Assembly (NCBI GenBank): GCA_035453125.1
Contig: DAOTCN010000002.1
Location: forward strand, 289,993-353,992
DNA from: Minisyncoccota bacterium
GTDB lineage: Archaea; Nanobdellota; Nanobdellia; Pacearchaeales; GW2011-AR1
Length of the DNA stretch: 64,000 bases
Direction of reading: 5' to 3'
Positions 1-64,000 of this stretch are shown here, piece by piece (positions within the stretch are counted from its first letter, which is position 1; every line of letters starts with the position of its first letter). Made by a program: the position numbers and the translations under genes. The notes below the pieces were generated by a model. It worked only from the letters and a program-made list of their open reading frames with translations. It was not told where the DNA came from and did not search any database.

Positions 1-1
1 A

Positions 2-571
2 TCAAATAAGACTGCTAAAAAAATTCTTGAATTTCTTGCTGAAAGAGAAGCGAGTGAGAGTGAAATTGCTGAATCTATTAACCTAGCTCCGAATACTGTT
101 AATTATAATATTAAAAAATTATTAGAATCTGGTTTAATTGAAAAGTCAAGTAACTTTCTCTGGAGTTTAAGAGGTAAAAAAATGCTTAAATATAGGATTG
201 CAAATAAAAAAATATTAATAAGTCCTAAAAGTTCAAATTCAACAAAGTTTATTGCTACATTTGTAATTACAAGTATTGCAGCAATTTTTATTAAATTACT
301 TTCAAATAGTTTTGTTCAAAAAGCTTCAAATAAAAGTTTAAATGTTGCATCAGATTTTTCTGTTGTTGCAGGACAAAATTTAAGTAAAAATCTCGAATCT
401 GTAGCTTATTCAGAGACTATTAATCTGCCGAGTTTTGCTGAAGAGGCTGTTTGTTTTAGCCAGCAAAGTGGAATTCTCAGGTTGTTTAGTGAACCTTGGG
501 CTTGGTTTGTTGCAGGTGCTTTGACTGTTACAGTTATTTATTTTCTTCTTGGAATAAAATGGAAGAAATAA
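2..571 (+). CDS. ArsR-like winged-helix regulator fused to a C-terminal hydrophobic/membrane region (5' end lies outside the window)
   Basis: The frame of the 182..571 ORF stays open back to base 2. The upstream translation KTAKKILEFLAEREASESEIAESINLAPNTVNYNIKKLLESGLIEK looks like a wHTH recognition segment. Hydrophobic stretches FIATFVITSIAAIFI and WAWFVAGALTVTVIYFLL follow. Confidence 0.55.
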   Translation, partial: SNKTAKKILEFLAEREASESEIAESINLAPNTVNYNIKKLLESGLIEKSSNFLWSLRGKKMLKYRIANKKILISPKSSNSTKFIATFVITSIAAIFIKLLSNSFVQKASNKSLNVASDFSVVAGQNLSKNLESVAYSETINLPSFAEEAVCFSQQSGILRLFSEPWAWFVAGALTVTVIYFLLGIKWKK

Positions 572-609
572 AAAGGAATATTTATTAAGATTCATTTTTT
601 ATTTAGTAT

Positions 610-1893
610 ATGAAAAAAGGTGAGAAAGAAAGGAGAAGAGTTTTTTTTATTATTTTTGGATCAATAACTCTTTTAATTCTTGGTTGCCTTTTACTTTTAC
701 TTTCATATAAATCTCTTACTGGAAGTGCTGTTTATAATAGTTATGGTTTACTCTCTGATTTTAAACCAGTTGTAGGATATTCTCATCCTTTTGGTGGAGG
801 AAGAATTAACTTGTGGGATAAAGATGGAAGACTTTACATTTATAATCCTGTTTCTAAACAATGGCTTGACCAAACATCTGCACAAAATTTAGCAGGTTTG
901 CCCTATGGATTTAAACCAGTTGTAGGATATTCTCATCCTTTTGGTGGAGGAAGAATTAACTTGTGGGATAAAGATGGAAGACTTTACATTTATAATCCTG
1001 TTTCTAAACAATGGCTTGACCAAACATCTGCACAAAATTTAGCAGGTTTGCCCTATGGATTTAAACCAGTTGTAGGATATTCTCATCCTTTTGGTGGAGG
1101 AAGAATTAACTTGTGGGATAAAGATGGAAGACTTTACATTTATAATCCTTCTTTTAATGACGGTAATGGTGGCTGGATAGATAAAACAACTTCTAAAGTT
1201 TCGCTAGGTTTGCCTTCTGATTTTAAACCAGTTACAGGATATTATTTTAACCTAACTGATTCAGTATTTATTTCACCATCGATTCATTTATTTGACAAAA
1301 ATCGTTTTTTTGTTTATAAGTTAAATAATAATAACTTTACAGAAAAGACAGATGAGCTTAGATTATATTTGTTGCCTGTTGATGAATATCCTTTAATGGG
1401 ATTTAACGATGAGATTAACAATAGAATATTACTTTATTATTCTGATAAAGTGTTCGCTTCAACTACAGGATATAGCTTTCAAAGACTTTTAGAGTATCTT
1501 AAAATAAATTTAATTTATGAAAATCAAAATAGGCTTTTATTGGAAAATATTGAAAAGAGTAAAGTGGAGCAATTTGAAGAATTTGTTGGTGGAACAGTGA
1601 ATTATTCAGAAAATTATGTAGCTAACTTTTTTAGTGGTAGTTTTTTTAGACGGAAATTAATTACAAATTATACTTTTGATATTAGAGAGCTTGATATATT
1701 TACTACTCCGCCTGAAAATTGTTGGACAAATTATAATGGTGAGTGGGTTGTGGATTATAGAAAATGTGATCTTAGACCAAGAGAACAAATAATTATACCT
1801 TGTGGAAGTAATATTAATCTTGTGTCTATTAGAAATAATTATAATAATAAAGTGGTTGCATCAATAATATTAAATTCAACTAACAGATGTTAA
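610..1893 (+). CDS. Membrane-anchored/secreted repeat protein (50-aa blade-like repeats), unknown function
   Basis: N-terminal TM segment FFIIFGSITLLILGCLLLLL. Three identical 50-aa units (FKPVVGYSHPFGGGRINLWDKDGRLYIYNPVSKQWLDQTSAQNLAGLPYG) are followed by a degenerate fourth unit (FKPVTGYYFN...). Confidence 0.7.
   Translation: MKKGEKERRRVFFIIFGSITLLILGCLLLLLSYKSLTGSAVYNSYGLLSDFKPVVGYSHPFGGGRINLWDKDGRLYIYNPVSKQWLDQTSAQNLAGLPYGFKPVVGYSHPFGGGRINLWDKDGRLYIYNPVSKQWLDQTSAQNLAGLPYGFKPVVGYSHPFGGGRINLWDKDGRLYIYNPSFNDGNGGWIDKTTSKVSLGLPSDFKPVTGYYFNLTDSVFISPSIHLFDKNRFFVYKLNNNNFTEKTDELRLYLLPVDEYPLMGFNDEINNRILLYYSDKVFASTTGYSFQRLLEYLKINLIYENQNRLLLENIEKSKVEQFEEFVGGTVNYSENYVANFFSGSFFRRKLITNYTFDIRELDIFTTPPENCWTNYNGEWVVDYRKCDLRPREQIIIPCGSNINLVSIRNNYNNKVVASIILNSTNRC
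760..1149 (+). repeat. Perfect 150-bp tandem repeat, 2.6 copies, in frame inside the 610..1893 CDS
   Basis: Units 760-909, 910-1059 and 1060-1149 are identical base for base. Identity ends after tataatcct at 1149. Confidence 0.95.
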
Positions 1894-3269
1894 ACGAAAA
1901 ATTTTTTAAGATAGCATTTTTAAGTTTAGTTTTAATTAGTCAGACATTTTTTATTTTTGCTCAAAGCCCAAGTATTACTCCACAATCAGTGTATTCATCA
2001 GATGGTATTTGTTTTATTTATGAAAATTATAATCAATTGTCAATACCTTATGAAATTAGACCTACGGTAAGTTCAGTAGGGTGTTCATGTGTTCCAATAT
2101 GGTCTACAAAAAATTTTGACTCTGAGGTTTCAATAGAATATGCACGTTCAGATTTTGGAGAAATATCTGATACTCTTGCAGGAGACAGAAGAAGGTTTAG
2201 TGATAATTACTGTAGAACTTTAAGTTCTCCAATAGGAGATAAAGTATCTGGAGCTCTATGGGGAAATTATCCTGATCCTTATTGGCCTGGAACTGTTTTT
2301 GAATGCATAAATGATGTAGATACTGCAGAACCAGAAGAGGAAAATCCTGAATGTGCTCCTTCTACTCCTTATTGTAATGATCATGGTTTGTGTAGTGAAT
2401 GTTATTCTGCGCAGCAGTGTGTAATGCAATATCCTAATGCATTTAATTATGAATGTAAAATAGCAAAATATTATCGACCTAAACAGAGTGTATGTACTTC
2501 TTGTTTAAGTTTAAGGGGAGGAGAAGAAGGAACTGTGATTACTTTTGCAGGATCAATACCATTACAATCTGCTAAATATATAGTTGATAGCCTTGTAGAG
2601 ATACAACCTTTTAAGTATTTGGATGAGACAAATAAAATAAGATTTCAATTTGCTCAAGTTAAATTTGATAATTTTATTATTCCTTTTCTTTATAAATCTC
2701 CTATTAATTCACGTGTTTATTTGGATATTAAAACTCAAAGGGAAATGGTTTCGCTAGTAAGAGAAACTTGCCCTGATACAAATGATCCAGTTATACATAA
2801 TTACTTAATTAAAACTGCATATCATTCTCCTCAAGCAAACGCAGTTTTTATAGGTGCTGCGTTTGATTCTGACATTCGAGTTTTAGCTCATGAGTTAGGA
2901 CATCAGCTAGGTGGTTTAGCTGATGAATATTCTCTTCCGTATGAAAGTAGATGGTATCCTGGATCTATACAAAATACTGGCCCAAATGTAGATAATTCTG
3001 ATTGCAATAAATTTGAAAATGTTGATGAATTAAATTGTTGGACTATCTGGGGTTTGAGGAATGATCTTTCTTTTCCAGTTCCCGAAAATCTTTTTAAATC
3101 AACACAGAATAGTATTATGGCAAATCATCGTGGATCTTCGTTCAATATAATTAGTTGTCAAGCATTATTGGAAAAAGTCGGAGAATTAGATGAAAATACT
3201 GCACTTAATTTATGCAAGAAGTGGGCTTGTGAGGGAGATATTATTAAACAAAGTGAAACTGTTTGTTAG
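1887..3269 (+). CDS. Secreted zinc metallopeptidase, M64 (IgA-peptidase)-like, with a Cys-rich N-terminal region
   Basis: Signal-like N-terminus FKIAFLSLVLISQTFFIFAQS. Motif HELGHQLGGLADEY resembles the M64 HExxHxxxGLxDEY signature. The start overlaps the upstream stop by 7 nt. Confidence 0.6.
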   Translation: MLNEKFFKIAFLSLVLISQTFFIFAQSPSITPQSVYSSDGICFIYENYNQLSIPYEIRPTVSSVGCSCVPIWSTKNFDSEVSIEYARSDFGEISDTLAGDRRRFSDNYCRTLSSPIGDKVSGALWGNYPDPYWPGTVFECINDVDTAEPEEENPECAPSTPYCNDHGLCSECYSAQQCVMQYPNAFNYECKIAKYYRPKQSVCTSCLSLRGGEEGTVITFAGSIPLQSAKYIVDSLVEIQPFKYLDETNKIRFQFAQVKFDNFIIPFLYKSPINSRVYLDIKTQREMVSLVRETCPDTNDPVIHNYLIKTAYHSPQANAVFIGAAFDSDIRVLAHELGHQLGGLADEYSLPYESRWYPGSIQNTGPNVDNSDCNKFENVDELNCWTIWGLRNDLSFPVPENLFKSTQNSIMANHRGSSFNIISCQALLEKVGELDENTALNLCKKWACEGDIIKQSETVC

Positions 3270-3318
3270 AAAGTTAAATTATTAAAAAGCAAGATAATTA
3301 CTTTTCCTTTTTTATTTT

Positions 3319-3639
3319 TTACTCTTTATTTTTTAGTTTTTTTACTCTTTTTTGTATTTTTGGAAGTTCTTCTGTAATTTTTTTGTAAAAAGGATCTTCA
3401 TAATCTGAAGAATACCATTCATTTCCTATTCTATATCTAATTACTGTGTAGCCTGAGTAGTCTTTAGTATTTGGATCAATAGTATCTACATTAATAACAT
3501 CTATTTCTTCAATTTTTTCAATTAAATCATCTTCTTTTGTTTTATCTATTGTTGCACAACCAGCAAAACTTCCAGCTAAAATTAAACCTATGCTTGATAC
3601 TGCTTCCCTTAAGAAATCTCTTCTACTAGTTTTTTTCAT
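3319..3639 (-). CDS. Small Tat-signal lipoprotein, unknown function
   Basis: N-terminus SRRDFLREAVSSIGLILAGSFAGC combines a twin-arginine motif with a lipobox-like AGC. Confidence 0.5.
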   Translation of the reverse strand: MKKTSRRDFLREAVSSIGLILAGSFAGCATIDKTKEDDLIEKIEEIDVINVDTIDPNTKDYSGYTVIRYRIGNEWYSSDYEDPFYKKITEELPKIQKRVKKLKNKE

Positions 3640-3921
3640 GTTTATTTTATATTTTTTAACTATTTAAATTTTGTGTTTTGTAGTTATTTGATGATGGTAA
3701 CAAATATGTTCTAAAATTCTTTTAAATTAATTTCAAAATTCAACTAAGTGTTTAAACTAATTTTATGTAATTAATAAACGTCTTTTGTTAACACACATCC
3801 TTAGATTAGTAATCCTATTGAAGAATTTTCGGATTTTAAATTTGTGATTTGGGAAAAAGAGGTTTATGGATTGTATCAATTGATTAATAACATTTATTAA
3901 TCTATCCTTTTTTTGAATTTA

Positions 3922-4980
3922 ATGTTGACACAAGAACAAGTATTGGAGATAAGAGAACATCTTGAGAAGGCACAAAATCCTATTTTCTTTTTTGATAATG
4001 ATTGTGATGGATTGATGGCTTTTCTGCTTTTTAGAAGATATATTGGTCGAGGTCGTGGTGTTCCAATCAAGTCTTTTCCAGAACTTGATGAAAGTTATAT
4101 AAGCAGAATTGATGAATTTAATTCAGATTATGTTTTTGTTTTAGATAAACCTCAGATATCTAAAAGTTTTATTGATGAAATAAAAAGTAAGAATTTACCT
4201 TTAGTTTGGATTGATCATCATAATATACCTGTTAGTTTTGATTATGAAAATGTTAGTTATTATAATCCTACCTTAAATAATAAAAGATTGAGTGAACCTA
4301 CTTCTTATCTTGCTTATAAGATTATTGAAAATAAAAAAGACATGTGGTTGGCTCTTATTGGTTGTATTTCAGATAATTTTATGCCAGAATTTGCAGAGGA
4401 GTTTGCAAAAAAAGAACCTGAATTGTATAAGTTAGGAATTAGCTCTCCATTTCAGGTTTTGTATGAAACTCGTTTTGGAAAATTAATTATGATTTTAAAT
4501 TTCGGGCTTAAAGATAGAACTACAAATGTGATTTCTATGATAAATTTATTAATTAATGTTAGCTCTCCTTATGATATTTTAAATGAAAATGAAAAAAATT
4601 TTAAGATAATAAGAAGATATGAACAAATAAATAAATCTTATCAAAATTTACTTGATAAAGCAAAGAAATTTGCAAGATCATCTAAAAAAGTTATATTTTT
4701 TCAATATGGTGGTGAATTAAGTTTGAGTGCAGATATCTCTAATGAACTTTATTATAGATTTCCTGGGAAGGTTATAATTGTTGCTTATCTTAAAGGAGAT
4801 ATTGCTAATGTTTCTGTAAGGGGAAATATCAATATACTTTTAATAACACAAAAAGCTATTAAAAATATTGTAGGTGCAACAGGTGGTGGGCATGAACATG
4901 CTACAGGTGCTAAGATGGATATAACTGGACTTCAAAAATTTAAAGAATTTTTTGAAAAAGAAGTTGAAAAAAACAACTGA
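3922..4980 (+). CDS. DHH/DHHA1-family phosphoesterase (RecJ/NrnA-like)
   Basis: Motifs DNDCDG, VWIDHHN and GGGHEHATGA. The track ORF begins at TTG 3913; the ATG at 3922 is preferred. Confidence 0.75.
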   Translation: MLTQEQVLEIREHLEKAQNPIFFFDNDCDGLMAFLLFRRYIGRGRGVPIKSFPELDESYISRIDEFNSDYVFVLDKPQISKSFIDEIKSKNLPLVWIDHHNIPVSFDYENVSYYNPTLNNKRLSEPTSYLAYKIIENKKDMWLALIGCISDNFMPEFAEEFAKKEPELYKLGISSPFQVLYETRFGKLIMILNFGLKDRTTNVISMINLLINVSSPYDILNENEKNFKIIRRYEQINKSYQNLLDKAKKFARSSKKVIFFQYGGELSLSADISNELYYRFPGKVIIVAYLKGDIANVSVRGNINILLITQKAIKNIVGATGGGHEHATGAKMDITGLQKFKEFFEKEVEKNN

Positions 4981-5444
4981 TTTTTGGACATTTTTAAGTG
5001 ACATTTATTATTAATTTGTTAGTTTTTAAATATCATAAAATATTTAAAGTGATTATTATTTAATAAAGTATGAATAAAATAACTAAGATAGGTTGGTATA
5101 ATTGTATTATTTGCAGACTTAACTTAGTTTTTACATCACCTAAAAACCATTCAATTTAACCTTTACTCTTTCTATATCTGGGTTGAATTGATAATTAATC
5201 TATAAATATAGAGAGGGTGAAAAAAATGGATTTTTTGGTTGATTTATTTGTCTCTAGAAATGGAGAAAAAAATGAGTAGATCAAAAATGGAGAAAAAAGA
5301 ATTAGAACAAAAAGAAGTAGAAAGAGAGCTAAAGAAACTTATAGAGTTTACTTTTAACTTAGAGAATGAGTTTCATAAACTAATGATGAAGTATTAGCTT
5401 TCTTGATTTAGAGAAATTTTTCTAGATGTAGGTGTGCCTGTTGA

Positions 5445-6908
5445 TTAATAGCTTTTACCAATATAAACAACCTCTTCTGCGTCGTTATTGCAGATTATGC
5501 ATTTTTTATTCCCAAATGTTTCTTCTTTTGTATTTGCTAATGTACCTCTTATTTCTGCACCTGTATCTTTTTCAATAACTTCAGCACATTTTATTCCTTC
5601 TTTATTTGTTGAACAAAAATTTACTCTTGCTATTTTCTTGCTGTTAATTGTTTTTTCTATTTGATCTTTTGTTTTACAATCAACTATTTTATCATTCATA
5701 AATTTATCTGCTTTTTCTTTTAATCTTATATCAAACTCTTTTCCTAATTTTTTTAATATATCTATTTTTTTTATATCTATAATTTCTTTTTTCTTTATAT
5801 CTCTTAAGAAAACAATAATTTTTTTGGATTTTATCTCTTTTTCACCAATTTCAATTCTTAGAGGTACTCCTTTTAGCTCCCAGTTATAGAATTTTTCTCC
5901 AGAGCGTTTTTCACTACAATCTATTTCAACAGTTAAACCTAAATCTTTTATTTTGTCAAATATTTTTTTTGTTTCTTCTAAAACTTTTTTTTGATTTTCT
6001 TTGTTAAATATAGGTATAATAATAACTTGTATTGGTGAAATACAGAAAGGCATTACTAAACCTGAGTCATCTCCATGTGTTGAAATTATCGATGCAAGAA
6101 TTCGACTTATTGCAGGTCCGTAACAGGTTTGCCAAACATATTGTTCTTTTTCTTGTTCATCTTTAAATTTAACATCAAATGCTTTTGAAAAATGCTGCCC
6201 TAAAAAGTGTGTTGATGGTTGTTGAATTATTTTTCCATCTGGCATTAAAACGTCTGAACCAATTGTATAAACAGCTCCTGCAAATTTATCCCATTCAGGT
6301 CTTTTCATTGGAAGAAAAGGTATTCCAAATTGCTGATGCATAACTTCTTCAGTTGTTTGTATATCTTCTTGAACTTGTGTTTCTGCTTCACTTTTTGATT
6401 TAAAAGCATTATGTGCCTCAATCCAGTAAAATTCTCTTGCACGTATTAATGGCCTTGTAGCTTTTGTTTCATATCTATAAACATTTGCTCGTTGATATAA
6501 CTTTAATGGTAAATCTCTCCAGCTTCTTATCCATAAAGAATACATTTGATAAAAAGCTGTTTCTGATGTTGGTCTTAAGGCCATTTTGTCCTCTCCTTGG
6601 ACATGTTCTAACCAAAAAACTTGAGGAGTAAATCCCTCAACATGAGAAGATTCTTTTTTAAAATTTCGTTCAGGTATTACAACTGGAAAAAAGCAAGGTT
6701 TGTGCCCTCTTTCTTGAAGAGCTTTTTCATATATTTTATACATATTTTCTATAGCAACTGCTCCCCAAGGACGAATAACTATAAACCCTTTAATGTTATA
6801 TCTTGCATCAGCTATTTCTGATTTTTCAACAACTTGAGTATACCATTCACTAAAATTTTCTTTTTTTACAGTTATTCCCGTATCTTTTTTTTCATTATCT
6901 TTAAGCAT
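5445..6908 (-). CDS. proS: Prolyl-tRNA synthetase, archaeal/eukaryal type
   Basis: Class II ProRS-like sequence throughout (RPTSETAFY, RAREFYWIEAH, C-terminal Cys cluster and terminal Y). ATG 6906-6908 is preferred over the TTG at 6923. Confidence 0.9.
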   Translation of the reverse strand: MLKDNEKKDTGITVKKENFSEWYTQVVEKSEIADARYNIKGFIVIRPWGAVAIENMYKIYEKALQERGHKPCFFPVVIPERNFKKESSHVEGFTPQVFWLEHVQGEDKMALRPTSETAFYQMYSLWIRSWRDLPLKLYQRANVYRYETKATRPLIRAREFYWIEAHNAFKSKSEAETQVQEDIQTTEEVMHQQFGIPFLPMKRPEWDKFAGAVYTIGSDVLMPDGKIIQQPSTHFLGQHFSKAFDVKFKDEQEKEQYVWQTCYGPAISRILASIISTHGDDSGLVMPFCISPIQVIIIPIFNKENQKKVLEETKKIFDKIKDLGLTVEIDCSEKRSGEKFYNWELKGVPLRIEIGEKEIKSKKIIVFLRDIKKKEIIDIKKIDILKKLGKEFDIRLKEKADKFMNDKIVDCKTKDQIEKTINSKKIARVNFCSTNKEGIKCAEVIEKDTGAEIRGTLANTKEETFGNKKCIICNNDAEEVVYIGKSY

Positions 6909-6915
6909 CTTATCT

Positions 6916-7791
6916 TTAAGCAAATTCGATTTTATTACTCATATTCTTTGAGCTAAATATTTTATTTATTGTTTCTAATGCAGTATATGAATCAAGTGCA
7001 AATCCTAAACTTTCAGATTCTTGTAATTTGAAGTTATTTATTCCAATAACATTACCTTTTTTGTTAATTAGTGGTCCACCAGAATTTCCTCTGTTTAGAG
7101 GAGTATCTATTTGGATATAATTATTTTGATTATTTAACCCTTCTCTGTTAAGTCCACTTATAATTCCTTCTGTTACTGAGAAAGAAAGTCCTAAGGGATT
7201 TCCTAATGCAATTACTTTTTCTCCTAATTGAACATTTTCTGAATTTTCAAATTTAAGATAGTCTAGGTTTGTTCGGTTTATTTTAAGAATAGCTATATCA
7301 TTATCAACATCATATCCAATTAATTTTGCGGAAATCATTTTATCTTCATTGTATAACATTGCTCTTGCGTATCTTCCACCTATTAAGACATGAGCATTTG
7401 TTATAATATAACCATCTTCAGATATTATAAAACCAGATCCTTGAGCAACATCAGTATTAATACTAACAATTCCTTTGATTACTTCTTGAATTATTCCTGA
7501 AAAGTCTTGACTATTTGAGTTTGCTTTTATTTCATTTATTTCACTATTAACATCTTTTTTTATAGTTAATAGACTGTCAGTTAATTCATTTATTTGATAA
7601 TTATTTTCCTCTTTTATATCATTAATTTGGTTTTTTAATTCTATTTTTGTTTGATTATTTATTTTTATTACTTTTTGATCAATTTCTTTTTTCATTATAA
7701 CTATATTTTGAGTCATGTACACTAAATAAATTATTAAAAATACTTGTATAATAATAATTATCGTTGTAACTGACAGTTTATTTTCTTCCAT
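6916..7791 (-). CDS. Membrane-anchored trypsin-like serine protease (HtrA/DegP-like S1C, no PDZ domain seen)
   Basis: N-terminal TM segment. Catalytic-triad contexts TNAHV, DNDIAILKI and GNSGGPLIN. Confidence 0.8.
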   Translation of the reverse strand: MEENKLSVTTIIIIIQVFLIIYLVYMTQNIVIMKKEIDQKVIKINNQTKIELKNQINDIKEENNYQINELTDSLLTIKKDVNSEINEIKANSNSQDFSGIIQEVIKGIVSINTDVAQGSGFIISEDGYIITNAHVLIGGRYARAMLYNEDKMISAKLIGYDVDNDIAILKINRTNLDYLKFENSENVQLGEKVIALGNPLGLSFSVTEGIISGLNREGLNNQNNYIQIDTPLNRGNSGGPLINKKGNVIGINNFKLQESESLGFALDSYTALETINKIFSSKNMSNKIEFA

Positions 7792-7880
7792 AAATAGTGT
7801 AGTTATTTTATGTTTATTAAGGTTTTGAATTTTGAGTTAGATAGAGTAAAACTCTTAAAGTGACTTAAAGTAGTATCATT

Positions 7881-8004
7881 GGGCTTGTAGTTCAACGGAT
7901 AGAACAATCGGCTTCGGAGAGAAGTTTTGTGATTAAGGATAATATAATAATCCAAAAAAACTTAGAGATACCGATTAATCTAGGTTCGATTCCTAGCAGG
8001 CCCG
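7881..8004 (+). tRNA. tRNA-Arg: tRNA-Arg (anticodon UCG) with a ~52-nt intron at 37/38
   Basis: Acceptor GGGCTTG/CAGGCCC, D-arm GTTC..GAAC, anticodon stem ATCGG (7907-7911)/CCGAT (7971-7975), loop CTTCGG|intron|A, T-arm CTAGG-TTCGATT-CCTAG. Confidence 0.8.
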
Positions 8005-8052
8005 TAAAAATTAAAAAGTAAATTGTTAATAAAAAGAGAGTGATTATAAAAG

Positions 8053-8304
8053 ATGATTGAAGAGATAATAGAAAAAATAGAAAATATTCCTATAAATTTA
8101 AGAGAGCATAAGAATAGGGTTAAGTTTATTCCTGAAAAAAATTTTGAATCATTTCTTGATTTAAAATTTAATATTATAAATGTTATATTTTATCTTTATT
8201 ATAGTGTAAAAAATAGATTTGTGTTTTACTTAATTAATAAAGAATTGATAATAGCTATTGGAAACTTTTTAAAATTTAGGAGAAATTTAAAGATTAATTA
8301 TTAA
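8053..8304 (+). CDS. Hypothetical small protein
   Basis: ORF only. Its stop lies 1 nt before the downstream transporter start. Confidence 0.35.
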   Translation: MIEEIIEKIENIPINLREHKNRVKFIPEKNFESFLDLKFNIINVIFYLYYSVKNRFVFYLINKELIIAIGNFLKFRRNLKINY

Positions 8305-8305
8305 A

Positions 8306-9439
8306 ATGAGAATGATTTTTTTTAAGAATAAGTTACTCTTAGGAATATTTACTTTGAGTGGAACAATGATTGGGGCAGGCATGCTTGGATTGCCTTATGT
8401 TTTTTCTAAAAGCGGAATTTTAGCGGGTTTAATCTGGTTAATCTTATTGGGAATTTTAATGCTTTTTGTTCATCTTTATCTTGGAGAAGTTGTTTTGAGA
8501 ACTTCAGGAGAACATCAATTAGCAGGATATGCTGAAAAATATCTTGGAAAAATCGGAAAGAAATTAATGTTTTTTGCAATGTTTTTTGGAATTTATTCAG
8601 CTCTTTTAGCTTATTTAATTGGTGAAGGGCAGAGTTTATCTTATTTTTTTACAGGAAGTATTGATTATGCAGTTATTTTTGGTTGTATTTTTTGGTTTGT
8701 TTTAACTTTATTTTTAAAGGAAGGAATAAAACAACTTAAAAAAATTGGGGCTTTTGCTGTTCCAATTGTTTTACTTTTAATTGTTTTTTTATTTATTTAT
8801 TTATTCCCAAGAATTCAATTGAGTAATTTAAGTTATTTTGATACTAATTTTCTATTTTTACCTTTAGGTGTAACTCTTTTTGCTTTGTTAGGATTTAGTT
8901 CAATTCCAGAAGTTAGAGAAGTTATGAAAGGAAATGAAAAGAAGTTTAAATATGCGATGATTTTTGGAACATTAATACCTATTTTTGCTTATGCAGTATT
9001 TACTTTTGTATTCTTAGGTGTTTTTGGAGAGAATATTCAGGAAGTGGCAACAATTTCTGTTGGAAAATTTGGAAGTTTTTTAGGAATTTTTACAATGATA
9101 ACAAGTTATTTTGTATTAAGTTTTGCACTTAAAGAAGCTTATGTTCATGATATAAAGTTAGACAAGAAAAAATCTTTTTTACTTGTTTCAGTTATTCCCC
9201 TTGTTATTTATTTAGCTGTAAGTTTATTTGATTTAGCAGGTTTTGTAATTGTTCTTGGTATTGGTGGAGTTGTATCTGGAGGTCTTACAGGAATATTAAT
9301 CTTATTAATGAATTATAAATCAAAAAAATACAGCGAAAGATATCCAGAGTATTGGATACCTATTAATTGGCCAATCATTATAGTTATTAGTTTAATACTA
9401 ATCTTTGGAATTTTAATTGAGCTGGCAAAAATAATTTAA
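8306..9439 (+). CDS. Amino-acid permease (aromatic/hydroxy amino-acid permease-like, about 11 TM)
   Basis: N-terminal GTMIGAGMLGLPYVF motif and multiple hydrophobic helices throughout. Confidence 0.65.
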   Translation: MRMIFFKNKLLLGIFTLSGTMIGAGMLGLPYVFSKSGILAGLIWLILLGILMLFVHLYLGEVVLRTSGEHQLAGYAEKYLGKIGKKLMFFAMFFGIYSALLAYLIGEGQSLSYFFTGSIDYAVIFGCIFWFVLTLFLKEGIKQLKKIGAFAVPIVLLLIVFLFIYLFPRIQLSNLSYFDTNFLFLPLGVTLFALLGFSSIPEVREVMKGNEKKFKYAMIFGTLIPIFAYAVFTFVFLGVFGENIQEVATISVGKFGSFLGIFTMITSYFVLSFALKEAYVHDIKLDKKKSFLLVSVIPLVIYLAVSLFDLAGFVIVLGIGGVVSGGLTGILILLMNYKSKKYSERYPEYWIPINWPIIIVISLILIFGILIELAKII

Positions 9440-9441
9440 TG

Positions 9442-10830
9442 TTATTTTAAAAGTTTTAAAAGTTCTTCTTTAGTAATGTGATAGTCAGCGCGCTTGTTTG
9501 TTAGTTTCATAACTTCTCCGAGAAGAAAGTTAAGAGCATCTTGTTTACCTGATTTAAAGTCTTCAGATGCTTTAGGATTATTTTGAATTGTTTTTTCACA
9601 GAATTCCTTAATTTCAGTTTTATCAGTTATTCTTTCAGAAGATTTCAACTCTGATTTTGGAGAGAAGGATTTAGGTATAAATTTGTTCAGAATTTGTTTA
9701 GCTTTTAGTTCAGTAATTTTTTTGTCTTTTACATAACTTAAAAGTTCAATAAAGTGATCCGGATTAATACTTATTTTTGGATCATCTAAAGTTGTTTTGT
9801 TATAATTTAATATTCTTAAAAGTTCGATTGTAACCCAAGATAGTGCAAATTGAGGAGCTATTTTTTCAGATACTTTTTCAAAGAATTCAACAAGTTCTAA
9901 ATTGTTTGTAAGAACTTTTGCACTTTCGTTATCAATTTTATATTTTTTAATTATTTTATCTAATTTTTCTTGAGGTGTTTCTGGAAGTTCTTTTTGTATT
10001 TCTTTTACTTGTTTTTCAGATATTTTTATAACAGGTAAATCTGGATCAGAAATAAATCTGTAATCTGCCGCTCCTTCTTTTTCTCTCATCATTTCTGTTT
10101 TACCAGTTTCAGAGTTCCATCTTCTTGTTTCCTTTATCTTTACTTTTTCAGATTTATGACGTTTTAGTTCATATTCAATTGCATTTACAATATCAGTTAT
10201 TGAATGAACATTTTTTATTTCAACTCTTTCAGAAACTCCTTGAATATTTACATTAACATCTGCTTTTATTCCAGCTTCTTTGTTTAAAGCTTTGATATAT
10301 GAAAGGGTTAGAATTAATTGTTTGAGCCAGTTAGCAACTTCTTCACTTGAGCTGAAATCTGGTTCGGTAACAATTTCAATTAGTGAAGCTCCACATCTAT
10401 TATAGTCAATATAACCTGTTTTTGGATCCCATGCAGCAGGATCTTCTTCAAGATGCATTTCTCTTATTCTGATACCCAGAAAATTTCCTTTTTCAGCAAC
10501 CGGAACAGCGTAAGTTCCAGATAAAGTGTTTTGATAACCTTTTGGTAAATCTGGCCAACTGTAATGTTTTCTTTGCCAAATTAGTTTTTTATTATTTTCA
10601 ATCGTATTAACTTTACAATTTAACATTAAGGCTATTTGAATTGTTTTTTTTATTGCCCTTTTATTTGGAACTAGGGGTTTACAACCTGGTTGAGCAGTAC
10701 AAATTGGACATATATTTGTGTTGGGTGTTTTATCTTTAATATTCCCTAATTCTAATTTACACTTACAGAATAATTTTTCATTTGTATTAATGTATCCGTG
10801 AATTTCTAACCCAATCATTTCTTTTGTCAT
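9442..10830 (-). CDS. gatB: Asp/Glu-tRNA amidotransferase subunit B
   Basis: GLEIHGYINT..KLFCKC N-terminus, LEEDPAA motif, C-terminal YqeY-like tail ALNFLLGEVMKLTNKRAD. The length of 462 aa fits GatB rather than GatE. Confidence 0.85.
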   Translation of the reverse strand: MTKEMIGLEIHGYINTNEKLFCKCKLELGNIKDKTPNTNICPICTAQPGCKPLVPNKRAIKKTIQIALMLNCKVNTIENNKKLIWQRKHYSWPDLPKGYQNTLSGTYAVPVAEKGNFLGIRIREMHLEEDPAAWDPKTGYIDYNRCGASLIEIVTEPDFSSSEEVANWLKQLILTLSYIKALNKEAGIKADVNVNIQGVSERVEIKNVHSITDIVNAIEYELKRHKSEKVKIKETRRWNSETGKTEMMREKEGAADYRFISDPDLPVIKISEKQVKEIQKELPETPQEKLDKIIKKYKIDNESAKVLTNNLELVEFFEKVSEKIAPQFALSWVTIELLRILNYNKTTLDDPKISINPDHFIELLSYVKDKKITELKAKQILNKFIPKSFSPKSELKSSERITDKTEIKEFCEKTIQNNPKASEDFKSGKQDALNFLLGEVMKLTNKRADYHITKEELLKLLK

Positions 10831-11065
10831 TTTATTTATATAACTGTTCCATTTTTAATGTTTTTGTTTTAATTCTAAAAAATTTTATGATTTACTACAT
10901 TAAATGCTTTTTGATTTTTAAATAATTCATTCATTTTATTAAAATTTTAATTATTTTTCTTTAGTCTTAAATAACATAAAGTATTTAAACAAGTCTTTCT
11001 TTGTTTATTAACTCGATTTTTGATTAAAAAATTAAAAAGAGACCAAAAAAGGTAATACTTAGTTT

Positions 11066-11506
11066 ATGGATAGAATTATTAAGGAAAAAATTAGTGCAGA
11101 TCATCTGCTTTATGTAAGCTTAAAGTACACAAAAACTTCTGAGGTAATTATTAATTTAATTATTAGATGGACGACAATGATTAGTTATAGTTTAGATAGA
11201 CTTTTGTTGCATGCTAAGAAAAAAAAGTTGATTAAAGTGATACCTACTTCTCCAAAACAAAAAATTGATCTTATTAAAGAGACATTTAAAAAAGAACAGA
11301 TAGTAATTAAAACCGTTGAAATTTATGAAATGTTCAGAAGGATTGAGGAACTTCAAAAAGAATCAGAAGGTGAATTTAGGAAAAATGTTGCTTTAAGAGT
11401 CAATTATAGGGGAGAGTTTGTTAGAATAAACTTAGATAAATTGAAAGAATATTCTATTTTGTTAGAAAAGTTTATAAATTACCTTAAACAATTTTTATCA
11501 TCTTAA
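11066..11506 (+). CDS. Hypothetical protein
   Basis: ORF only. Confidence 0.4.
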   Translation: MDRIIKEKISADHLLYVSLKYTKTSEVIINLIIRWTTMISYSLDRLLLHAKKKKLIKVIPTSPKQKIDLIKETFKKEQIVIKTVEIYEMFRRIEELQKESEGEFRKNVALRVNYRGEFVRINLDKLKEYSILLEKFINYLKQFLSS

Positions 11507-11621
11507 TTATCAAAAATAAACTGGTTTTTAATCATCAAAAAATGAATTTAATAAAATCTTTTAGAATTATACTTTTTAAGATTTATTAAATTAATTGTAG
11601 GTTTATTTAAATTTGAACAAA

Positions 11622-12386
11622 ATGTCAAAATTTATTGTTATAACATCTGGAAAAGGAGGAGTTGGTAAGACAACTACTGCTGTTAATTTGGCTACAGCAA
11701 TGAATTCTTTAGATGAAGATGTAGCATTGGTAGACATTAACTTATCAACTCCAAATATTGGTTTGCATCTTGGAGCACCAGTTGTTCCAGTTACATTAAA
11801 CCATGTTCTGACTGGAAAGGCTGAATTAGTTGATGCAATTTATGAACATGATTCAGGAACTAAAGTAATTCCCTCATCACTTTCAATTAAAGAGCTTATA
11901 AGTATTAATAGAACTGAATTGATTCCTGTTATGAAAGAATTAAGGAATGTAGCTGACACAGTAATTTTTGATTCTGCTGCAGGATTAGGAGATGAAGCAA
12001 TAGCAGCTATTTCTATTGCTGATGAAGTTGTTTTAGTTACAAATCCAGAAATGCCTGCAGTTACAGATGCCCTTAAAACAGCTAAACTTGCCGAAAGTTT
12101 AGGAAAAAAGGTTAAAGGAGTTATCATAACTCGATATAAGGGAAACAAGAGTGAAATGCCTTTGTCTAATATTAAAGAAATGCTTGAATTACCTATTTTA
12201 GGTATTGTTCCAGAAGATCCAAAGATTCAAGAAGCACTCTCGATGAGAAATTCAGCTACTTTATTGTATCCGAGAAGTAGAGCTGCAAGAAGTTATATGG
12301 CTATTGCAGGAAGAATGCTTGGAAAAGAAAATGAAGTAAATAAAAGTGCTTTAAATAGATTCTTTTCTAGTATTTTTGGAAAGTAA
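11622..12386 (+). CDS. minD: MinD/ParA-family P-loop ATPase (archaeal MinD-like)
   Basis: Deviant Walker A SGKGGVGKTT and Walker B-like VIFDSAAG. ATG 11622 is preferred over TTG 11613. Confidence 0.85.
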   Translation: MSKFIVITSGKGGVGKTTTAVNLATAMNSLDEDVALVDINLSTPNIGLHLGAPVVPVTLNHVLTGKAELVDAIYEHDSGTKVIPSSLSIKELISINRTELIPVMKELRNVADTVIFDSAAGLGDEAIAAISIADEVVLVTNPEMPAVTDALKTAKLAESLGKKVKGVIITRYKGNKSEMPLSNIKEMLELPILGIVPEDPKIQEALSMRNSATLLYPRSRAARSYMAIAGRMLGKENEVNKSALNRFFSSIFGK

Positions 12387-12437
12387 ATTTATTTTTTATG
12401 ATAATTACCTTAGTTAATAATTTGTTTTATAGAAAAA

Positions 12438-12887
12438 TTATTTCTTTTTATTACTAATCCATAAAAAACATCCAATTATTCCAATAATTAAAAATATTCC
12501 CCCAATCAAATTTCCAGATGATTGACTCATTCTTATCGCATTACCTGTTATGTTTGAAGATAAAAGAAATAATCCACCACCTAACCCGACAATAGCCATT
12601 GCTTTTTCAATATCACTTTCTAGTCTACTTTCTTTTAATTTCTTTCTTACATTATTAGCAAGTTCTCTATAATGTTTAATCTGATCTCTTTCAGAAGGAT
12701 GTTTATTTAGTATTTCAGCTATTTCATCATATACCTTTGCTGAATCTTCATAATTTCCTTGATCATATAAATCACGAGCTAAATCTTCACGATAACTTAT
12801 GCCTTCTAGTTTACCTTTTGTCCTTTCAATGTATTTTTGTCTCTTTTTCCACTTTGTTTCTCTACTTTCCCAGGACCAGTCTACCAT
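12438..12887 (-). CDS. Hypothetical C-terminally membrane-anchored protein
   Basis: Helical N-terminal part and two C-terminal hydrophobic segments (AMAIVGLGGGLFLL, LIGGIFLIIGIIGCFLWI). Confidence 0.45.
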   Translation of the reverse strand: MVDWSWESRETKWKKRQKYIERTKGKLEGISYREDLARDLYDQGNYEDSAKVYDEIAEILNKHPSERDQIKHYRELANNVRKKLKESRLESDIEKAMAIVGLGGGLFLLSSNITGNAIRMSQSSGNLIGGIFLIIGIIGCFLWISNKKK

Positions 12888-12943
12888 GTATTATTAAAGA
12901 ATAATCTATTTTTAAACCTATCTTATTTTTTATTTTAGAATAG

Positions 12944-14857
12944 TTAACTAACTCTACTTCCTAGCTCGATGTCTTTTTCAGGGCTTATTAAAATTACTTT
13001 ATTGTGATTATCATTAACTGCTGCTAACAACATCCCCTTACTTTCAATTCCTCTCATCATTCTTGGAGCAAGGTTTACAAATAAGATTATGTGTTTGTTT
13101 TTTAGTTCATCTTTTTTATAATATTCTTTGAGTCCTGCGCAAATTGTTCTTTTTTCAAGTTGATTTCCTAAATCAACTTCTAATTTATATAATTTATTAG
13201 CTCCTTCTATATCTTCAACATTAATTATTTTTCCAACTCTTAAGTCTATTTTTTCCCAGTCACCAAATGTTACTTCATTCATGTTTATTACTCCTTCAAT
13301 TTGTTTGTATTTTTCTTTATTTAAATTATTCTCTTTTGGTTTAATATTATGTAGGGTGGATGATCTTTCTTTTTCTATTTCAATTTTCTTAAATAATATT
13401 TCTGCTTTTTTTATTTTTGAAACTTTTATAGGTTTTTTTAGATCTTTGAAGGATATATTAAAATTGAAAGTTTTTGCTATTTTTTCAGATGTTTGTGGAA
13501 TAAATGGCCATAGCAATATTGCAGCTGTTTTTATTGAATCAGATAGCTCATAAAGAATTTTTTGAGATTGTTTTATTTCTTTTTCGGATTTTGCTTCCCA
13601 AGGTTTTGTTTTTTGAATATATTCATTACAAACATCGACAAATGTAAATATTTCTGCTAAAGCACGATCAATTTCATAATTTTCAAAATGTTTTTCAATT
13701 TTTTTTAGATTTAATTTTTTAATTAATCTGTTTGGTGTTTTTACAATTCCTTTGTTTTCTGCTAGTGTTGAGACTCTGCTTATAAGATTTCCAAGTTTAT
13801 TTGCTAGTTCATTATTATGACGTTCAATTAAGCTTAATTCAGAAACATCACCATCTTGTCCGAAGGGTATATTTCTCATTAAGTAATATCTTACACTATC
13901 TGATCCATATTTTTCAGTTAAATAAATTGGAGAAATTACATTTCCTAAACTCTTACTCATTTTTTGACCGTTTATTGTGAAGTATCCATGAACAAAAAGT
14001 GTTTTTGGAAGTTTGTATTCTGCTCCTAAAAGTAGTGCAGGCCAGATTGTTGCATGAACTCTTATAATATCTTTAGCCATTAATTGTAAGTCTGCTGGCC
14101 AAAATTTATTAAAATTTGATTTTTTATCTTTTTTTAAACCACTTATATAATTCCAAAATGCATCTGGCCAAACCCAAATTGTATGATTCTTGTCAAATGG
14201 AAGATCAATTCCCCATGAGATTTTTGTTTTTAGTCTGGAGATCGAGACATCTTGTAATCCATTTTCAATAAATGTTAAAACTTCTTTTCTTCTTACTTCT
14301 GGAAGAATAAGATATTCTCCGCTTTTAATTAAATTATAAAGTTTATCTTGAAATGAAGAAAGTTTGAATAAATAAGCTTCTTCTTTTTTTATTTCAGGAA
14401 TTGTATTATGCAAGGGGCATTTCCCATCAACTAAATCAGATAATGTTAAATATTGTTCACAACCGACACAATAGTACGATTCATAATTTCCTTTATAGAT
14501 TAACTTTTTTTTGTATAATAAACTTAATAGATCTTTGACCTCTTTTTCATGATAACTATCTGTAGTTCTTATGAAATTATCATTTGAGATGTCTAAAAGT
14601 TTGAATGCTTGTTTGAATTCTGATGCAATTTTATCCACAAATTCTTTTGGTTTTTTGTTATTTTTTTCTGCTGTTTCTTGTATTTTTTGACCGTGTTCAT
14701 CTGTTCCAGTAAGAAAAAATACTTCTTTGCCAAGTATTTTATGCCACCTTGCTAATACATCTGCAGCTATTGTAGTGTAAGCTCCACCAATATGTGGAGA
14801 GCCATTTGCATAATATATAGGTGTTGTTACATAAAACTTTGATTTTTGTTTTGCCAT
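12944..14857 (-). CDS. metG: Methionyl-tRNA synthetase with a C-terminal Trbp111/EMAP-like tRNA-binding domain
   Basis: HIGG (HIGH) and KMSKSLGN motifs, Cys knuckles CVGCEQY/CPLH, C-terminal OB-like GVINMNEVTFGDWEKIDLRVGKI. Confidence 0.92.
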   Translation of the reverse strand: MAKQKSKFYVTTPIYYANGSPHIGGAYTTIAADVLARWHKILGKEVFFLTGTDEHGQKIQETAEKNNKKPKEFVDKIASEFKQAFKLLDISNDNFIRTTDSYHEKEVKDLLSLLYKKKLIYKGNYESYYCVGCEQYLTLSDLVDGKCPLHNTIPEIKKEEAYLFKLSSFQDKLYNLIKSGEYLILPEVRRKEVLTFIENGLQDVSISRLKTKISWGIDLPFDKNHTIWVWPDAFWNYISGLKKDKKSNFNKFWPADLQLMAKDIIRVHATIWPALLLGAEYKLPKTLFVHGYFTINGQKMSKSLGNVISPIYLTEKYGSDSVRYYLMRNIPFGQDGDVSELSLIERHNNELANKLGNLISRVSTLAENKGIVKTPNRLIKKLNLKKIEKHFENYEIDRALAEIFTFVDVCNEYIQKTKPWEAKSEKEIKQSQKILYELSDSIKTAAILLWPFIPQTSEKIAKTFNFNISFKDLKKPIKVSKIKKAEILFKKIEIEKERSSTLHNIKPKENNLNKEKYKQIEGVINMNEVTFGDWEKIDLRVGKIINVEDIEGANKLYKLEVDLGNQLEKRTICAGLKEYYKKDELKNKHIILFVNLAPRMMRGIESKGMLLAAVNDNHNKVILISPEKDIELGSRVS

Positions 14858-14943
14858 ATTTGTAAGACTTTTAAATTGTTAATAAATTTAACTAATTATT
14901 AATTTTTCATAAGATTTTTAAATAGTTTTCACATTGAAATTTT

Positions 14944-15663
14944 ATGTTTGGAACTAAATGTCTAAGATGTGGTAAGAGAGTTGGGAAGAAGTATGAGTTT
15001 TGTCCACATTGCGGTTTAAACATGAAATCTATGTCTAAAAATAGTGAAGACTATGGCTTTTTGGGAAAAAATGATTCTGATGATTTAAATTTTGAAAGTC
15101 AAATGCCTTTTATGTTTAAGATGTTAAAACCACTTATGAATGAATTGAATAAACAAATGTCTGCAATGGACAGTGAAATGAGAAAAGAATTAGAAGGTGT
15201 TAAAAAAATTGAAAGTAAAACTGAAAATAAAAGAATGCCTTCAACTAGTTTTAGTATTTTTGTTAGTGCACCTGGACAGAAACCAATTAGAGTAAATAGA
15301 GTTATAACAAGTGATGGAAGAATTATTGAACAAAACATGTCTAATAAACCCAAGGAAATTAAAACTGAAATTTTAGGTTTACCTAAAGTAAATAGTTCTG
15401 TTCTTCAAAAAGCTAAAAAATTAATTAAGGTAGAGCCTGAAACACTTGTTAGAAGACTTTCAGATAAAATTGTGTATGAACTTAAAGTTCCAGGAGTAAA
15501 GTCAGTTAAAAATTTGAATATTTCAAAAATTGAAAATGGATATGAAATTAAGGCTTTTTCAGATAAAGAGGTTTTTACAAAAAATCTTACATTAGGAATG
15601 CCTTTAGTAGAACATTATATTGAAGATGATAGTTTATTCTTAGAGTTTGGATTGGAGAAATAA
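14944..15663 (+). CDS. Zinc-ribbon protein with a possible Hsp20/alpha-crystallin-like C-terminal domain
   Basis: CLRCGK..CPHCG at the N-terminus. The C-terminal beta-rich segment YELKVPGVKSVKNLNISKIENGYEIKA is only weakly suggestive. Confidence 0.4.
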   Translation: MFGTKCLRCGKRVGKKYEFCPHCGLNMKSMSKNSEDYGFLGKNDSDDLNFESQMPFMFKMLKPLMNELNKQMSAMDSEMRKELEGVKKIESKTENKRMPSTSFSIFVSAPGQKPIRVNRVITSDGRIIEQNMSNKPKEIKTEILGLPKVNSSVLQKAKKLIKVEPETLVRRLSDKIVYELKVPGVKSVKNLNISKIENGYEIKAFSDKEVFTKNLTLGMPLVEHYIEDDSLFLEFGLEK

Positions 15664-15779
15664 ACTATTAATTAATAATAAAAAATTTACACACTTTAGA
15701 ATAAAGTATACTTTTTCTTATTTTATTTATAAATTTAATTTAATCTTTATATTAAATCGATTATTTAAACTAATTTTTA

Positions 15780-15899
15780 TGAGCCTGCCAGGATTTGAAC
15801 TTGGGACCCCCGGCTTTCTTAGATGAACTAAAAAAGCACTAGTTCTTATGAAATAGAGTCATATAAGACCGGTGCTCTACCAGGCTGAGCTACAGGCTC
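15780..15899 (-). tRNA. tRNA-Ile: tRNA-Ile (anticodon UAU) with a ~47-nt intron at 37/38
   Basis: The reverse complement reads GAGCCTG-TA-GCTC-AGCCTGGTA-GAGC-A-CCGGT-CTTATA|intron|A-GCCGG-GGGTC-CCAAG-TTCAAAT-CCTGG-CAGGCTC-A. The T-stem has one A:C mismatch and the anticodon stem ends in T:G. Confidence 0.7.
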
Positions 15900-16104
15900 A
15901 TGTAGACTTTAGCTTTAGGCTGTATTTAAATTTTCCCGATTTAGAAAGTAATATTCAATGGGTTACTTTTTGATAGAATCTTGATTAATAACAAACTAAA
16001 TTAAGTTAGTAAACCGCAGTTATTTTTAAATTATGGTTGCTACTGATTTGTTACAAAAAATGGGCCGTTAAGTTTTTAAACCATTTGTGTTGATTATAAA
16101 TATC

Positions 16105-16281
16105 ATGAAGAATAAAACCGATCTTGAAGATGAAGAAGTTGGAAGTTGGAAAGGAAAAAAAGAAAATGAGGAAGACGAAGAAGACTGGAAAGATGACAAA
16201 GATGACCAAGATGAAGATGACTGGGAAGAAGATGATGCCGACTCTTTAGAATCTTCAGAATTTGATGAAGAAATTTGGTAA
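16105..16281 (+). CDS. Hyper-acidic small protein (58 aa, D/E/W-rich)
   Basis: MKNKTDLEDEEVGSWKGKKENEEDEEDWKDDKDDQDEDDWEEDDADSLESSEFDEEIW. ATG 16105 is preferred over GTG 16087. Confidence 0.4.
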   Translation: MKNKTDLEDEEVGSWKGKKENEEDEEDWKDDKDDQDEDDWEEDDADSLESSEFDEEIW

Positions 16282-16307
16282 AAAAGAAGTTTTGTAATTG
16301 TATTTTA

Positions 16308-17243
16308 TTACTTATTCAAAGATAGCACTGCTTTGTTGTTTTCTTTATTTATTTCTTGTTGAACATTTTCTTGATCTATTATAAAGCTTATTTTTTTGAT
16401 TGATAATGGAATTTTCAAGTTATTTACTCTAATTGTTTTTCCAGAACCAATTTTTAAAGAACCTATTTCATAATTAGATACTAGTTTATTATCCGCATAT
16501 ATTGAAAGATTAGTGTTATTTGAATCAGAAAATCCTTTATTAAAAATTTTCATTTCAAAGTCTAAGTAAAAACCATGTTTTTCTGCAGTTATACTATCAA
16601 GGGTTAAGTCAGGTAGAGTAGGTATTTCATAAATTTGATTTATTTTATTTATTATTTCTTCATCTATTATTTGGTTACAATTATAATACGGGTACATTAT
16701 GGATTTCTCATTTTTTGAATGTTCAAATCCTAAAACATGAAGTATCTCATGAATTGCAACTATTGGTTTTTTACATTTGTTTTCTTCATATAATAACATT
16801 GTTCCATTAAATATAACATAATAATTTGTTAAATTAATTATTGTTAACGGTCCACCTTCACCAGAAATGAAATGATTACTGTCTGGTTGTTTTTTTTCAT
16901 TTGAACAAATTACTTCAATTTCTCCATTTTTTGAAATTTCAATAAACTTTATGTTTGTTTGTTTTTCGATTTCTTTGAATGCTTCTCTTGAATCATTTTT
17001 TTTGTTATCATTACAACCAGAATCTATTGAGTAACTTATTGATTTACTTGGAAATCTCATATTTTCATAAAACATAAGCCCGTTAGTATAGTCTTTAATT
17101 GTTAAGTTTACTTTTTCATTACTATTTTCTTCATTTAATCTAACAAATTTTTGAACTTCTGAAAAGTAAATAAAATAATTTATTACTAGAATTATTAAAC
17201 AAAAAATTAAACTAATTATTAATATTATTTTTATTTTTTTCAT
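16308..17243 (-). CDS. Membrane-anchored metzincin zinc protease (matrixin-like) with a C-terminal beta-sandwich (CARDB-like) domain
   Basis: HEILHVLGFEH (HExxHxxGxxH) followed by the Met-turn SIMYP. N-terminal TM segment. Confidence 0.75.
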   Translation of the reverse strand: MKKIKIILIISLIFCLIILVINYFIYFSEVQKFVRLNEENSNEKVNLTIKDYTNGLMFYENMRFPSKSISYSIDSGCNDNKKNDSREAFKEIEKQTNIKFIEISKNGEIEVICSNEKKQPDSNHFISGEGGPLTIINLTNYYVIFNGTMLLYEENKCKKPIVAIHEILHVLGFEHSKNEKSIMYPYYNCNQIIDEEIINKINQIYEIPTLPDLTLDSITAEKHGFYLDFEMKIFNKGFSDSNNTNLSIYADNKLVSNYEIGSLKIGSGKTIRVNNLKIPLSIKKISFIIDQENVQQEINKENNKAVLSLNK

Positions 17244-17276
17244 ATTAATAGGTAATACTTGGTTTTTTAAATTTGC

Positions 17277-17864
17277 CTATTTTAATGAATCTTTTAAGTA
17301 GTCAAAACCTGCTATAATTCCAATTATTCCAGTGGCAATAGCTAGTAACCATGCGAATGTTCTAAAAAGAATTATATTTGGTAGAGCGACAGTTAAGATT
17401 ATTGCTCCAACTGCAAATGATTGGATAAATGTTACAACTTTACCTATAAATTTGACTTTGTATGTGTCTGTTTTTTTTAATACTCTTATTATAACTCCTG
17501 GTGCACCAATAATTTCACGAGTTAGACATAATATTGAAAGATAGGCCATTTTTGGATTTTGATTGTATAATTTTATTACTAAAATGATTAACAGAGGTAT
17601 CATAAAAATTCGGTCGATGTATTGGTCTAATCTTGCACCTATTTTTGTTGTTTGTTTTAATTTTCTTGCAAGATAACCATCAAAAAAGTCAGTTAATGCA
17701 GCTAAGGTAAATATTAATAATATTATCAAATAATTTGAGGTGAATAATATAAGATATACTAAAATAAAACCAAGTATTAGTCTAGATATAGAAAGAGCGT
17801 TTGGAATATTAAATAATTTTTCTTTTTGATTATTTTTAGAGGTTTTTTTTGCTTTGTTTTTCAT
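17277..17864 (-). CDS. CDP-alcohol phosphatidyltransferase family protein (archaeal lipid head-group synthase)
   Basis: Signature DFFDGYLARKLKQTTKIGARLDQYIDR (DGxxARx8Gx3Dx3D) and multiple TM helices. Confidence 0.85.
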   Translation of the reverse strand: MKNKAKKTSKNNQKEKLFNIPNALSISRLILGFILVYLILFTSNYLIILLIFTLAALTDFFDGYLARKLKQTTKIGARLDQYIDRIFMIPLLIILVIKLYNQNPKMAYLSILCLTREIIGAPGVIIRVLKKTDTYKVKFIGKVVTFIQSFAVGAIILTVALPNIILFRTFAWLLAIATGIIGIIAGFDYLKDSLK

Positions 17865-17967
17865 ATTTTTATTATTAAATTATAATTTCTTTTGTATTTT
17901 TAAACATTACTAGATTTTAATAAAAGCAAGTTTTAAAAACTAATTAATTCTTGAAATATTAAATTTT

Positions 17968-18040
17968 GCCCGGATAGTGTAGTGGCCTAGCATTCCACCC
18001 TGTCACGGTGGCGACCCGAGTTCAAATCTCGGTCCGGGCG
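17968..18040 (+). tRNA. tRNA-Asp: tRNA-Asp (anticodon GUC), integration target
   Basis: GCCCGGA-TA-GTGT-AGTGGCCTA-GCAT-T-CCACC-CTGTCAC-GGTGG-CGAC-CCGAG-TTCAAAT-CTCGG-TCCGGGC-G is a complete cloverleaf with no intron. Confidence 0.92.
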
Positions 18041-18041
18041 T
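18021..18041 (+). repeat. attL core (3' end of tRNA-Asp)
   Basis: Identical to 34157-34177. Confidence 0.85.
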
Positions 18042-18088
18042 TCCAGAAAGAGCTAAAACCTTAAAAAGAACATTTAATAGTTTCTTTT

Positions 18089-19255
18089 ATGGAAAAAGTA
18101 TTAACACATAAGAGATATTCAGAGAACAGTCTTGTAAATGTAGGCAATTGGAAAGTCAGCAATAAAGAAAAGACTTCTGTAAAACAATATGTTCAAGATT
18201 ATGAAAATGGAAAGATAACTGGTAATATAGGAACAAATCCAAAAGCATTAATTGAAAGACTTCTTGGTTATCAAAAAATATTTTTAGAAAATATAAATAA
18301 AGATAATCCTACAAAGAAAGATATAGAATTATTTGTAGAATATGTTTTAAAGGATAAAATATGTTTTGAGCATTATAATCAAGAAACAAAAAAAAGAACA
18401 AAAAGACCTTATGCTTTAAAGAGTAAAAAAGCAATCTTTGATAATGCCTCAAAATATCTTAAATGGAAATTTCCAAATAAACTTGAACTTATTGAACCAT
18501 TAAAAATAAAAATTAAAACAAAGAAACCAGATCCAGAATCATTAACAGAACAAGAAATTGATAAGCTAAGAATTAATGCTGGAGATATAGAAAATAGAAC
18601 AACAATTTCAATTCTTTATGGTGCAGGCTGTAGAGCTGAAGAATTTTATAATATTCGATTTTCTGATGTGGAATTACCTAAGGGTAATGAAATGTTTGTT
18701 AAATTGAGATTAAGAAATGAGTTTTCAAAAACAGAGGGAAGAACAATCTCTCTTTATTATAAATATTGTCTTGAAGACTTGAGAGAATTAATTGAATTGA
18801 GAAAGAATGAAGGTTGTAAACCTGAAGAACCAATTTTTAAAAAGAGGTATAAAAGTCAAAGAGATTGGTTGATTAATCTTGGAAAGAAAACACTTAATAA
18901 ACGAATATATTTTCATATATTTAGAAGCAGTTGTGCTACAGTATTATCAAATAGACTTAACAGACAGCAACTTTGCATCTATTTTGGTTGGAAATTTAAT
19001 TCTCCTATGCCTGATGTTTATATTAAAAGGGATGGTGTGGATATGAAAGATGTTGATAATACTTTTAAGGCAACAGAATTTGAAGCATTAAAAAACCAAT
19101 TAGAAATTGAAAAACAAAAAAGAGCTTTAAAAGAAGAAGAATATACTGATAAGATGAAGAAGTTACAAGATTCAATTGGGCATATTACTTCTTTAATTGA
19201 TAACTATAAAGAACAATTACCTCAAAATCAAAAAGTGATTTCTGTAAAAAAGTAA
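18089..19255 (+). CDS. int: Tyrosine recombinase/integrase (gene remains intact in the integrated state)
   Basis: Catalytic-region contexts GCRAEEFYNIRFSDV (Arg), HIFRSSCATVL (HxxR) and PDVYIKRD (Tyr). It lies adjacent to the tRNA att site. Confidence 0.8.
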   Translation: MEKVLTHKRYSENSLVNVGNWKVSNKEKTSVKQYVQDYENGKITGNIGTNPKALIERLLGYQKIFLENINKDNPTKKDIELFVEYVLKDKICFEHYNQETKKRTKRPYALKSKKAIFDNASKYLKWKFPNKLELIEPLKIKIKTKKPDPESLTEQEIDKLRINAGDIENRTTISILYGAGCRAEEFYNIRFSDVELPKGNEMFVKLRLRNEFSKTEGRTISLYYKYCLEDLRELIELRKNEGCKPEEPIFKKRYKSQRDWLINLGKKTLNKRIYFHIFRSSCATVLSNRLNRQQLCIYFGWKFNSPMPDVYIKRDGVDMKDVDNTFKATEFEALKNQLEIEKQKRALKEEEYTDKMKKLQDSIGHITSLIDNYKEQLPQNQKVISVKK

Positions 19256-19342
19256 TATTAAAAATACAATTACTTGTTATTTTGTTTCTTAGGGTAATTG
19301 GACTGATTTAGACTAATCAGTTTAAACATCCATTCTATGTTT

Positions 19343-19876
19343 TCATCTTGTTGAGTTTCTAATTGTTTTTTCGTTTGCAATATTTTTAATTTTTTCATCT
19401 AACCAAGAATTAAATTCCTCTTTTCCAATTTTTGAGTCAATAAATTGTTGATTAAGATAGCTTATTAACTCTTCTTTTGAATCAGTTATATTTTTAACTA
19501 GAATATTTTTATTTAAGCTTACTTTAATTTCTTTCATTCCCTTATCACTTTTTCCTTTTGTTAATGTAATTAACTTATAATCTTGCAGTAATTTTATATG
19601 ATCATGTATTGTTGAATAAGAATATCCTAAAATTTTTTTTAATTGTAATAGGTTTAAAGGTTTTAAAGAAACGATTTGTATAATATCTACTCTTGGTCCC
19701 CCACCCAAAATTCTTGCAATTTCTTCAGATTTTTGCTTGTAGAATCCAGAAATATTTGACAAGTTTAATCTCTCAAATACATCCATAAATTCTGATTCTT
19801 TATGTTTAATAGTTGAACAAGAGTATACATTATGGGAGTAATCAATCAAGAGTGTCATTGAGTCTATTTCTTTCAT
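19343..19876 (-). CDS. Winged-helix (ArsR-like) regulator of the element
   Basis: LNLLQLKKILGYSYSTIHDHIKLLQDYKLITL is an HTH-wing pattern. The gene is divergent from the element's plus-strand operon. Confidence 0.55.
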   Translation of the reverse strand: MKEIDSMTLLIDYSHNVYSCSTIKHKESEFMDVFERLNLSNISGFYKQKSEEIARILGGGPRVDIIQIVSLKPLNLLQLKKILGYSYSTIHDHIKLLQDYKLITLTKGKSDKGMKEIKVSLNKNILVKNITDSKEELISYLNQQFIDSKIGKEEFNSWLDEKIKNIANEKTIRNSTR

Positions 19877-19990
19877 ATTCTAATATATTTAGATTAATAT
19901 ATAAATGTATCGTTTAAACCTTCACAATAGAAACATTTATATATTAGTATTAAATTGTAATTGTATCGTATTAGGGCTTACAGTTTAAAA

Positions 19991-20182
19991 ATGCAAACAC
20001 AACAACTAATCAATGAAGAAATTGACTTCGAGAAAATGAAAGATGATTTAAGGATTATCCAAAATTTTCTATTGTTAATACTCAAAGAAAAAGATCCTGT
20101 AAAATATTGCCAGATAATAGACAAAGCCAACAACCGAGAAAGCCCCACTGAAGGGACTAATACTAATTTGGAGGAAAAATGA
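19991..20182 (+). CDS. Hypothetical small protein
   Basis: ORF only. ATG 19991 is preferred over TTG 19961. Confidence 0.3.
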   Translation: MQTQQLINEEIDFEKMKDDLRIIQNFLLLILKEKDPVKYCQIIDKANNRESPTEGTNTNLEEK

Positions 20183-20438
20183 ACAACAAAAAAAACTTTC
20201 AGAAGTGTGTTGTAAAAAAACAAAAAGAAGGTAAGAACTTAACGAAAGCTAAGAAAGAGTGTTCGAACCAAGACACTCTTTAAAGTTTCATATAAACAAA
20301 AATGAAAAAAGATAATCAGCTTATTAAGTGTGAACAACCAAATCTCTTTCAAAAATTAAGAGATATTGTAATAAGTACATTCGAAAAAAAAGACACTAAA
20401 AACCTAAACTCTAATTCTCAAAAAGAGGCAATTTAACT

Positions 20439-20804
20439 ATGGAAAACTCAAATATTAGCTTAAATCATAATGAAGAAGAAATTAATCAAAAATTAATAAC
20501 TAAAAACTTAACCTTAAACGACTTGCATAACTATCTGAACCTTAAATTTCAAGATTACAGACAGGCAGGACAAGTTGCCAATATTTCTGAATGCAGAGTT
20601 AGACAAATCTTAATCGGTTACCGTATACCCAAATCTGCAAAGTTAATTAGACAAATTGCACATGGGTGGGAAATTGATGAAGTTAAACTTGCTCAACTTT
20701 TTGAAAGAATTAGTTACAATCAAAGTGAAGCCATCAAAGAACTAAGAGAAGTTATTTGCCCATCTAATCCTCATTTGCAAATGTGTAAGGAGGAACAAAA
20801 ATGA
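20439..20804 (+). CDS. Putative HTH DNA-binding protein
   Basis: QAGQVANISECRVRQILIGYRIPK is HTH-like. ATGA stop/start overlap with the next gene. Confidence 0.4.
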   Translation: MENSNISLNHNEEEINQKLITKNLTLNDLHNYLNLKFQDYRQAGQVANISECRVRQILIGYRIPKSAKLIRQIAHGWEIDEVKLAQLFERISYNQSEAIKELREVICPSNPHLQMCKEEQK

Positions 20805-22249
20805 CAAGTCTTGAGGAAGCAAAATATTGGCGGGATAAATTTGTTCTTCAAGAAGAAGGTAGATTATCAAAAGAAGGTTCAGTATTGTTCCTTCAGATTA
20901 GTCCAGATAATTATGATAGAATTATTAATGAAAAAAAGATACCTAAAAAATACTTAGACATATTGGAGGATCCAAACCTATTTGAAAAAATAACTGTTTA
21001 TGAGTTTGATAAAAAGATTGTTGGAGAAATTGAATCAAGAAAAGTTATTTTTTTATGTGCAAATGGTAGATTAGTAAACAATTCTCAAGTAGCTTCATAT
21101 AACTTACTTGTTAATTCTGAAAGTGGTGCAGGTAAAGACTATGAAACAAGTAAAGTTTTAGAAATTTTACCTAAAGAGCAATATATTAAAAAAACAAGAA
21201 TTAGTCCTATGGCGTTTACTTATTGGCATAATTCAACATTTGAACCTGATTGGACATGGAATGGCAAAGTCTTTTATTGTGAAGATATAAGTGAAAGTAT
21301 TCTTAACTCAGATGTTTTTAAAGTAATGTGTTCTAATGGTAGTTCGGCAACAATAGTCATTAAACAAAAAGCATATGAAATAGAAATTAATGGAAAACCA
21401 GTAATAATAACAACAACTGCAACAGCAAATCCAAATCCAGAAGCTATTAGAAGAAATGTCTTATTGCAACTTGATGAAAGTGTTAATCAAACAAAAGAGA
21501 TTATGAAACGACATGCAGAATTTAAAAAAAGAGGAATTATGCCAGAGTATAATCAAGATTTGATAGAGGCACAAAAATTTCTAGAAAGAGTAAATGTAAA
21601 AATACCATTTGCGGATTTGTTATGTTCTTATTTTCCAGAGGAAAATATTATAATGAGAACAAATTTTCCAAGGTTTTTAGATTTTATATCTGCTTCAACT
21701 GCATTGTATCAGTTTCAAAGAAAAAAAGATTATGATGGTTTTGTTTTATCCGAAGGAAGAGATTATAGTATAGCAAGAGAGTGTTTTCTCAAATTGTTTA
21801 GTAATAAATATATGATTCCTCTAACAAGAAATCAAAGACAAATATTAAGTTTTTTTAATGAAATCCCTACACTAAAAGGTTCTGTTTCTCAGTTATATAA
21901 CAGTCATGGAATTAATTTTATTAGTGACAGAGCATTAGAAACTAATCTAAAAACATTAGTGAGATATGGTATACTAACTAGTGCAATTGACAAAGATGTA
22001 TTAAATAGAGATATTGTTGTTTATTTTCTTAATAAAAGTTACTCACTTAATGAAACATTGAACTTACCTAAATTTGAAGAGATAATTAGAAATGCTTCGG
22101 AATCTTCAGTTTCTTCTATAACTTCTATAACTTCTTTATCTTCGATAACAAATAGTTTAGTTAGAGATGTAGAAGATATCGAAGTTAGCGAAGGCTTAAT
22201 TTGCATAGAAGAAATTAAACAAAAACCAAAAGGAGAAATAAAATGCTAG
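20801..22249 (+). CDS. Putative replication protein: P-loop NTPase (SF3-helicase-like) with a C-terminal winged-helix-like region
   Basis: Walker A-like NSESGAGKDYETSK, Walker B-like KVFYCEDISE, motif-C-like VIITTTATANP. It is the largest ORF of the element's core operon. Confidence 0.45.
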   Translation: MTSLEEAKYWRDKFVLQEEGRLSKEGSVLFLQISPDNYDRIINEKKIPKKYLDILEDPNLFEKITVYEFDKKIVGEIESRKVIFLCANGRLVNNSQVASYNLLVNSESGAGKDYETSKVLEILPKEQYIKKTRISPMAFTYWHNSTFEPDWTWNGKVFYCEDISESILNSDVFKVMCSNGSSATIVIKQKAYEIEINGKPVIITTTATANPNPEAIRRNVLLQLDESVNQTKEIMKRHAEFKKRGIMPEYNQDLIEAQKFLERVNVKIPFADLLCSYFPEENIIMRTNFPRFLDFISASTALYQFQRKKDYDGFVLSEGRDYSIARECFLKLFSNKYMIPLTRNQRQILSFFNEIPTLKGSVSQLYNSHGINFISDRALETNLKTLVRYGILTSAIDKDVLNRDIVVYFLNKSYSLNETLNLPKFEEIIRNASESSVSSITSITSLSSITNSLVRDVEDIEVSEGLICIEEIKQKPKGEIKC

Positions 22250-22425
22250 ACAAAACAAAAAATGAAATGAAGAAGTATAGGTGTAATAATTGTAAACATG
22301 AAATATGGATGAGTAAGGTACCTTTCTTTTGCACTAATTGTGAGGGGTATTATACTTTTGAATTAATAGAATTGAAAGGAGGTCAAAAAGATCAAAATGG
22401 AGCAAATGAATATTACTCAGACTAA
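22243..22425 (+). CDS. Small zinc-ribbon protein
   Basis: CNNCKHEIW...CTNCEG. Overlaps both neighbouring genes. Confidence 0.45.
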   Translation: MLDKTKNEMKKYRCNNCKHEIWMSKVPFFCTNCEGYYTFELIELKGGQKDQNGANEYYSD

Positions 22426-22633
22426 AGTTGATGATAAATCTTGGGGTAGTTTGTGGCTTGTAAAAGAAAAGAAAACTGTAAAGTCACCTGATTTGTCTGG
22501 AGAAGCAAAAATTGGAAATCAGAGATTTAAATTAGCAGTTTGGAAAAACTTTGATAGATCAAATAACAAACCCGATTATAAGATTTGTCTAAGTAAGTTT
22601 GAACCTAGTCAAAAAGAAGCTGAGTTAAATTAA
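22397..22633 (+). CDS. Hypothetical small protein
   Basis: ORF within the operon; beta-rich sequence (GSLWLVKEKK..SPDLSGEAKIGNQRFKLAVWKN). Confidence 0.4.
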   Translation: MEQMNITQTKVDDKSWGSLWLVKEKKTVKSPDLSGEAKIGNQRFKLAVWKNFDRSNNKPDYKICLSKFEPSQKEAELN

Positions 22634-22652
22634 ACAAAACCTTTGTAAAAAA

Positions 22653-23414
22653 ATGAAAACTAATCAAATTAAAAGTAAAGATAAACCCATCTCCTTTACA
22701 AGAGCATACAAAATGTTTGGTGTTTTTAATGGGATTCAATTAGAAAAAGAAATTGTAGAGGCTAGAAAGAATATTGCTCAGTTTAATCAGCATAAAGATG
22801 AAATATTTCAAAAAATAGAATTTCTAAATCAGGAAAATTTTAAGCTAATTGAAGGAAATAATTTGTTAAATCAAGACATAGAAAATCTTAAGGAAATTAG
22901 GATGCATGAATCAAAAAAATTAAGAGAAGATTATGAATACAAGTTTAATCTCATCTCATCAGATAATGAAAGATTAATTAGAGAGAATAAAGAAAAGGAT
23001 ATAGAAATTGCAAGTTTGAAATGTAAATTTTTAAGTGAAGAAGAAAAATATAAAGATTTGGAAGAAGAGTTCAAAGATTTTATTTTAGTAGAATATTTTA
23101 AAGGTGTTAATGATGAGAGCCTTAAAGATGAAGAATTGTCTATGCTTTTGAGAATGGTTAAAGTATACAAGAAAGGAGAATTAAAATCTATTGAAAAAGA
23201 AGAACATGGAAACATAATGGATAATCTTTTCAGTGAAGAATATGTTAAGAGTGAAACTTGTTATTGCGGAGCTACTAAATCTTATGGAAGCCGTTCCTGT
23301 GAAGGATGTCGCGTCAAAGCTGATCGATATCGGAAGAGATATGGCATAAACATGTTTGAAGCATGGAAAAATATTTGGAAAAATATAGGAAATATTAGGA
23401 ATTTTGATGTATAA
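22653..23414 (+). CDS. Coiled-coil protein with a C-terminal Cys-rich (zinc-binding?) tail
   Basis: Long heptad-like K/E-rich centre. C-terminal CYCGATKSYGSRSCEGC. Confidence 0.4.
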   Translation: MKTNQIKSKDKPISFTRAYKMFGVFNGIQLEKEIVEARKNIAQFNQHKDEIFQKIEFLNQENFKLIEGNNLLNQDIENLKEIRMHESKKLREDYEYKFNLISSDNERLIRENKEKDIEIASLKCKFLSEEEKYKDLEEEFKDFILVEYFKGVNDESLKDEELSMLLRMVKVYKKGELKSIEKEEHGNIMDNLFSEEYVKSETCYCGATKSYGSRSCEGCRVKADRYRKRYGINMFEAWKNIWKNIGNIRNFDV

Positions 23415-23440
23415 GTTATCAAAAACGAGCAAGCTATAAA

Positions 23441-23800
23441 ATGAGGAACATAAAAACAATAATCCGAACATATCCCAATGGAAAATCAATAGTTGTATCT
23501 CAAGATCTTTCTTGGAAATCTCAGTATTTAAGTTTAATAAGTGGGCTAAGAAGTAGAAACAGAGATTTCTTTACAGCTACTGAACTTATGTACCTAACAG
23601 GGGATAAAAGACCAGTTGTTGTAAGTCGTTTGAATACTTTAGTCAAAAATAAATGGATTAAACCCTTTGTAACAAATAAATGTAAGATCTTTGATAGAAC
23701 AGTTTATGTCAGAAATCAAGAAAAATTTAATAAATTTATTGATAAGTATCAATCTTTTTGTTCTGACTGTTCTCCATTTATGAATAAAAATCAGAGTTAA
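23441..23800 (+). CDS. Hypothetical protein (possible wHTH)
   Basis: FFTATELMYLTGDKRPVVVSRLNTLVKNKWI is weakly HTH-like. Confidence 0.35.
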   Translation: MRNIKTIIRTYPNGKSIVVSQDLSWKSQYLSLISGLRSRNRDFFTATELMYLTGDKRPVVVSRLNTLVKNKWIKPFVTNKCKIFDRTVYVRNQEKFNKFIDKYQSFCSDCSPFMNKNQS

Positions 23801-23833
23801 TGAACAATTAAATTTATCAATCAAAAAGAAAAA

Positions 23834-24169
23834 ATGCCATCAAAAGAACACGAACAAAAAATAGAAGAAATTGATAGAGAAATAAAATCAAGAGGAATGC
23901 ACTGGAAGACTAAAAAGAATTATCCTATTTGGTTACATAAAGAGAATAGTTGGGGTCAAATTGATCTTGTAGGATTTAAGAGGGAAGAACCAATGTCTCC
24001 TGCAATGATTGATGCTTTTGAGATAGAAGAACGAAACTCTGCTGGACAAATCTCTAGAAACTTAGAAAAATTAGAGCAAATTAAAAAAATGACTCCTATA
24101 AATATTAAAGTTCGTACATGTCAATTAAAGTCTAATGAAGATCATAAAAAGGTGTGTATAAGAAAATGA
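23834..24169 (+). CDS. Hypothetical protein (possible PD-(D/E)xK-like nuclease fold)
   Basis: GQIDLVGF ... IDAFEIEE pattern only; weak. Confidence 0.3.
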   Translation: MPSKEHEQKIEEIDREIKSRGMHWKTKKNYPIWLHKENSWGQIDLVGFKREEPMSPAMIDAFEIEERNSAGQISRNLEKLEQIKKMTPINIKVRTCQLKSNEDHKKVCIRK

Positions 24170-24684
24170 AAGTTGTAATATATCTAAGAGTTAGTACAAT
24201 AGACCAAACAACACTGAATCAAGAATTAGAATTGAAATCCTATTGTGAAAGAAACAATTATGAAATTTTTAAGGTCTACAAAGATGAAGGAGTATCTGGA
24301 TCAAAAACATCAAGACCACAATTAGATTTAATGTTGCAAGATATGAGGAATAAGCTCTTTGATGCAGTTATTGTTTGGAAATTTGATAGATTAGGAAGAA
24401 GCACTTCTCATTTATTACAAGTTTTGGAAGAGATGAAAAATAAAGGAGTTAGATTAATAGCAACCTCTCAAAATATTGATACAGAAACTCCCATGGGTAA
24501 ATTCTTTTTTACTATACTTTCAGGTTTTGCAGAGATGGAAAGAGAAATGATTAAGGAAAGAATATTGCTTGGATTAAAGAGAAGAAAGCAACAAGGAAAA
24601 AGTCTTGGAAGACCAAACGGAGCTAAAGATAAAGGAAGACGGAAAAAAGGTGGTTATTATTTAAGATATAAAAAGAGTAAATAA
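24166..24684 (+). CDS. Small serine recombinase (resolvase/invertase catalytic domain; no canonical C-terminal HTH)
   Basis: VVIYLRVSTIDQ (catalytic Ser), GVSGSKTSRPQLDLML and VVWKFDRLGRS. The C-terminus is only a short basic tail, GRRKKGGYYLRYKKSK. ATGA overlap with the upstream ORF. Confidence 0.8.
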   Translation: MKVVIYLRVSTIDQTTLNQELELKSYCERNNYEIFKVYKDEGVSGSKTSRPQLDLMLQDMRNKLFDAVIVWKFDRLGRSTSHLLQVLEEMKNKGVRLIATSQNIDTETPMGKFFFTILSGFAEMEREMIKERILLGLKRRKQQGKSLGRPNGAKDKGRRKKGGYYLRYKKSK

Positions 24685-24686
24685 AA

Positions 24687-26240
24687 TTACTTTATCTCTT
24701 TTAATTTTTTTAAACTCTCATTAATCTTCGCTTGTGATTCTTCAATTATTTTTATTAATTCTTCTGGTTTAGGAATGACTTTTTCTTTTATATTAGGATT
24801 TACTGCTTTAATATCATAATTTTTACTTTTTATTGTATCAATATCTATATACCAACTATTATCAGTAATCTTATCTTTTTCTTTATCTGAATTAAATGCC
24901 TTAAAGAAGTCATCAAACTTATCTATTGTAAACGGCAATTTCTTTCTTACTTTAATATTAGACATATCATAAAACCAAATTCTTTTCGTGGGTTTTCCTT
25001 TTGTAAAAAATAAAAGATTTGTTTTAACACCTGCACCAGCATTTACAAAAACATTCTGAGGTAAACTTATTATACACCATAAATCACACTCTTCAAGGAG
25101 TTTTCTTTTTGTTTGAACAAACGAAGTTTCATTAGTTCTAAATAAGACTCCTTCATCAATTACCATTGCACAGGTTCCACCATCTTTTAACTTATCAATA
25201 ATATGTTGTAAAAATAAAACTTGAGTACTTCCTGTTTTATATGCAAAATTTGTTTTTGCATCTTCTCCTTCACTTCCACCGAAGGGAGGATTTGTTAGGA
25301 TATAATCAAATTGTGAAGGTGCTCCTTGAAATAATTCTATATAAGTAGGTCTTCCGCTTAATGTATTTTTTATTCCTATATGTGGGAAATCTATCCCATG
25401 TAAAGCTAGGTTCGCTAGAGCAATTGGGAAGGCATCATCACTATCATCAAGCCCCCATAAAGCATTATGTTTCAAATAATCAATTTCAGAAGCTGTGGGT
25501 TCTTGATTCATTAAATATACAAAAGTTTCTGCTAAAAATCCACCAGTTCCACAACAACAATCATAAAATGTTGCTTCTCTTCCATGAATCTTTATTTTGG
25601 GTTTAATAGTTCTTATCATTGCTCTGATAACTTCTCTTGGAGTAAAAAATTGTCCACCATCATTACCTTTTTCTCCCATTTTTAATAAAAGACCTTCATA
25701 AATTTGAGAAAGAGGGAATTGATGTGTATCATCTATATTCTCAGATGTTAAATGTTCTATCCTATCTAAAACATCAAACAAATTTCTTTCACTTGCTAAT
25801 TGTGTTTTATCTATCTTTCTAAATATCTGAGAAATTATTTTTTGTTTTATAGTTGCATTTGGCTTTTTTTCAAATGATTTCATATAAGGAATTAATTCAT
25901 TATTAACAAATTCCAAAAAATCTCCTAATTTTCCTTTTTCCTGAATTTCTTTTCGCTTACTTCCATTAGGACTTCCCCAATCTCTCCATCTATAAGGGGA
26001 TTTTAATGAAGGTGTAAAAGACTTTCCAACTGCATCACATTGCATTTCTTCTTTTTCTTCATTTTCATCCAATATCCTTAAAAACATCATCCAAGTAAGT
26101 TCTGGAATATACTGCATTGCCCCCTTAGTCTTATCTCTTCTCATTATATCACAAATAGACTTAATGTATGAGTTCATACTAGACTGGTCTGTAAGTATCC
26201 TATTATTCCCATTTACCTTATTTTCTTTATTTTTGGTCAT
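24687..26240 (-). CDS. hsdM: Type I restriction-modification system, N6-adenine DNA methyltransferase subunit
   Basis: FFTPREV, DCCCGTGGFL (SAM motif I) and ILTNPPFGG (motif IV). Confidence 0.9.
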   Translation of the reverse strand: MTKNKENKVNGNNRILTDQSSMNSYIKSICDIMRRDKTKGAMQYIPELTWMMFLRILDENEEKEEMQCDAVGKSFTPSLKSPYRWRDWGSPNGSKRKEIQEKGKLGDFLEFVNNELIPYMKSFEKKPNATIKQKIISQIFRKIDKTQLASERNLFDVLDRIEHLTSENIDDTHQFPLSQIYEGLLLKMGEKGNDGGQFFTPREVIRAMIRTIKPKIKIHGREATFYDCCCGTGGFLAETFVYLMNQEPTASEIDYLKHNALWGLDDSDDAFPIALANLALHGIDFPHIGIKNTLSGRPTYIELFQGAPSQFDYILTNPPFGGSEGEDAKTNFAYKTGSTQVLFLQHIIDKLKDGGTCAMVIDEGVLFRTNETSFVQTKRKLLEECDLWCIISLPQNVFVNAGAGVKTNLLFFTKGKPTKRIWFYDMSNIKVRKKLPFTIDKFDDFFKAFNSDKEKDKITDNSWYIDIDTIKSKNYDIKAVNPNIKEKVIPKPEELIKIIEESQAKINESLKKLKEIK

Positions 26241-27504
26241 TTTCTATTTCGTATTTTCCAAATACTTCATTTAAAATTGATGATTGAAGCTGAGATATTG
26301 CTAAAATCTTTCTATCTATAAAATTTATTTGTATGTTAATCTCTTTTTCAATTAATTTTAATGTATCAACCATTTTGTTCTGAATTTTTATATCAGGTAA
26401 AGGAATATCAAAATTTTCTATTTGAGATTTTGTTAGAGCTTGTCTAGTTGCTCCAGATTGAATATTCAAGATATTTTTTTGAAACTCTTTTTGAGAAATA
26501 AAATAAGCTAAATAATAAGGATTTAAATCTTGTTTACATCTAATTATAGAAACATGCTGATTAACATTAGCAGGGCAAATATCATCTGGAACAACACATA
26601 CTCTCCCTATAGATGCTCCTGTTATGTTAAGTAAAACATCTTTTTTTTCAACTTTTGTATTTTTCATAATTTGATTTATTTCAGCATCAATAAAAGAAAG
26701 TCCATCTCTGTCAAATGAATTCATGTATACATTCATACTTCTTATAAATGGAATTCCCTGAGTCTTATAAATTCTATAACCTCCTCTCGGAGTTGAACCG
26801 CTTCCGATTTTATTAGTTAAAGTTAAAAGTTTTATTTTTTTAGAATTAACTATTTCTGGAATCTCAAATATTTTTTTAAGATAACTATTCATCATCTCTT
26901 CAATAGACTCTTTTTCTTTTTTTGATTCTTTTTTCATTATCTCTATTTGACTAATTTGTTGGTTAATTTTTGCTACAATATTCCTTTGTACAGAAAGAGG
27001 AGGTAAAAGGATTTTTATTAACTCTAATTTCTTTCTAGTAACTCTTTTTCTTGTAGAACCAGAAGATAAAGAGATTGATTTATTCATAAAAATAGGGGAA
27101 TTTAAATAATAAGATATAAAGGATGAATCTGCAACATTCTTATTTAACTTAAGAATAGAAACATCTACTGCAGTTATAAGAGGGATACCTAATTCTGGAA
27201 CAATACAAGCTCTGCCTATTGGGTCTGGCATTCTTGCAATTAAAATATCTCCAGCATCAATCCAACGAGCATGTATTTCTTCAGCCCTTTTTTTTGTAAT
27301 ATGTCTATCGGAAACATTAAGAAATTCATTAATTCCAATATCTGCTAATTGTATTAATCTAACCTCTTTTTTACTAGACATATCTGAAGATAGAACCCAA
27401 TTTCCATCACTTAATCCTAATTCTGGATTAATGGATATCTCTTTCAAATTACTCCACTTCCAACCTTCAGGTAACTTTTGTTTTTGTATTAATTCTTGTT
27501 TCAT
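26227..27504 (-). CDS. hsdS: Type I restriction-modification system, specificity subunit (two target-recognition domains)
   Basis: Two-fold internal architecture, each half ending in a conserved helix (LPPLSVQRNIVAKI / IPLPDIKIQNKMVDTL). It sits between hsdR and hsdM. Confidence 0.85.
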   Translation of the reverse strand: MKQELIQKQKLPEGWKWSNLKEISINPELGLSDGNWVLSSDMSSKKEVRLIQLADIGINEFLNVSDRHITKKRAEEIHARWIDAGDILIARMPDPIGRACIVPELGIPLITAVDVSILKLNKNVADSSFISYYLNSPIFMNKSISLSSGSTRKRVTRKKLELIKILLPPLSVQRNIVAKINQQISQIEIMKKESKKEKESIEEMMNSYLKKIFEIPEIVNSKKIKLLTLTNKIGSGSTPRGGYRIYKTQGIPFIRSMNVYMNSFDRDGLSFIDAEINQIMKNTKVEKKDVLLNITGASIGRVCVVPDDICPANVNQHVSIIRCKQDLNPYYLAYFISQKEFQKNILNIQSGATRQALTKSQIENFDIPLPDIKIQNKMVDTLKLIEKEINIQINFIDRKILAISQLQSSILNEVFGKYEIENDQK

Positions 27505-27505
27505 T

Positions 27506-29854
27506 TTAAGCTACCAATAATCTTCTCTTTACCTCAATAAGAGCTTTCGTTGCAACCATTATTTTTGCAAGTGCTTTAACTCCGCCTGCTTTTTTTATCT
27601 CATTAATTTCAAAGATATTAGGATTTTCAAGTTCTTCAATTCCATTTTCTTTAAATTGTTTTGCTAATGCACCAACAACTTTAGATGTATCCGAAGGCAA
27701 AGACATTAACCAATTTTTATTTTTATAATTAAAAGCAAATACTCTTTCATCTCTTGTTTTTGGGTCAACTCCAAAGCCAACATTAGCTAAAAAATCAAAT
27801 AAATCACAATCATCAAGATTCAATAATTGTCTAAGCATCAATGCACCTTTTTCTCCACCAGGTAATACTTCAATTAGATGAACTCTTTCTTTAGGACTAA
27901 CCCACATCTCACGAAGTAAATCTATATTTTCAACTTTCAAAACCAAACTCTCAGCGAGCTTCCTTCTATATTCTTCAATAGTAACTGACTTTTCTTTTTT
28001 TGTATCTTCATCTCTCATTAAAATAAATGTTCCTTCATCTTTAATCTTAACTTCATAACCATAAACTTTAGCAATCTTTTGTTTTTCCTTATCTACACCA
28101 GGTTTAGACGGATTATCTCTTGGCTTTGAGATAAATTCTTTTCCAAATAAACGAGTAGCATTGGTGTAATCATAAATTCTAAACATGTACTTATCAAAAG
28201 ATTCGTCAATTCGTGTTCCTCTTCCGATCATTTGATAAAATGTTATTGGAGATGCAACATAAGCAAAGAAAACAACATTTTGTATACAAGGAATATCTAC
28301 ACCAGTAGAAAGTAAATCAACTGTAGTTGCAATAAAATGAGAATTTTTCATAGCCCTCATATTTGCTATTAATGCTTCATGGTTTTCATCAAAATCTGCC
28401 TCAAATGTTTTTGCAGTAAACTTAAATGCAAACTTTTCACAATTAGATAATTTTTTATCTTTATACAGATTATTTAATTCATTTGCAACATCTTCAGCAT
28501 GTTTATCATTTGCACAAAAGATTATTGTTTTTTGTTTTAATCCACCAGTCTTTTCAAATTGTTCCATTAAGTCCTTACACATAGCCTTTCTTCTTTCTGG
28601 CAAAATAATCTTTTTATCAAAACTCTCTTTAGCATAAATTTCTTTAAGGTCTTTTTCTGTAAGTTTCTTTCCTGTTTTTGCATCTGTAACTCCTTTCGCA
28701 AGAAGTTCATCTTTACTAAGCCATACTTCATCAATACATGCTTTTCTTCTAACAATTTCACAAGCAGCTAGATAACCATCTTCCCAGCCTTGAATGTAAG
28801 GATATTCGTAAACAGGTTCTCCAAAATATTTTAAATTATTAGCACTTATTTCTTCATCTCTATTCTTTGCATCTGATTTTTCTCCAACAATCTTCCTTGG
28901 AGTTGCAGTAAGTCCAATCTGAACAGCATCAGGATTATTTGTTAAAACAACACTCCACTTATTCCATGCACTTCTATGACATTCATCAATGATAATATGA
29001 CTAAATTCATTCTTTCGGTAATTATTCAAAAAGAAAGATTCGTCTCCTTCTTCATCTAAACCTAAAGACTGATAGGTAGCAACAACGATTCTCGCATTTT
29101 TTTGAGGATTATTTTTTGAAACCATTGCAGCATTATCTCCGAATATAGAAAACATACTTCCATATCCCTGCCTTTTCAATTCATTTCTATCACAAACAAA
29201 TAGGGCTTTTCTTAATTGTCCAGATTTTTCAAGTTTATGTAAAAGTTGAACTGCAATTCTGGTTTTTCCTGAACCTGTTGCAAGAGATAATAAAGCTCGG
29301 TTCCAACCTTTTTTTTGAGAAGCAATCTTTTCAAGAACCGCTCTTATTGCTGCATCTTGATAATATCTTCTTTCAGATTGTCCTCCTTGATATGGAATGA
29401 ATAAAGATTTGGAATAATCACTATCTAAAGAAAACCCTTTGCCTTTTTCATATAATTTTTTTAATTTCTCAGGTGTAGGAAAATTTTCAAGAGGTAATTC
29501 TTCTGTAATCTTACCAATAAATGAGTCATAGGCAACAAATAAATGTCCATTAGTAGCGAATACAAAAGGAACATTTAATCTCTTAGCATATTCTTTTGCT
29601 TGGTCTAAACCTAGTGTAGCATGTTCATCTTCTTTTTTTGCTTCAAGAATTGCAAGTGATAAGGGAGTATCTTCTTCATTAGAAGGGTAACATAAAACAT
29701 AATCAGTTCTTCCACCTTTTCTCTTAGTTCTGCCATTTATAATTTCAATTGTTCCAGCAGTTGTTTCTCTTCTGATTAAATCTTCATTCCATCCTACATT
29801 GTGTATCTTTGGGTCTATTAATTTTGCCCTGGTATCTGCTTCATTAAATGCCAT
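27506..29854 (-). CDS. hsdR: Type I restriction enzyme, R (helicase-nuclease) subunit, EcoEI-like C-terminus
   Basis: N-terminal EADTRAKLIDPKI, helicase motifs LATGSGKT, IIDECHR and LTATP, QMIGRGTR. Confidence 0.9.
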   Translation of the reverse strand: MAFNEADTRAKLIDPKIHNVGWNEDLIRRETTAGTIEIINGRTKRKGGRTDYVLCYPSNEEDTPLSLAILEAKKEDEHATLGLDQAKEYAKRLNVPFVFATNGHLFVAYDSFIGKITEELPLENFPTPEKLKKLYEKGKGFSLDSDYSKSLFIPYQGGQSERRYYQDAAIRAVLEKIASQKKGWNRALLSLATGSGKTRIAVQLLHKLEKSGQLRKALFVCDRNELKRQGYGSMFSIFGDNAAMVSKNNPQKNARIVVATYQSLGLDEEGDESFFLNNYRKNEFSHIIIDECHRSAWNKWSVVLTNNPDAVQIGLTATPRKIVGEKSDAKNRDEEISANNLKYFGEPVYEYPYIQGWEDGYLAACEIVRRKACIDEVWLSKDELLAKGVTDAKTGKKLTEKDLKEIYAKESFDKKIILPERRKAMCKDLMEQFEKTGGLKQKTIIFCANDKHAEDVANELNNLYKDKKLSNCEKFAFKFTAKTFEADFDENHEALIANMRAMKNSHFIATTVDLLSTGVDIPCIQNVVFFAYVASPITFYQMIGRGTRIDESFDKYMFRIYDYTNATRLFGKEFISKPRDNPSKPGVDKEKQKIAKVYGYEVKIKDEGTFILMRDEDTKKEKSVTIEEYRRKLAESLVLKVENIDLLREMWVSPKERVHLIEVLPGGEKGALMLRQLLNLDDCDLFDFLANVGFGVDPKTRDERVFAFNYKNKNWLMSLPSDTSKVVGALAKQFKENGIEELENPNIFEINEIKKAGGVKALAKIMVATKALIEVKRRLLVA

Positions 29855-29942
29855 ACAAAATAAAATACCCCCTTCCTTTTAACCCTTTCCAAATAAACTA
29901 CCCCCCTAAAAATATTATTATATTACCCTAGAAAACTCAAAA

Positions 29943-29964
29943 CAAATAAACAGATGTTTATTTG
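29943..29964. repeat. 9-bp-stem hairpin in the hsdR/secreted-gene divergent intergenic region
   Basis: caaataaac-agat-gtttatttg. Confidence 0.6.
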
Positions 29965-29987
29965 CAAATAATTAAGGGTTTTAGTTT

Positions 29988-30026
29988 TGTTAAAAAATAT
30001 GTTAAAACTTTTGTTAAAAAGTTAAT
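29988..30026. promoter_or_regulatory. Iteron-like direct repeats (TGTTAAAA x3 at 12-bp period, plus GTTAAT)
   Basis: tgttaaaa at 29988, 30000 and 30012; gttaat at 30021. Function not established. Confidence 0.3.
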
Positions 30027-30164
30027 GCTTTGGTTTGTAAGTTGTTGAAGGATTAAGTTTTTATTTATTTTGAGTAATTAAAATAAAACATATTGTATAA
30101 TACCATAATTCTTTAAAAAGTGTCATTAATAGGTAATTCTAGTTATAAGAGTGATAGGATATGG

Positions 30165-31724
30165 ATGCAAAGAAAAAATTGGTTATGTTTGATGTTAGTA
30201 TTCTTGGTTAGTTTTTCTTATATTTCTTTGGTTAATGGTGCAGTAATTTTTCAAGATGATTTTGAATACGGATTAGGAAATTGGGAAACTTTTAATGCTT
30301 CTCTTCCTAATAGTGATGTTGGGTTAACAGATTCTACACCACCAAACTTTGGATGGCCTTTTTCAGTTAACTCTCCTTCATGTCCTGGAAGTTTTAGTGC
30401 ATGTAATGGTCCTAACAATCATTATGTTTATTTTCATAGAAACGGAGATAATACTCCTTGGTTATATATGAATTTTTCAACAAAAGGTTATACAAATGTT
30501 AAGATTAAATATTTAGAACAAACACATATTAATTTTATGCCCTTTGGTTCTGATTTAGAGTGTCTTGACAGTCCTCTTTTAATGTATAGATTTGGGAATA
30601 ATGAGTCTTGGAGAGTGTTTTTAGGCTCGGAGATAATTCTAACAAGTTGTGTAATTCCCGGCCTTAATGACTTTGCATGGAAACAAATTGGACCTTATTG
30701 GAGTCCTCTAGATGAAATAGGTAATCATGATGAAGTTCAACTTGCTTTTAAATTTTCTTCTAATGACGGTGGACTTTTAGATAGTGGAGATGATTTTTTT
30801 ATTGATGATTTTCAATTATTGGGTGATCCAATAAGTTGTTCATTAAATTCAGATTGTGGAACTAATGGATATGTTGGAAACTCATTTTGCTCAACTAAAA
30901 ATGTTGTTAGAAATTATACTTCATTTACTTGTAATAATCCCGGAACTGAAGGTTCTTATTGCTCTAATTCTGTATCACAACAAATTATATCTATATGTTC
31001 TGATTATTGTTTGAGTGGTGCTTGTGGAACATTTATTTGTCATAATAATTCAGAATGTAATGATAACAATTCTTCAACTGAAGATATTTGTATAAATCCT
31101 AATACTTTGAGTTCCTTTTGCCAACATAATGTTGCATCAATAATAAACTGTTCTGTAAATACTGACTGTGGTGTTAATGGATTTAGTAGTTCTCTTTTTT
31201 GTATAGGAAATAACATAAAACAAAATTATACTTCATTTACTTGTAATAATCCTGGAACTACAAATTCTTATTGTTCTAATTCTACAAGTGTAAACCAAAA
31301 TAATACTTGTGCAGATACTTGTTCAAATGGGCAGTGTTTTTCATTTATTTGTCATAATAATTCAGAATGTAATGATAACAATTCTTCAACTGAAGATATT
31401 TGTATAAATCCTAATACTATTAATTCAATTTGTGCCCACAATATTATACCTCCTTGTCAAGATGATGATGGAGATAGTGTTTGTAACATAAATGATTTAT
31501 GCCCAAATACTCCTTCAAATGAAGATGTTGATTTAGTTGGTTGTTCTTTAATGCAATTTTGTGAAAAACAGCCTATTTGTGGTATAGGTTGTAATTTAGC
31601 GGACTGGAAAAACAATGAACAAAGTGCTCTTAATCCTCATGATTGTATAACTGTTCTTGTTGCAAAAGAAGGAAAGTATTATCCAAAATGTGCTTCGTAT
31701 GTTGGAGCAACTTGTGGAAATTAA
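30165..31724 (+). CDS. Secreted Cys-rich protein: N-terminal beta-sandwich (MAM/lectin-like) domain, duplicated 104-aa Cys-rich module, TSP3-like Asp-rich segment
   Basis: Signal peptide MQRKNWLCLMLVFLVSFSYISLVNG. The internal duplication is visible at DNA level (31030-31106 = 31342-31418). Asp-rich segment CQDDDGDSVCNINDLCPNTPSNEDVD. Confidence 0.6.
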   Translation: MQRKNWLCLMLVFLVSFSYISLVNGAVIFQDDFEYGLGNWETFNASLPNSDVGLTDSTPPNFGWPFSVNSPSCPGSFSACNGPNNHYVYFHRNGDNTPWLYMNFSTKGYTNVKIKYLEQTHINFMPFGSDLECLDSPLLMYRFGNNESWRVFLGSEIILTSCVIPGLNDFAWKQIGPYWSPLDEIGNHDEVQLAFKFSSNDGGLLDSGDDFFIDDFQLLGDPISCSLNSDCGTNGYVGNSFCSTKNVVRNYTSFTCNNPGTEGSYCSNSVSQQIISICSDYCLSGACGTFICHNNSECNDNNSSTEDICINPNTLSSFCQHNVASIINCSVNTDCGVNGFSSSLFCIGNNIKQNYTSFTCNNPGTTNSYCSNSTSVNQNNTCADTCSNGQCFSFICHNNSECNDNNSSTEDICINPNTINSICAHNIIPPCQDDDGDSVCNINDLCPNTPSNEDVDLVGCSLMQFCEKQPICGIGCNLADWKNNEQSALNPHDCITVLVAKEGKYYPKCASYVGATCGN

Positions 31725-31872
31725 ACCTGTTCACAAATTGTTATTCATTCTTTTAGTTAAAAAAACATAGTAAACCTTGTGTTTAGAATTTACCCAATTT
31801 AGAAACATTCTTATACATTTGATGGGTATAATCTAATATGGTAAAAGACAATGAAAGAAAGAGTATAATAAA

Positions 31873-32499
31873 ATGAAAAAGAGTATTAAGATAATTATTA
31901 TTACAATAGTAGTAATTAGTTTGTTATTGTTAGTTGGTTTCATTATTATGAATAATCAATTTGCCTATAATAATTCAATCATTAGTATAAAAATAGGAAA
32001 TGAAACAATAGCAACTAATATTAATATAATTTCGTTAGGAGAAATAAAGATTGCCTACTGTAATACTAATCAAGATAGTTATGAATGTTTTTTTGAAGGT
32101 GTTGTTAAAGTTACTCCAAAAGTAAGTAAAAAGTTTGCAGAAATAACTTCACAACTTGAAGTAGATTATCAGAATCCTTCATACTTTGATTCAAAAGGAA
32201 ATCCAGTATTTATACTTACTGAACCTCAACTTTATGATTCAGAAGGAAAACCTGTTTATATAACTCCTCAGGTAGATTATAGTAAATACAAAAAAGAATT
32301 TCATTTAAGTGAGGCTTTACATTTCTATTTAGATAATGAACCACTTAGTTCCCAATTCATTCCAGAAAATATGAAGAATACTGAACAAAGTTCTTTTATT
32401 TTTTTTGGGAGTAGTGTTGCAAAAACTAGAGATGAAGCAATTAATTTAATACAAGTAAAAGTGGATAGATTAAAACATATTCATATTGGAGAAGTTTGA
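31873..32499 (+). CDS. Membrane-anchored/secreted hypothetical protein
   Basis: N-terminal TM segment KIIIITIVVISLLLLVGFIIM. Confidence 0.45.
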   Translation: MKKSIKIIIITIVVISLLLLVGFIIMNNQFAYNNSIISIKIGNETIATNINIISLGEIKIAYCNTNQDSYECFFEGVVKVTPKVSKKFAEITSQLEVDYQNPSYFDSKGNPVFILTEPQLYDSEGKPVYITPQVDYSKYKKEFHLSEALHFYLDNEPLSSQFIPENMKNTEQSSFIFFGSSVAKTRDEAINLIQVKVDRLKHIHIGEV

Positions 32500-32511
32500 T
32501 ATTAAATTAAA

Positions 32512-32904
32512 ATGAAACAAAAAAATAATACTCTTATGTTACCTATTTTTATTGTTCTTATTGTTATTGCTCTTGCTTTATGTTTGCTTGTAGTAAATAA
32601 CTTATTCTTGGCAAGAAGTACACAAATCACTGCACAAATAATCAATACTGAAAAGCCAGAATGTGGAGATGCTGTTGCAGAATGTTATCTTAGCTGTTTA
32701 AAAAAATTAACAATCAATTCAGCAAAAGAATGCATTGCAAAAAAATGTAGGGAAGAACAAATCAAATATTGTTCTATTCAAGATGCCCTAAATTCAAGGT
32801 TTATGAATACAAAAATGTGTGAAAGGTCGTGTAGTCCTGAATGTAAATATGATTGTTTAGATAATAAAAATGAATTAACTTGCCTTAGGAATTGTGTCGT
32901 ATAA
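32512..32904 (+). CDS. Small membrane-anchored Cys-rich protein
   Basis: TM segment LPIFIVLIVIALALCLLVV followed by 12 Cys in about 85 aa. Confidence 0.45.
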   Translation: MKQKNNTLMLPIFIVLIVIALALCLLVVNNLFLARSTQITAQIINTEKPECGDAVAECYLSCLKKLTINSAKECIAKKCREEQIKYCSIQDALNSRFMNTKMCERSCSPECKYDCLDNKNELTCLRNCVV

Positions 32905-32908
32905 TAAG

Positions 32909-33175
32909 ATGAACACTAAAATAATCCTTATGGTTTTTATTGCACTTCTCTTAGTCTTTGACACAATAGCATTAAGCGTGGTAGCTCTACAAGTAAAACC
33001 AACACTAACCACAACCCAAACAACCACACAACCTATTCAAGAAACATTATCTACAAGTCAACAGAAGGTCAAGATTGTGCAGGAAACGAGTGAGGAAGTC
33101 TTAGAACCTACTAAAGAAAAACTAAGTGATACAGCTGTTGTAACCTTAAGTGTTAATGTTCTAAAAAGGAAGTAG
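32909..33175 (+). CDS. Small membrane-anchored Thr/Gln-rich protein
   Basis: MNTKIILMVFIALLLVF TM segment followed by a TTTQTTTQP linker. ATG 32909 is preferred over GTG 32894. Confidence 0.4.
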   Translation: MNTKIILMVFIALLLVFDTIALSVVALQVKPTLTTTQTTTQPIQETLSTSQQKVKIVQETSEEVLEPTKEKLSDTAVVTLSVNVLKRK

Positions 33176-33213
33176 TGCTATACATTTAAATAAAAGTTAA
33201 GACTTATGCTTTT

Positions 33214-34104
33214 ATGAAAAGTGGGTTGATAGTATTAGTTTTAGGTGTGTTCTTAATGGTTTTTATGATTGGAAGTGTGAGTGCAAATTATTGTTTTGAT
33301 GAAAAAGAAAATGAAGTACATTTTCATGGTACAATTCCAAATATAGTTAGTAATAATCTTAATATTCAAAGCATTTCTACCATTACTGTGTGTAACAGAA
33401 ACCTTAACTTAATATTTATTCCAACTTTTTCTGAATATATAAGTGCAAAGAGTTCTAGTAATCATGAAATTTATTTAAATCATGATTTACAAATTGACTA
33501 TAATGGAAAATATTTCAGAGGTTACTTTACAGGATTTTCATCATATAGACAAATGAATAATTTAGATGAATATTTTATAAGAATTTATCCTGTTTTGTAT
33601 AGTTATGATAACGTCACATGGTATAGTATTGAAGAAAGTTATGATAAAATTGAAGGATATATTAACATTATTCTTTATGTAAATAGTTCTTCTAATGAAA
33701 TAATAATGGGTAATTCTAGAATTGAGGATTTTATAACAGTTATTAAGGGGAATAATCAAGAACAGCGTCTCACAGCACTTGAATCATTTCAACAAACACT
33801 TAACAATACAATAACCTCCTTTCAAACAACTATCACAACAATTCTAACAACATTAAACACACTTACAACAAAAGTAGATAATCAAGAAACAAGATTAACA
33901 GCTCTTGAAAATAAACCAATTCCAACAGATAATTCAATTATACCTAATTACTTCAAATATCTAAGTCAAACTGATAGGAAATCAATGTTATGTGGTTATG
34001 CAGAAGATAGTCATTTAACAACTATTACAGACCTTGGAATGAATTGTAATTTAACTTATACTCCTTACTCAAGAGGAGAAAGGGTTTCTTGTAAGTGTAA
34101 GTAA
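33214..34104 (+). CDS. Secreted protein with a coiled-coil stalk (repeated QE(Q/T)RLTALE motif) and a Cys-containing C-terminus; possible spike/fibre-like protein
   Basis: Signal LIVLVLGVFLMVFMIGSVSA. NQEQRLTALESFQQTLNNTITSFQTTITTILTTLNTLTTKVDNQETRLTALENK. It is the last gene before attR. Confidence 0.45.
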   Translation: MKSGLIVLVLGVFLMVFMIGSVSANYCFDEKENEVHFHGTIPNIVSNNLNIQSISTITVCNRNLNLIFIPTFSEYISAKSSSNHEIYLNHDLQIDYNGKYFRGYFTGFSSYRQMNNLDEYFIRIYPVLYSYDNVTWYSIEESYDKIEGYINIILYVNSSSNEIIMGNSRIEDFITVIKGNNQEQRLTALESFQQTLNNTITSFQTTITTILTTLNTLTTKVDNQETRLTALENKPIPTDNSIIPNYFKYLSQTDRKSMLCGYAEDSHLTTITDLGMNCNLTYTPYSRGERVSCKCK

Positions 34105-34156
34105 AATTAGTTTTTGTTTTAGATAATATTCCTCTTTCTGTGTTTTTCTAACCTTC

Positions 34157-34177
34157 TTCAAATCTCGGTCCGGGCGT
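34157..34177 (+). repeat. attR core (21/21 copy of the tRNA-Asp 3' end)
   Basis: ttcaaatctcggtccgggcgt is identical to 18021-18041. Confidence 0.85.
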
Positions 34178-34182
34178 AATTT

Positions 34183-34199
34183 TCTTATCGACGATAAGA
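34183..34199. repeat. Perfect palindrome tcttatcg-a-cgataaga immediately after attR
   Basis: 8-bp arms read directly from the sequence. Confidence 0.8.
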
Positions 34200-34212
34200 G
34201 TTTTGTGATTTT

Positions 34213-34254
34213 TCCGGGCGTTGAACCATATTTTTTGTTGTTTTAGTTCAACGC
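34213..34254. repeat. Second att-core remnant (tccgggcgtt, 10/10) overlapping a 9-bp-stem hairpin (gcgttgaac / gttcaacgc)
   Basis: 34213-34222 matches 18033-18042. The stems lie at 34218-34226 and 34246-34254. Confidence 0.6.
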
Positions 34255-34271
34255 TGGGGTTGGGAGTTAAA

Positions 34272-35021
34272 CTATCTTTTTGCTATTTTCCAAAGAACTT
34301 CAAAATACTTTTTAAATGAATCAAAAACAGGCTTACTTTCAATTAAAATAGCTAAAGGATTGGTTGGTTCTAAGATAAAGATAAGAACTTTATTAGTATA
34401 TATCTCTGTGCTTGTTGGCATTTCCATCTCTTTTGGTAAAAACCTAAATTCAGTATGAGCTAAATGCTTTCTTTTTTTATAAAGAGAAATATACTTTTCA
34501 TTTAATAAATGCTTATGTACAATTCCTTTTTTTGCTCTTTCTTCATGTTTTTTATTAAAATAAACTTCCCAAGATTCTGGTTGTTCTGTCAAACCCATTG
34601 AGAGCCATTCTTCCCCTCTTTTTAAGCTATTAAGAATATCATCCTCTACTGTTTTCAATCCTTCCCAACCAGTATAGATTTTAACTTCAGACTTTGGAGC
34701 TTGTTTTTGTTTTAAAATAAGTTGTGGAATTATTTTAATTATATCTTTTTTTTCATAATCTATTTGCTGTTTTTTTTCATCTAGATAATTAAGTATTCTT
34801 TCAGGACTTGCTGCTTCAAAGTATTTAACATTATTCTTAATTGTTAAATTAACTAAACCTTTGTCTATTAATCTATTAAGAACTTCATATACTTTTGAGC
34901 CAGATATTTTAGATTTTTTAGTTATATTCCATGTTGTTGAGGAACCTAATTCCAGCAAAGCAAAATATATTTTGATTTCCCCATCTGTTAAGCCAATAGT
35001 CTTTAATGTTTGGTTTATCAT
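34272..35021 (-). CDS. TrmB-family transcriptional regulator
   Basis: N-terminal LKTIGLTDGEIKIYFALLELGSSTTWNITKKSKISGSKVYEVLNRLIDKGLV and a C-terminal effector-like domain. Confidence 0.75.
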   Translation of the reverse strand: MINQTLKTIGLTDGEIKIYFALLELGSSTTWNITKKSKISGSKVYEVLNRLIDKGLVNLTIKNNVKYFEAASPERILNYLDEKKQQIDYEKKDIIKIIPQLILKQKQAPKSEVKIYTGWEGLKTVEDDILNSLKRGEEWLSMGLTEQPESWEVYFNKKHEERAKKGIVHKHLLNEKYISLYKKRKHLAHTEFRFLPKEMEMPTSTEIYTNKVLIFILEPTNPLAILIESKPVFDSFKKYFEVLWKIAKR

Positions 35022-35064
35022 ATCGTATAAGGGGGGGAATAATGTTTATAAACATTTAGTTTTA

Positions 35065-35517
35065 ATGGCTTTTATGACAAGAGAAGAAAATGAAACCATA
35101 AAAGAAGAATACTCGCTTAGAGGACAACCAGTGATAAATCTATTTAATCATAATTGGAATCCTGAAGTAGATGGTAAGCTTAAAGCATTTGTAAGATTAG
35201 GGTATGACTCTTTCTCAAAAGACCCTTTTTTCTTTCCAAATTTAGCAAGTTTTGATTCTTTACATCTTGTAAAAGAACGGTCGGAATCTTGTGGTAGATA
35301 CGGAAGTGGAACATATGGAAATGACACAGACTTAGTCTTATGTGGGGGTTCATTAGTATACATTAGTTATGATAGTATTAATCCAGATTTTAACATTCCC
35401 ATAGAAAATTCAACATGTAGAATACTTCTTTTTGCTGAAAATGGTTCTAATGCAGTAATTACGAGAGGAAGATTAGAGGAAATTTGTGGGCAAAGTTTAG
35501 AAACGAGGAAAAAATAA
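35065..35517 (+). CDS. Hypothetical protein (150 aa), first gene of a coupled pair
   Basis: ATG 35065 was chosen because the track ORF start at 34861 runs antisense through the TrmB gene. No recognisable motif. Confidence 0.45.
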   Translation: MAFMTREENETIKEEYSLRGQPVINLFNHNWNPEVDGKLKAFVRLGYDSFSKDPFFFPNLASFDSLHLVKERSESCGRYGSGTYGNDTDLVLCGGSLVYISYDSINPDFNIPIENSTCRILLFAENGSNAVITRGRLEEICGQSLETRKK

Positions 35518-36117
35518 ATGACAATACCAACAAGTGAATGGAAAACAATTGGAAGACCTGGATGGTTTGGAGAAGATAGAGACAGAGTCCTTGCTGAATA
35601 TGATAAAAAATATGGAAAAGGAAATTGGAGAATAAGACATAAATTAGGACCAAGAACTTTAGATTTTAATCAAGCAGTGCAACTTTATGAATTATCTTAT
35701 GAATTAGATTTTAATCATCCTGACAGAAGATATATTTGGAATGATTTAATAAAAAGAGCAAGAGATGTTTGGACAGAACAATTAACAGATATAGACTCTG
35801 GAACTGACTACTCTATTCAGTTAGCTCCTGCTGCACATTATGAAGATATTGCTATAAGAAGAATTTTAGATAAATATGGTTTAAAATTTGAAGGACAAGA
35901 ATTAGTTAGAATAAGGGCAGATAGTGAAGATTTAGCAGGAAAAGTACTAAGTTCAATACATATTCCTTTTATTTATCCAGATTATATTGAGGGTTCATTG
36001 GATGATTCAATGCCTTGGTGGGACAGACATAAAGGTTCTTTAGAGTGTTTTTGGCATTTAAATAAAATTTTACAAGTAAGACCAGTATATAATGAACATT
36101 TTAATAATCGGTTTTAA
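35518..36117 (+). CDS. Hypothetical protein (199 aa, W/R/D-rich), translationally coupled to the upstream ORF
   Basis: The ATG directly abuts the upstream TAA (35515-35517). No recognisable motif. Confidence 0.5.
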   Translation: MTIPTSEWKTIGRPGWFGEDRDRVLAEYDKKYGKGNWRIRHKLGPRTLDFNQAVQLYELSYELDFNHPDRRYIWNDLIKRARDVWTEQLTDIDSGTDYSIQLAPAAHYEDIAIRRILDKYGLKFEGQELVRIRADSEDLAGKVLSSIHIPFIYPDYIEGSLDDSMPWWDRHKGSLECFWHLNKILQVRPVYNEHFNNRF

Positions 36118-36122
36118 AATAA

Positions 36123-36461
36123 TTATTTTTTTCTTTTAAGTCTAAGCTTTCTTCTAATGTCTTCTTCTTTTTCAAGATTTGCTCTATAACCCCTAATAGG
36201 TTTAGTATCATAACTTGTTGGATGAGGATAATTACTTATTCTAACTTCTTGAACTAATTGAGTATCAACCCAATTTTCAATTAATTCATAAACCTCGTTA
36301 GAAGAGTAAATACATCCAAAACACTTATCTCTAGGAGTTCCAGCCGATATAGCTGAAGGATGATAATAAATCTCTGGATTTTCTTTAGTTAAATCATATA
36401 CGGTTCTTAGTATTGCAATCCTTGCTTCTCTAAATACTGTACCATTATGTTTTCTTTTCAT
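36123..36461 (-). CDS. Hypothetical protein (112 aa) with a basic C-terminal tail
   Basis: ATG 36459-36461 lies 1 nt after the upstream stop. The track's TTG start at 36482 was rejected. Confidence 0.4.
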   Translation of the reverse strand: MKRKHNGTVFREARIAILRTVYDLTKENPEIYYHPSAISAGTPRDKCFGCIYSSNEVYELIENWVDTQLVQEVRISNYPHPTSYDTKPIRGYRANLEKEEDIRRKLRLKRKK

Positions 36462-36462
36462 T

Positions 36463-36807
36463 TTAATGCTCTCCAAATTCAACTTTTATTGGAGGAGTTA
36501 TTCTATATAAAACTACTTCGGATGGGTCTGTAATCGGAAATAGCTGAGCCTGTTCCATTGCCCTAAATTTGTCCCATTGTTCTGAACTCCAGTGAGGATA
36601 AGCTCTATATTCTAAAATAGTTGATTTAGGTGTTTGATGTACATTTAATAAGTGAAAGTTTGGTGTATCTTTTAAATAATATTCTTTGAGGTCATCAAGT
36701 CCACACTTTGTGACAGATTTCCATCTAGTTAAACATCTAGGTAGGATGCCCTCTCTTTTTGATTCAACCATATAAGGCATAGTTTGAATGTCTGTTATTC
36801 TTTCCAT
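36463..36807 (-). CDS. Hypothetical protein (114 aa)
   Basis: ORF only; first gene of the minus-strand pair. Confidence 0.4.
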   Translation of the reverse strand: MERITDIQTMPYMVESKREGILPRCLTRWKSVTKCGLDDLKEYYLKDTPNFHLLNVHQTPKSTILEYRAYPHWSSEQWDKFRAMEQAQLFPITDPSEVVLYRITPPIKVEFGEH

Positions 36808-36906
36808 TTTAATCTTGTTCTTTACATTTATAGCTGTTATTTTGTATATACCTCGCTTTTTAAGCTTTTCTATTTATTGTAACTTAGAAGTAGTTAACTT
36901 ATAATA

Positions 36907-36972
36907 CTTTTTACCACACGAGGAAATTGTCTATAAGTTAAACCTAAGGTTTAACTAACGGTCCGGGCGTTC
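36907..36972 (+). repeat. Left copy of a long direct repeat (ctttttaccaca..aggaaattgt..gttaaacc-taa-ggtttaac-taa + att core cggtccgggcgttc)
   Basis: Aligns with 38540-38627. Contains an 8-bp-stem hairpin and a 14/14 match to 18030-18043. Confidence 0.8.
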
Positions 36973-37150
36973 TTGATATTGAACTTGGTGAAATATCAAT
37001 ATATTCTGGATTTTTGATTTGAACGAGGAGAGTTCAAATACTTCAATTCATTGTTTTTAGAATTAAAGTTACCAAAAATCTGCAGGATTTTTTAGTACTC
37101 AGTCCGGGCGTATTACCCTCTACTTTTTAAATAGTAAATGTAAAGGGTAA
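36973..37150. repeat. Cluster of hairpins and further tRNA-Asp 3'-end fragments
   Basis: ttgatatt/aatatcaa (36973-36999). atttgaac/gttcaaat (37017-37039), which includes gagttcaaat = 18018-18027. gtccgggcgt at 37102-37111 = 18032-18041. ttaccct/agggtaa (37113-37150). Confidence 0.65.
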
Positions 37151-37165
37151 GATTTATAAAGATGT

Positions 37166-37197
37166 ATAAATTATACAGAATTAGGATAAATTATACA
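37166..37197 (+). promoter_or_regulatory. Candidate operator: 12-bp direct repeat ataaattataca x2, 20 bp apart, upstream of the AbiEi-like gene
   Basis: 37166-37177 and 37186-37197 are identical; the second ends 17 nt before the ATG at 37215. Confidence 0.35.
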
Positions 37198-37214
37198 CTA
37201 TTTTATAGGTAAAT

Positions 37215-37760
37215 ATGAAAAAAGCAAAAAAAACACAAATAGCTAAAAGGATAAGAAAATTTAAAGGAATTTCTCCTGCTGAAGTAGAAGTAATCTCTTG
37301 GCTTGAATTTTATCAAAAATATTTCTTTACTTCTGAAGATATAATGCAGTTCTTTAGCAGTAAAAATACTCTTTATAGAGGGATACAAAAAATGCTGGCA
37401 AAAAAAAGAATAATTAAACTTAATCAAAATAAATATTATCTTATCCCAATAAAAGCTAAGTCTGGTGGTTGGGTAGAAGAGGATTTTATAGTTATAGATG
37501 AAGTATGCAATTCAGAAGAATACTATATTGGGGGTTGGGCAGCAGTTAATTATTGGAGATTTACAGATCAAATACCTTTTTGGTGTGATGTTTATACAAC
37601 AAATAAACGAGGTAGAAGAAAAATATTAAATGTAGGGATTATATTCCATCAAGTTAGAAAAATTGATAAATCCAAATATGTTATAGAAAAAATTAAGGGG
37701 CATGAATTTAAAATACTGAATAAGAGGGAATCAAAAAAATGGATGAAATCAAGGCAATAA
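37215..37760 (+). CDS. AbiEi-like antitoxin / wHTH transcriptional regulator (type IV TA)
   Basis: N-terminal wHTH-like region. It sits immediately upstream of the AbiEii-like nucleotidyltransferase and overlaps it by 22 nt. Confidence 0.6.
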   Translation: MKKAKKTQIAKRIRKFKGISPAEVEVISWLEFYQKYFFTSEDIMQFFSSKNTLYRGIQKMLAKKRIIKLNQNKYYLIPIKAKSGGWVEEDFIVIDEVCNSEEYYIGGWAAVNYWRFTDQIPFWCDVYTTNKRGRRKILNVGIIFHQVRKIDKSKYVIEKIKGHEFKILNKRESKKWMKSRQ

Positions 37761-38518
37761 GCGAATTAGACTTTAATGATATTGTTGCAAGAACAGGATT
37801 TAATAAAGATAAATTAAGAAAGGATTATTATCTTACTTTAATTTTATACTTGATTAGAGATATAGATAGCATTTATTTTAAAGGTGGAACTGCTTTAAAT
37901 AAAATATTCTTGAATTATGCAAGATTATCTGAGGATTTGGACTTTTCCTTAACAAGAAATGAAAAAGAAATAAAACATGAAATATCAAATATTTTAACTG
38001 ATTTACCCTTTGTTAAAGATATTACAGAAGGTAAAAATGTAGATGGTTTCTTAAGAATGATAATAAAATGTAAGTCTGAAATAGGAGAAAGTGAAATATT
38101 TATAGATTTAAATCAAAGAGCTAAGCTTCTACGAAAACCAGAAAGTTATGAAATTAAACATTTTTATGAACCATTTATACCAAAATTTTCCATAAAAACT
38201 ATTGCAAAAGAAGAGCTAATTGCTGAAAAGGTTGCAGCCACAATAAGAAGAAATAAACCAAGAGACCATTATGATGTTTACAAAATTATTCATCAAAGTA
38301 TTTCAATAAATCTAGAACTTGTAAAAAAGAAATGTCATGAATCAGGAGATGACTTTTCAATTCTTAAAATGTTCAATAAAGCAAAAATGCTGAAGAATAG
38401 ATGGGATAAAGATATTACCTCACTTATTGCAGAACCAGTTTCATTTAAAGAAGTCATGCAATTATTAGCAAAACACTTTAAATTAAACGAAGAGAAAGAA
38501 AAGAGTAAAAATAAGTAA
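37739..38518 (+). CDS. AbiEii/AbiGii-family nucleotidyltransferase toxin (DUF1814)
   Basis: Family signature FKGGTALNKIFLNYARLSEDLDFS. The size (259 aa) and gene pairing fit this family. Confidence 0.8.
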   Translation: MDEIKAISELDFNDIVARTGFNKDKLRKDYYLTLILYLIRDIDSIYFKGGTALNKIFLNYARLSEDLDFSLTRNEKEIKHEISNILTDLPFVKDITEGKNVDGFLRMIIKCKSEIGESEIFIDLNQRAKLLRKPESYEIKHFYEPFIPKFSIKTIAKEELIAEKVAATIRRNKPRDHYDVYKIIHQSISINLELVKKKCHESGDDFSILKMFNKAKMLKNRWDKDITSLIAEPVSFKEVMQLLAKHFKLNEEKEKSKNK

Positions 38519-38539
38519 TATTTCAGTTATTCATTAATG

Positions 38540-38627
38540 CTTTTTACCACAACATTTGTTATATTCTGGAGCTTTAGGAAATTGTATCAAAGTTAAACCT
38601 AAGGTTTAACTAATAATCCTGGCATTC
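38540..38627 (+). repeat. Right copy of the long direct repeat (with a ~22-bp insertion and a degenerate att core taatcctggcattc)
   Basis: Shares ctttttaccaca, aggaaattgt and gttaaacctaaggtttaactaa with 36907-36972. The att core is 9/14. Confidence 0.75.
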
Positions 38628-38739
38628 ATCCTAGAGATGAACTTATTTACATAAACCTAATAGTTTAAAAGATAAATATTGCATTTTTACTTTTACTAGA
38701 ATTTCTGAGAGTATTCATTAAATCAACTAATTTTTAGAA

Positions 38740-39843
38740 TTAATTTTTTATAAATGTTTTATTTTTTGTTTCAGTTATTGAATTTATTTTATCAAGAATC
38801 TGAGGGTTTAGATAGTGGTGAATTGTTACATTGTAATTATCTTTCCATTCATTATCTTTTTTTGAAAAACGTTTGTGTCCGAGTTTTTCAGCTATTTCTG
38901 TAAAAAGTTCTTTAACTTCTTGTTTTGTTGCTTTTTTGTTTTTATGATTTTTTAGAAATTCTTCAGAAGTTTTTGTTGCATAAAATGAACGAACTATATG
39001 TGGGTAAAATTTTTCTCCACAATATTTTTCAAAAGCATTCATGAAGCTAGTATCTTTTAGAGGTTTTTTGTTTTCGTCTGTGAAAATAAAGTCAGAATTT
39101 TTTAGTGATTTTATTTTTTCATTCAATCTTTTTATGTAATCTTTTGGAAATTCTTCAGTTATCTTCATAGGAACACCGTCTTTTGCTTTGTAATCAAAAG
39201 TTACTTGATTACCTTTTATTGAAATATCGCTTTTTTTTAGTGTTGTTAAACCTTTGTGACCATCAGCTTTATAATATATTTCATTACCAACCCTCATGTA
39301 TGTTTTTAATAAAGTATACATAGGAATAGCCATTGAATCTTGTTTGTTTTTTATTGAGTTTAGAACATTTTTGTTAAGTATTGAATATTTTTTCTCAAAA
39401 TTTTCAACTTTTTTGAACTTATTTCTTATTGCTTTTTTCTTATCTTTTAAAGAATATAAATAAGCATATTTTCCATTAGGGTTCTGATATATAACATCCC
39501 AATGATTATCTGAACTTTCACTATGAACTGTTAAATTATTTGCAAAAATAGAATATGCTTTATCTAAAATATCTCCATTAGGAAGTATATTGATTCTTGC
39601 ACCTCTTATTTTTCCATCAGGCAATAAAAAACCTTTTAAGAATCTTGAATCTTTTAAATCAATTAATTGATTGAATTGATTATGTGCTTTGAATAATTTT
39701 ATAACTTCGAAAGCATTTGTAAATTTTTTATTTGATATTTTCCAAGAATTTTTTGTTTTTTCGTAAATATTAAGATCTTTTCCAATTCTAATTGTTTTTA
39801 CAGGTATTTCAAGCTGTTTTTTTGAGTTTTTTTCTTTCATCAC
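38740..39843 (-). CDS. topIB: DNA topoisomerase IB
   Basis: TopIB core blocks YMRVGNEIYYKADGHKGLTTLKK, VTFDYKAKDGVPMKI and YPHIVRSFYATKT, and a C-terminal NVTIHHYLNP carrying the candidate catalytic Tyr. Confidence 0.75.
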   Translation of the reverse strand: MMKEKNSKKQLEIPVKTIRIGKDLNIYEKTKNSWKISNKKFTNAFEVIKLFKAHNQFNQLIDLKDSRFLKGFLLPDGKIRGARINILPNGDILDKAYSIFANNLTVHSESSDNHWDVIYQNPNGKYAYLYSLKDKKKAIRNKFKKVENFEKKYSILNKNVLNSIKNKQDSMAIPMYTLLKTYMRVGNEIYYKADGHKGLTTLKKSDISIKGNQVTFDYKAKDGVPMKITEEFPKDYIKRLNEKIKSLKNSDFIFTDENKKPLKDTSFMNAFEKYCGEKFYPHIVRSFYATKTSEEFLKNHKNKKATKQEVKELFTEIAEKLGHKRFSKKDNEWKDNYNVTIHHYLNPQILDKINSITETKNKTFIKN

Positions 39844-39962
39844 TTCTATAAGCTATAATGATTCTTGGAGTATTTAAATTATAATAAATCTTAAATAAGA
39901 TAGAATATTTTTAAATATATACTTTGTTAGTAATTTAATCATATTGAAAAAGTAAGGTGAAA

Positions 39963-41042
39963 ATGGAAAAAAAGGAGAAACAAACAAAAATTTTTAGTAC
40001 AAATATTGAAAGAGCAATTGAAGAAAAAACAACTAAAGAAGAATTTTTTAATATTTTAAGGTTTGTTGCACCAGGAACTAATTTAAGGGCTGCTCTTAAT
40101 GGGATTGTTGATGCTAAAAAAGGAGCTTTGATTCTTGTTGAAAACGAGTTTACTAATGATATACTTGATGGGGGTTTTAAGATAAATTGTAAGTTTACTC
40201 CACAGAAACTAATAGAGCTTTCTAAAATGGATGGAGGAATAATTCTTTCACATGATATGAAAAGAATTGTTTATGCTAATGTTATGCTTGTTCCAGATGT
40301 TAGAATTCCAACAAAAGAAACAGGTACTAGGCATAAAGCTGCTGAAAGAAGCGCAAAAATGACTGGAACTCTTGCTATTGCTATATCTGAACGAAAGAAT
40401 CAAATTAACATTTATTATAAAGATTTAAAGTACCATCTTCATGATACAGCTGAAATTTTAAGAAGGGCTACTGAAACATTACAAATACTTGAGAAACATA
40501 GAGAATTATTTGATATTAATGTTGATAAATTAAATAAAATGGAAATTAGTAATGATCTTAGTATTAAACAAGCTGCAAAAGTAATTCAAAAAGGAAGAAC
40601 AATGCAGAAAATTTTAGAGTCACAAGAAAAAACTTTTGTTGAATTAGGAAATGAAGCTTCAACTTTAAAATTAAGAGTTAGAGAGATAATGAAAGATGTT
40701 GAAAAAGAAACTGATTTGGTGATAAGAGATTATACAATTCTTAGTTTAAAAAAATCAAAATCAATTATTGATAATATGTCTCATGAAGAGTTATTTGATT
40801 TAGACAAAATCATTACTGCTTTAGCACAAAAAAATAATGTACATCTAGATTCTTTGAAGGGCTGGAGAATATTATCTAAGACTTGTTTAAATGAAAAAGA
40901 AGTTGCAGAAGTTCTTAATTATCTTGGAAGTTTTAAAGATGTTTTAAATAGTAATCAGTCAAAATATCAAAAAATAATTGGTGAAGAGAAAGCTAAATTT
41001 TTTAATAAAGAAATTCAAACATTTTTGAATGCTCATCGTTAG
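39963..41042 (+). CDS. disA: DisA-type diadenylate cyclase (DAC domain + helical linker + C-terminal HhH-like domain)
   Basis: GALILVEN, LSKMDGGIILS, YANVMLVPDVRIPTKETGTRHKAAERSAKMTG and LAIAISERKNQINIYY are near-collinear with bacterial DisA. 360 aa. Confidence 0.8.
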   Translation: MEKKEKQTKIFSTNIERAIEEKTTKEEFFNILRFVAPGTNLRAALNGIVDAKKGALILVENEFTNDILDGGFKINCKFTPQKLIELSKMDGGIILSHDMKRIVYANVMLVPDVRIPTKETGTRHKAAERSAKMTGTLAIAISERKNQINIYYKDLKYHLHDTAEILRRATETLQILEKHRELFDINVDKLNKMEISNDLSIKQAAKVIQKGRTMQKILESQEKTFVELGNEASTLKLRVREIMKDVEKETDLVIRDYTILSLKKSKSIIDNMSHEELFDLDKIITALAQKNNVHLDSLKGWRILSKTCLNEKEVAEVLNYLGSFKDVLNSNQSKYQKIIGEEKAKFFNKEIQTFLNAHR

Positions 41043-41078
41043 AAAGAATTTATATACTTTAATAAATATATTTTATTT

Positions 41079-41663
41079 ATGATTGAAGAGAGCAATAACA
41101 TTTTAATTTTAAAGAAGAAAAATGTTTTTGTTTTAATTTTATTGTCAATTATTACTTTAGGAATTTATCCGAATATTTGGTATATAAAAAGACAATCTGA
41201 GCTTAATCAATTAAATAATGATTTTAAAATTAATCGATTTTTTGTGTCTATTCCTCTTTTATTAGTTATTTTTATACTTCTTTTAGTTTTAGTTGGTTTT
41301 CTTGCAGGATCAACAATTTGGAAAGATAGTGTTGGAAATAATTTTCCAATAGGATTTATAATATGGTTTTTTTTAATACTTTTTTTGTCTTTTATTTTTA
41401 TTCTATTTTATTTTATACTAATTCCATTTAAATTTAGAAAAGTTTTAAATTTATTATTAGTTAATAAAGGAAGTTATGTCAGATTGTCTGGTTTTTTAAC
41501 ACTTGTTTTTAATGTTTTTTATTTACAATATGAAATAAATAGAATTCTTGATTATAATGAAATGAAGAAAAGATTAGCTCCATGGATTATTTTTGTTTCT
41601 TTAATAATATTATATTTATTTTTAAGTTTTATTTTTTTCAATTCTTTAATATCTATTTTTTGA
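41079..41663 (+). CDS. Multi-pass membrane protein (DUF4234-like)
   Basis: TLGIYPNIWYIKRQSELNQLN motif and four or more TM helices. Confidence 0.45.
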   Translation: MIEESNNILILKKKNVFVLILLSIITLGIYPNIWYIKRQSELNQLNNDFKINRFFVSIPLLLVIFILLLVLVGFLAGSTIWKDSVGNNFPIGFIIWFFLILFLSFIFILFYFILIPFKFRKVLNLLLVNKGSYVRLSGFLTLVFNVFYLQYEINRILDYNEMKKRLAPWIIFVSLIILYLFLSFIFFNSLISIF

Positions 41664-41672
41664 TATTAGTTT

Positions 41673-42992
41673 TTAAATTAACTCACTTTTTTCTGTTTTA
41701 ATTGATGTAGGTGTTTCTCCACCATGCCAAGTAAACCTTGGTCTTATTCTTAAAGGATATATTCTTTCAGAATTATCATCTAGTATAATTGCTGAACCCT
41801 TTAAGCGAGGTAATTCATCAATATATTGTTTTATACTTCCAAATAAATAGGTTTGCATTATTTCATTTAATGCAGTTATGTCTGGTAAAGAGGTTAATCT
41901 GTGAGATATTACAATGTCTGATTGAGTCATTACATCTTTATGTATCTGTCCTGGTTGTTGTGTTGCTAAAACAAGAGATATTCCGGGTTGTCTTCCTTCT
42001 CTTAATATTTGTATAAGGCTGTCTGTAGCTAATGTTTGACCTTCTTTTGGTAAAAATTCGTGGGCCTCATCTATAAATATCCATACTAAAGGAACTTCTC
42101 TTGATTGATCAAATGAGAGATAGTCTATTCCATGTCTTAATGAATCAATTTCTTCTTTTTTTCTTGCATCTGTTCTTTCATTAAATATTTTTTTACAAAC
42201 AAGACCTATGACAAGTGCTCTTATATTGAATGCACCTATTGAATTATAAGTACTAAGATCAATTATAGTACTAACTCCAGGTGTTAATAAATCCTGCATT
42301 TTTGTTTCTTTTTGATTTTTATTTGCAAATATCCCCCAAGTTTTTGCACCTTCAAATAAGCTTATTAAAGCATTTTTATTGTCTTGAGTCGATGTTTTAT
42401 CTTCAAATATTCTTTTAATTATTTCGTCTATATCAAATAGCTCTTTATTTTCATTAATCGAATAAATAACTTTTTCTAATAATATAGCTATGGGATCTGT
42501 TATTTTTAAATTAAAAATTAATATCCAATCTTCAGAAGTTAATTCAGACACTTTTATCGCAAAAGGTTCATCTACAGCTACTCCTTTTTCTAAATATTCA
42601 TTAAAATAACCAAATGGTGCAAAAACTTTTATCGGTACTTTTTTAGGTTTTAGATTCCATTCTTCCAATAATCTTTTTTCTTTTTCGTTTTCGTATTTCA
42701 TTGTCCAAAAAATACCCATAGTATCAAATATAACTGGAGATATATTTTTGCTTACTTCTTCAGGTAACATTGAGATTTCTTCTGCTATTGCTCCAAGAGT
42801 ATATGATTTTCCAGAACCCCTTTTTCCTGCAACTAAAATAACATGACTTCTAGATACATCAAGATATATTGGATTTGACAAAGAAGTATATTGACCCATT
42901 TTTACATAACCTTTACCAATTTTTACTAGTCCTTTCTCACCGAACTTTTTTTTATCTGAATCATCTCTTCCAATTATTATATTATAAGGCAT
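41673..42992 (-). CDS. HerA/FtsK-like (DUF87) P-loop ATPase
   Basis: Walker A VAGKRGSGKSYTLG, Walker B WIFIDEAHEF, ATQQPGQI. N-terminal barrel-like region. Confidence 0.7.
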   Translation of the reverse strand: MPYNIIIGRDDSDKKKFGEKGLVKIGKGYVKMGQYTSLSNPIYLDVSRSHVILVAGKRGSGKSYTLGAIAEEISMLPEEVSKNISPVIFDTMGIFWTMKYENEKEKRLLEEWNLKPKKVPIKVFAPFGYFNEYLEKGVAVDEPFAIKVSELTSEDWILIFNLKITDPIAILLEKVIYSINENKELFDIDEIIKRIFEDKTSTQDNKNALISLFEGAKTWGIFANKNQKETKMQDLLTPGVSTIIDLSTYNSIGAFNIRALVIGLVCKKIFNERTDARKKEEIDSLRHGIDYLSFDQSREVPLVWIFIDEAHEFLPKEGQTLATDSLIQILREGRQPGISLVLATQQPGQIHKDVMTQSDIVISHRLTSLPDITALNEIMQTYLFGSIKQYIDELPRLKGSAIILDDNSERIYPLRIRPRFTWHGGETPTSIKTEKSELI

Positions 42993-43044
42993 GATTGTTA
43001 AAGTTGATTTGTGTATTTAACTTTTTCTAAGAAAAGTTATCAGA

Positions 43045-43332
43045 TTAATGAAAAAGTATTTTAGAAAGTTCTTTATAACATTTTAAGTATCTGGATTTAT
43101 CTTTTATATCAAGATAAACTAATGCTTCTTCAATATTTCTTTTATTTTTATCTCTAATTTCAGGATTTTTTTGATTTACTAACTTATTGATTTCTCCCAT
43201 AGCAATCTGTTCAATTACTTGAGGTTGCATATGATTATAGGCTCTTTCATTAGTTTTTTCTTCTAATAATAAAACTTTTGATTTTATTGCTGTATGTTTT
43301 AATTTGTACACTATTTCAGTTAAGCTTGTCAT
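43045..43332 (-). CDS. Hypothetical small protein upstream of the HerA-like ATPase
   Basis: ORF only; same strand, 52-nt gap. Confidence 0.35.
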   Translation of the reverse strand: MTSLTEIVYKLKHTAIKSKVLLLEEKTNERAYNHMQPQVIEQIAMGEINKLVNQKNPEIRDKNKRNIEEALVYLDIKDKSRYLKCYKELSKILFH

Positions 43333-43413
43333 ATTTTTGTTTCAATTTATTTATTTTGAAATTATGAAATTGAAAACCATAATCTTTTTAAACCCTCTTA
43401 TTCTAAAATAGAA

Positions 43414-44424
43414 ATGACAAAATCAGATAATCTTGGTGAAAAAGAGATTGTAGAAACTAAATCTGAAAATAATCTTTCGATTGAATCTAATAGCTCAAAG
43501 CCAACTAATAAATGGATGATAGTTGCTTGTGTTCTTGGAGTTATTGCTGTTATACTTCTTATATTACTTATTTCAGATAAAACAGGTCTTACAGGTAATG
43601 TTGTAAATGAAAATGATATGAAAGCAAGAATAACTGCTTTTTTGAATAATGAATTACTTCCGGATGGAGGGGCAGTACTTAAAAGTTTAGATAAAGAGAG
43701 TGGTGTTTATGTTGCTCTTGTGACTGCAAGTGGTCAGGATGTTCCACTTTATTTTACTTATGATGGTAATTTTATAAGTCCTGGTAGAGAATTATATAAA
43801 CTTTCTTCTAATTTTTCAGTTACTTCTACTGATGTTCCTTCTGCACCAAAAAATGTTACTAAATCAGACAAACCTCTTGTTCAATTGTTTGTTATGACTC
43901 ATTGTCCTTACGGTACTCAAGCAGAAAAAGGATTTTTACCTGTAATGGATTTATTGAAAGATAAAGCAAATTTACAAATAAATTTTGTTCATTACTTTAT
44001 GCATGGTGATAAAGAGGAAGAAGAAACTTACAGACAAATTTGTATAAGACAAGATCAATCTACTAAGTTTAATACTTATCTAACTTGTTTCTTAGAAGCA
44101 GGTGATTCAGCAGGATGTTTAACTAAGGCTGGAATTGATACAACAAAGCTTAAGACTTGTATGGATACAAATGCAAAGAAGTATTATGAAATGGATTCTC
44201 AAGCTAGTAAAGCATATGGAGTTCAAGGAAGTCCAACACTTGTTATAAATGGTGTTCAAGCAGACTTTTATCCAAGAAGTCCTGCAAATGCTCTTGATGT
44301 AATCTGTTCTGCATTTAATACAGAACCAAGTGTTTGTTCAACTTCAACACTTTCAACTGCAAATCCTTCACCAGGATTTGGAAGTGGAACAACATCTGCA
44401 AGCACAGATGCTTCTTGCGGATAA
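43414..44424 (+). CDS. Membrane-anchored thioredoxin-fold (DsbA-like) protein with a CPYG site
   Basis: TM segment WMIVACVLGVIAVILLILLI. VMTHCPYGTQAE and GVQGSPTLVINGV follow the DsbA-like layout. S/T-rich C-terminal tail. Confidence 0.5.
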   Translation: MTKSDNLGEKEIVETKSENNLSIESNSSKPTNKWMIVACVLGVIAVILLILLISDKTGLTGNVVNENDMKARITAFLNNELLPDGGAVLKSLDKESGVYVALVTASGQDVPLYFTYDGNFISPGRELYKLSSNFSVTSTDVPSAPKNVTKSDKPLVQLFVMTHCPYGTQAEKGFLPVMDLLKDKANLQINFVHYFMHGDKEEEETYRQICIRQDQSTKFNTYLTCFLEAGDSAGCLTKAGIDTTKLKTCMDTNAKKYYEMDSQASKAYGVQGSPTLVINGVQADFYPRSPANALDVICSAFNTEPSVCSTSTLSTANPSPGFGSGTTSASTDASCG

Positions 44425-44486
44425 ATAATAAATTATTTTTTTGTTAATTAATATTATTTATTTTTAGAAAGATTTTATAAAAAAAT

Positions 44487-45683
44487 TTAATTTAACTTAT
44501 TTATATACTCAATTTCTTGTTCGTTGAGCTTTAGTTCAGACTGTATTTTTGGATTTTTTAAAATTGGTTTTATTACATTGAACTCTTTTGAAGCTTTTGC
44601 TTTTGAGCAGTGTGTTTGAATGGCGTATTTCATAATTATTGTTTTTTTATGTTTGTTTTTTGTATTATTTAGCCATATTTTTAATATTCTTGTTGGTTGT
44701 TGATAATGAGTAAATCCGGTTTTAGGCCTTTTTTTTGAATTTGATATTCCTGCACTTAAAAAGATGTTTTCATAAACTAAAAATCTCCAATATCTTTGTC
44801 TCATTATTCTTCCTCTGAATAAATCAGCTAGACTTAGTATTTCATAAGCTTTAGCTAGTTCTTCACCAGAGTATTCATAAGGGATATTTTCTTCTACCCA
44901 TAAAAATATTTTGTCTAAAGGTAGATTAACTGAGTCATATACTCTTATTGTTTCTTCATTTGGTAAATTTTTAAAGATTAATTTTAATGCATTAAATATG
45001 TCTATTTCTTTATTTCTTTCATTTGCAAATAAATAGTTACTTGTTGCATCTTTTTCAGAAGATATTATTTGAAAATCATTTATTGCAGCTCTCACATCTC
45101 CTTTAGCTCTTACTGCAATAGCAATTATTGCTTGATTATCTATGGGTATATTTTCTTTTCTTGCTATTTCTTGAAGTATTGTTGAAATTTCTTTATAATT
45201 AATTTCTTTTAAGGCAATGATTTTACATGATTTTCTTAAGTCTTTAAATTTTTGATCCCATATATCATTTGCAGTTATTATTATGGGAAATTGTGTTTCT
45301 TCAATTAACCTTATCAATTCGCTTAAGCCACCCTCATCTGTTCTTGTTGAGAGACCATCAACTTCATCAACTAATAGTATTTTTCCTTTGTTAAATAGGC
45401 TTTTTTGTTCTGAAGCTGGTTTTAATTTTATTTGGAGTTGTTCTTTGTTTCTAAAATCAGAAGCATTTAGCTCAAATATTTCAAGATTAAACTCTTTTTT
45501 TATTATATGGGCTATACTTGTTTTACCAATTCCTGTTGGTCCATGCAAAATTGCTGCTTTTTTGGATTTTGGAAATTCATTAAAAAATTTCTTTATTTCT
45601 TCAATTGCTTTATCTTGACCCTTTAAGTCTTGAAAACAGTTTACACGATATTTTTCACACAAGTTATTAAAGATTTTTTCCAT
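44487..45683 (-). CDS. rfcL: Replication factor C, large subunit
   Basis: LHGPTGIGKTS, LLVDEVDG and the AAA+ clamp-loader layout. It is adjacent to rfcS. Confidence 0.85.
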   Translation of the reverse strand: MEKIFNNLCEKYRVNCFQDLKGQDKAIEEIKKFFNEFPKSKKAAILHGPTGIGKTSIAHIIKKEFNLEIFELNASDFRNKEQLQIKLKPASEQKSLFNKGKILLVDEVDGLSTRTDEGGLSELIRLIEETQFPIIITANDIWDQKFKDLRKSCKIIALKEINYKEISTILQEIARKENIPIDNQAIIAIAVRAKGDVRAAINDFQIISSEKDATSNYLFANERNKEIDIFNALKLIFKNLPNEETIRVYDSVNLPLDKIFLWVEENIPYEYSGEELAKAYEILSLADLFRGRIMRQRYWRFLVYENIFLSAGISNSKKRPKTGFTHYQQPTRILKIWLNNTKNKHKKTIIMKYAIQTHCSKAKASKEFNVIKPILKNPKIQSELKLNEQEIEYINKLN

Positions 45684-45763
45684 TTTATAGACGATTAATT
45701 AATTTATTGTAATTGTTTACATAATTTTGAAGGAAGAGCTGTTTTCATGTCTGATTGATCTCT

Positions 45764-46723
45764 TTATTTTCCTCTGCCAGCCATTACAAAGCTTGCAAGC
45801 AGAGCTTCAAGCTGTATAAATTCATCGGAACCCTCTGTTAATCTAAACTCTATTTCACCTGTTTTTTCAGTTAGTTTTACTTTTAGTTCTGGTTCAATAC
45901 TTAAATTCCATATTTCTTTTTGTATTGCTTTTATTATATCTGATCCACCGATACTTTCTTTAAGCATTAAATCTAATAGTTTTTCTTTTGCACTTACAAA
46001 GTCTCCAGAAAGAGAGTATTCAAGTATAATTTTAATATCGCTTGGTTTAATACTTGAAACCATTATTTCAATTAAATCGGGCGTGATGTTATTACTTATT
46101 GCTGCTGTTGTTTGTAATAGGTTTATTGCTCTTCTACAGTCTCCTTCACAGCTTTCAAATAAAGCTTCAACTGCTTTTTCTTCTATTTTTATGTTTTCAT
46201 TTGAAGTTATTCTTTTTATAATTTTTTCAATATCTTTTTTCTCAAGAAGTTTAAATCTAAAAACAGCACATCTTGATTGTATTGGATCAATTATTTTGCT
46301 GCTGTAATTACAAGACATAATAAATCTACAATTTGAAGTATAATTTTCCATTGTTCTTCTTAAAGCATTCTGAGCTTCGTTTGTTAGTGCATCAGCCTCA
46401 TCTAAAAATATAACCTTGAAAGGCACACTTGAAATTGCTTTAGTTCTAGCAAAGTCTTTTACTTTTTGTCTTATTACCTCTATTCCTCGTTCATCTGAAG
46501 CATTGAGTTCAAGATAATTCTCTTTCCATGTATTTTTAAATAACTCTTTAACAACTACTAAAGCTAGAGTAGATTTACCAACTCCTGCAGGTCCTGCAAA
46601 TAATAAATGGGGTATGTTCAATGAATTTGTAAGTGACTTAATTCTTTTTACAATATCATCTTGACCAACAATTTCTTCAAATTTAGAAGGACGATATTTT
46701 TCTGTCCAAATTTCACTCTCCAT
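45764..46723 (-). CDS. rfcS: Replication factor C, small subunit
   Basis: WTEKYRP, FAGPAGVGKST, IFLDEADALT, SRC motif (QSRCAVFRF). Confidence 0.92.
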   Translation of the reverse strand: MESEIWTEKYRPSKFEEIVGQDDIVKRIKSLTNSLNIPHLLFAGPAGVGKSTLALVVVKELFKNTWKENYLELNASDERGIEVIRQKVKDFARTKAISSVPFKVIFLDEADALTNEAQNALRRTMENYTSNCRFIMSCNYSSKIIDPIQSRCAVFRFKLLEKKDIEKIIKRITSNENIKIEEKAVEALFESCEGDCRRAINLLQTTAAISNNITPDLIEIMVSSIKPSDIKIILEYSLSGDFVSAKEKLLDLMLKESIGGSDIIKAIQKEIWNLSIEPELKVKLTEKTGEIEFRLTEGSDEFIQLEALLASFVMAGRGK

Positions 46724-46814
46724 AATTTCTTAAATTTTTGGCGATATAAAAAGATTACTATAGTACAATATGAGATATATATTATTAATAAAAAATATGC
46801 TCTTAAAAATATTT

Positions 46815-46931
46815 TTACTTTGATCTTTCTCTTCTTACTTTCCTAAGATGCTTTGATTTCCTTAATTTTTTACGTTGCCATTTCCAACGCATCTGTCTTT
46901 TTTTCTTCCATCTTCTACTTGATCTTTTCAT
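46815..46931 (-). CDS. rpl41e: Ribosomal protein eL41-like (38 aa, extremely basic)
   Basis: MKRSSRRWKKKRQMRWKWQRKKLRKSKHLRKVRRERSK has the R/K/W composition and RxRSK-type end of eL41. The track's 70-aa version adds an implausible hydrophobic N-terminus. Confidence 0.5.
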   Translation of the reverse strand: MKRSSRRWKKKRQMRWKWQRKKLRKSKHLRKVRRERSK

Positions 46932-47036
46932 ATTTTTAGTAAAAAGAATCTGTTTATAAATGTTCTGTTTATTTAAAATATATAAATTTATGAGAAAAAA
47001 CATTAATTTTATAAAACAAACATTCATTTATAACTC

Positions 47037-47957
47037 ATGATTGAGGTGTATAAAAGGCTTAGTTATGATGATCCTTTAAGAAAATTATCTACATTTGATA
47101 AAAATTCTTGGATTAACATTGTCGATCCTACTGAAAAAGAGTTAAATTCATTGATTAAGAAGTTTAGACTTGATAGAGAAAATGTAATGAATGCTCTTGA
47201 TGTTAATGAAACACCTAGAATTGAATATAACGGAGGAAATCTTTATGTTTTTATGAGGGTTCCAATATCTTCAGACAATCCAACAACATCTTCTTTTTTA
47301 ACAATAATAACTACTAATAATTTTATTACTATTTCTAAAGTTGAACTTAGTATTTTTAAAAATTTTATTAAATCAAGTAAGGGAATTTTAACAAATGAAA
47401 ATAGTCGAAATTTAATTAAACTTCTTTATCTTGTTTCAAGAACTTTTGGTTTTTCTGTTAGAAGAATATTTAAAGAAGTTATTGAGAATAAAAAAAATAT
47501 TCAAGATTTATCAAATAAAGATATATTAAAATTAGTTCTTAAAGAAGATATTTTGAATGATTATAATTTTTCATTTAAACCTATGATTGATATTTATACT
47601 AATCTTATAAAAACAAATAAATTTAGATTTAAAGAAACAGATAAAGAGCTTATTGAAGATTTAATTATTGATATGAATCAGACTTCTGAAATGACAAATC
47701 TTAGTTTAAAGACAATATCTAACATGCGTTCTTATTATTCAACTACTGTTTCAAATAAACTTAATGATACAATCACTCTTTTGACAATACTGACTGTTTT
47801 TTTAAATGTTCCTTTGATTATAACAGGTATTTATGGTATGAATATTGCTTTACCCCTTCAGAATAATTATCATGTAATCTCAATATTGTTGAGTATTGTA
47901 GTAGTTGTTTGGATAGTGTTGTTTATATTTTTTAAAATTAAGAAAGTTATTAATTAA
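47037..47957 (+). CDS. corA: CorA-family magnesium/cobalt transporter
   Basis: GIYGMNIALP (GMN motif) between two C-terminal TM helices. Confidence 0.85.
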   Translation: MIEVYKRLSYDDPLRKLSTFDKNSWINIVDPTEKELNSLIKKFRLDRENVMNALDVNETPRIEYNGGNLYVFMRVPISSDNPTTSSFLTIITTNNFITISKVELSIFKNFIKSSKGILTNENSRNLIKLLYLVSRTFGFSVRRIFKEVIENKKNIQDLSNKDILKLVLKEDILNDYNFSFKPMIDIYTNLIKTNKFRFKETDKELIEDLIIDMNQTSEMTNLSLKTISNMRSYYSTTVSNKLNDTITLLTILTVFLNVPLIITGIYGMNIALPLQNNYHVISILLSIVVVVWIVLFIFFKIKKVIN

Positions 47958-47960
47958 TTT

Positions 47961-48293
47961 TTATAAATTTTCATTAAGCCAACTTTTTATTTTATCTTCA
48001 GGTATTGCACCAACAAATTGATCTACAACTTTTCCATTTTTGAACATTTTAATTACAGGTATGCTCATTATTTCATACTCTTGAGCTTTTTCCTGATTTT
48101 CTTCAACACTTAACTTTGCTAGAATAAATTTACCTTTATAGTTTTCAGCTATTTTGTCTAGAATTGGACCGAGCTGTCTGCACGGACCACACCAACTAGC
48201 CCAGAAATCTACAACAACCGGTGTTTTCTTTGATTTTTCAATAACTTCTTTTTCAAAGTTTAAGTCATTAACTTCTATAACAAATTTTGACAT
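47961..48293 (-). CDS. trxA: Thioredoxin
   Basis: VVDFWASWCGPCRQL active site; 110 aa. Confidence 0.92.
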   Translation of the reverse strand: MSKFVIEVNDLNFEKEVIEKSKKTPVVVDFWASWCGPCRQLGPILDKIAENYKGKFILAKLSVEENQEKAQEYEIMSIPVIKMFKNGKVVDQFVGAIPEDKIKSWLNENL

Positions 48294-48323
48294 ATTAATC
48301 TAAAATTTAAATCATTTATAAAT

Positions 48324-48944
48324 TTAATGTTTTCTTTTTAATAGTATGTAAATTCCAATTATTAATATGCTTATAATTACTGCAATAATAGTTATTGAAT
48401 TAAGATTTTTGTGTATTAATTCCGAATTTTCTCCGTAAATATATCCTAAGTAAATCAATATTGCTGACCAGATACCTGCTCCTAGCATAGTGTACAAGGT
48501 GAATTTAACTTTGTCCATTTTTGCAAATCCTGCTGGTAAAGATATTAGTTGTCTTATTACAGGTATTAATCTTCCAATAAATGTAGTTATTTCTCCATGT
48601 TTTTTGAAGTAATTATCTGATTTTTCAAGACTTTTGTTATCAAGAAACAAAAACTTTCCATATTTATTAATTAATTTTTCAACAGTTTTTCTTCCAAAGT
48701 ATAAGGCTAAATAGTAGTTAACAAATGCACCAACTAAACTTCCAATTATAGCAGCTATAAAAACAAGTATTGCAGACATTTCTCCTTTTGATACTAATAC
48801 GCCTGCAGGAATTAAAACAACTTCGCTTGGGAATGGAATAAATGAACTTTCAATAGTCATTAAAACAAATATTCCAACATAACCTAATCCACTTATTGTT
48901 TCAACTAAAAAGTTTATTATTGGTGTAACAATCTCATTTAACAT
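48324..48944 (-). CDS. DedA-family membrane protein
   Basis: [14 protein letters not shown] and [16 protein letters not shown] motifs. Confidence 0.8.
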
Positions 48945-48981
48945 ACCATACTAATTAATTTGTTATTTAAATATTTTTAAT

Positions 48982-49989
48982 TTAGTGATTAATTTTTTTT
49001 GTAAAGCATTTAGCAGCAATTAAAGGAAATATAATTGTTGCATCTCCAAAGACTTTAACACTTTTTGCATTTTGATTTATTTTTCCCCAAGAAATAGCTT
49101 CATCTGGATTTGCTCCAGAGTCACTTCCATCAAATTCAGGATTCGAGTTAATGTAAACTGCATAATCTGCACCATTTCTGTACATGTTTGCATTACATAT
49201 TGAATGTTTTATTATTCCACCACCTAAAATTATTATTCCTGTTTTGTTTTTTCCAATTGTAGTATTATTTAACTCCAAAATTTCATTGCTGATATCAAGT
49301 TCAAATTCAGGATGATTTGTTTTGAAAAAATAAATCATGTCACCTAAGCTTCCATCTGTAATTGCTGGACAAAAAACTGGAATTTCATTTTTATAAGCCC
49401 AGTAATAAATTGATTCTTTATTGTTTATTTCTTTGCTTAAAGTTTTGATTAGATCTGAAACTGTTGTTGCCTTTCTCTCTTTTTCTGCTTTTTCATTGAG
49501 TTTTTTTAATATAGGCATAACAAAGTCCTCAAAATCACAATATCTTGAGTTTGGGACAAGAATATTTCCTGTTCTGTTTATTCCTTTATCTCTTAGATTT
49601 GAACCTTTTAGGTTAAATGCACCTAATTTGAAATTACCAAGACATTTTACAAAATCTTCTTCAATTCCTCCAGCTGTTGTTACAATAACATCAACCATTT
49701 TATGTTCTGCAAGATATCTAAAAATATCTCTTAAACCTGAACTAACTAAATTTGAAGTATATCCTAAATAAATGTAAGCATTATTTTTTCTCATTTCATC
49801 AATTATCTCTATTGCCTTTGCAAGATTTGTTGCTTGAAATCCAGTAGTTGAGTAACTGTCAATGAGATTTTCATAATTTACGCCTTTATTGAAATCATAA
49901 CCTTTTATTGAAATTCCTTCTGCTTCTTCGCTTCTTCTAAGTATGTTTTTTCGTGCTTCTTGTTCTTTGTTTGAATTATTTTTTGTCAT
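48982..49989 (-). CDS. dys: Deoxyhypusine synthase
   Basis: TSNLVSSGLR, ILGGGIIKH, DGSDSGANPDEAISWGKI. Confidence 0.9.
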   Translation of the reverse strand: MTKNNSNKEQEARKNILRRSEEAEGISIKGYDFNKGVNYENLIDSYSTTGFQATNLAKAIEIIDEMRKNNAYIYLGYTSNLVSSGLRDIFRYLAEHKMVDVIVTTAGGIEEDFVKCLGNFKLGAFNLKGSNLRDKGINRTGNILVPNSRYCDFEDFVMPILKKLNEKAEKERKATTVSDLIKTLSKEINNKESIYYWAYKNEIPVFCPAITDGSLGDMIYFFKTNHPEFELDISNEILELNNTTIGKNKTGIIILGGGIIKHSICNANMYRNGADYAVYINSNPEFDGSDSGANPDEAISWGKINQNAKSVKVFGDATIIFPLIAAKCFTKKINH

Positions 49990-50212
49990 TTTTATACAAT
50001 CGGTTTATTATAAGATTAATAATAGATTCAGAATTAAAAAAGTTTGCAGTTTTAACTAACATATTGGTATTGCTAAAGATTCAGTTAGTCTGCTAATCAT
50101 AAAAATATTAAAAATCGATGCTTTAAAAGTTTTTTGTTTGGTTATTTTATTTTTAAAAAGGTATTTATATGCAGTTTTGTTGTTATCTAAGAAAATAGTT
50201 AAAAGAGGTATT

Positions 50213-50797
50213 ATGAAAAAAGAATTTAGGTATATTTATTTGTTTAGGCATGGACAGACAGAGTATAATAAAAAAAGAATTTTTACTGGATTGAAAGAGA
50301 GTAAACTAACTCCTCTTGGTGTTAAACAAGCAAAGCTAATTGCTCGCAAACTCAAAAATAAGAAGATTGATATTGCTTATCAGACAAAATTATCTAGAAG
50401 TAAAGATACTTTGAAAGAAGTAATTAAATTTCATCCAGAGTGCAAGAAAGTTATTATTGATAACAGGATGATTGAAAGAAATTATGGAAAATTAAATGGA
50501 ATTCAGCACAAAGATTATGTTAAAAAATATGGACAAGAAAAATTTGATTTGATTCACAGAGGATTTAATGTTAAACCGCCTGCTGGTGAGAGCTTTGTAA
50601 TGATTGAAAAAAGAGTTGAAAGTTTTATTAAGGATTTAACTAAGAAAATAAAGAAAGAAAAGGTTAATGTAATGATTTCGTCTCATGGTAATTCAATAAG
50701 GATTTTTAGGAAGATAATGGAACATTCTTCTGTAAAAGAAACAACAAGTTGGTTTATACCTTACGATAAGGTGTTTGTGTATAAGATAAGAGTTTAG
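50213..50797 (+). CDS. Histidine phosphatase (phosphoglycerate mutase-like) family protein
   Basis: YLFRHGQTEYN (RHG motif) and SSHGNSIR. ATG 50213 is preferred over the upstream TTG. Confidence 0.8.
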   Translation: MKKEFRYIYLFRHGQTEYNKKRIFTGLKESKLTPLGVKQAKLIARKLKNKKIDIAYQTKLSRSKDTLKEVIKFHPECKKVIIDNRMIERNYGKLNGIQHKDYVKKYGQEKFDLIHRGFNVKPPAGESFVMIEKRVESFIKDLTKKIKKEKVNVMISSHGNSIRIFRKIMEHSSVKETTSWFIPYDKVFVYKIRV

Positions 50798-50837
50798 AAA
50801 GATTTAAATAGTAATATCAATTGATATTATTAATAAA

Positions 50838-51137
50838 ATGGAACAATTATTAAAAGATAAAAAAAGTTATCAAGAAACTAATGTGATAGCTAGAAGTCCA
50901 ACATTGCAAACTGTTTTAATGGTTGAAAAATTTATTGAAGAAAATAGTGGAGAATATAAGAAAACAGATTTATTCAAAAATCTTCCAAAAAAAGTAATGT
51001 GGCAGACATTTCAAGTAATAATGGAATATTTAGAAAATACTTATAGAATTGTTTATGATAAAGAAGGATATATTGTTTATATTTGGAATCCAGAATTTGC
51101 AAGAAAAATAAAAGATAGACCTGAAATAAAATTATAA
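50838..51137 (+). CDS. Hypothetical small protein (possible antitoxin partner)
   Basis: ORF 33 nt upstream of a RelE/ParE-like ORF. No motif. Confidence 0.3.
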   Translation: MEQLLKDKKSYQETNVIARSPTLQTVLMVEKFIEENSGEYKKTDLFKNLPKKVMWQTFQVIMEYLENTYRIVYDKEGYIVYIWNPEFARKIKDRPEIKL

Positions 51138-51170
51138 GTCCTAATAAGATTATAATAATCAATCAGATTA

Positions 51171-51494
51171 ATGAAACCTCAAAAAGTTGTATTTTTTGAT
51201 GAAAGTCTTGAAAAATCTTTTAATGATTTAGATAAGGATGATCCAATTAAAAAGTCATTAATTAAAGCTATAGAAGATTTGAAACAAGATGCATTTGCTG
51301 GGAGAAATGTAAAGAAGAATTTAATACCCAAATCACTTATTCAAAAATATGATTTGGCTAACTTATGGATATATAATCTTTCAAATGGTTGGAGAATGCT
51401 ATATGTTTTAACTCACTCCCAAGAAGTTGAGATAATTGCAGTTGTTCTTGATTGGATGAATCATAAAGACTATGAAAGGTTATTTAATTTTTGA
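51171..51494 (+). CDS. RelE/ParE-superfamily toxin-like protein
   Basis: C-terminal pattern LWIYNLSNGWRMLYVL...VEIIAVVLDWMNHKDYERLF resembles RelE/ParE-fold addiction toxins. Confidence 0.45.
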   Translation: MKPQKVVFFDESLEKSFNDLDKDDPIKKSLIKAIEDLKQDAFAGRNVKKNLIPKSLIQKYDLANLWIYNLSNGWRMLYVLTHSQEVEIIAVVLDWMNHKDYERLFNF

Positions 51495-51511
51495 TATAAA
51501 AATAAGAATTT

Positions 51512-52507
51512 TTACGCTGTTTCTTGTTCTTCTGTTGCTAAGAAAGCCCACCATGGTTTTTTAACTCTTATTAACTCACCAGTTTCAGCATCAACTTGTG
51601 CTTTTACCTGCATTTTGCTTTTGATTAGAGCAAGTATTTTTGCTTGTTTTTCTGTATTTAGTTCATATGCCACTTTATTATTTCCAACTTCTTTTAGTTC
51701 AAGTGTGCAGTTTCTTGTTTCACACTTAAGTCTTAGTTTTTCTAAAGCAACTTGTGAAGCAACATCCGGCATTATTTTTATTTCAGCATTTCTTCCATTT
51801 GAAAGTTTAACTTTTAACTTTGTCTGATTTCTTTCTCTATCTTGTTCAGGAGTAATATTTAGTCCATATGTGTGAGATGTTATATTTCTTGATCTTATTC
51901 TTTCATTAATTCCAGATTCATTTTTTTCAATTTCAAATTCTTCTCCGTTTTCACTTATGAATCTATTCCATATTTGATTAGGATTTGAAATACAAATACC
52001 TGTAGAGTTTTCAGCTGATTCATTTTTTGGATAATAACATTCCATATTACCGCAACAGTCTAAACCTATAGCCTTTCCACAAGCCTTTCCATTTGCTGCA
52101 CAGTGTGTGTTTGAGTTGTTTTTTGGGCATTCATCAAACTCACAACCATTATCTGAATTTCTTCCAACAAGAAACCCATTTGAACATTCCTTCATATCTT
52201 GACCACAGATATTTATATTCTGAGTTGTGTTATTTATTCCTGCTAAACAAGCTTCTTTTGAATCAAAAGTCTGTAAATTTTGGTACATATACATCCCACA
52301 GAATTGTTTTTGTTCGCAGTTTTTATTTGTATCATCAAACCAATATAACTGTTTACATCCCGAATTGTTATTTTGTCCGCTATTTGAATTTTCATTAACT
52401 GAACTTCCAGTTATTCTTGCAATTGTATTCTCATTTGTTGCATAAATAAAGTTAACTAAGCTAATTAATAGAATTAACAAAAACATTATTGAAAATGCTT
52501 TTTTCAT
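51512..52507 (-). CDS. Secreted Cys-rich protein with a C-terminal PepSY-like/helical segment
   Basis: Signal FSIMFLLILLISLVNFIYA and multiple CxxC-spaced cysteines. Confidence 0.45.
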   Translation of the reverse strand: MKKAFSIMFLLILLISLVNFIYATNENTIARITGSSVNENSNSGQNNNSGCKQLYWFDDTNKNCEQKQFCGMYMYQNLQTFDSKEACLAGINNTTQNINICGQDMKECSNGFLVGRNSDNGCEFDECPKNNSNTHCAANGKACGKAIGLDCCGNMECYYPKNESAENSTGICISNPNQIWNRFISENGEEFEIEKNESGINERIRSRNITSHTYGLNITPEQDRERNQTKLKVKLSNGRNAEIKIMPDVASQVALEKLRLKCETRNCTLELKEVGNNKVAYELNTEKQAKILALIKSKMQVKAQVDAETGELIRVKKPWWAFLATEEQETA

Positions 52508-52560
52508 ATAACTTTATCTATTTAGGCTTTAAATACTTTTTTAAAGTACTTAATCTTTTT

Positions 52561-53769
52561 ATGTCTATGAATTTGTTTGTTTTGAAAAAAGAGAGGATAT
52601 ATTTTCCAATAATTACTAAATTAGGAATAATAAGTCTTATTGGGGCAATGGCTTCTGCAATGATTAGTACTATTTGGGCAATTTATCTTGATAGTTTTGT
52701 TGATAGTGCTGCAATCGTTGGTTTAATTTCTGGATTTTTGGCATTGGTTTCATTTGTCTCTTATTTTATTTTTATTCCATATATTCAGAAATCAAATAAA
52801 TCTAAAATTTATAGTAGAACAATTCTTTTATTTGGAATACTTTACATTTTGTTTGCTATAAATAAAAGTTTTTACATTTTTATTTTACTTGCAAGTATTA
52901 TGAATCTTCTTTTTACATTTAGACTTACAAGTTTTGGAATAATTATAAAGGATAAATCAAACAAGAAAAAACTTTCACAAAATGAAGGTCTTATGTATAC
53001 TTTTTCTAATATGGCTTGGGTTATTGGACCATTAATTGCAGGATTTTTAGGTGATAAGCTTGGAATAAATTATGTGTTTTTTTTAGGAGCTATTTTCTGT
53101 TTTTTATCTTTCTTTCTGTTTAAAATATCTAAAGTTAAAGATGCACATATTGTAAAGAATCCTGATAAAAACTTAGTTAAAAATTTTATTGAATTTTTTA
53201 AGTACAAACCAAGAGTAATTTCTTATTTGATAAGTGCAGGAATAAGCTTTTGGTGGAGTTTGATTTATATTTTTATACCAGTTTATATGGTTGAACATGG
53301 AATAACTGATATGATTGTGGCTTATTTTCTTTTTGCAATTCCTATACCTCTTATTTTACTTGAGTTTAAATTTGGAAGCATTGCAAGTAAACACGGATTT
53401 AGAAATATTTTTGGAGCAGGATTTTTAATTGTTTCTTTAATAAGTTTAATTTGTTTCTTTTTGATTAGTTTTAATTTTTATTGGATACTTGCTTTGCTTG
53501 TGTTGGCTAGTGTAGGTATGGCAATGCTTGAGCCTACAAGTGAGTCTTATTTTTTTGATATTTCGAAAGAAAGAGATGGCCAGAGATTTTACGGACCACA
53601 TAAAACTTCAATAGATTTAGGACAGTTTTTTGCTAAAGTAATTTCAGGTTTGTTGTTGTTTATTTTGCCCTTTGAGTATCTATTTTTGTTTTTTGCAGCA
53701 GTTATGTTTGTATTGTTTTTAGTTTCATTTAAGATAAAAGAGGTTGTTGAGGCTAAGAAAAGAAAGTGA
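52561..53769 (+). CDS. MFS-type transporter
   Basis: About 12 hydrophobic helices. ATG 52561 avoids the overlap with the convergent gene. Confidence 0.6.
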   Translation: MSMNLFVLKKERIYFPIITKLGIISLIGAMASAMISTIWAIYLDSFVDSAAIVGLISGFLALVSFVSYFIFIPYIQKSNKSKIYSRTILLFGILYILFAINKSFYIFILLASIMNLLFTFRLTSFGIIIKDKSNKKKLSQNEGLMYTFSNMAWVIGPLIAGFLGDKLGINYVFFLGAIFCFLSFFLFKISKVKDAHIVKNPDKNLVKNFIEFFKYKPRVISYLISAGISFWWSLIYIFIPVYMVEHGITDMIVAYFLFAIPIPLILLEFKFGSIASKHGFRNIFGAGFLIVSLISLICFFLISFNFYWILALLVLASVGMAMLEPTSESYFFDISKERDGQRFYGPHKTSIDLGQFFAKVISGLLLFILPFEYLFLFFAAVMFVLFLVSFKIKEVVEAKKRK

Positions 53770-53796
53770 AAATAAACTTAATATACTAAATCTTTC

Positions 53797-54906
53797 CTAC
53801 GGAATGATTTCAGGGCCGAAATATTTTTCATAGTTAAAGTCAGTATTTTTGATTCTTTTAGTATTTATTAAGTTATTAATTTCAGGCATAACTCTTTTTA
53901 TTCCATCTATAAGATGTTTTATTGTGCTGCAAATTAAATTATTGCCTGATTTTGGCCAGAGTTGAGCTTTATTCCAGTATAAACATCTTCCACCACACAA
54001 ATCTCTGTATGAGCATTTTAAACATTCACCATCAACATCAAATTTTTTTAACTCGCTTGGATGAGTTTTTTCAATGTGGCCTGCATAAAAATCTTCAATG
54101 CAGTTCATTATTGGGCAGGCAACTATTTTTCCATCAGTTGTTATTGCATATCCTAAATAGCCTGCACCGCAACGGAGTTTTGTTGATTTTTTATTTAATA
54201 AAGATTCAACAATTGCTAAAAAAGGATAAAACTTTAAAACTTTTCCATTTTCACCGTTCATTTCACTAACCCAGTATTCAACTAGTTTTGTTAGTGATTC
54301 ATTGTATCTTTGAACAAACATTTTAAATTCTTTCTCATTATAATCAAATTTATAGAAGCCAGCATCAAGCTGCCAGTGAACTGAAGTAAAACCAGAATCA
54401 ACTAAATTTAAAACTTGATCATATAAATCAGCATAACATATAGTCATTCTTGCTATTAGTTCTCCTTTGTAACCATTCTTTTTTATTAGCTCAATATTTT
54501 TCATTACTTGATCATATGTTCCTTCTCCACGATTAAGATCTGTTCGGTCTTTGTTTCCGTCAAGTGAAACAAGTATTTTTTCTATTTTATTAATATATTT
54601 TTTTGGAAGTTGATCTAATAATTTTCCATTTGTTTGCATTCTAAATGGAACATCAATATTATCAATTATCTCCTTTATTTTTTCAATTTCGAGAAGAGGT
54701 TCTCCTCCATAAAAAACAATTACTGCATCTTTGTCTTTTTCTATAAAATTTTTTAGTTTTTTTATGTCAATTTTATTTGATTCTGGACTAGAAAAATCAA
54801 ATTTGAATTTTTTATCTAAGCCATTATCAAATTCCTTCATTGATTTTTCATAACAATACTTGCATTGAGAATTGCATTTTTCTGTTAAAATTATATGATA
54901 GTGCAT
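53797..54906 (-). CDS. Radical SAM enzyme with a C-terminal SPASM domain (peptide/protein-modifying maturase-like)
   Basis: CNSQCKYC (CX3CX2C) at the N-terminus. C-terminal Cys clusters CGAG..., CPIMNC and CLKCSYRDLCGGRC. Confidence 0.8.
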   Translation of the reverse strand: MHYHIILTEKCNSQCKYCYEKSMKEFDNGLDKKFKFDFSSPESNKIDIKKLKNFIEKDKDAVIVFYGGEPLLEIEKIKEIIDNIDVPFRMQTNGKLLDQLPKKYINKIEKILVSLDGNKDRTDLNRGEGTYDQVMKNIELIKKNGYKGELIARMTICYADLYDQVLNLVDSGFTSVHWQLDAGFYKFDYNEKEFKMFVQRYNESLTKLVEYWVSEMNGENGKVLKFYPFLAIVESLLNKKSTKLRCGAGYLGYAITTDGKIVACPIMNCIEDFYAGHIEKTHPSELKKFDVDGECLKCSYRDLCGGRCLYWNKAQLWPKSGNNLICSTIKHLIDGIKRVMPEINNLINTKRIKNTDFNYEKYFGPEIIP

Positions 54907-54970
54907 GTTATTTTGTTTGAAAATTCATTTAAAAGTGTTTTGGTATCTTCAATTTTATTAGCAGTCTATT

Positions 54971-55531
54971 TTAATACTCAGTAAATTTAATATCTGCATG
55001 AATCATCTTTTTGTAAAAAGTTATATCTGGTTTTTCTTTTCTTGAATCTAAAAATATTTTGTCTAAACCTGACCACATTGTAAACCAACTTGCAGGTTCA
55101 AGCATTACAACAATAAATTTTACAATAAATAAATTATTTTCTTGAATTCCTATAAATGTTGCAATAACACCTAATATTGCACCAATTAAGAACCACATAA
55201 TTCCCTCTCTTTTTGTTTTTTTAACTTCATTTATTTTTTCATGGTATTTCTTCTGGAAATGAGATTTTAATCTTTTTTTGATTAATAACTCTTCATTAGA
55301 ATCTCTTTTTTGTTCGGGTATTAATATTCTTAATTCAAACCCAATTTCTTTATCTCTTGCTGCTCTTCTGCATTCAATTAAAAAATCATCTGAAAGAGTT
55401 CTTTCATTAGAGGGTCTTGGATCAAAATCTGAAAATAATTCATTATATGAATTAATAATTAAACTTACATTGCCTTCTTTTATTCTTTTTTCTTCTTTGT
55501 TAATTTCTTCAATTATTTTTTGAGATTCCAT
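54971..55531 (-). CDS. Hypothetical membrane protein
   Basis: Two TM helices (IMWFLIGAILGVIATFIG, IVKFIVVMLEPASWFTMW). Lies 1 nt downstream of the S8 protease gene. Confidence 0.45.
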   Translation of the reverse strand: MESQKIIEEINKEEKRIKEGNVSLIINSYNELFSDFDPRPSNERTLSDDFLIECRRAARDKEIGFELRILIPEQKRDSNEELLIKKRLKSHFQKKYHEKINEVKKTKREGIMWFLIGAILGVIATFIGIQENNLFIVKFIVVMLEPASWFTMWSGLDKIFLDSRKEKPDITFYKKMIHADIKFTEY

Positions 55532-55532
55532 A

Positions 55533-58343
55533 TTATTTAAAAATATTTTTCTTAAAAAATCTTTTTTTAATTCTAAATGATTCTTCTTTAAATCTGTTTA
55601 TAACAATGAATATTGTTGAAATTATAATAATTATTACACCAAGGGTAATTAGTACTATCCATTTATTACTTTTTGATTCTTCTTGGTTTATTTGAGAGTT
55701 TATTTCTGTAGTAGATATATTTTTTTCAAGATTTTGGTTATTTTCATTTATTGTTTCTGAGTGAGTTTGTGCAATAATTTTTTCATTTATTGATTTTATT
55801 GTTAAGTTGCACTTGTTGTTAAGTATTGAATTAAGTTTCACTTGAATGTTATAAATATCGTTTCCTGTAATCTCATATTTTCCGGTTTCGTTAATTGACA
55901 ATTCATCAGTTATTATTATACTTTGTATTTTTATTTTTATTGAATTGTTTGAAATTGATTCAATTGAAAGGGTATGTGTTTCGTTTTGTTTATTGTTTAA
56001 AATTGTAAAACTAATTTTGTCTAAATTTGATAATAATTTTGTTAAACCTAAATTTGTTTCTTCTAATGTAACTATATAAACTGTTCCTGCTGAAGCAGAA
56101 GTTCCTCCACCACTTCCACTTCCACTTCCTCCTCCCCCTCCTCCACTGATTTTTTCTTGTGTTTCGGATGTAGAGGTTGTAAAACTGTATGTACCATTAG
56201 TTATACATAAATTAAATTCATCACAGCTTGTGACATTATAATAATAATTTGTAGATGAAGACAGGCCAGATAATAAAACTGATTTATTTGTTGTTAGTGT
56301 TTGATTTGAAATAATTGTTCCTAATTTAACAGTTGTTCCATAGTTTATTGTTGAGTTCGTATTTTCATCAGTTATCCAATTTATTGTTGCTGATGACGTT
56401 GTAATTGAATTAGTTATTGAAGTAATGATGGGAGTAATATTATGAAAAATGAATGTGTAATTATTTTCCATTAAACTACTTTGAGAATAATTATTGAATG
56501 CAACACAGTTCCAAGAGTAATTTCCTTGATTTGAAAAAGTGTAGTTAAATGTAGTGGTATTTATGTTTCCAGTTATATTTATTTTTGTTTCATTAATTAA
56601 ATAACCTGAAGAATTCCATAAATAAAAAGTTATATTTGATAGACTGAATATATCTGCTGTTTGAGATAAACAACTAAAATTATTAGTACTATTGTTAGAA
56701 ATATAATTATTTTGGGGAGTGATTAAAGAAGAACTTATATTTCCAATGTAAAAACTAAAATTTGAAGGAGAGTAACTTAAATTTCCTGCCATGTCATAAG
56801 CAAGACAATTCCATTGGTAATTACCATATGAAACATTACTTAAATTAATAAATGAATAAAAAGAATTAAGAGATGTTATGTTTGTTACAGAATATTCTAT
56901 ATTACTTTGTGAATCCCAAATTATTAAACTAACATTTTTTAATTGAAGATTATCTGATGTATTACAACTAAAATTTAAATTTTTTTCTTGAGAAAGATAG
57001 TTATTTATAGGATAGCTTAAGGTTACATTTGGGAAGGTATTATCTATTGATAAGACTGCATTGTATACATCAATTCTTGAAAAATTTAAACCGGTTCCAG
57101 AGTCATAAATTATCTTACCAGTTTTATTTAATATATTTTGAATTTCTTGGGGTGTTGGAATACGATTATTCTCTTTTATGAAAAATTGTCTTACAATTGC
57201 AAATGCTCCTGAAACATGAGGTGTTGACATAGAAGTTCCATAAGTTTGGTAATATCCTCCTGTTCTATATGTTGAATTTATTTTTGTTTGAGAATTTGTT
57301 CCAAGTCCGCCAGGAGCAACTAAATCTGTTAAGCTATTTCTGTTTGCATATGAACTAGCTATTGCATCTGTTTTTGAAACAGCACTAACTGCAGTTGCAT
57401 TTTGAACACATGATGGAGAAGATATTTGAGTTGTACTACCACTATTTCCTGTTGATACGATGACTGAGATATTTTTTTCAATTGCAGTATTTATTGATGT
57501 TGCTAAATAATCTGTATTGCAGTAATTTGAATATAAACCACTACCAAGACTTAAACTTATTATTGAAATGTTATATTTTGTGGCATTATTTGTACACCAT
57601 TCAATTCCTTTTTTGATATCAGAATAATATCCTGATCCGCTGGAATTCATTGTTTTTATTATAACTAATTTTGATTCAGGAGCAACTCCTTTTATTGTTC
57701 CATTAGCAGAAATTATTCCAGCTACATGTGTTCCATGACTGTTTGTATCTTTTGCATTATTATTTTCATCAGACCCATCTGAGCAGCAATAATCATTACT
57801 TCCTTCATATGCAGAACAATAGCAATATTGATCCAAAACTTTGTTTAATAAATCAGGATGTGTTGAATTAATTCCGGTATCAATTATGCACACTGTTTGA
57901 TCAGCACCAGTTAGATTTGTTCCATTAATTTGTAATGACCAAGTTGTTGTTGCATTTATTTGTGGTACAGAATCTTGTAAGAATATTTCAGCTATTTGGT
58001 CAAGAATTATGAATTCTATGTCTTTATTATTCTCTAGTAATTCTAAATCTTTATTATTTATTTCAGTAGATATTGATTTTTTGTTTTTAGTTACTTTATT
58101 TGGTTTTAATTCTGAGATAATATCACTTTCTATTTTACTAATATTCTTTTTTATTCCAAAAAAACCTTCTTCTTTTATTTCAATTATTACTCTAACTTGA
58201 TTTTTATTTTTAAGATTTTCATAAACATCTAGACTTACTTTTTTATTTTCCTGTTTAGCTGATGGAATAGGAGCAGTTAAGAAAATAAAAGTGGCTAGCA
58301 TTAAAATTATCAAAAAAATTATTCTCTTTTTTTTATGATACAT
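55533..58343 (-). CDS. Subtilisin-like (S8) serine protease with tandem Ig-like/FN3-like domains, a Gly/Ser linker and a C-terminal TM anchor
   Basis: Catalytic-triad contexts IIDTGINSTHPDL, SHGTHVAGII and GTSMSTPHVSG. Linker SGGGGGSGSGSGGGTSASAG. C-terminal WIVLITLGVIIIIISTIFIVI. Confidence 0.88.
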   Translation of the reverse strand: MYHKKKRIIFLIILMLATFIFLTAPIPSAKQENKKVSLDVYENLKNKNQVRVIIEIKEEGFFGIKKNISKIESDIISELKPNKVTKNKKSISTEINNKDLELLENNKDIEFIILDQIAEIFLQDSVPQINATTTWSLQINGTNLTGADQTVCIIDTGINSTHPDLLNKVLDQYCYCSAYEGSNDYCCSDGSDENNNAKDTNSHGTHVAGIISANGTIKGVAPESKLVIIKTMNSSGSGYYSDIKKGIEWCTNNATKYNISIISLSLGSGLYSNYCNTDYLATSINTAIEKNISVIVSTGNSGSTTQISSPSCVQNATAVSAVSKTDAIASSYANRNSLTDLVAPGGLGTNSQTKINSTYRTGGYYQTYGTSMSTPHVSGAFAIVRQFFIKENNRIPTPQEIQNILNKTGKIIYDSGTGLNFSRIDVYNAVLSIDNTFPNVTLSYPINNYLSQEKNLNFSCNTSDNLQLKNVSLIIWDSQSNIEYSVTNITSLNSFYSFINLSNVSYGNYQWNCLAYDMAGNLSYSPSNFSFYIGNISSSLITPQNNYISNNSTNNFSCLSQTADIFSLSNITFYLWNSSGYLINETKINITGNINTTTFNYTFSNQGNYSWNCVAFNNYSQSSLMENNYTFIFHNITPIITSITNSITTSSATINWITDENTNSTINYGTTVKLGTIISNQTLTTNKSVLLSGLSSSTNYYYNVTSCDEFNLCITNGTYSFTTSTSETQEKISGGGGGGSGSGSGGGTSASAGTVYIVTLEETNLGLTKLLSNLDKISFTILNNKQNETHTLSIESISNNSIKIKIQSIIITDELSINETGKYEITGNDIYNIQVKLNSILNNKCNLTIKSINEKIIAQTHSETINENNQNLEKNISTTEINSQINQEESKSNKWIVLITLGVIIIIISTIFIVINRFKEESFRIKKRFFKKNIFK

Positions 58344-58435
58344 ATTAATTAGAAAAAATTGAAGCTTATTAAGGTTTTGATGGTATTTATTTTTATAATA
58401 ATAATCTTTTTAAATGTCTAAATTAGGTCTTTTTT

Positions 58436-59449
58436 ATGAACCGAAGAACTTTTTTGAAAGAAATGAGAAATTTGACAGGTTTAGCTTTATTTGACCAACA
58501 AATTAATCAAATAAATAATAATTTATGTCTTAAGATTTCAGGAGCTGGAGATGTAACTCTTGCTTATAGATTTAATGAAATGTTTCAAAATTTGGAAAGA
58601 AATATTGGTGAACAAGAGGCTTTTAAATTTCCATTTATAAATGTGAAAGATTACTTTATTAGTTCAGATATATCTATAGTCAACTTTGAAGGAACCTTAA
58701 CTAATTATGGTGTAAAAATGCCGAAAAAATTTAATTTTAAAGGTAATCCAAAATATGCTCAATGTCTTACAATGGCTAATATTGAGATTGTTAATGTTGC
58801 TAATAATCATATAAAAGATTATTGTGAAACTGGTACAAGAGACACCTTGGAAGCTCTTGAAGAGTGTAATATAATTTATTGTGGTGGTGGAAAGAATATT
58901 GATGATGCAAAAACTCCAAGAACAATTTCAAAAAAAGGTCTTGATGTTTCTTTTTTAGGTTATGCTAAGGTTGGTAGTAGTTTTTGTGCTGGAAAAAATT
59001 CTGCAGGAACAAATCCCTTTATAAGAGACAGCACTTTTTCTGAAATTGAAGAAGCAAAAAAGTATTCAGATATTCTTGTTGTTTCTTGTCATTGGGGTGT
59101 TGAAAGAAGTGCATTTCCAAGTGGAGCAGAGATTAGTGATGCTAAAAGAATGATAGACTCTGGAGCAGATGTTGTCTTTGGGCATCATCCTCATGTTCTC
59201 CAAGGTATACAAAAATATAATGGAGGATTAATTTGTTGGAGTTTAGGAAATTTTGTTTTTGGAGGTAATACTTTTCCATCTGATAGAGATTCAATGATTG
59301 TTCAGACAAATTTTTCAGGTAATAAGCTAATTGATTATTCAACAATTCCAGTAATTACTCATCCTAAAAGCATGGTTTTTCAGCCTTATGTTCCTGAGGA
59401 CAGAGAAAGAATACTTAATAAGATTGAATATAGATCTAATATTGGTTAG
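58436..59449 (+). CDS. CapA/PgsA-family metallophosphatase-like protein (poly-gamma-glutamate/capsule-type) with a Tat-like signal
   Basis: MNRRTFLKE, ANNH, SCHWGVE and GHHPHVLQG motifs. Confidence 0.7.
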   Translation: MNRRTFLKEMRNLTGLALFDQQINQINNNLCLKISGAGDVTLAYRFNEMFQNLERNIGEQEAFKFPFINVKDYFISSDISIVNFEGTLTNYGVKMPKKFNFKGNPKYAQCLTMANIEIVNVANNHIKDYCETGTRDTLEALEECNIIYCGGGKNIDDAKTPRTISKKGLDVSFLGYAKVGSSFCAGKNSAGTNPFIRDSTFSEIEEAKKYSDILVVSCHWGVERSAFPSGAEISDAKRMIDSGADVVFGHHPHVLQGIQKYNGGLICWSLGNFVFGGNTFPSDRDSMIVQTNFSGNKLIDYSTIPVITHPKSMVFQPYVPEDRERILNKIEYRSNIG

Positions 59450-60368
59450 ATATATTTTTTTTTAGATAATCTAGATAAATTTGACCAAGACCTTCATCAA
59501 TTGTTACTGTTGGAAACCAACCTAGAAATTCATTTATTTTTTTGTAACTTAAGCAACTTTTTTGCTGCTCGCCTTTTTTCTTTTCAAGATATTCCACCGT
59601 TGATTTATTATTGAATAAGTAATTTATTTTTGAGAAAATACTGATTATGTCTGATTCTTTTGAAGTTCCAACATTATATACATTACTCTCCTTATCAGTT
59701 AGAGCTAGCATATTTGCTAGTGCAACATCTTTTACATAAACAAAATCCCTTGTTTGAAGACCACCATATATCTTAGGATTTTCATTTGCAATTATTTTAT
59801 CAAAAAATATCGCTACTACTCCAGCTTCACCCTTTGAATTTTGTCTTGGGCCATAAACATTTGCATATCTTAATATAGTGTATTTTAATCCGTGAATTTT
59901 ATTGTAATAATTAAGGTATTTTTCTATAGACAATTTTGCACAACCATATGGGGAAATTGGATTAGGTTCAATATTTTCAGTTGTTGGTGTTTCTGCTTCT
60001 CCATATATTGCTCCGCCAGTTGAAGAGAAGATAAAATGTTGGATATTATGTTTAACACATAACTCTAAAAGATTAATTGCAGCAAGGATATTTGTTTGGG
60101 CATCAGAAACCGGGTTTTCAACTGATTTTCTTACATCTATTTGTGCTGCAAAATGATAAACAACTTCTGGCTTTTCAGTTTCAAATATTTCAGATATTTT
60201 TTCAAAATTATTTAAATCTTCTTTGTAAAACTTTGCTTTTATATTTAAATTTTCATTTTTTCCAGTAGATAAATTGTCAATTATAACAACTTTGTGCCCT
60301 TTATTTATTAGTAAATCAACAGTATGACTACCAATAAAACCAGCACCTCCTGTTATTAGTATTTTCAT
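59436..60368 (-). CDS. NAD-dependent nucleotide-sugar epimerase/dehydratase (GalE-like SDR)
   Basis: ITGGAGFIGSH and YGCAKLSIE (YxxxK). Confidence 0.85.
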   Translation of the reverse strand: MKILITGGAGFIGSHTVDLLINKGHKVVIIDNLSTGKNENLNIKAKFYKEDLNNFEKISEIFETEKPEVVYHFAAQIDVRKSVENPVSDAQTNILAAINLLELCVKHNIQHFIFSSTGGAIYGEAETPTTENIEPNPISPYGCAKLSIEKYLNYYNKIHGLKYTILRYANVYGPRQNSKGEAGVVAIFFDKIIANENPKIYGGLQTRDFVYVKDVALANMLALTDKESNVYNVGTSKESDIISIFSKINYLFNNKSTVEYLEKKKGEQQKSCLSYKKINEFLGWFPTVTIDEGLGQIYLDYLKKNISNQY

Positions 60369-60372
60369 AATA

Positions 60373-61377
60373 TTATTTTATCAAACCAAATAGCTGTTGT
60401 CTGTTTGTTTTTACATTCTCATCTAAACTTTTAGTGTAATCAATTCCGTTTATTTGTGGAAGTTGATCAGCAGTTATTAGGTTTATTCCTAATGATTTGA
60501 ATTTTTCTATAAATTTTGAGTTATTTTTTGAAGCATCAGAAACTAATTCTCCTATTTGAGAGACTGAAGGAACTTTAAGTTTTACATTTAATTCACTTGG
60601 AGATATCCAATCACTTTGAGTATAAAGTGGATTTAACTTAAAATTTAAGTTTCCTTTTTTTGGGTAGTAATAAACACAGAAAACTGGTCCAAATTTTTTT
60701 TGTAGATTTTTTATTCCAATATTATTTGTAGGATTTGCAAAATCCTGCATTTCTAATGGGTCTTCTTGAAGATTATACATTGTCATATTGCAATTTCCTG
60801 GAACTATAACTTTTTCTCCGGGTTTAAGCATTATTAGATCTATATTTCCTTTAGAGTTTACTTTTCCCTCTTCTTTTGTTCTTGTATCAATTACCATTGC
60901 ACCATAACCTTCAAATTCATAAATTTCTTGGACTGCTAAGTTTGATGGATGGAAATGACCCATTGTAGAGCCCATTACAATTACTTTTTCTCTGCTTAAC
61001 TTTGCTTCTAAATTAGGCAAGAATGTTAAGTTTGGAAGTTTATTTTCTAGTTCTTCAGATGTACTATTTTTGTTGCAAGATTCTAAACCAACATAAACAT
61101 TATCAGTTTCTAAATAAGGGAACTTGAATTGATTATAATCTGGTGAAAAAAGATCTTTTATTGAATCAAAATTTCTTTCATTAATTTTATATCCCGGAAT
61201 TTTGCACTTTTTATTAAAACAGTTGTCATAATCACACATTTCTTCAAATCTTCCAAAAGGTATATTTCTTTTTGTTAATCCTGCACCAGAACTATATCCA
61301 CTTTCATCAAATATTACTATATTCGTTTCTATTAGTGTTGGATTTTTTATTTTTTTTATTTCAATTGGATTAATCAT
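60373..61377 (-). CDS. Cupin-domain protein related to cupin-type phosphoglucose isomerase
   Basis: GSTMGHFHPSNLAVQEIYEFEGYGAMVID resembles the cPGI motif TxGHFH...E.Y...G.G. Confidence 0.4.
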   Translation of the reverse strand: MINPIEIKKIKNPTLIETNIVIFDESGYSSGAGLTKRNIPFGRFEEMCDYDNCFNKKCKIPGYKINERNFDSIKDLFSPDYNQFKFPYLETDNVYVGLESCNKNSTSEELENKLPNLTFLPNLEAKLSREKVIVMGSTMGHFHPSNLAVQEIYEFEGYGAMVIDTRTKEEGKVNSKGNIDLIMLKPGEKVIVPGNCNMTMYNLQEDPLEMQDFANPTNNIGIKNLQKKFGPVFCVYYYPKKGNLNFKLNPLYTQSDWISPSELNVKLKVPSVSQIGELVSDASKNNSKFIEKFKSLGINLITADQLPQINGIDYTKSLDENVKTNRQQLFGLIK

Positions 61378-61378
61378 T

Positions 61379-62122
61379 TTAATTTATTATTGCATAAGCT
61401 GCTGTTGGACTTGCATCCATATCTGAAGGAAAAACTGGAACAGACACTAACTGAAAAGGTTTTCCGGCAGCTTCTTTATTTAATTCTGAAAGATTAACAA
61501 GAGTTTCTAAAATCAAAATGTCTTTTTTGAATAATTCCCTATGTGATTCACTGTTACTTCCTCTTTTGTCTACTGAAAATGAATCAATACCGATAAGACT
61601 TAATTTTTCGTAATTAGTTGATAGGTATTTTGCAACTATCGGCTTTAAGTAAGGAAATGATTCTTCTAATTCTTTTTTATAAAGATTATTATTTTGCATT
61701 AAGTCACAGAATCCAGTATAGATTATTAATGCATTAAAATCATTTGTATTAGGAATATTTTGAGCTATATCATTTACTCTTACTTCTTTATCTGATCTTG
61801 ATAATATATTTGACTTTGTAAGATTAATTATTACAGCACGATTTATGAATCTTTCAGTTTTATAGTCTCCTATTTTTTTGCCATCTGGAAGTTTATGTGC
61901 TGGGGCATCTAAGTGAGTTCCGTGATGATTTCTAATTGAAAGTTCAGAATATCCTGACTTGTATTTTTTAATTTCATACGAAGCAAGTGTTCCATTTTCA
62001 TCGTAAATTTCTTTTTGTTTTAGTTCTAATCTTGCAGAAACAATATTTATTTTTGGCTCAGGATCTGAAGGATATTTATACATTCCATTTTCAAGTCTAT
62101 GAGTTAAGTTTATGATCTTCAT
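61379..62122 (-). CDS. Cyclase-family hydrolase (kynurenine formamidase-like)
   Basis: HHGTHLDAPAH (HxGTHxDxPxH) signature. Confidence 0.7.
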   Translation of the reverse strand: MKIINLTHRLENGMYKYPSDPEPKINIVSARLELKQKEIYDENGTLASYEIKKYKSGYSELSIRNHHGTHLDAPAHKLPDGKKIGDYKTERFINRAVIINLTKSNILSRSDKEVRVNDIAQNIPNTNDFNALIIYTGFCDLMQNNNLYKKELEESFPYLKPIVAKYLSTNYEKLSLIGIDSFSVDKRGSNSESHRELFKKDILILETLVNLSELNKEAAGKPFQLVSVPVFPSDMDASPTAAYAIIN

Positions 62123-63480
62123 TTTAATTGGTATACTGAAATTCTTTTATTTTGTTCTTCTGGAAGATTATATGCTTCATATATTGAATTCATTGTTTCA
62201 ATTGAATTTTTGAAATCGGTTATTGGTCTTTTACCTGTTTTAATTGAGTCATAGAATCTATTCAGTATGTTCACATATTCATTGTTACTTGTTCCTTCTT
62301 TGGCTTTGTATGATTTTTGGTCTTGTTTAATTGTATTCTTTGTTACTTCTCCAGTAATAAAATCAACTATAACTTCTGAACCATCATTAAGCAGAAATTT
62401 TATGAATTTTGATTCTTTTTTTTCATGATTTTCTTTATTAATGTTCCTGTTTGTCTTATCAATAAATTTAGCAACTGTAAAATTTGCTGTACATTCTTCT
62501 GTGAAATAATCTCTTTTTGAATCAATAGCTATGCTATTTTCAACCTTATTTTTTCTATTTTGTACATTAAAAACTACATGATCATAAGTGTCAGCATTAT
62601 ATTTTATCCGTTTACCTTCTTTTTCACCTTCATACATATCATATTCTCTATTTTTTGCTATTGCTTTTCCACCAAGATTTGAGACAAATGCAAGAAAATG
62701 ACACAATGTATCTCCCATTAATCCAGAACCGCTCTTTTCAAAATTTAAGATTTCTTGAGTTCTCCAGTGAGAAGGATCATCAATTTCTATACCTTCTCCA
62801 ACTATTTCCTTTATTTTTAATTTTTCTCCATCTTTTCCAGTTAATATTTCATCAAGATTTTCATAAAAGGCAAGTGAGCTTTTTTTGTATGAGTAATGTT
62901 CAGCATCCATAAGAATTTTGATATCTTTGTCTTTTCTTTCGTTTTTATTAGCTATTTTTTTCAGTTCATTTATATATTTTTTTGTTGGCTTTCCATTTTC
63001 TATAACAGGAATAAGGGGTTTTTCACATAAAACACTTTTTTCATGACTTATAGCGTCGTTTATATAATCTAAATGTGCAAGATTTGCTGACTGAACTATT
63101 ATAGCATCACTTTTATCATAGACTTTTTCTTCAAGCGAATATTTTTTACATTCTTCTTTATTTTCAATAGTTTGAGAATATTTAAATCCGTTATTATTAA
63201 GTCTTCTAATTATTCCTATTATTGATTTCACTTCTTTTTTTCTATTTCCGGCTCGCCATGTAGGATTTTCAAACAATATTTCAAGTTTACCCTCGAGCCC
63301 ATCCATTAATTGATCTATTGCAATTTTTTTTCTTTGTCTGCCACATATATATTTTAAATTAAATTTTCCTTTTATTTCATTATCATTAAAATACGCATCA
63401 AAGAATTTTGCCAGTGCCCATTCAGACTTATATCCAACTTGTGAGATATTTAATTTTTCTTGGTTTTTTTTAGTCATCAA
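62119..63480 (-). CDS. Gfo/Idh/MocA-like oxidoreductase (divergent)
   Basis: DAIIVQSANLAHLDYINDAISHEKSVLCEKPL carries the EKP motif. The N-terminal Rossmann motif is not obvious. Confidence 0.4.
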   Translation of the reverse strand: MMTKKNQEKLNISQVGYKSEWALAKFFDAYFNDNEIKGKFNLKYICGRQRKKIAIDQLMDGLEGKLEILFENPTWRAGNRKKEVKSIIGIIRRLNNNGFKYSQTIENKEECKKYSLEEKVYDKSDAIIVQSANLAHLDYINDAISHEKSVLCEKPLIPVIENGKPTKKYINELKKIANKNERKDKDIKILMDAEHYSYKKSSLAFYENLDEILTGKDGEKLKIKEIVGEGIEIDDPSHWRTQEILNFEKSGSGLMGDTLCHFLAFVSNLGGKAIAKNREYDMYEGEKEGKRIKYNADTYDHVVFNVQNRKNKVENSIAIDSKRDYFTEECTANFTVAKFIDKTNRNINKENHEKKESKFIKFLLNDGSEVIVDFITGEVTKNTIKQDQKSYKAKEGTSNNEYVNILNRFYDSIKTGKRPITDFKNSIETMNSIYEAYNLPEEQNKRISVYQLK

Positions 63481-63638
63481 GAATAAAAAAAACGTTTGTA
63501 TATTTTATTTTTCCATATATTCCTTGTTTGTGATATACTAATATAGTCAAAAAAGTGAGAATATTTTGAATAGTGATTTAATTTTTTTGAATAAAAAATT
63601 TATTAGTAAATGCTAAATTTATTGATTAAGAAATAAGT

Positions 63639-63896
63639 TTAATCTTCTGTGAAATAATCAAAATCTTCTTTAGAACTATAAACAAATCCACTAGGACTAA
63701 TGTAAGCATTTCTTATATGAATTAAAGTTTCTCTTGGGAAATAACACTCTACTACTTTATTTAGTCTATATGCTTTTTCTAAACTTATAGTTGTTCCATT
63801 TTTTAGTTCAACTTCTCTTTTTGCATTAGCTCGCATATTTCTTTCATTTTCATCTAGTTGAGTTTTTGTTTCTAATTTTAGAGTTGATGTTTTCAT
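63639..63896 (-). CDS. Hypothetical small protein
   Basis: ORF only. Confidence 0.3.
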   Translation of the reverse strand: MKTSTLKLETKTQLDENERNMRANAKREVELKNGTTISLEKAYRLNKVVECYFPRETLIHIRNAYISPSGFVYSSKEDFDYFTED

Positions 63897-64000
63897 ATTA
63901 GAACCAGTTTGTTTTCCTATTTATCAGTTATCCCTTGTGAATATATGAAGCAATATTTTCAATAGTGAGTATATACACAAAACATTTATATATATCCCAA

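Follow-up and report, generated by a model that had tools for sequence, protein, structure and literature searches.

The window analysed here, a stretch of DNA of 64,000 nucleotides, carries copies of the 3' end of a tRNA-Asp gene spread over about 20 kb, raising the question of whether this tRNA end has been a repeated docking site for mobile DNA. The host of the island is a Pacearchaeota (DPANN) archaeon, and an identical tRNA-Asp is present in the Pacearchaeota MAG L001. The chain of about 20 kb comprises an intact 16-kb element (E1), a pair of small cassettes with genes, and a pair of tiny modules without coding sequence, and every segment is closed by a copy of the tRNA tail; the four segments beyond E1 are module B, the TrmB cassette, module A, and the AbiE cassette, and their core copies share the same orientation. 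We consider it probable, at roughly 70%, that the tRNA-Asp 3' end served as a repeated docking site and that the island was built by repeated site-specific recombination.

Core copies of the tRNA-Asp 3' end

A preliminary description had listed the repeats below, and a script recovered all of them at these positions, letter for letter.

17968 to 18040, plus strand: tRNA-Asp(GTC), the integration target (Rfam RF00005, 59.5 bits; no intron, no encoded CCA; ARAGORN bounds 17967 to 18041)
18021 to 18041, plus strand: attL core of E1, TTCAAATCTCGGTCCGGGCGT, exact repeat of 34157 to 34177
34157 to 34177, plus strand: attR core of E1, TTCAAATCTCGGTCCGGGCGT, the displaced older tRNA 3' end (21/21 against 18021 to 18041)
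34213 to 34222, plus strand: core copy TCCGGGCGTT, 10 nt, at the end of module B
36959 to 36972, plus strand: core copy CGGTCCGGGCGTTC
37030 to 37039, plus strand: T-loop piece GAGTTCAAAT, inside module A
37098 to 37111, plus strand: core copy CTCAGTCCGGGCGT, closing module A
38614 to 38627, plus strand: core copy TAATCCTGGCATTC, decayed and farthest from the tRNA, which ends a 52-nt repeat in register

One explanation of the short copies would be coincidence in a genome rich in A+T, and A+T-rich T-loop 9- to 10-mers, such as AGTTCAAAT and GTTCAAATC, do occur at unrelated places in the window. This explanation is refuted by shuffle statistics and by the positional conservation of the copies in the relative L007, which leave it a negligible probability. 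The G+C-rich TCCGGGCGT was found 5 times, always on the plus strand and within 20 kb, against 0.00 expected from 100 shuffles, and CTCGGTCCGGGCGT occurred 4 times at up to 3 mismatches against 0.01 expected; since the window has a G+C content of only 27.6%, such a core is very improbable by chance. Two copies were not significant alone, namely GAGTTCAAAT at 37030, an A+T-rich 10-mer with similar 9-mers elsewhere in the window, and the copy at 38614 (9/14, 5 mismatches, with 5/5 differences being G/C to A/T). Both are validated by context: the pieces at 37030 and 37098 are two halves of one unit conserved in L007, and the 38614 copy ends a 52-nt repeat with 85% identity, in register, to 36921 to 36972. 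No further core copies were found in 38628 to 40000.

The integrative element E1 and its family

E1 is a bona fide integrated element that spans 18021 to 34177 with its cores (16.1 kb). The earlier view that the tRNA-proximal element is genuine was borne out by its integrase, its 21-nt repeat, and its absence from the relatives L007 and L182.

18042 to 34156, plus strand: E1 interior, 16.1 kb, not present at the syntenic locus in either L007 or L182
18044 to 18052 and 34132 to 34140: terminal inverted repeats CAGAAAGAG and CTCTTTCTG, flanking the core
18089 to 19255, plus strand: XerA-like tyrosine integrase, 388 aa (PF00589, 4.3e-08)
19343 to 19876, minus strand: helix-turn-helix protein, 177 aa, putative element regulator (weak HTH_20 and HTH_5 matches)
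20801 to 22249, plus strand: 482-aa core protein conserved in the element family (precomputed PF27228, MTBMA_p00010_2nd)
24154 to 24684, plus strand: small serine recombinase (resolvase) (PF00239, 5.2e-48)
24687 to 29854, minus strand: type I restriction-modification cargo (Pfam N6_Mtase, Methylase_S, ResIII, EcoEI_R_C)
24687 to 26240, minus strand: hsdM of this cargo
26227 to 27504, minus strand: hsdS of this cargo
27506 to 29854, minus strand: hsdR of this cargo

The identity block of 21 nt runs from the first T-loop base to 1 nt beyond the tRNA, and E1 therefore gives the tRNA a new 3' end and leaves the former one at the opposite end of the element. The integrase gene starts 47 nt past tRNA-Asp, and its product has the invariant residues R182, K214, H276, R279, W301, and Y311, 92 homologs, and the XerA entries 4a8e and 5hxy as nearest solved structures. 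A six-frame scan of the window revealed no other integrase fragment, confirming that only the tRNA-proximal element retains an integrase. A helix-turn-helix gene occupies the equivalent position in the L098 element, and homologs of the serine recombinase were identified in the L099 and L150 elements. The 482-aa protein, a putative replication protein, has homologs in the integrase-bearing elements of L147 (44%) and L169 (31%) and found no match in PDB, NCBIfam, or PHROG. A PHROG search with 10 E1 proteins gave no match, and no relatives of E1 were found in IMG/VR.

In the E1 family, a tRNA gene invariably precedes the XerA-like integrase gene at close range; at the archaeal loci, the integrase gene begins 56 to 380 nt past the tRNA 3' end. 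The tRNAs involved include Asp (6 further loci), Ser, Arg, Tyr, Thr, Lys, Leu, Glu, Gly, Cys, Trp, and Ile, and direct repeats of 12 to 28 nt of the locus's own tRNA end lie 4.5 to 10.7 kb downstream. Core-flanking inverted repeats were identified in E1, L147, L124, L153, and L148. Tandem elements exist in this family, because a second integrase in L098 starts immediately past the attR of the first element, and in L008 (Fic gene) and L098 (DUF1232 gene) a cassette of one gene is enclosed by a tRNA and a second copy of that tRNA's end.

Gene cassettes and hairpin modules beyond E1

34178 to 34222, plus strand: module B (palindrome CTTATCG-A-CGATAAG, 13-nt spacer, 10-nt core copy TCCGGGCGTT)
34223 to 36958, no strand assigned: integrase-less cassette 1, absent at the locus in L007 and L182
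34272 to 35021, minus strand: TrmB-family regulator of cassette 1 (Pfam TrmB, 2.6e-17)
35065 to 35517, plus strand: cassette 1 ORF
35518 to 36117, plus strand: cassette 1 ORF
36123 to 36482, minus strand: cassette 1 ORF
36463 to 36807, minus strand: cassette 1 ORF
36902 to 36958: cassette 1 right arm, palindrome AGTTAAACC-TAA-GGTTTAACT (arm repeat D6)
36973 to 37097, plus strand: module A, the "long unit", 73% identical to the L007 unit
36973 to 36999: module A hairpin 1
37016 to 37039: module A hairpin 2, GATTTGAAC-GAGGAGA-GTTCAAAT, whose right arm copies the tRNA T-loop
37041 to 37068: module A hairpin 3
37074 to 37092: module A hairpin 4
37112 to 38613, plus strand: integrase-less cassette 2, AbiE (PADLOC)
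37113 to 37150: cassette 2 hairpin TTACCCT...AGGGTAA
37215 to 37760, plus strand: abiEi (PADLOC AbiEi, 8.2e-17)
37739 to 38518, plus strand: abiEii (PADLOC AbiEii, 1.6e-36)
38537 to 38613: cassette 2 right arm, a repeat shared with the cassette 1 arm
38740 to 39843, minus strand: type IB topoisomerase gene (PF01028, 1.2e-16; PDB 6z01 and 2f4q)

Comparison of the tRNA-Asp locus in related genomes, proposed in the preliminary description, showed that the region from tRNA-Asp to the 38627 core copy is absent in both same-flank relatives. L182 is a clean empty site, with CDP-OH transferase, tRNA-Asp, peptidase, and DisA, where the tRNA end occurs once. L007 shares these flanks, lacks E1, the TrmB segment, and AbiE, and carries its own array of core copies with a metallophosphoesterase cargo cassette between them; its core copies c2 and c4 bear its own tRNA substitution (A for C) and are therefore young or kept homogenised. 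The topoisomerase gene comes after the last core copy and before disA, a conserved gene of the flank; it is absent at the locus in L007 and L182, has no core copy beyond it, and is an uncertain member of the island.

No remnants of an integrase or of element-family genes were found in the two cassettes, both of which end with a common right arm of about 55 to 95 nt and a core copy. The AbiE module has 78-79% nucleotide identity in four other, unrelated DPANN contexts, higher than that of the flanking DisA to its best homolog (67% aa), and by these comparisons the cassette is a mobile module. Copying within the locus, by unequal crossing-over or replication slippage between cores, could instead have produced the distal copies without separate foreign integrations: the right arms at 36902 to 36972 and 38537 to 38627 share 85% identity along 52 nt, of which 2 nt lie past the core, the two module A copies of L007 are 85.5% identical, and identical tandem units occur in L087, L089, and L145. 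We consider such duplication improbable, as the stretches that separate the copies are unrelated (TrmB genes versus AbiE genes) and missing from relatives at the locus, and the AbiE module keeps the same right-end arm in the different context of L185, so that the arm travels with the cassette.

In L007 the short modules come immediately after tRNA-Asp without cargo, A before B, the reverse of their order in the window (B...A). The L007 homolog of module B, after the second core, has TTATCGACGATAA identical and 59% identity overall, and in the window a GCGTTGAAC...GTTCAACGC hairpin follows module B and extends to about 34253. The closing core of module A in L007 is CTCGGTCAGGGCGT, bearing that genome's own tRNA variant. 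The 24-mer GATTTGAACGAGGAGAGTTCAAAT of module A was found in 4 genomes of GTDB and in 5 contigs from metagenomes, without a single difference between MAGs that carry the labels Pacearchaeota, Micrarchaeota, Woesearchaeota, and Nanoarchaeota. Module A is a member of a family of units rich in hairpins that adjoin tRNA genes in four DPANN groups, each unit finishing with the local tRNA tail.

These properties lend some weight to a further explanation, in which the short copies at 34213 and 36959 to 37111 belong to a native structured RNA in the tRNA trailer, only E1 and perhaps both gene cassettes were inserted, and pre-existing trailer units were split and displaced. It is favoured by the cargo-free position of both modules in L007 and by the 24-mer shared across the four DPANN labels. 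The arms of hairpin 2 also vary with the local T-loop (L146, L169), G-U pairs are confined to the tRNA-sense strand, and the three helices of module A are 93% paired, with compensatory changes in 10/27 pairs, a covariation score reached by 0/500 shuffles (slid controls, at most 3), although the alignment holds only 5 sequences. Among loci not chosen by motif, an exact 10-nt copy of the tRNA's own 3' end lies within 400 nt downstream at 7 of 76 DPANN tRNAs, upstream at none of the 76, and at 0 of 25 bacterial tRNAs. The conservation of A and B and the three-helix compensation are more in keeping with a role as RNA than with a scar left by recombination, and they count against the island explanation. 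Nevertheless, we regard a trailer RNA as rather unlikely, since it leaves unaccounted for the tRNA 3'-end copy that closes every unit, the signature of site-specific insertion. The gene cassettes lie between the same core copies, units occur in tandem (L087, L089, L145) and in differing order among related genomes, and no Rfam family matched module A or its relatives.

Repeated site-specific recombination thus remains our preferred reading, in a form that departs from the preliminary description. Its account of successive integrations stands for E1, for the region absent in relatives, and for the mobile AbiE cassette, but the distal part is not simple erosion: the 34213 and 36959 to 37111 copies, taken there as eroded footprints, are instead termini of the conserved non-coding modules B and A. 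The expected decay with distance holds for the most distal copy, which is the most decayed, and not for those at 34213 and 36959/37030/37098, which are no age-ordered scars of larger elements. The 36959 copy was probably once the 3' end of the tRNA and still adjoins the unit that lay behind it at that time, because the same unit directly follows the tRNA in L007, and both it and module A look as if displaced by later insertions.

Proposed assembly of the island and comparison with known systems

The integrase would bind the inverted repeats on either side of the core (CTCTTTCTG ... core ... CAGAAAGAG), with strand exchange presumably within or adjacent to the T-loop; tRNA-targeting integrases reportedly include a T-loop sublocation class, described by Williams in 2002, to which the E1 integrase would belong. 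Both gene cassettes would have entered by the same route as E1, because one right-end arm abutting the core is common to both. Module B and hairpin 1 of module A may be arranged like a "collapsed" element, in which a core and the left inverted repeat are followed, after a few bases, by the right inverted repeat, a spacer, and another core; the short modules would then not be random debris, and the remainder of A would be a conserved three-hairpin structure. With 5-6 directly repeated cores retained along the chain, any block could be excised, reinserted, or moved to another place in the order by an integrase acting in trans, which would explain the opposite order of A and B in the window and L007. 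We infer this mobility of the integrase-less parts rather than observe it, because the 6-7 assembled contigs of this genome carrying flanking or island genes showed no circular junction, empty site, or alternative arrangement and an identical order in all. The distal cores, of 10-14 nt versus 21 nt in E1, may no longer be substrates.

Integrons (IntI, attI, attC) likewise have a proximal integrase and, behind it, a chain of promoter-poor cassettes that run in one direction and each end in a recombination site, with a small palindrome abutting the cassette end and an order that varies among relatives. However, the E1 integrase was rejected as an IntI, scoring 18.9 bits against the NCBIfam integron integrase cut-off of 265, the repeated site is a tRNA 3' end and not attC, and the arm palindrome is far shorter than attC, with GTTRRRY/RYYYAAC-like boxes in the opposite order. 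In form, the TrmB and AbiE cassettes resemble the products of streptococcal ICE/IME tandem accretion and the cis-mobilizable elements, CIMEs (review PMC5704250), but they lack any remnant gene of a larger element; moreover, the present host is an archaeon, and no genes for conjugation were recognised in E1.

The Pyrococcus yayanosii island PYG1, cited in PMC9897764 as flanked by 44-bp tRNA-Gln repeats, has an integrase of the pNOB8-type class. Such archaeal elements share with E1 an intact tyrosine integrase, the 3' part of a tRNA as target, and an incomplete copy of the tRNA at the distal boundary, whereas E1 has a shorter identity block (21 nt), a DPANN host, an uncharacterised integrase family most similar to XerA, and an array with several further core copies. 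In the tycheposon islands of Prochlorococcus, tyrosine-recombinase elements also integrate at tRNA genes, remnants and more partial tRNAs are present, the cargo comprises adaptive or defensive genes, and successive integrations are read by the authors as pushing older elements deeper into the island (Hackl et al., bioRxiv 10.1101/2020.12.28.424599). Tycheposons are bacterial, whereas the present integrase is XerA-like and archaeal, and they have no described counterpart of conserved hairpin units ending in a core copy. Tandem accretion at a tRNA gene is thus a known kind of structure and the docking principle itself is well known; the new component is the hairpin-rich modules, tiny structured units that recur beside tRNA genes across several DPANN phyla.

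Element E1 and the copies of the tRNA-Asp end

The sole tRNA gene of the window, where G+C content is 27.6%, is a tRNA-Asp called by ARAGORN and Rfam (59.5 bits) and identical to that of the Candidatus Pacearchaeota MAG L001. This gene, the inverted repeats of E1 (the 16.1-kb integrative element next to it), and 2 distal, integrase-less cassettes are located as follows:

17968-18040, tRNA-Asp(GTC)
18044-18052, left inverted repeat of E1, CAGAAAGAG, 9 bp, 2 nt past the core
34132-34140, right inverted repeat of E1, CTCTTTCTG, 9 bp, 16 nt ahead of the core
between cores 34213-34222 and 36959-36972, TrmB cassette: TrmB regulator and 4 unknown ORFs
between cores 37098-37111 and 38614-38627, AbiE cassette: AbiEi/AbiEii (PADLOC)

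An exact 21-nt repeat (21/21) was identified at 18021-18041 and 34157-34177, starting at the first T-loop base and ending 1 nt beyond the tRNA, and all repeats listed in the preliminary description, which had proposed a tandem array of att-core copies left by successive integrations, were confirmed letter for letter. The G+C-rich 9-mer TCCGGGCGT occurs 5 times, always on the + strand (18033, 34169, 34213, 36962, and 37103), against 0.00 in 100 shuffles, and the 14-mer CTCGGTCCGGGCGT was found 4 times with at most 3 mismatches against 0.01 expected; these counts rule out a chance origin of the core copies. That description had also allowed that the short matches might not exceed chance, and tested against shuffled sequence the core matches do exceed it, although neither the A+T-rich piece GAGTTCAAAT at 37030 nor the 9/14 copy at 38614 is significant by itself. 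We accepted these 2 as real because of their context, a conserved unit and an in-register arm repeat, respectively. No further core copy was found between 38628 and 40000. The copies are sense-oriented and lack CCA, which rules out LTR-type primer-binding sites.

E1 is a true integrated element, bounded on one side by the intact tRNA-Asp and on the other by a direct repeat of the tRNA 3′ part, as in tRNA-targeting integrative elements. Its integrase gene lies next to the att site, beginning 47 nt past attL, and encodes a 388-aa tyrosine recombinase (PF00589) in which R182, K214, H276, R279, W301, and Y311 are invariant across 15 homologs; the nearest solved structures are archaeal XerA, and the NCBIfam scores are 45.3 bits for XerA (cut-off 220) and 18.9 bits for integrase_gron (TIGR02249; cut-off 265). 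As deduced, the attB junction would read GAGTTCAAATCTCGGTCCGGGCGT then AATTTTCTTATCG, and attP would consist of CTAACCTTC, the 21-nt core, and TCCAGAAAGAG. The core does not overlap the integrase ORF (18089-19255), which is uninterrupted; this rules out an SSV-type arrangement with attP inside an integrase gene split by integration. E1 also carries a complete type I R-M system and genes for an HTH protein, a 482-aa family-specific protein (precomputed PF27228 match; homologs in 2 further integrase-bearing elements), a 534-aa repeat protein, and a serine resolvase. No PHROG match was obtained for 10 proteins, and IMG/VR contained neither relatives of the 482-aa protein or the integrase family nor a copy of the 21-mer core; on these negative results, the idea of E1 as a recognizable virus was dropped, and 3 IMG/VR matches to a 17-mer, within a giant-virus ORF, were judged chance. 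Among 6-7 assemblies, no alternative arrangement or empty-site form of this genome was found.

Within E1, the small serine resolvase gene (24154-24684) lies directly beside hsdM, part of the type I R-M system (24687-29854); the R-M module may be phase-variable or mobile on its own. A tandem duplication of 312 nt (30908-31445; 81-90% identity) is present in the gene of the 534-aa protein (30120-31724), and short-read assemblies break at it, contig L005 stopping within the gene.

The search returned 92 homologs of the E1 integrase, the few with a source name all being Pacearchaeota, and the family was surveyed on long contigs and 80 GTDB loci, with distances taken for archaeal members having upstream sequence. 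Those archaeal integrases lie 56-380 nt downstream of a tRNA 3′ end, the preceding tRNAs being Asp (6 further loci), Ser, Arg, Tyr, Thr, Lys, Leu, Glu, Gly, Cys, Trp, and Ile; 12-28 nt of the adjacent tRNA end recur as direct repeats 4.5-10.7 kb downstream, and the element ends carry inverted repeats around the core, as in E1. L001 has a homologous integrase (29% identity) immediately after its own tRNA-Asp. A Pacearchaeota MAG (L098) encodes a second tyrosine integrase (424 aa, 18744-20089) 47 nt past attR of a first tRNA-Glu element, and tandem elements therefore exist within the family. The family also occurs, at 33-35% identity over the full length, in many MAGs labelled Verrucomicrobia or Verrucomicrobiota (L109, L118, L121, L123, L128, L129, L134, L142, and others) with no tRNA detected adjoining; these copies could reflect cross-domain spread or mis-binning.

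Distal cassettes and the locus in related genomes

The core at 38614 ends a 52-nt repeat shared with 36921-36972 (85% identity), which extends to ~55-95 nt once a 22-nt indel is allowed; both integrase-less cassettes therefore end in the same arm plus core. The arm palindrome, AGTTAAACC-TAA-GGTTTAACT, is absent from the rest of the window, and the arm end sequence of the distal blocks is AGTTAAACCTAAGGTTTAACTAA. All 5 mismatches of the 38614 core are G/C to A/T changes, a pattern that would be expected from decay in an A+T-rich genome. An orphan cassette and an AbiE toxin-antitoxin pair without an integrase had been noted here, and an hmmsearch of all 6 frames with the integrase-family profile bore this out, finding no integrase remnants in either. 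Both cassettes are segments free of integration genes between direct attL/attR copies, as in CIME or tandem accretion. Their derivation from a full element by deletion is not supported, as neither encodes a homolog of the core genes of the E1 family.

AbiEii has homologs of up to 82% amino acid identity, and the whole AbiE module (37149-38503) was identified at 78-79% nucleotide identity in 4 other DPANN contexts with unrelated neighbors. It also occurs elsewhere without att-like repeats, and at locus L185 its arm is the same as in the window. In another DPANN genome (L191, ~3213-3270 and 5030-5090; likewise L192), the AbiEi/AbiEii module (79% nucleotide identity) is flanked by perfect ~50-bp inverted repeats (AACAATGCGCACCACATCTTAAAAGATGTGGTTTGAATGCGCTTGTTTTTT and its reverse complement), which suggests that this cargo also travels on another, transposon-like vehicle. 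At L008 (Fic) and L098 (DUF1232), a cassette of 1 gene lies between a tRNA and a repeat of that tRNA's end.

Window proteins were found on contigs of up to 754 kb, the 754-kb contig being carried by samples that include ERZ795055 and SRR5007150, and the following flanking genes were used in comparing the locus:

left flank, CDP-alcohol phosphatidyltransferase and M10 peptidase
right flank, disA, a DUF4234 gene, and herA

The left flank of L001 is syntenic with the window (~66-70% nucleotide identity). In relative L182 (DisA 66% identical), the gene order is CDP-OH transferase, tRNA-Asp, peptidase, DisA, with 1.1 kb from tRNA-Asp to disA and no second copy of the tRNA end within 21 kb; this locus is an empty site, and E1 is thus absent from a relative, the empty-site relatives being distant (flank proteins ~55-67% amino acid identity, tRNA-Asp slightly different). 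In the related locus L007, the same flanking genes lie 3.3 kb apart, and E1, the TrmB segment, AbiE, and TopoIB are all missing. Because L182 and L007 lack the genes at 34.2-38.6 kb, these are not conserved residents of the locus, and their presence at the same position without att-like repeats, which would be at odds with the preliminary description, was looked for in these 2 relatives and not found.

A type IB topoisomerase gene of poxvirus/bacterial size (38740-39843, - strand) lies between the last core copy and disA; its homolog is missing at the locus in L007 and L182, and none was found in any fetched locus. The tRNA-Asp genes of L007 (9675-9812, - strand) and L008 (1302-1399, - strand) contain introns of 63 and 24 nt at the canonical position, and those of the window (17968-18040), L001 (5268-5340), and L182 (8771-8846) have none. 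No integrase follows either of the 2 intron-bearing genes; among the intron-less loci, an integrase is present in the window and L001 but not in L182.

Hairpin modules beside DPANN tRNA genes

Directly after its tRNA-Asp, L007 carries a 126-nt counterpart of module A (window 36973-37097; 73% identity), followed by the core CTCGGTCAGGGCGT with that genome's own acceptor variant, a homolog of window 34178-34212 (module B; TTATCGACGATAA identical), a third partial core, a metallophosphoesterase cassette, and a fourth core with a second copy of A (A'). The order is thus tRNA-A-core-B-core-cargo-core-A'-core in L007 and tRNA-E1-core-B-core-TrmB-core-A-core-AbiE-core in the window, and from this comparison the copy at 36959 with module A looks like a former tRNA end with its following unit. 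The pieces at 37030 and 37098 had been listed in a series of exact to decayed copies; in the light of L007, their split is a conserved feature of unit A rather than decay. Copies c2 and c4 of L007 have that genome's tRNA substitution (TCAGGGCG) and c3 (~9490-9500, minus strand) the window-type C (GGCGGGCGT), so the copies differ in age or homogenization.

Units of this kind (55-140 nt, hairpin-rich) were identified downstream of tRNA genes in 4 DPANN groups:

window, 36973-37111
L007, 9535-9675 (-) and 7415-7560 (-)
L087, 3195-3460
L088, 1-370
L089, 1-560
L093, 126-320
L095, 1022-1140
L097, 1430-1560 (-)
L145, 540-850
also L146 and L169

In each unit, an inverted T-loop copy is followed by the loop GAGGAGA and then the T-loop, and the 3′ end of the local tRNA closes the unit. 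Some units also have an insert, of which there are 2 types, positioned precisely where the T-loop copy would meet the T-stem 3′ strand. Units are frequently in tandem. The hairpin arms track the local T-loop, differing where it differs (L146 and L169). The 24-mer of module A, GATTTGAACGAGGAGAGTTCAAAT (with flanks, GAGATTTGAAC-GAGGAGA-GTTCAAATCTC), occurs in 4 GTDB MAGs (labelled Pacearchaeota, Micrarchaeota, Woesearchaeota, and Nanoarchaeota) and 5 metagenome contigs, the upstream tRNA, where identifiable, being tRNA-Arg or tRNA-Glu. In loci not selected by motif, 7 of 76 DPANN tRNAs had an exact 10-nt copy of their own 3′ end within 400 nt downstream; none of the 76 had one upstream, and bacterial tRNAs gave 0/25. 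Regular-expression searches for the 2 insert types returned mostly noise, and covariance model R1 added few units, in L089 and L145. Rfam (E <= 1) matched only tRNA in window 17800-39000 and L087-L089, with no family for module A, and literature searches found neither the 15-mer GATTTGAACGAGGAG nor a description of the hairpin units.

For the short modules, the main rival to an origin by repeated recombination at core copies is a native trailer RNA. In 5 type-1 units, 3 helices are 93% paired with compensatory changes in 10 of 27 pairs, a level reached in 0/500 shuffles (slid controls, at most 3), and G-U pairs occur on the tRNA-sense strand only. Folding z-scores range from -1.2 to -5.1, modest for the window (-1.5) and L007 (-1.2) units, and in the centroid fold of module A no more than a weak closing helix of 6 bp is seen. 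An element shrunk to its 2 inverted repeats would be laid out as module B and hairpin 1 of A are; this does not account for the remaining hairpins of A. Neither a tRNA-like cloverleaf nor a fragment of a split tRNA was accepted for module A, there being no 5′ acceptor strand and no call by ARAGORN or Rfam.

Reading of the locus and known systems

The locus is best read as an island anchored at a tRNA gene and assembled through repeated site-specific recombination at its core copies. A further reading, tentative and given roughly 3 chances in 10, would add an undescribed class of DPANN miniature elements linked to tRNA 3′ ends and acting as a cassette platform. Each would be a hairpin-rich unit of 55-140 nt made, in this order, of an inverted local T-loop copy, the GAGGAGA loop, the T-loop, an optional insert, and the tRNA tail. 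In type 1 the insert is a pair of hairpins; in type 2 it is a hairpin whose GA/AG base might fold into a K-turn. Units would multiply in tandem, alternating with cassettes of 1 to 5 genes, and tRNA 3′ ends would come to resemble integrons as cassette platforms, with XerA-like integrases acting on them in trans and the units as either minimal recombination sites of the system or small RNAs riding on it.

DPANN archaea have tiny genomes, and to our knowledge little is known of how they acquire genes. The locus offers a concrete route, with a tRNA 3′ end that collects a full element with a type I restriction system as well as small integrase-less cassettes, namely, a regulator cassette and an AbiE toxin-antitoxin pair in circulation between DPANN genomes (~79% nucleotide identity). 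Should the hairpin units prove to be mobile mini-elements or processed RNAs, archaeal tRNA loci would have a feature not described before, and the units would also confuse the annotation of tRNAs and the mapping of islands.

An integron is ruled out by the lack of an IntI-type integrase (integrase_gron, 18.9 bits against a cut-off of 265) and by the wrong arm structure: integron attC sites are imperfect palindromes of 57-141 nt with R''/L''-L'/R' boxes, whereas the cassettes here have a 21-nt palindrome plus tRNA core, with a box order the reverse of attC. The locus follows the same logic as the bacterial, tRNA-anchored tycheposon islands, CIME accretion, and archaeal islands with partial tRNA copies.

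Follow-up and report, generated by a model that had tools for sequence, protein, structure and literature searches.

Five genes at the far end of an archaeal tRNA-Asp integration hotspot may comprise two unrelated units, a TrmB-linked module and a species-specific gene pair

Introduction

TrmB-family regulators are classically sugar-responsive. In TrmB of Pyrococcus furiosus (about 340 aa), as in TrmBL1 and TrmBL2, an N-terminal winged helix is followed by a helical linker, and the neighbouring genes are sugar transporters or glycolytic genes. NMNAT is fused to an ADP-ribose pyrophosphatase or to a kinase in the NAD-salvage enzymes NadM-Nudix and NadR, and large phages carry RNA-repair/NAD neighbourhoods with RtcB, Ro60/TROVE, CCA-adding enzyme, SAK-type HAD and PARP. 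Other systems close to the present locus are the type II toxin-antitoxin (TA) pairs with the toxin gene first, such as HigBA and MqsRA, and tandem accretion at a tRNA gene, with nested attR sites. Ultra-small symbionts rely on nucleotide and cofactor salvage, and to our knowledge almost no regulation is known in these organisms.

The locus studied here is a five-gene stretch (34272-36807) within a 64,000-nucleotide DNA segment, hereafter the window, from an archaeal contig (DAOTCN010000002.1). The original prediction had read its genes, a TrmB-like regulator and genes A to D, as a single candidate novel accessory or defence system, probably of foreign origin. Part of that interpretation stands, in that an accessory or foreign location is plausible and A to D are unrecognised, whereas the single system, the defence role and the argument from base composition do not. 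We favour, with a probability of roughly 55%, an explanation in which the stretch consists of two unrelated units, a TrmB-A-B module (34272-36117) and a D-C operon (36123-36807).

Gene layout and coding signal

The features of the region are collected in Table 1. All five ORFs and their junctions were recovered as first described: the TAA of A abuts the ATG of B, and the stop of D and the ATG of C are 1 nt apart. Each ORF had a positive coding score in its own frame only, with host-like codon usage, and stop-free stretches of at least 110 codons numbered 72 in the window, compared with a mean of 1 per shuffled window. The 43-bp gap given earlier between TrmB and A holds for an A start at ATG 35065; start at ATG 35074, and hence a gap of 52 nt, appears more likely. 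We prefer this start because of the form of A in the public collection, the homologue alignment, and a TATA-to-ATG spacing equal to that of locus L032. Searches of Pfam, PADLOC, PHROGs and NCBIfam returned no match for A, B, C or D, in agreement with the claim that these proteins are unrecognisable. An Rfam scan of 33900-37400 found no RNA family, and no paralogues of the five genes were found elsewhere in the window. A sigma-70 promoter and terminator scan was set aside, since the host is an archaeon and such a scan is uninformative there.

Table 1. Features of the tRNA-Asp hotspot and the five-gene segment (window coordinates).
Feature	Position	Strand	Basis or remark
tRNA-Asp (GTC)	17967-18041	+	ARAGORN and sequence; integration target, source of all att-like repeats
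Integrated element, about 16.1 kb	18042-34177		Pfam; 21/21 direct repeat, 18021-18041 vs 34157-34177
Short att remnant TCCGGGCGT	34213-34221	+	Left edge of the 2.75-kb five-gene segment
TrmB-like regulator	34272-35021	-	249-aa ORF
Conserved block CGTAT-NN-G7-AATAAT-G-TTTATAAA	35024-35052	+	Alignment of 9 orthologous loci
Gene A	35074-35517	+	147 aa; alternative ATG 35065 gives 150 aa; first gene of the putative A-B operon
Gene B	35518-36117	+	199 aa; conserved core of the module
Gene C	36123-36461	-	112 aa; second gene of the putative D-C operon
Gene D	36463-36807	-	114 aa; first gene of the putative D-C operon
Att remnant GGTCCGGGCGT	36960-36970	+	Right edge of the segment; 17/21 vs tRNA 3' end over 36950-36970
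Outermost att remnant AGTCCGGGCGT	37101-37111	+	16/21 vs tRNA 3' end over 37091-37111
AbiEi/AbiEii pair	37215-38518	+	Outside the last att remnant

Position of the segment in a tRNA-Asp integration hotspot

The 2.75-kb segment lies at the distal end of the hotspot, and copies of the tRNA 3' end, 9-11 nt long, mark its two boundaries. The layout resembles tandem accretion at a tRNA gene. Next to the intact tRNA-Asp comes an integrase-bearing element whose last 21 nt (34157-34177) repeat the tRNA-Asp 3' end without mismatch, and beyond this element lie three shorter, identically oriented copies. The cargo of this element of about 16.1 kb includes a tyrosine integrase (18089-19255), a serine resolvase (24154-24684), a type I restriction-modification (R-M) hsdM/S/R set found by Pfam (24687-29854), and Cys-rich secreted-type ORFs. 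The 9-mer TCCGGGCGT was found in 5 copies, one of them the tRNA-Asp 3' end itself, compared with 0.21 expected, so the proposed att remnants are genuine tRNA-Asp 3'-end copies. Direct repeats at the boundaries, typical of tRNA-targeting elements, are present as TCCGGGCGT at 34213 and 36962. Unlike tandemly accreted elements, the segment carries neither its own integrase nor an excisionase: no recombinase or integrase was found within 34222-36961, the integrase and resolvase belonging to the neighbouring 16-kb element. Three of its genes, moreover, form a module that in other genomes lies in the chromosome with no att sites around it.

Pfam and PADLOC confirmed that type I R-M and AbiE flank the five genes. 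Both AbiE components are present (PADLOC, AbiEi 8.2e-17 and AbiEii 1.6e-36; Pfam, PF08843 1.5e-26), and no linkage of AbiE to the five genes was found in other genomes. An accessory or foreign location of the segment is plausible because of the tRNA-derived att remnants, the integration hotspot, and the R-M and AbiE neighbours. Base composition, which had been taken as a further sign of foreign origin on the ground of codons less AT-biased than those of the flanks, did not bear this out. GC3 was 0.172 for TrmB, 0.182 for A, 0.120 for B, 0.115 for C and 0.226 for D (window mean 0.158, sd 0.031). The higher GC of the five genes sits in codon positions 1 and 2 and thus reflects amino-acid composition, and the host-like third position gives no sign of foreign origin.

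Synteny separates TrmB, A and B from C and D

Loci in other genomes were compared with the window. The whole TrmB-A-B order was present in one of them, L001, at identities of 71% for TrmB, 48% for A and 89% for B. Elsewhere the parts were combined differently: TrmB, a different gene and then B in L005, L019 and L020; B directly after TrmB in L015 and L018; TrmB and A without B in L032 and L034; and TrmB divergent from B in the CPR bacteria L007, L010, L022, L025 and L027. A TrmB-family gene lay at most two genes from B in 14 of 22 distinct loci, CPR bacteria included, and the gene directly upstream of B was non-homologous from genome to genome. No homologue of C or D was found in the 45 other loci examined. 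The word orphan therefore suits C and D, but not TrmB, A and B, which have homologues; likewise, the C-D pair was co-conserved nowhere and the A-B pair in one other lineage only.

These results bear directly on the idea that the five genes are one novel system, a regulator with two effector pairs acquired together for defence or another accessory role. It would suit this idea that the genes are tightly packed between att remnants and flanked on opposite sides by R-M and AbiE, and that A to D belong to no known family. However, C and D are missing from every locus with TrmB, A or B, and A and B are themselves separable, since each is found at loci that lack the other. The predicted enrichment of the pairs next to defence genes was not seen: neighbourhoods of A and B homologues were mostly housekeeping (ribosomal protein, DNA ligase, deoxyhypusine synthase, UvrB and tRNA synthetase genes), with no recurring R-M or Abi genes. 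PADLOC returned 0 families for A to D at E<=0.1, and the associations of the B family are metabolic or RNA-repair related. A single five-gene system is already largely refuted by synteny, its defence version is hardly tenable, and the stretch should not be carried forward as a defence-system candidate.

Even if C and D are set apart, TrmB-A-B might be non-native cargo of an integrative element, its scatter and its spread over DPANN and CPR resulting from repeated horizontal transfer. The direct TCCGGGCGT repeats 2.75 kb apart within the accretion zone, the 55-64% identity of B between archaea (DPANN) and bacteria (CPR), the B relatives on viral contigs and the lack of conserved wider synteny all speak for transfer. 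Against it, no integrase, att-like tRNA-derived repeat or tRNA-Asp was found beside the module at other loci, codon usage is fully host-like, and the TrmB orthologue with its upstream block is conserved like a vertically inherited gene. We regard mobile cargo as a serious but less probable reading. An ordinary chromosomal TrmB-A-B module, for its part, would not account for the place of these genes inside an att-bounded segment.

Genes C and D form a species-specific pair

Genes C and D were each a singleton cluster and occurred only on contigs 100% identical to the window, with no population variation for dN/dS. Comparison with PDB sequences gave nothing meaningful, and neither pattern scans of viral and metagenome contigs nor a tblastn comparison with phage records found any match. 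The concatenated D+C query returned nothing either, but self matches were missing too, which makes it a weak negative and weakens the absence of relatives for C and D. TATA-like CTATAAATG lies 18 nt upstream of the D ATG on the minus strand and is a candidate promoter element of D-C. Protein C has a basic C-terminal tail and, by eye only, a helix-rich, winged-helix-like pattern, and is probably a small DNA-binding protein.

The absence of homologues, the singleton clusters and the GC3 of D, the most atypical of the five, would fit chance ORFs in decaying element DNA. The coding signal argues otherwise: scores were 0.436 for C and 0.310 for D (training mean 0.423, sd 0.089), positive solely in frame and with host-like codon usage, and both genes kept the GC1>GC2>GC3 periodicity. 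Stop-free runs of 110 codons or more are as rare in shuffled windows as stated above, and C and D lie side by side in the same direction and together occupy the gap exactly. It is thus very improbable that either is not a gene. D-C is best read as a species-specific operon, the ORFan cargo of a decayed integrative element.

A TA-like role of D-C is possible. Like HigBA and MqsRA, the two genes of roughly 113 codons are co-directional, 1 nt apart and located in mobile-element DNA, here a remnant beside AbiE. With an intact coding signal and the basic tail and helix-rich pattern of C as read from sequence, they could be a functional addiction module of the decayed element, toxin first and DNA-binding antitoxin second, independent of TrmB-A-B. 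Unlike HigBA and MqsRA, neither D nor C was assigned a toxin or antitoxin domain by comparison with Pfam, PADLOC, PHROGs, NCBIfam or PDB sequences. A TA family usually has a wide distribution, and D-C has no homologues and so no co-conservation to rely on. We therefore consider a working TA module unlikely.

Gene A is lineage-restricted

Searched alone, A had homologues in 7 clusters only, within a narrow clade. Those adjoining a TrmB orthologue (L001, L032, L034) were 44-61% identical to it, and pN was below pS (0.24-0.35 vs 0.40-0.71). The structure model of A (pLDDT 65) had no significant fold match; weak Foldseek matches to START/Bet-v1-like and Rieske-oxygenase folds (E>=0.03, TM<=0.36) were rejected, the model being of low confidence. 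These data suggest that A is a lineage-restricted accessory protein, also found with TrmB in the absence of B; it could be a ligand-binding protein or a partner of B.

Gene B belongs to a large, constrained and unnamed family

B had at least 36 close homologues in DPANN and CPR and was strongly constrained, with dN/dS of about 0.08 (pN 0.08 vs pS 0.58-0.65). The wider family comprised at least 448 clusters (50% identity) at E<=1e-3, and 167 at E<=1e-30, from DPANN, CPR, other bacteria and large viral contigs; the relatives on nine viral contigs were only 28-38% identical to B. The AlphaFold model was of high quality (pLDDT 91.6, pTM 0.87), and Foldseek found no match for it in PDB or BFVD, the best E values of 1.3 and 0.86 (TM<=0.22) being noise. 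Neither the B profile nor a broader one found anything meaningful among PDB sequences, there was no Pfam, NCBIfam or PHROG model for the family, and we found no description of it in the literature. Within the two-unit explanation, and as firmly as that explanation as a whole, B is predicted to be a roughly 190-residue enzyme-like alpha/beta domain and the functional core of the module. B is the part worth pursuing, as it is constrained and common to DPANN and CPR and has no profile model, solved relative or Foldseek neighbour.

The domains and genes associated with B relatives gave a first view of its possible substrate. Among 66 multi-domain relatives, fusions were found to CTP_transf_like (eight, one of them named nicotinate-nucleotide adenylyltransferase by its source), PfkB (three), PTH2 (two) and Ham1 (two), and once each to HD_3, dCMP deaminase, NUDIX and DprA. 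One Omnitrophota protein of 4150 aa joins a B domain to HAD, cytidylate kinase, APH and HD domains. As for neighbouring genes, an ADP-ribosylglycohydrolase gene overlaps the start of B in L028 and a metallophosphoesterase lies directly downstream of it in L044. A 188-aa gene upstream of B in L005 was considered NUDIX-like, which Pfam did not confirm. The partners are heterogeneous, including PTH2, a methyltransferase and DprA as well.

Two described systems resemble these associations. Like the NMNAT-fusion enzymes NadM-Nudix and NadR, distant B relatives are fused to NMNAT/NadD-type domains, in either order, one is joined to NUDIX and some to a PfkB kinase. Unlike those enzymes, B resembles neither Nudix nor P-loop kinases in sequence or fold, and in the window it stands alone with no NAD-salvage gene adjoining. 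Like the large-phage neighbourhoods, viral B relatives lie within 4 kb of RNA-repair and NAD/ADP-ribose genes, with RtcB (L039) or WGR-PARP (L046) directly upstream; unlike them, the five-gene stretch and the scanned window genes include no such partner. Taken together, the links of the B family suggest a role in the metabolism of nucleotides, NAD/ADP-ribose or RNA ends and not in immunity. The most likely substrate would be a nucleotide-derived, NAD/ADP-ribose-related metabolite or an RNA-end group, a class assigned by guilt by association, mostly from relatives 28-40% identical.

The order of domains in P0085, P0089, P0090 and P0100, with B between PfkB and CTP_transf_like, is HldE-like and might instead mark B as a sugar-nucleotide pathway enzyme, e.g. 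a heptose-bisphosphate phosphatase analogue, which would also suit the classical sugar response of TrmB-family regulators. However, the majority of the remaining partners act on nucleotides, NAD or RNA (Ham1, NUDIX, deaminase, CMP kinase, RtcB, PARP and ADP-ribosylglycohydrolase), and the regulator has no TrmB sugar-binding domain. A sugar-nucleotide role is therefore distinctly improbable.

With the nucleotide-related reading of B, the protein could fill a gap in the nucleotide/cofactor salvage or RNA repair of ultra-small symbionts, and in that case family members in jumbo phages would count as auxiliary genes. The boldest version is that B represents an undescribed enzyme family, possibly with a new fold, for NAD/ADP-ribose or RNA-end processing under a dedicated short-TrmB sensor in ultra-small lineages, and that D-C is a new addiction/TA pair from a decayed tRNA-Asp element; we put this forward only tentatively.

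A short TrmB-like regulator and its intergenic block

Assignment of the regulator to the TrmB family was supported by Pfam (PF01978, 62.8 bits against a cut-off of 25.6, 2.6e-17, profile positions 1-68 of 68). Against TrmB of known structure (PDB 3QPH) the match had an E value of 1.5e-6 and covered N-terminal residues 7-107 only. Like P. furiosus TrmB, TrmBL1 and TrmBL2, the protein has an N-terminal winged helix over the full PF01978 profile and then a helical linker, and like other TrmB-family genes it is divergent from its presumed targets. Unlike P. furiosus TrmB, it is shorter and has no detected sugar-binding domain: Pfam gave no match of any kind past residue 74, where the TrmB_EBD sugar/effector-binding domain would be expected, and the C-terminal half is unassigned. 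Its neighbours, unlike those of TrmB, TrmBL1 and TrmBL2, are not sugar transporters or glycolytic genes. The NCBIfam TrmB/TrmBL equivalogs scored 16-40 bits against cut-offs of 500-650, and PADLOC gave weak HTH-level matches to Csa3/CARF-HTH models only. Orthologues in other DPANN genomes were 67-73% identical, with dN/dS of about 0.15 (pN 0.19-0.20 vs pS 0.62-0.66), and the CPR TrmB proteins only 24-33% identical to that of the window.

The block between TrmB and A is conserved with TrmB, not with A or B. The window and each DPANN locus with a TrmB orthologue contain a single copy of its motif CGTATNNRGGGGG, at a constant position. The block may combine a TrmB operator with BRE/TATA elements for the plus-strand operon. 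As it tracks TrmB and the gene upstream of B varies, the DPANN TrmB-B linkage could in part reflect an inherited gene neighbourhood and not regulation. The window also lacks a TrmB-proximal promoter segment of roughly 45 nt found in all orthologous loci, and TrmB expression here is thus uncertain.

We propose the following mechanism for the two units. In the first, the TrmB-like regulator is divergent from the 29-nt block (CGTAT element, G-run and TATA box), which would drive a leaderless A-B transcript. A and B would be translationally coupled, because the start codon of B abuts the stop codon of A. B would act on a nucleotide-derived substrate, and the C-terminal half of the TrmB-like protein may sense a related small molecule and so control the operon. 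In the second unit, D and then C would be carried as cargo of the decayed integrative element. The short TrmB and the operator-like block make a directly testable regulator-target pair. As a separate observation, TrmB_EBD_N is present in a paralogue of the regulator at L005.

Gene structure and composition of the five genes

The five ORFs at 34272-36807 (TrmB, A, B, C and D) were found at the positions originally predicted, with the B ATG immediately following the A stop codon TAA and 1 nt separating the D stop from the C ATG. The TrmB assignment was supported by a PF01978 match at 2.6e-17, and A, B, C and D, described before as unrecognisable, indeed had no match in Pfam, PADLOC, PHROGs or NCBIfam. 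For A, the gene itself was confirmed but not its start, which is most likely the ATG at 35074 (147 aa), because the public-collection form, the homologue alignment and a TATA-to-ATG spacing as in the related locus L032 all favour it.

Positions of the features in the window
Feature	Position	Strand
tRNA-Asp	17967-18041	
16.1-kb integrated element	18042-34177	
Tyrosine integrase	18089-19255	
Type I R-M	24687-29854	
534-aa Cys-rich ORF	30120-31724	
~200-bp repeat, first copy	30911-31106	
~200-bp repeat, second copy	31223-31418	
21-nt copy of tRNA-Asp end	34157-34177	
Shorter att copies	34213, 36962, 37103	
Core motif of conserved block	35024-35036	
Putative TATA box ahead of A	35045-35052	+
A stop (TAA)	35515-35517	+
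B ATG	35518	+
8-bp inverted repeat	~37015-37040	
AbiEi/AbiEii	37215-38518	
Topoisomerase IB-like gene	38740-39843	-
DisA-type diadenylate cyclase	39957-41042	+
HerA-like ATPase	41673-42992	

The window has a GC content of ~27-28%, and the closest protein relatives of its genes were in MAGs of Nanoarchaeota, Pacearchaeota and Woesearchaeota, indicating that it comes from a DPANN archaeon. The less AT-biased codons that had been taken as consistent with foreign origin were not seen: GC3 was 0.172 for TrmB, 0.182 for A, 0.120 for B, 0.115 for C and 0.226 for D, where the window as a whole averages 0.158 (sd 0.031), and the slightly raised GC of the ORFs came from codon positions 1 and 2, that is, from amino-acid composition. 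Codon-usage log-odds, trained on the other genes of the window, were above 0 in the annotated frame only for all five ORFs and fell in or near the host range. Such host-like GC3 and log-odds gave no compositional sign of recent foreign origin.

The five genes lie in a tRNA-Asp hotspot

The proposed att remnants are real, being copies of the 3' end of tRNA-Asp, the sole tRNA of the window, in the same orientation throughout. The final 21 nt of the tRNA, TTCAAATCTCGGTCCGGGCGT, is repeated exactly once more, and three shorter copies end in TCCGGGCGT, a 9-mer observed 5 times against 0.21 expected. Directly after the tRNA lies a tyrosine integrase, and beyond it come unknown genes, a serine resolvase, the type I R-M genes and ORFs of the Cys-rich secreted type; together with the 21-nt repeat, this defines an element integrated in tRNA-Asp. 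It looks complete, with the perfect direct repeat at its ends; its type I R-M system is full, and its Cys-rich secreted-type ORFs, several in number, have no Pfam match. The three further remnants are the traces expected from tandem accretion at a tRNA hotspot, and the layout is that of a textbook tRNA-hotspot remnant. The five genes fill the 2.75-kb interval from the 34213 copy to the 36962 copy, within which no recombinase was found. The flanking type I R-M and AbiE genes are real as well, and AbiE lies outside the outermost att remnant.

Some further features were observed around this locus. The 534-aa Cys-rich ORF contains two ~200-bp copies of a DNA repeat (83% identical), and the public assembly contig L037 stops at window position 31389, ~30 bp into the second copy. 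Between the 36962 and 37103 remnants is a perfect 8-bp inverted repeat, ATTTGAAC...GTTCAAAT; GAGTTCAAATAC inside it matches the tRNA-Asp T-arm at 11/12 nt, and the repeat may be another rearranged tRNA fragment. The topoisomerase IB-like gene is eukaryotic-type (PF01028, 1.2e-16) and is adjoined by a diadenylate cyclase with DAC and DisA-linker domains.

TrmB, A and B form a recurrent unit with no recurring defence neighbours elsewhere

Close cluster-level homologues of B numbered 36, with identities of 36-89%, and every one came from DPANN archaea or Patescibacteria. A scan of 185,579 species, one genome each, gave 19 B loci, all labelled DPANN or CPR except two MAGs labelled Methanosarcinales. 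Genomic context look-ups and tblastn across all fetched loci showed the complete TrmB/A/B arrangement in L001 (TrmB of 249 aa, minus strand; identity 71% for TrmB, 48% for A and 89% for B). TrmB is followed by a non-homologous gene and then B in L005, L019 and L020, directly by B in L015 and L018, and by A without B in L032 and L034, while in the CPR bacterial loci L007, L010, L022, L025 and L027 B and a TrmB-family gene are divergently arranged. Overall, a TrmB-family gene lay at most two genes from B in 14/22 distinct loci, and 2 of the other 8 are truncated. The gene just upstream of B is non-homologous across genomes, yet usually tightly coupled to it.

All three genes are under purifying selection, with pN against pS of 0.08 against 0.58-0.65 for B, 0.19-0.20 against 0.62-0.66 for TrmB and 0.24-0.35 against 0.40-0.71 for A. 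Otherwise the surroundings were unrelated between loci and mostly housekeeping (ribosomal L15e, L10/L12, DNA ligase, deoxyhypusine synthase, ABCE1, UvrB, Cys-tRNA synthetase, RuBisCO), and neither R-M or Abi genes nor an integrase or tRNA-derived repeat recurred near the module in the other loci. The original prediction of a novel defence system is not supported: the five genes show none of the defining features of one, nor any of a single five-gene system.

On a Nanoarchaeota contig with an 87-88% identical B (L012:1-13053), the gene coupled upstream of B is unrelated to A, and the neighbourhood includes MazG, Ham1 and several NTP_transf_2/Polbeta genes; some of the latter adjoin a small partner gene.

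Gene A and a conserved block upstream of TrmB

A was found in only seven clusters, all from Pacearchaeota- or Nanoarchaeota-type genomes, and adjoins a TrmB orthologue at every locus with retrieved context, whether B is present or absent. Its model was poor (pLDDT 65) and had no significant structural match; A could serve as a partner, either accessory or ligand-binding.

The DPANN TrmB orthologue is preceded by a conserved block, CGTAT-NN-G6-7-(A/G)ATAAT-N-TTTAAATA, found in 9/9 aligned loci regardless of the following gene; its core motif is present a single time in each locus and a single time in the window. As read from sequence, this block is a putative operator plus BRE/TATA, and the TATA box, ending 21 nt ahead of the A ATG, would fit a leaderless transcript. 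Window 35010-35080 was compared with L001, L005, L015, L018-L020, L032 and L034. In these 8/8 orthologous loci a ~45-nt segment sits between the TrmB start codon and the CGTAT/G-run/TATA block; this TrmB-proximal segment, with a second TATA-like element, is deleted in the window alone, which accounts for the short TrmB-A gap there. The TrmB promoter in the window may be lost or shared. The window protein shares the DNA-binding domain of the TrmB family, whereas the sugar-binding domain is absent. We infer that this short regulator binds the block and controls an A-B transcript that would be leaderless, and that its unassigned C-terminal half would sense a small molecule related to the substrate of B.

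D-C is most simply explained as ORFan cargo

The coding signal of C and D was clear by GC at codon positions and by codon log-odds. Both are in a 15-billion-protein collection as singleton clusters, and the contigs that bear them are all 100% identical to the window; no relatives were found in the fetched loci, viral/metagenome contig scans or phage records, and no paralogues within the window. With D and C joined into one query, a word-index search gave zero matches, self included, though each protein is a representative in that collection; such joined queries seem unreliable in this kind of search, and remote homologues may still exist. Most simply, D-C would be ORFan cargo left by a decayed integrative element. 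The D ATG has a TATA-like CTATAAATG 18 nt ahead of it, and the pair would be expressed from its own promoter with a function unrelated to TrmB-A-B. The helix-rich core and basic tail read in C suggest a small DNA-binding protein. A toxin-first TA pair, D being transcribed before C, is possible as a special case of such ORFan cargo.

B belongs to a large enzyme-like family

The remaining interest lies in the family of B, which is large, unnamed, enzyme-like and structurally unmatched and is common to DPANN, CPR and large phages. An exhaustive profile search over 1.84 billion representatives gave 448 clusters with a threshold of E<=1e-3 and 167 with one of E<=1e-30. Among the best 150, 148 proteins were newly listed, 59 stand-alone (<=230 aa) and 89 longer, up to 4150 aa. 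The AlphaFold2 model from 37 sequences is a confident alpha/beta domain (pLDDT 91.6, pTM 0.87), for which Foldseek found nothing in PDB (best E 1.3, TM<=0.21) or BFVD, and sequence profiles found no solved relative. The residues (near-)invariant over the broad family, including W37, E58, Y61, Q101, H107, D110, R114, G126 and E176, form a pattern that reads as enzyme-like.

Pfam scans of the multi-domain relatives showed fusions of the B domain to CTP_transf_like (x8, of which one bears the source name nicotinate-nucleotide adenylyltransferase), PfkB (x3, B being sandwiched between PfkB and nucleotidyltransferase), PTH2 (x2), Ham1 (x2), HD_3/YfbR-like, dCMP deaminase, NUDIX, DprA and a methyltransferase. 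HAD, cytidylate kinase, APH and HD domains come after the B domain in the 4150-aa P0110 from Candidatus Omnitrophota.

Gene neighbours agree with the fusion partners. B relatives of 28-38% identity were found on nine IMG/VR contigs (48-442 kb), with RtcB, Ro60/TROVE, SAK-type HAD, PARP/WGR and CCA-type nucleotidyltransferase within 4 kb. The gene immediately upstream is RtcB in L039 (209-kb viral contig) and WGR-PARP in L046 (133-kb viral contig), a metallophosphoesterase is immediately downstream in L044, and an ADP-ribosylglycohydrolase gene (1.1e-35) overlaps the B start in L028 (archaeal MAG). These partners have in common a link to nucleotide, NAD/ADP-ribose and RNA-end chemistry rather than to immunity, and B would catalyse a reaction on a nucleotide-derived substrate.

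At L039:4817-6564, L046:4606-6537 and L028:1820-3308, the B relatives show translational coupling to or overlap with their respective neighbours. Besides P0110, the giant proteins with the B domain include P0072, P0122 and P0129; several proteins of ~2000 aa have it without any other Pfam domain.
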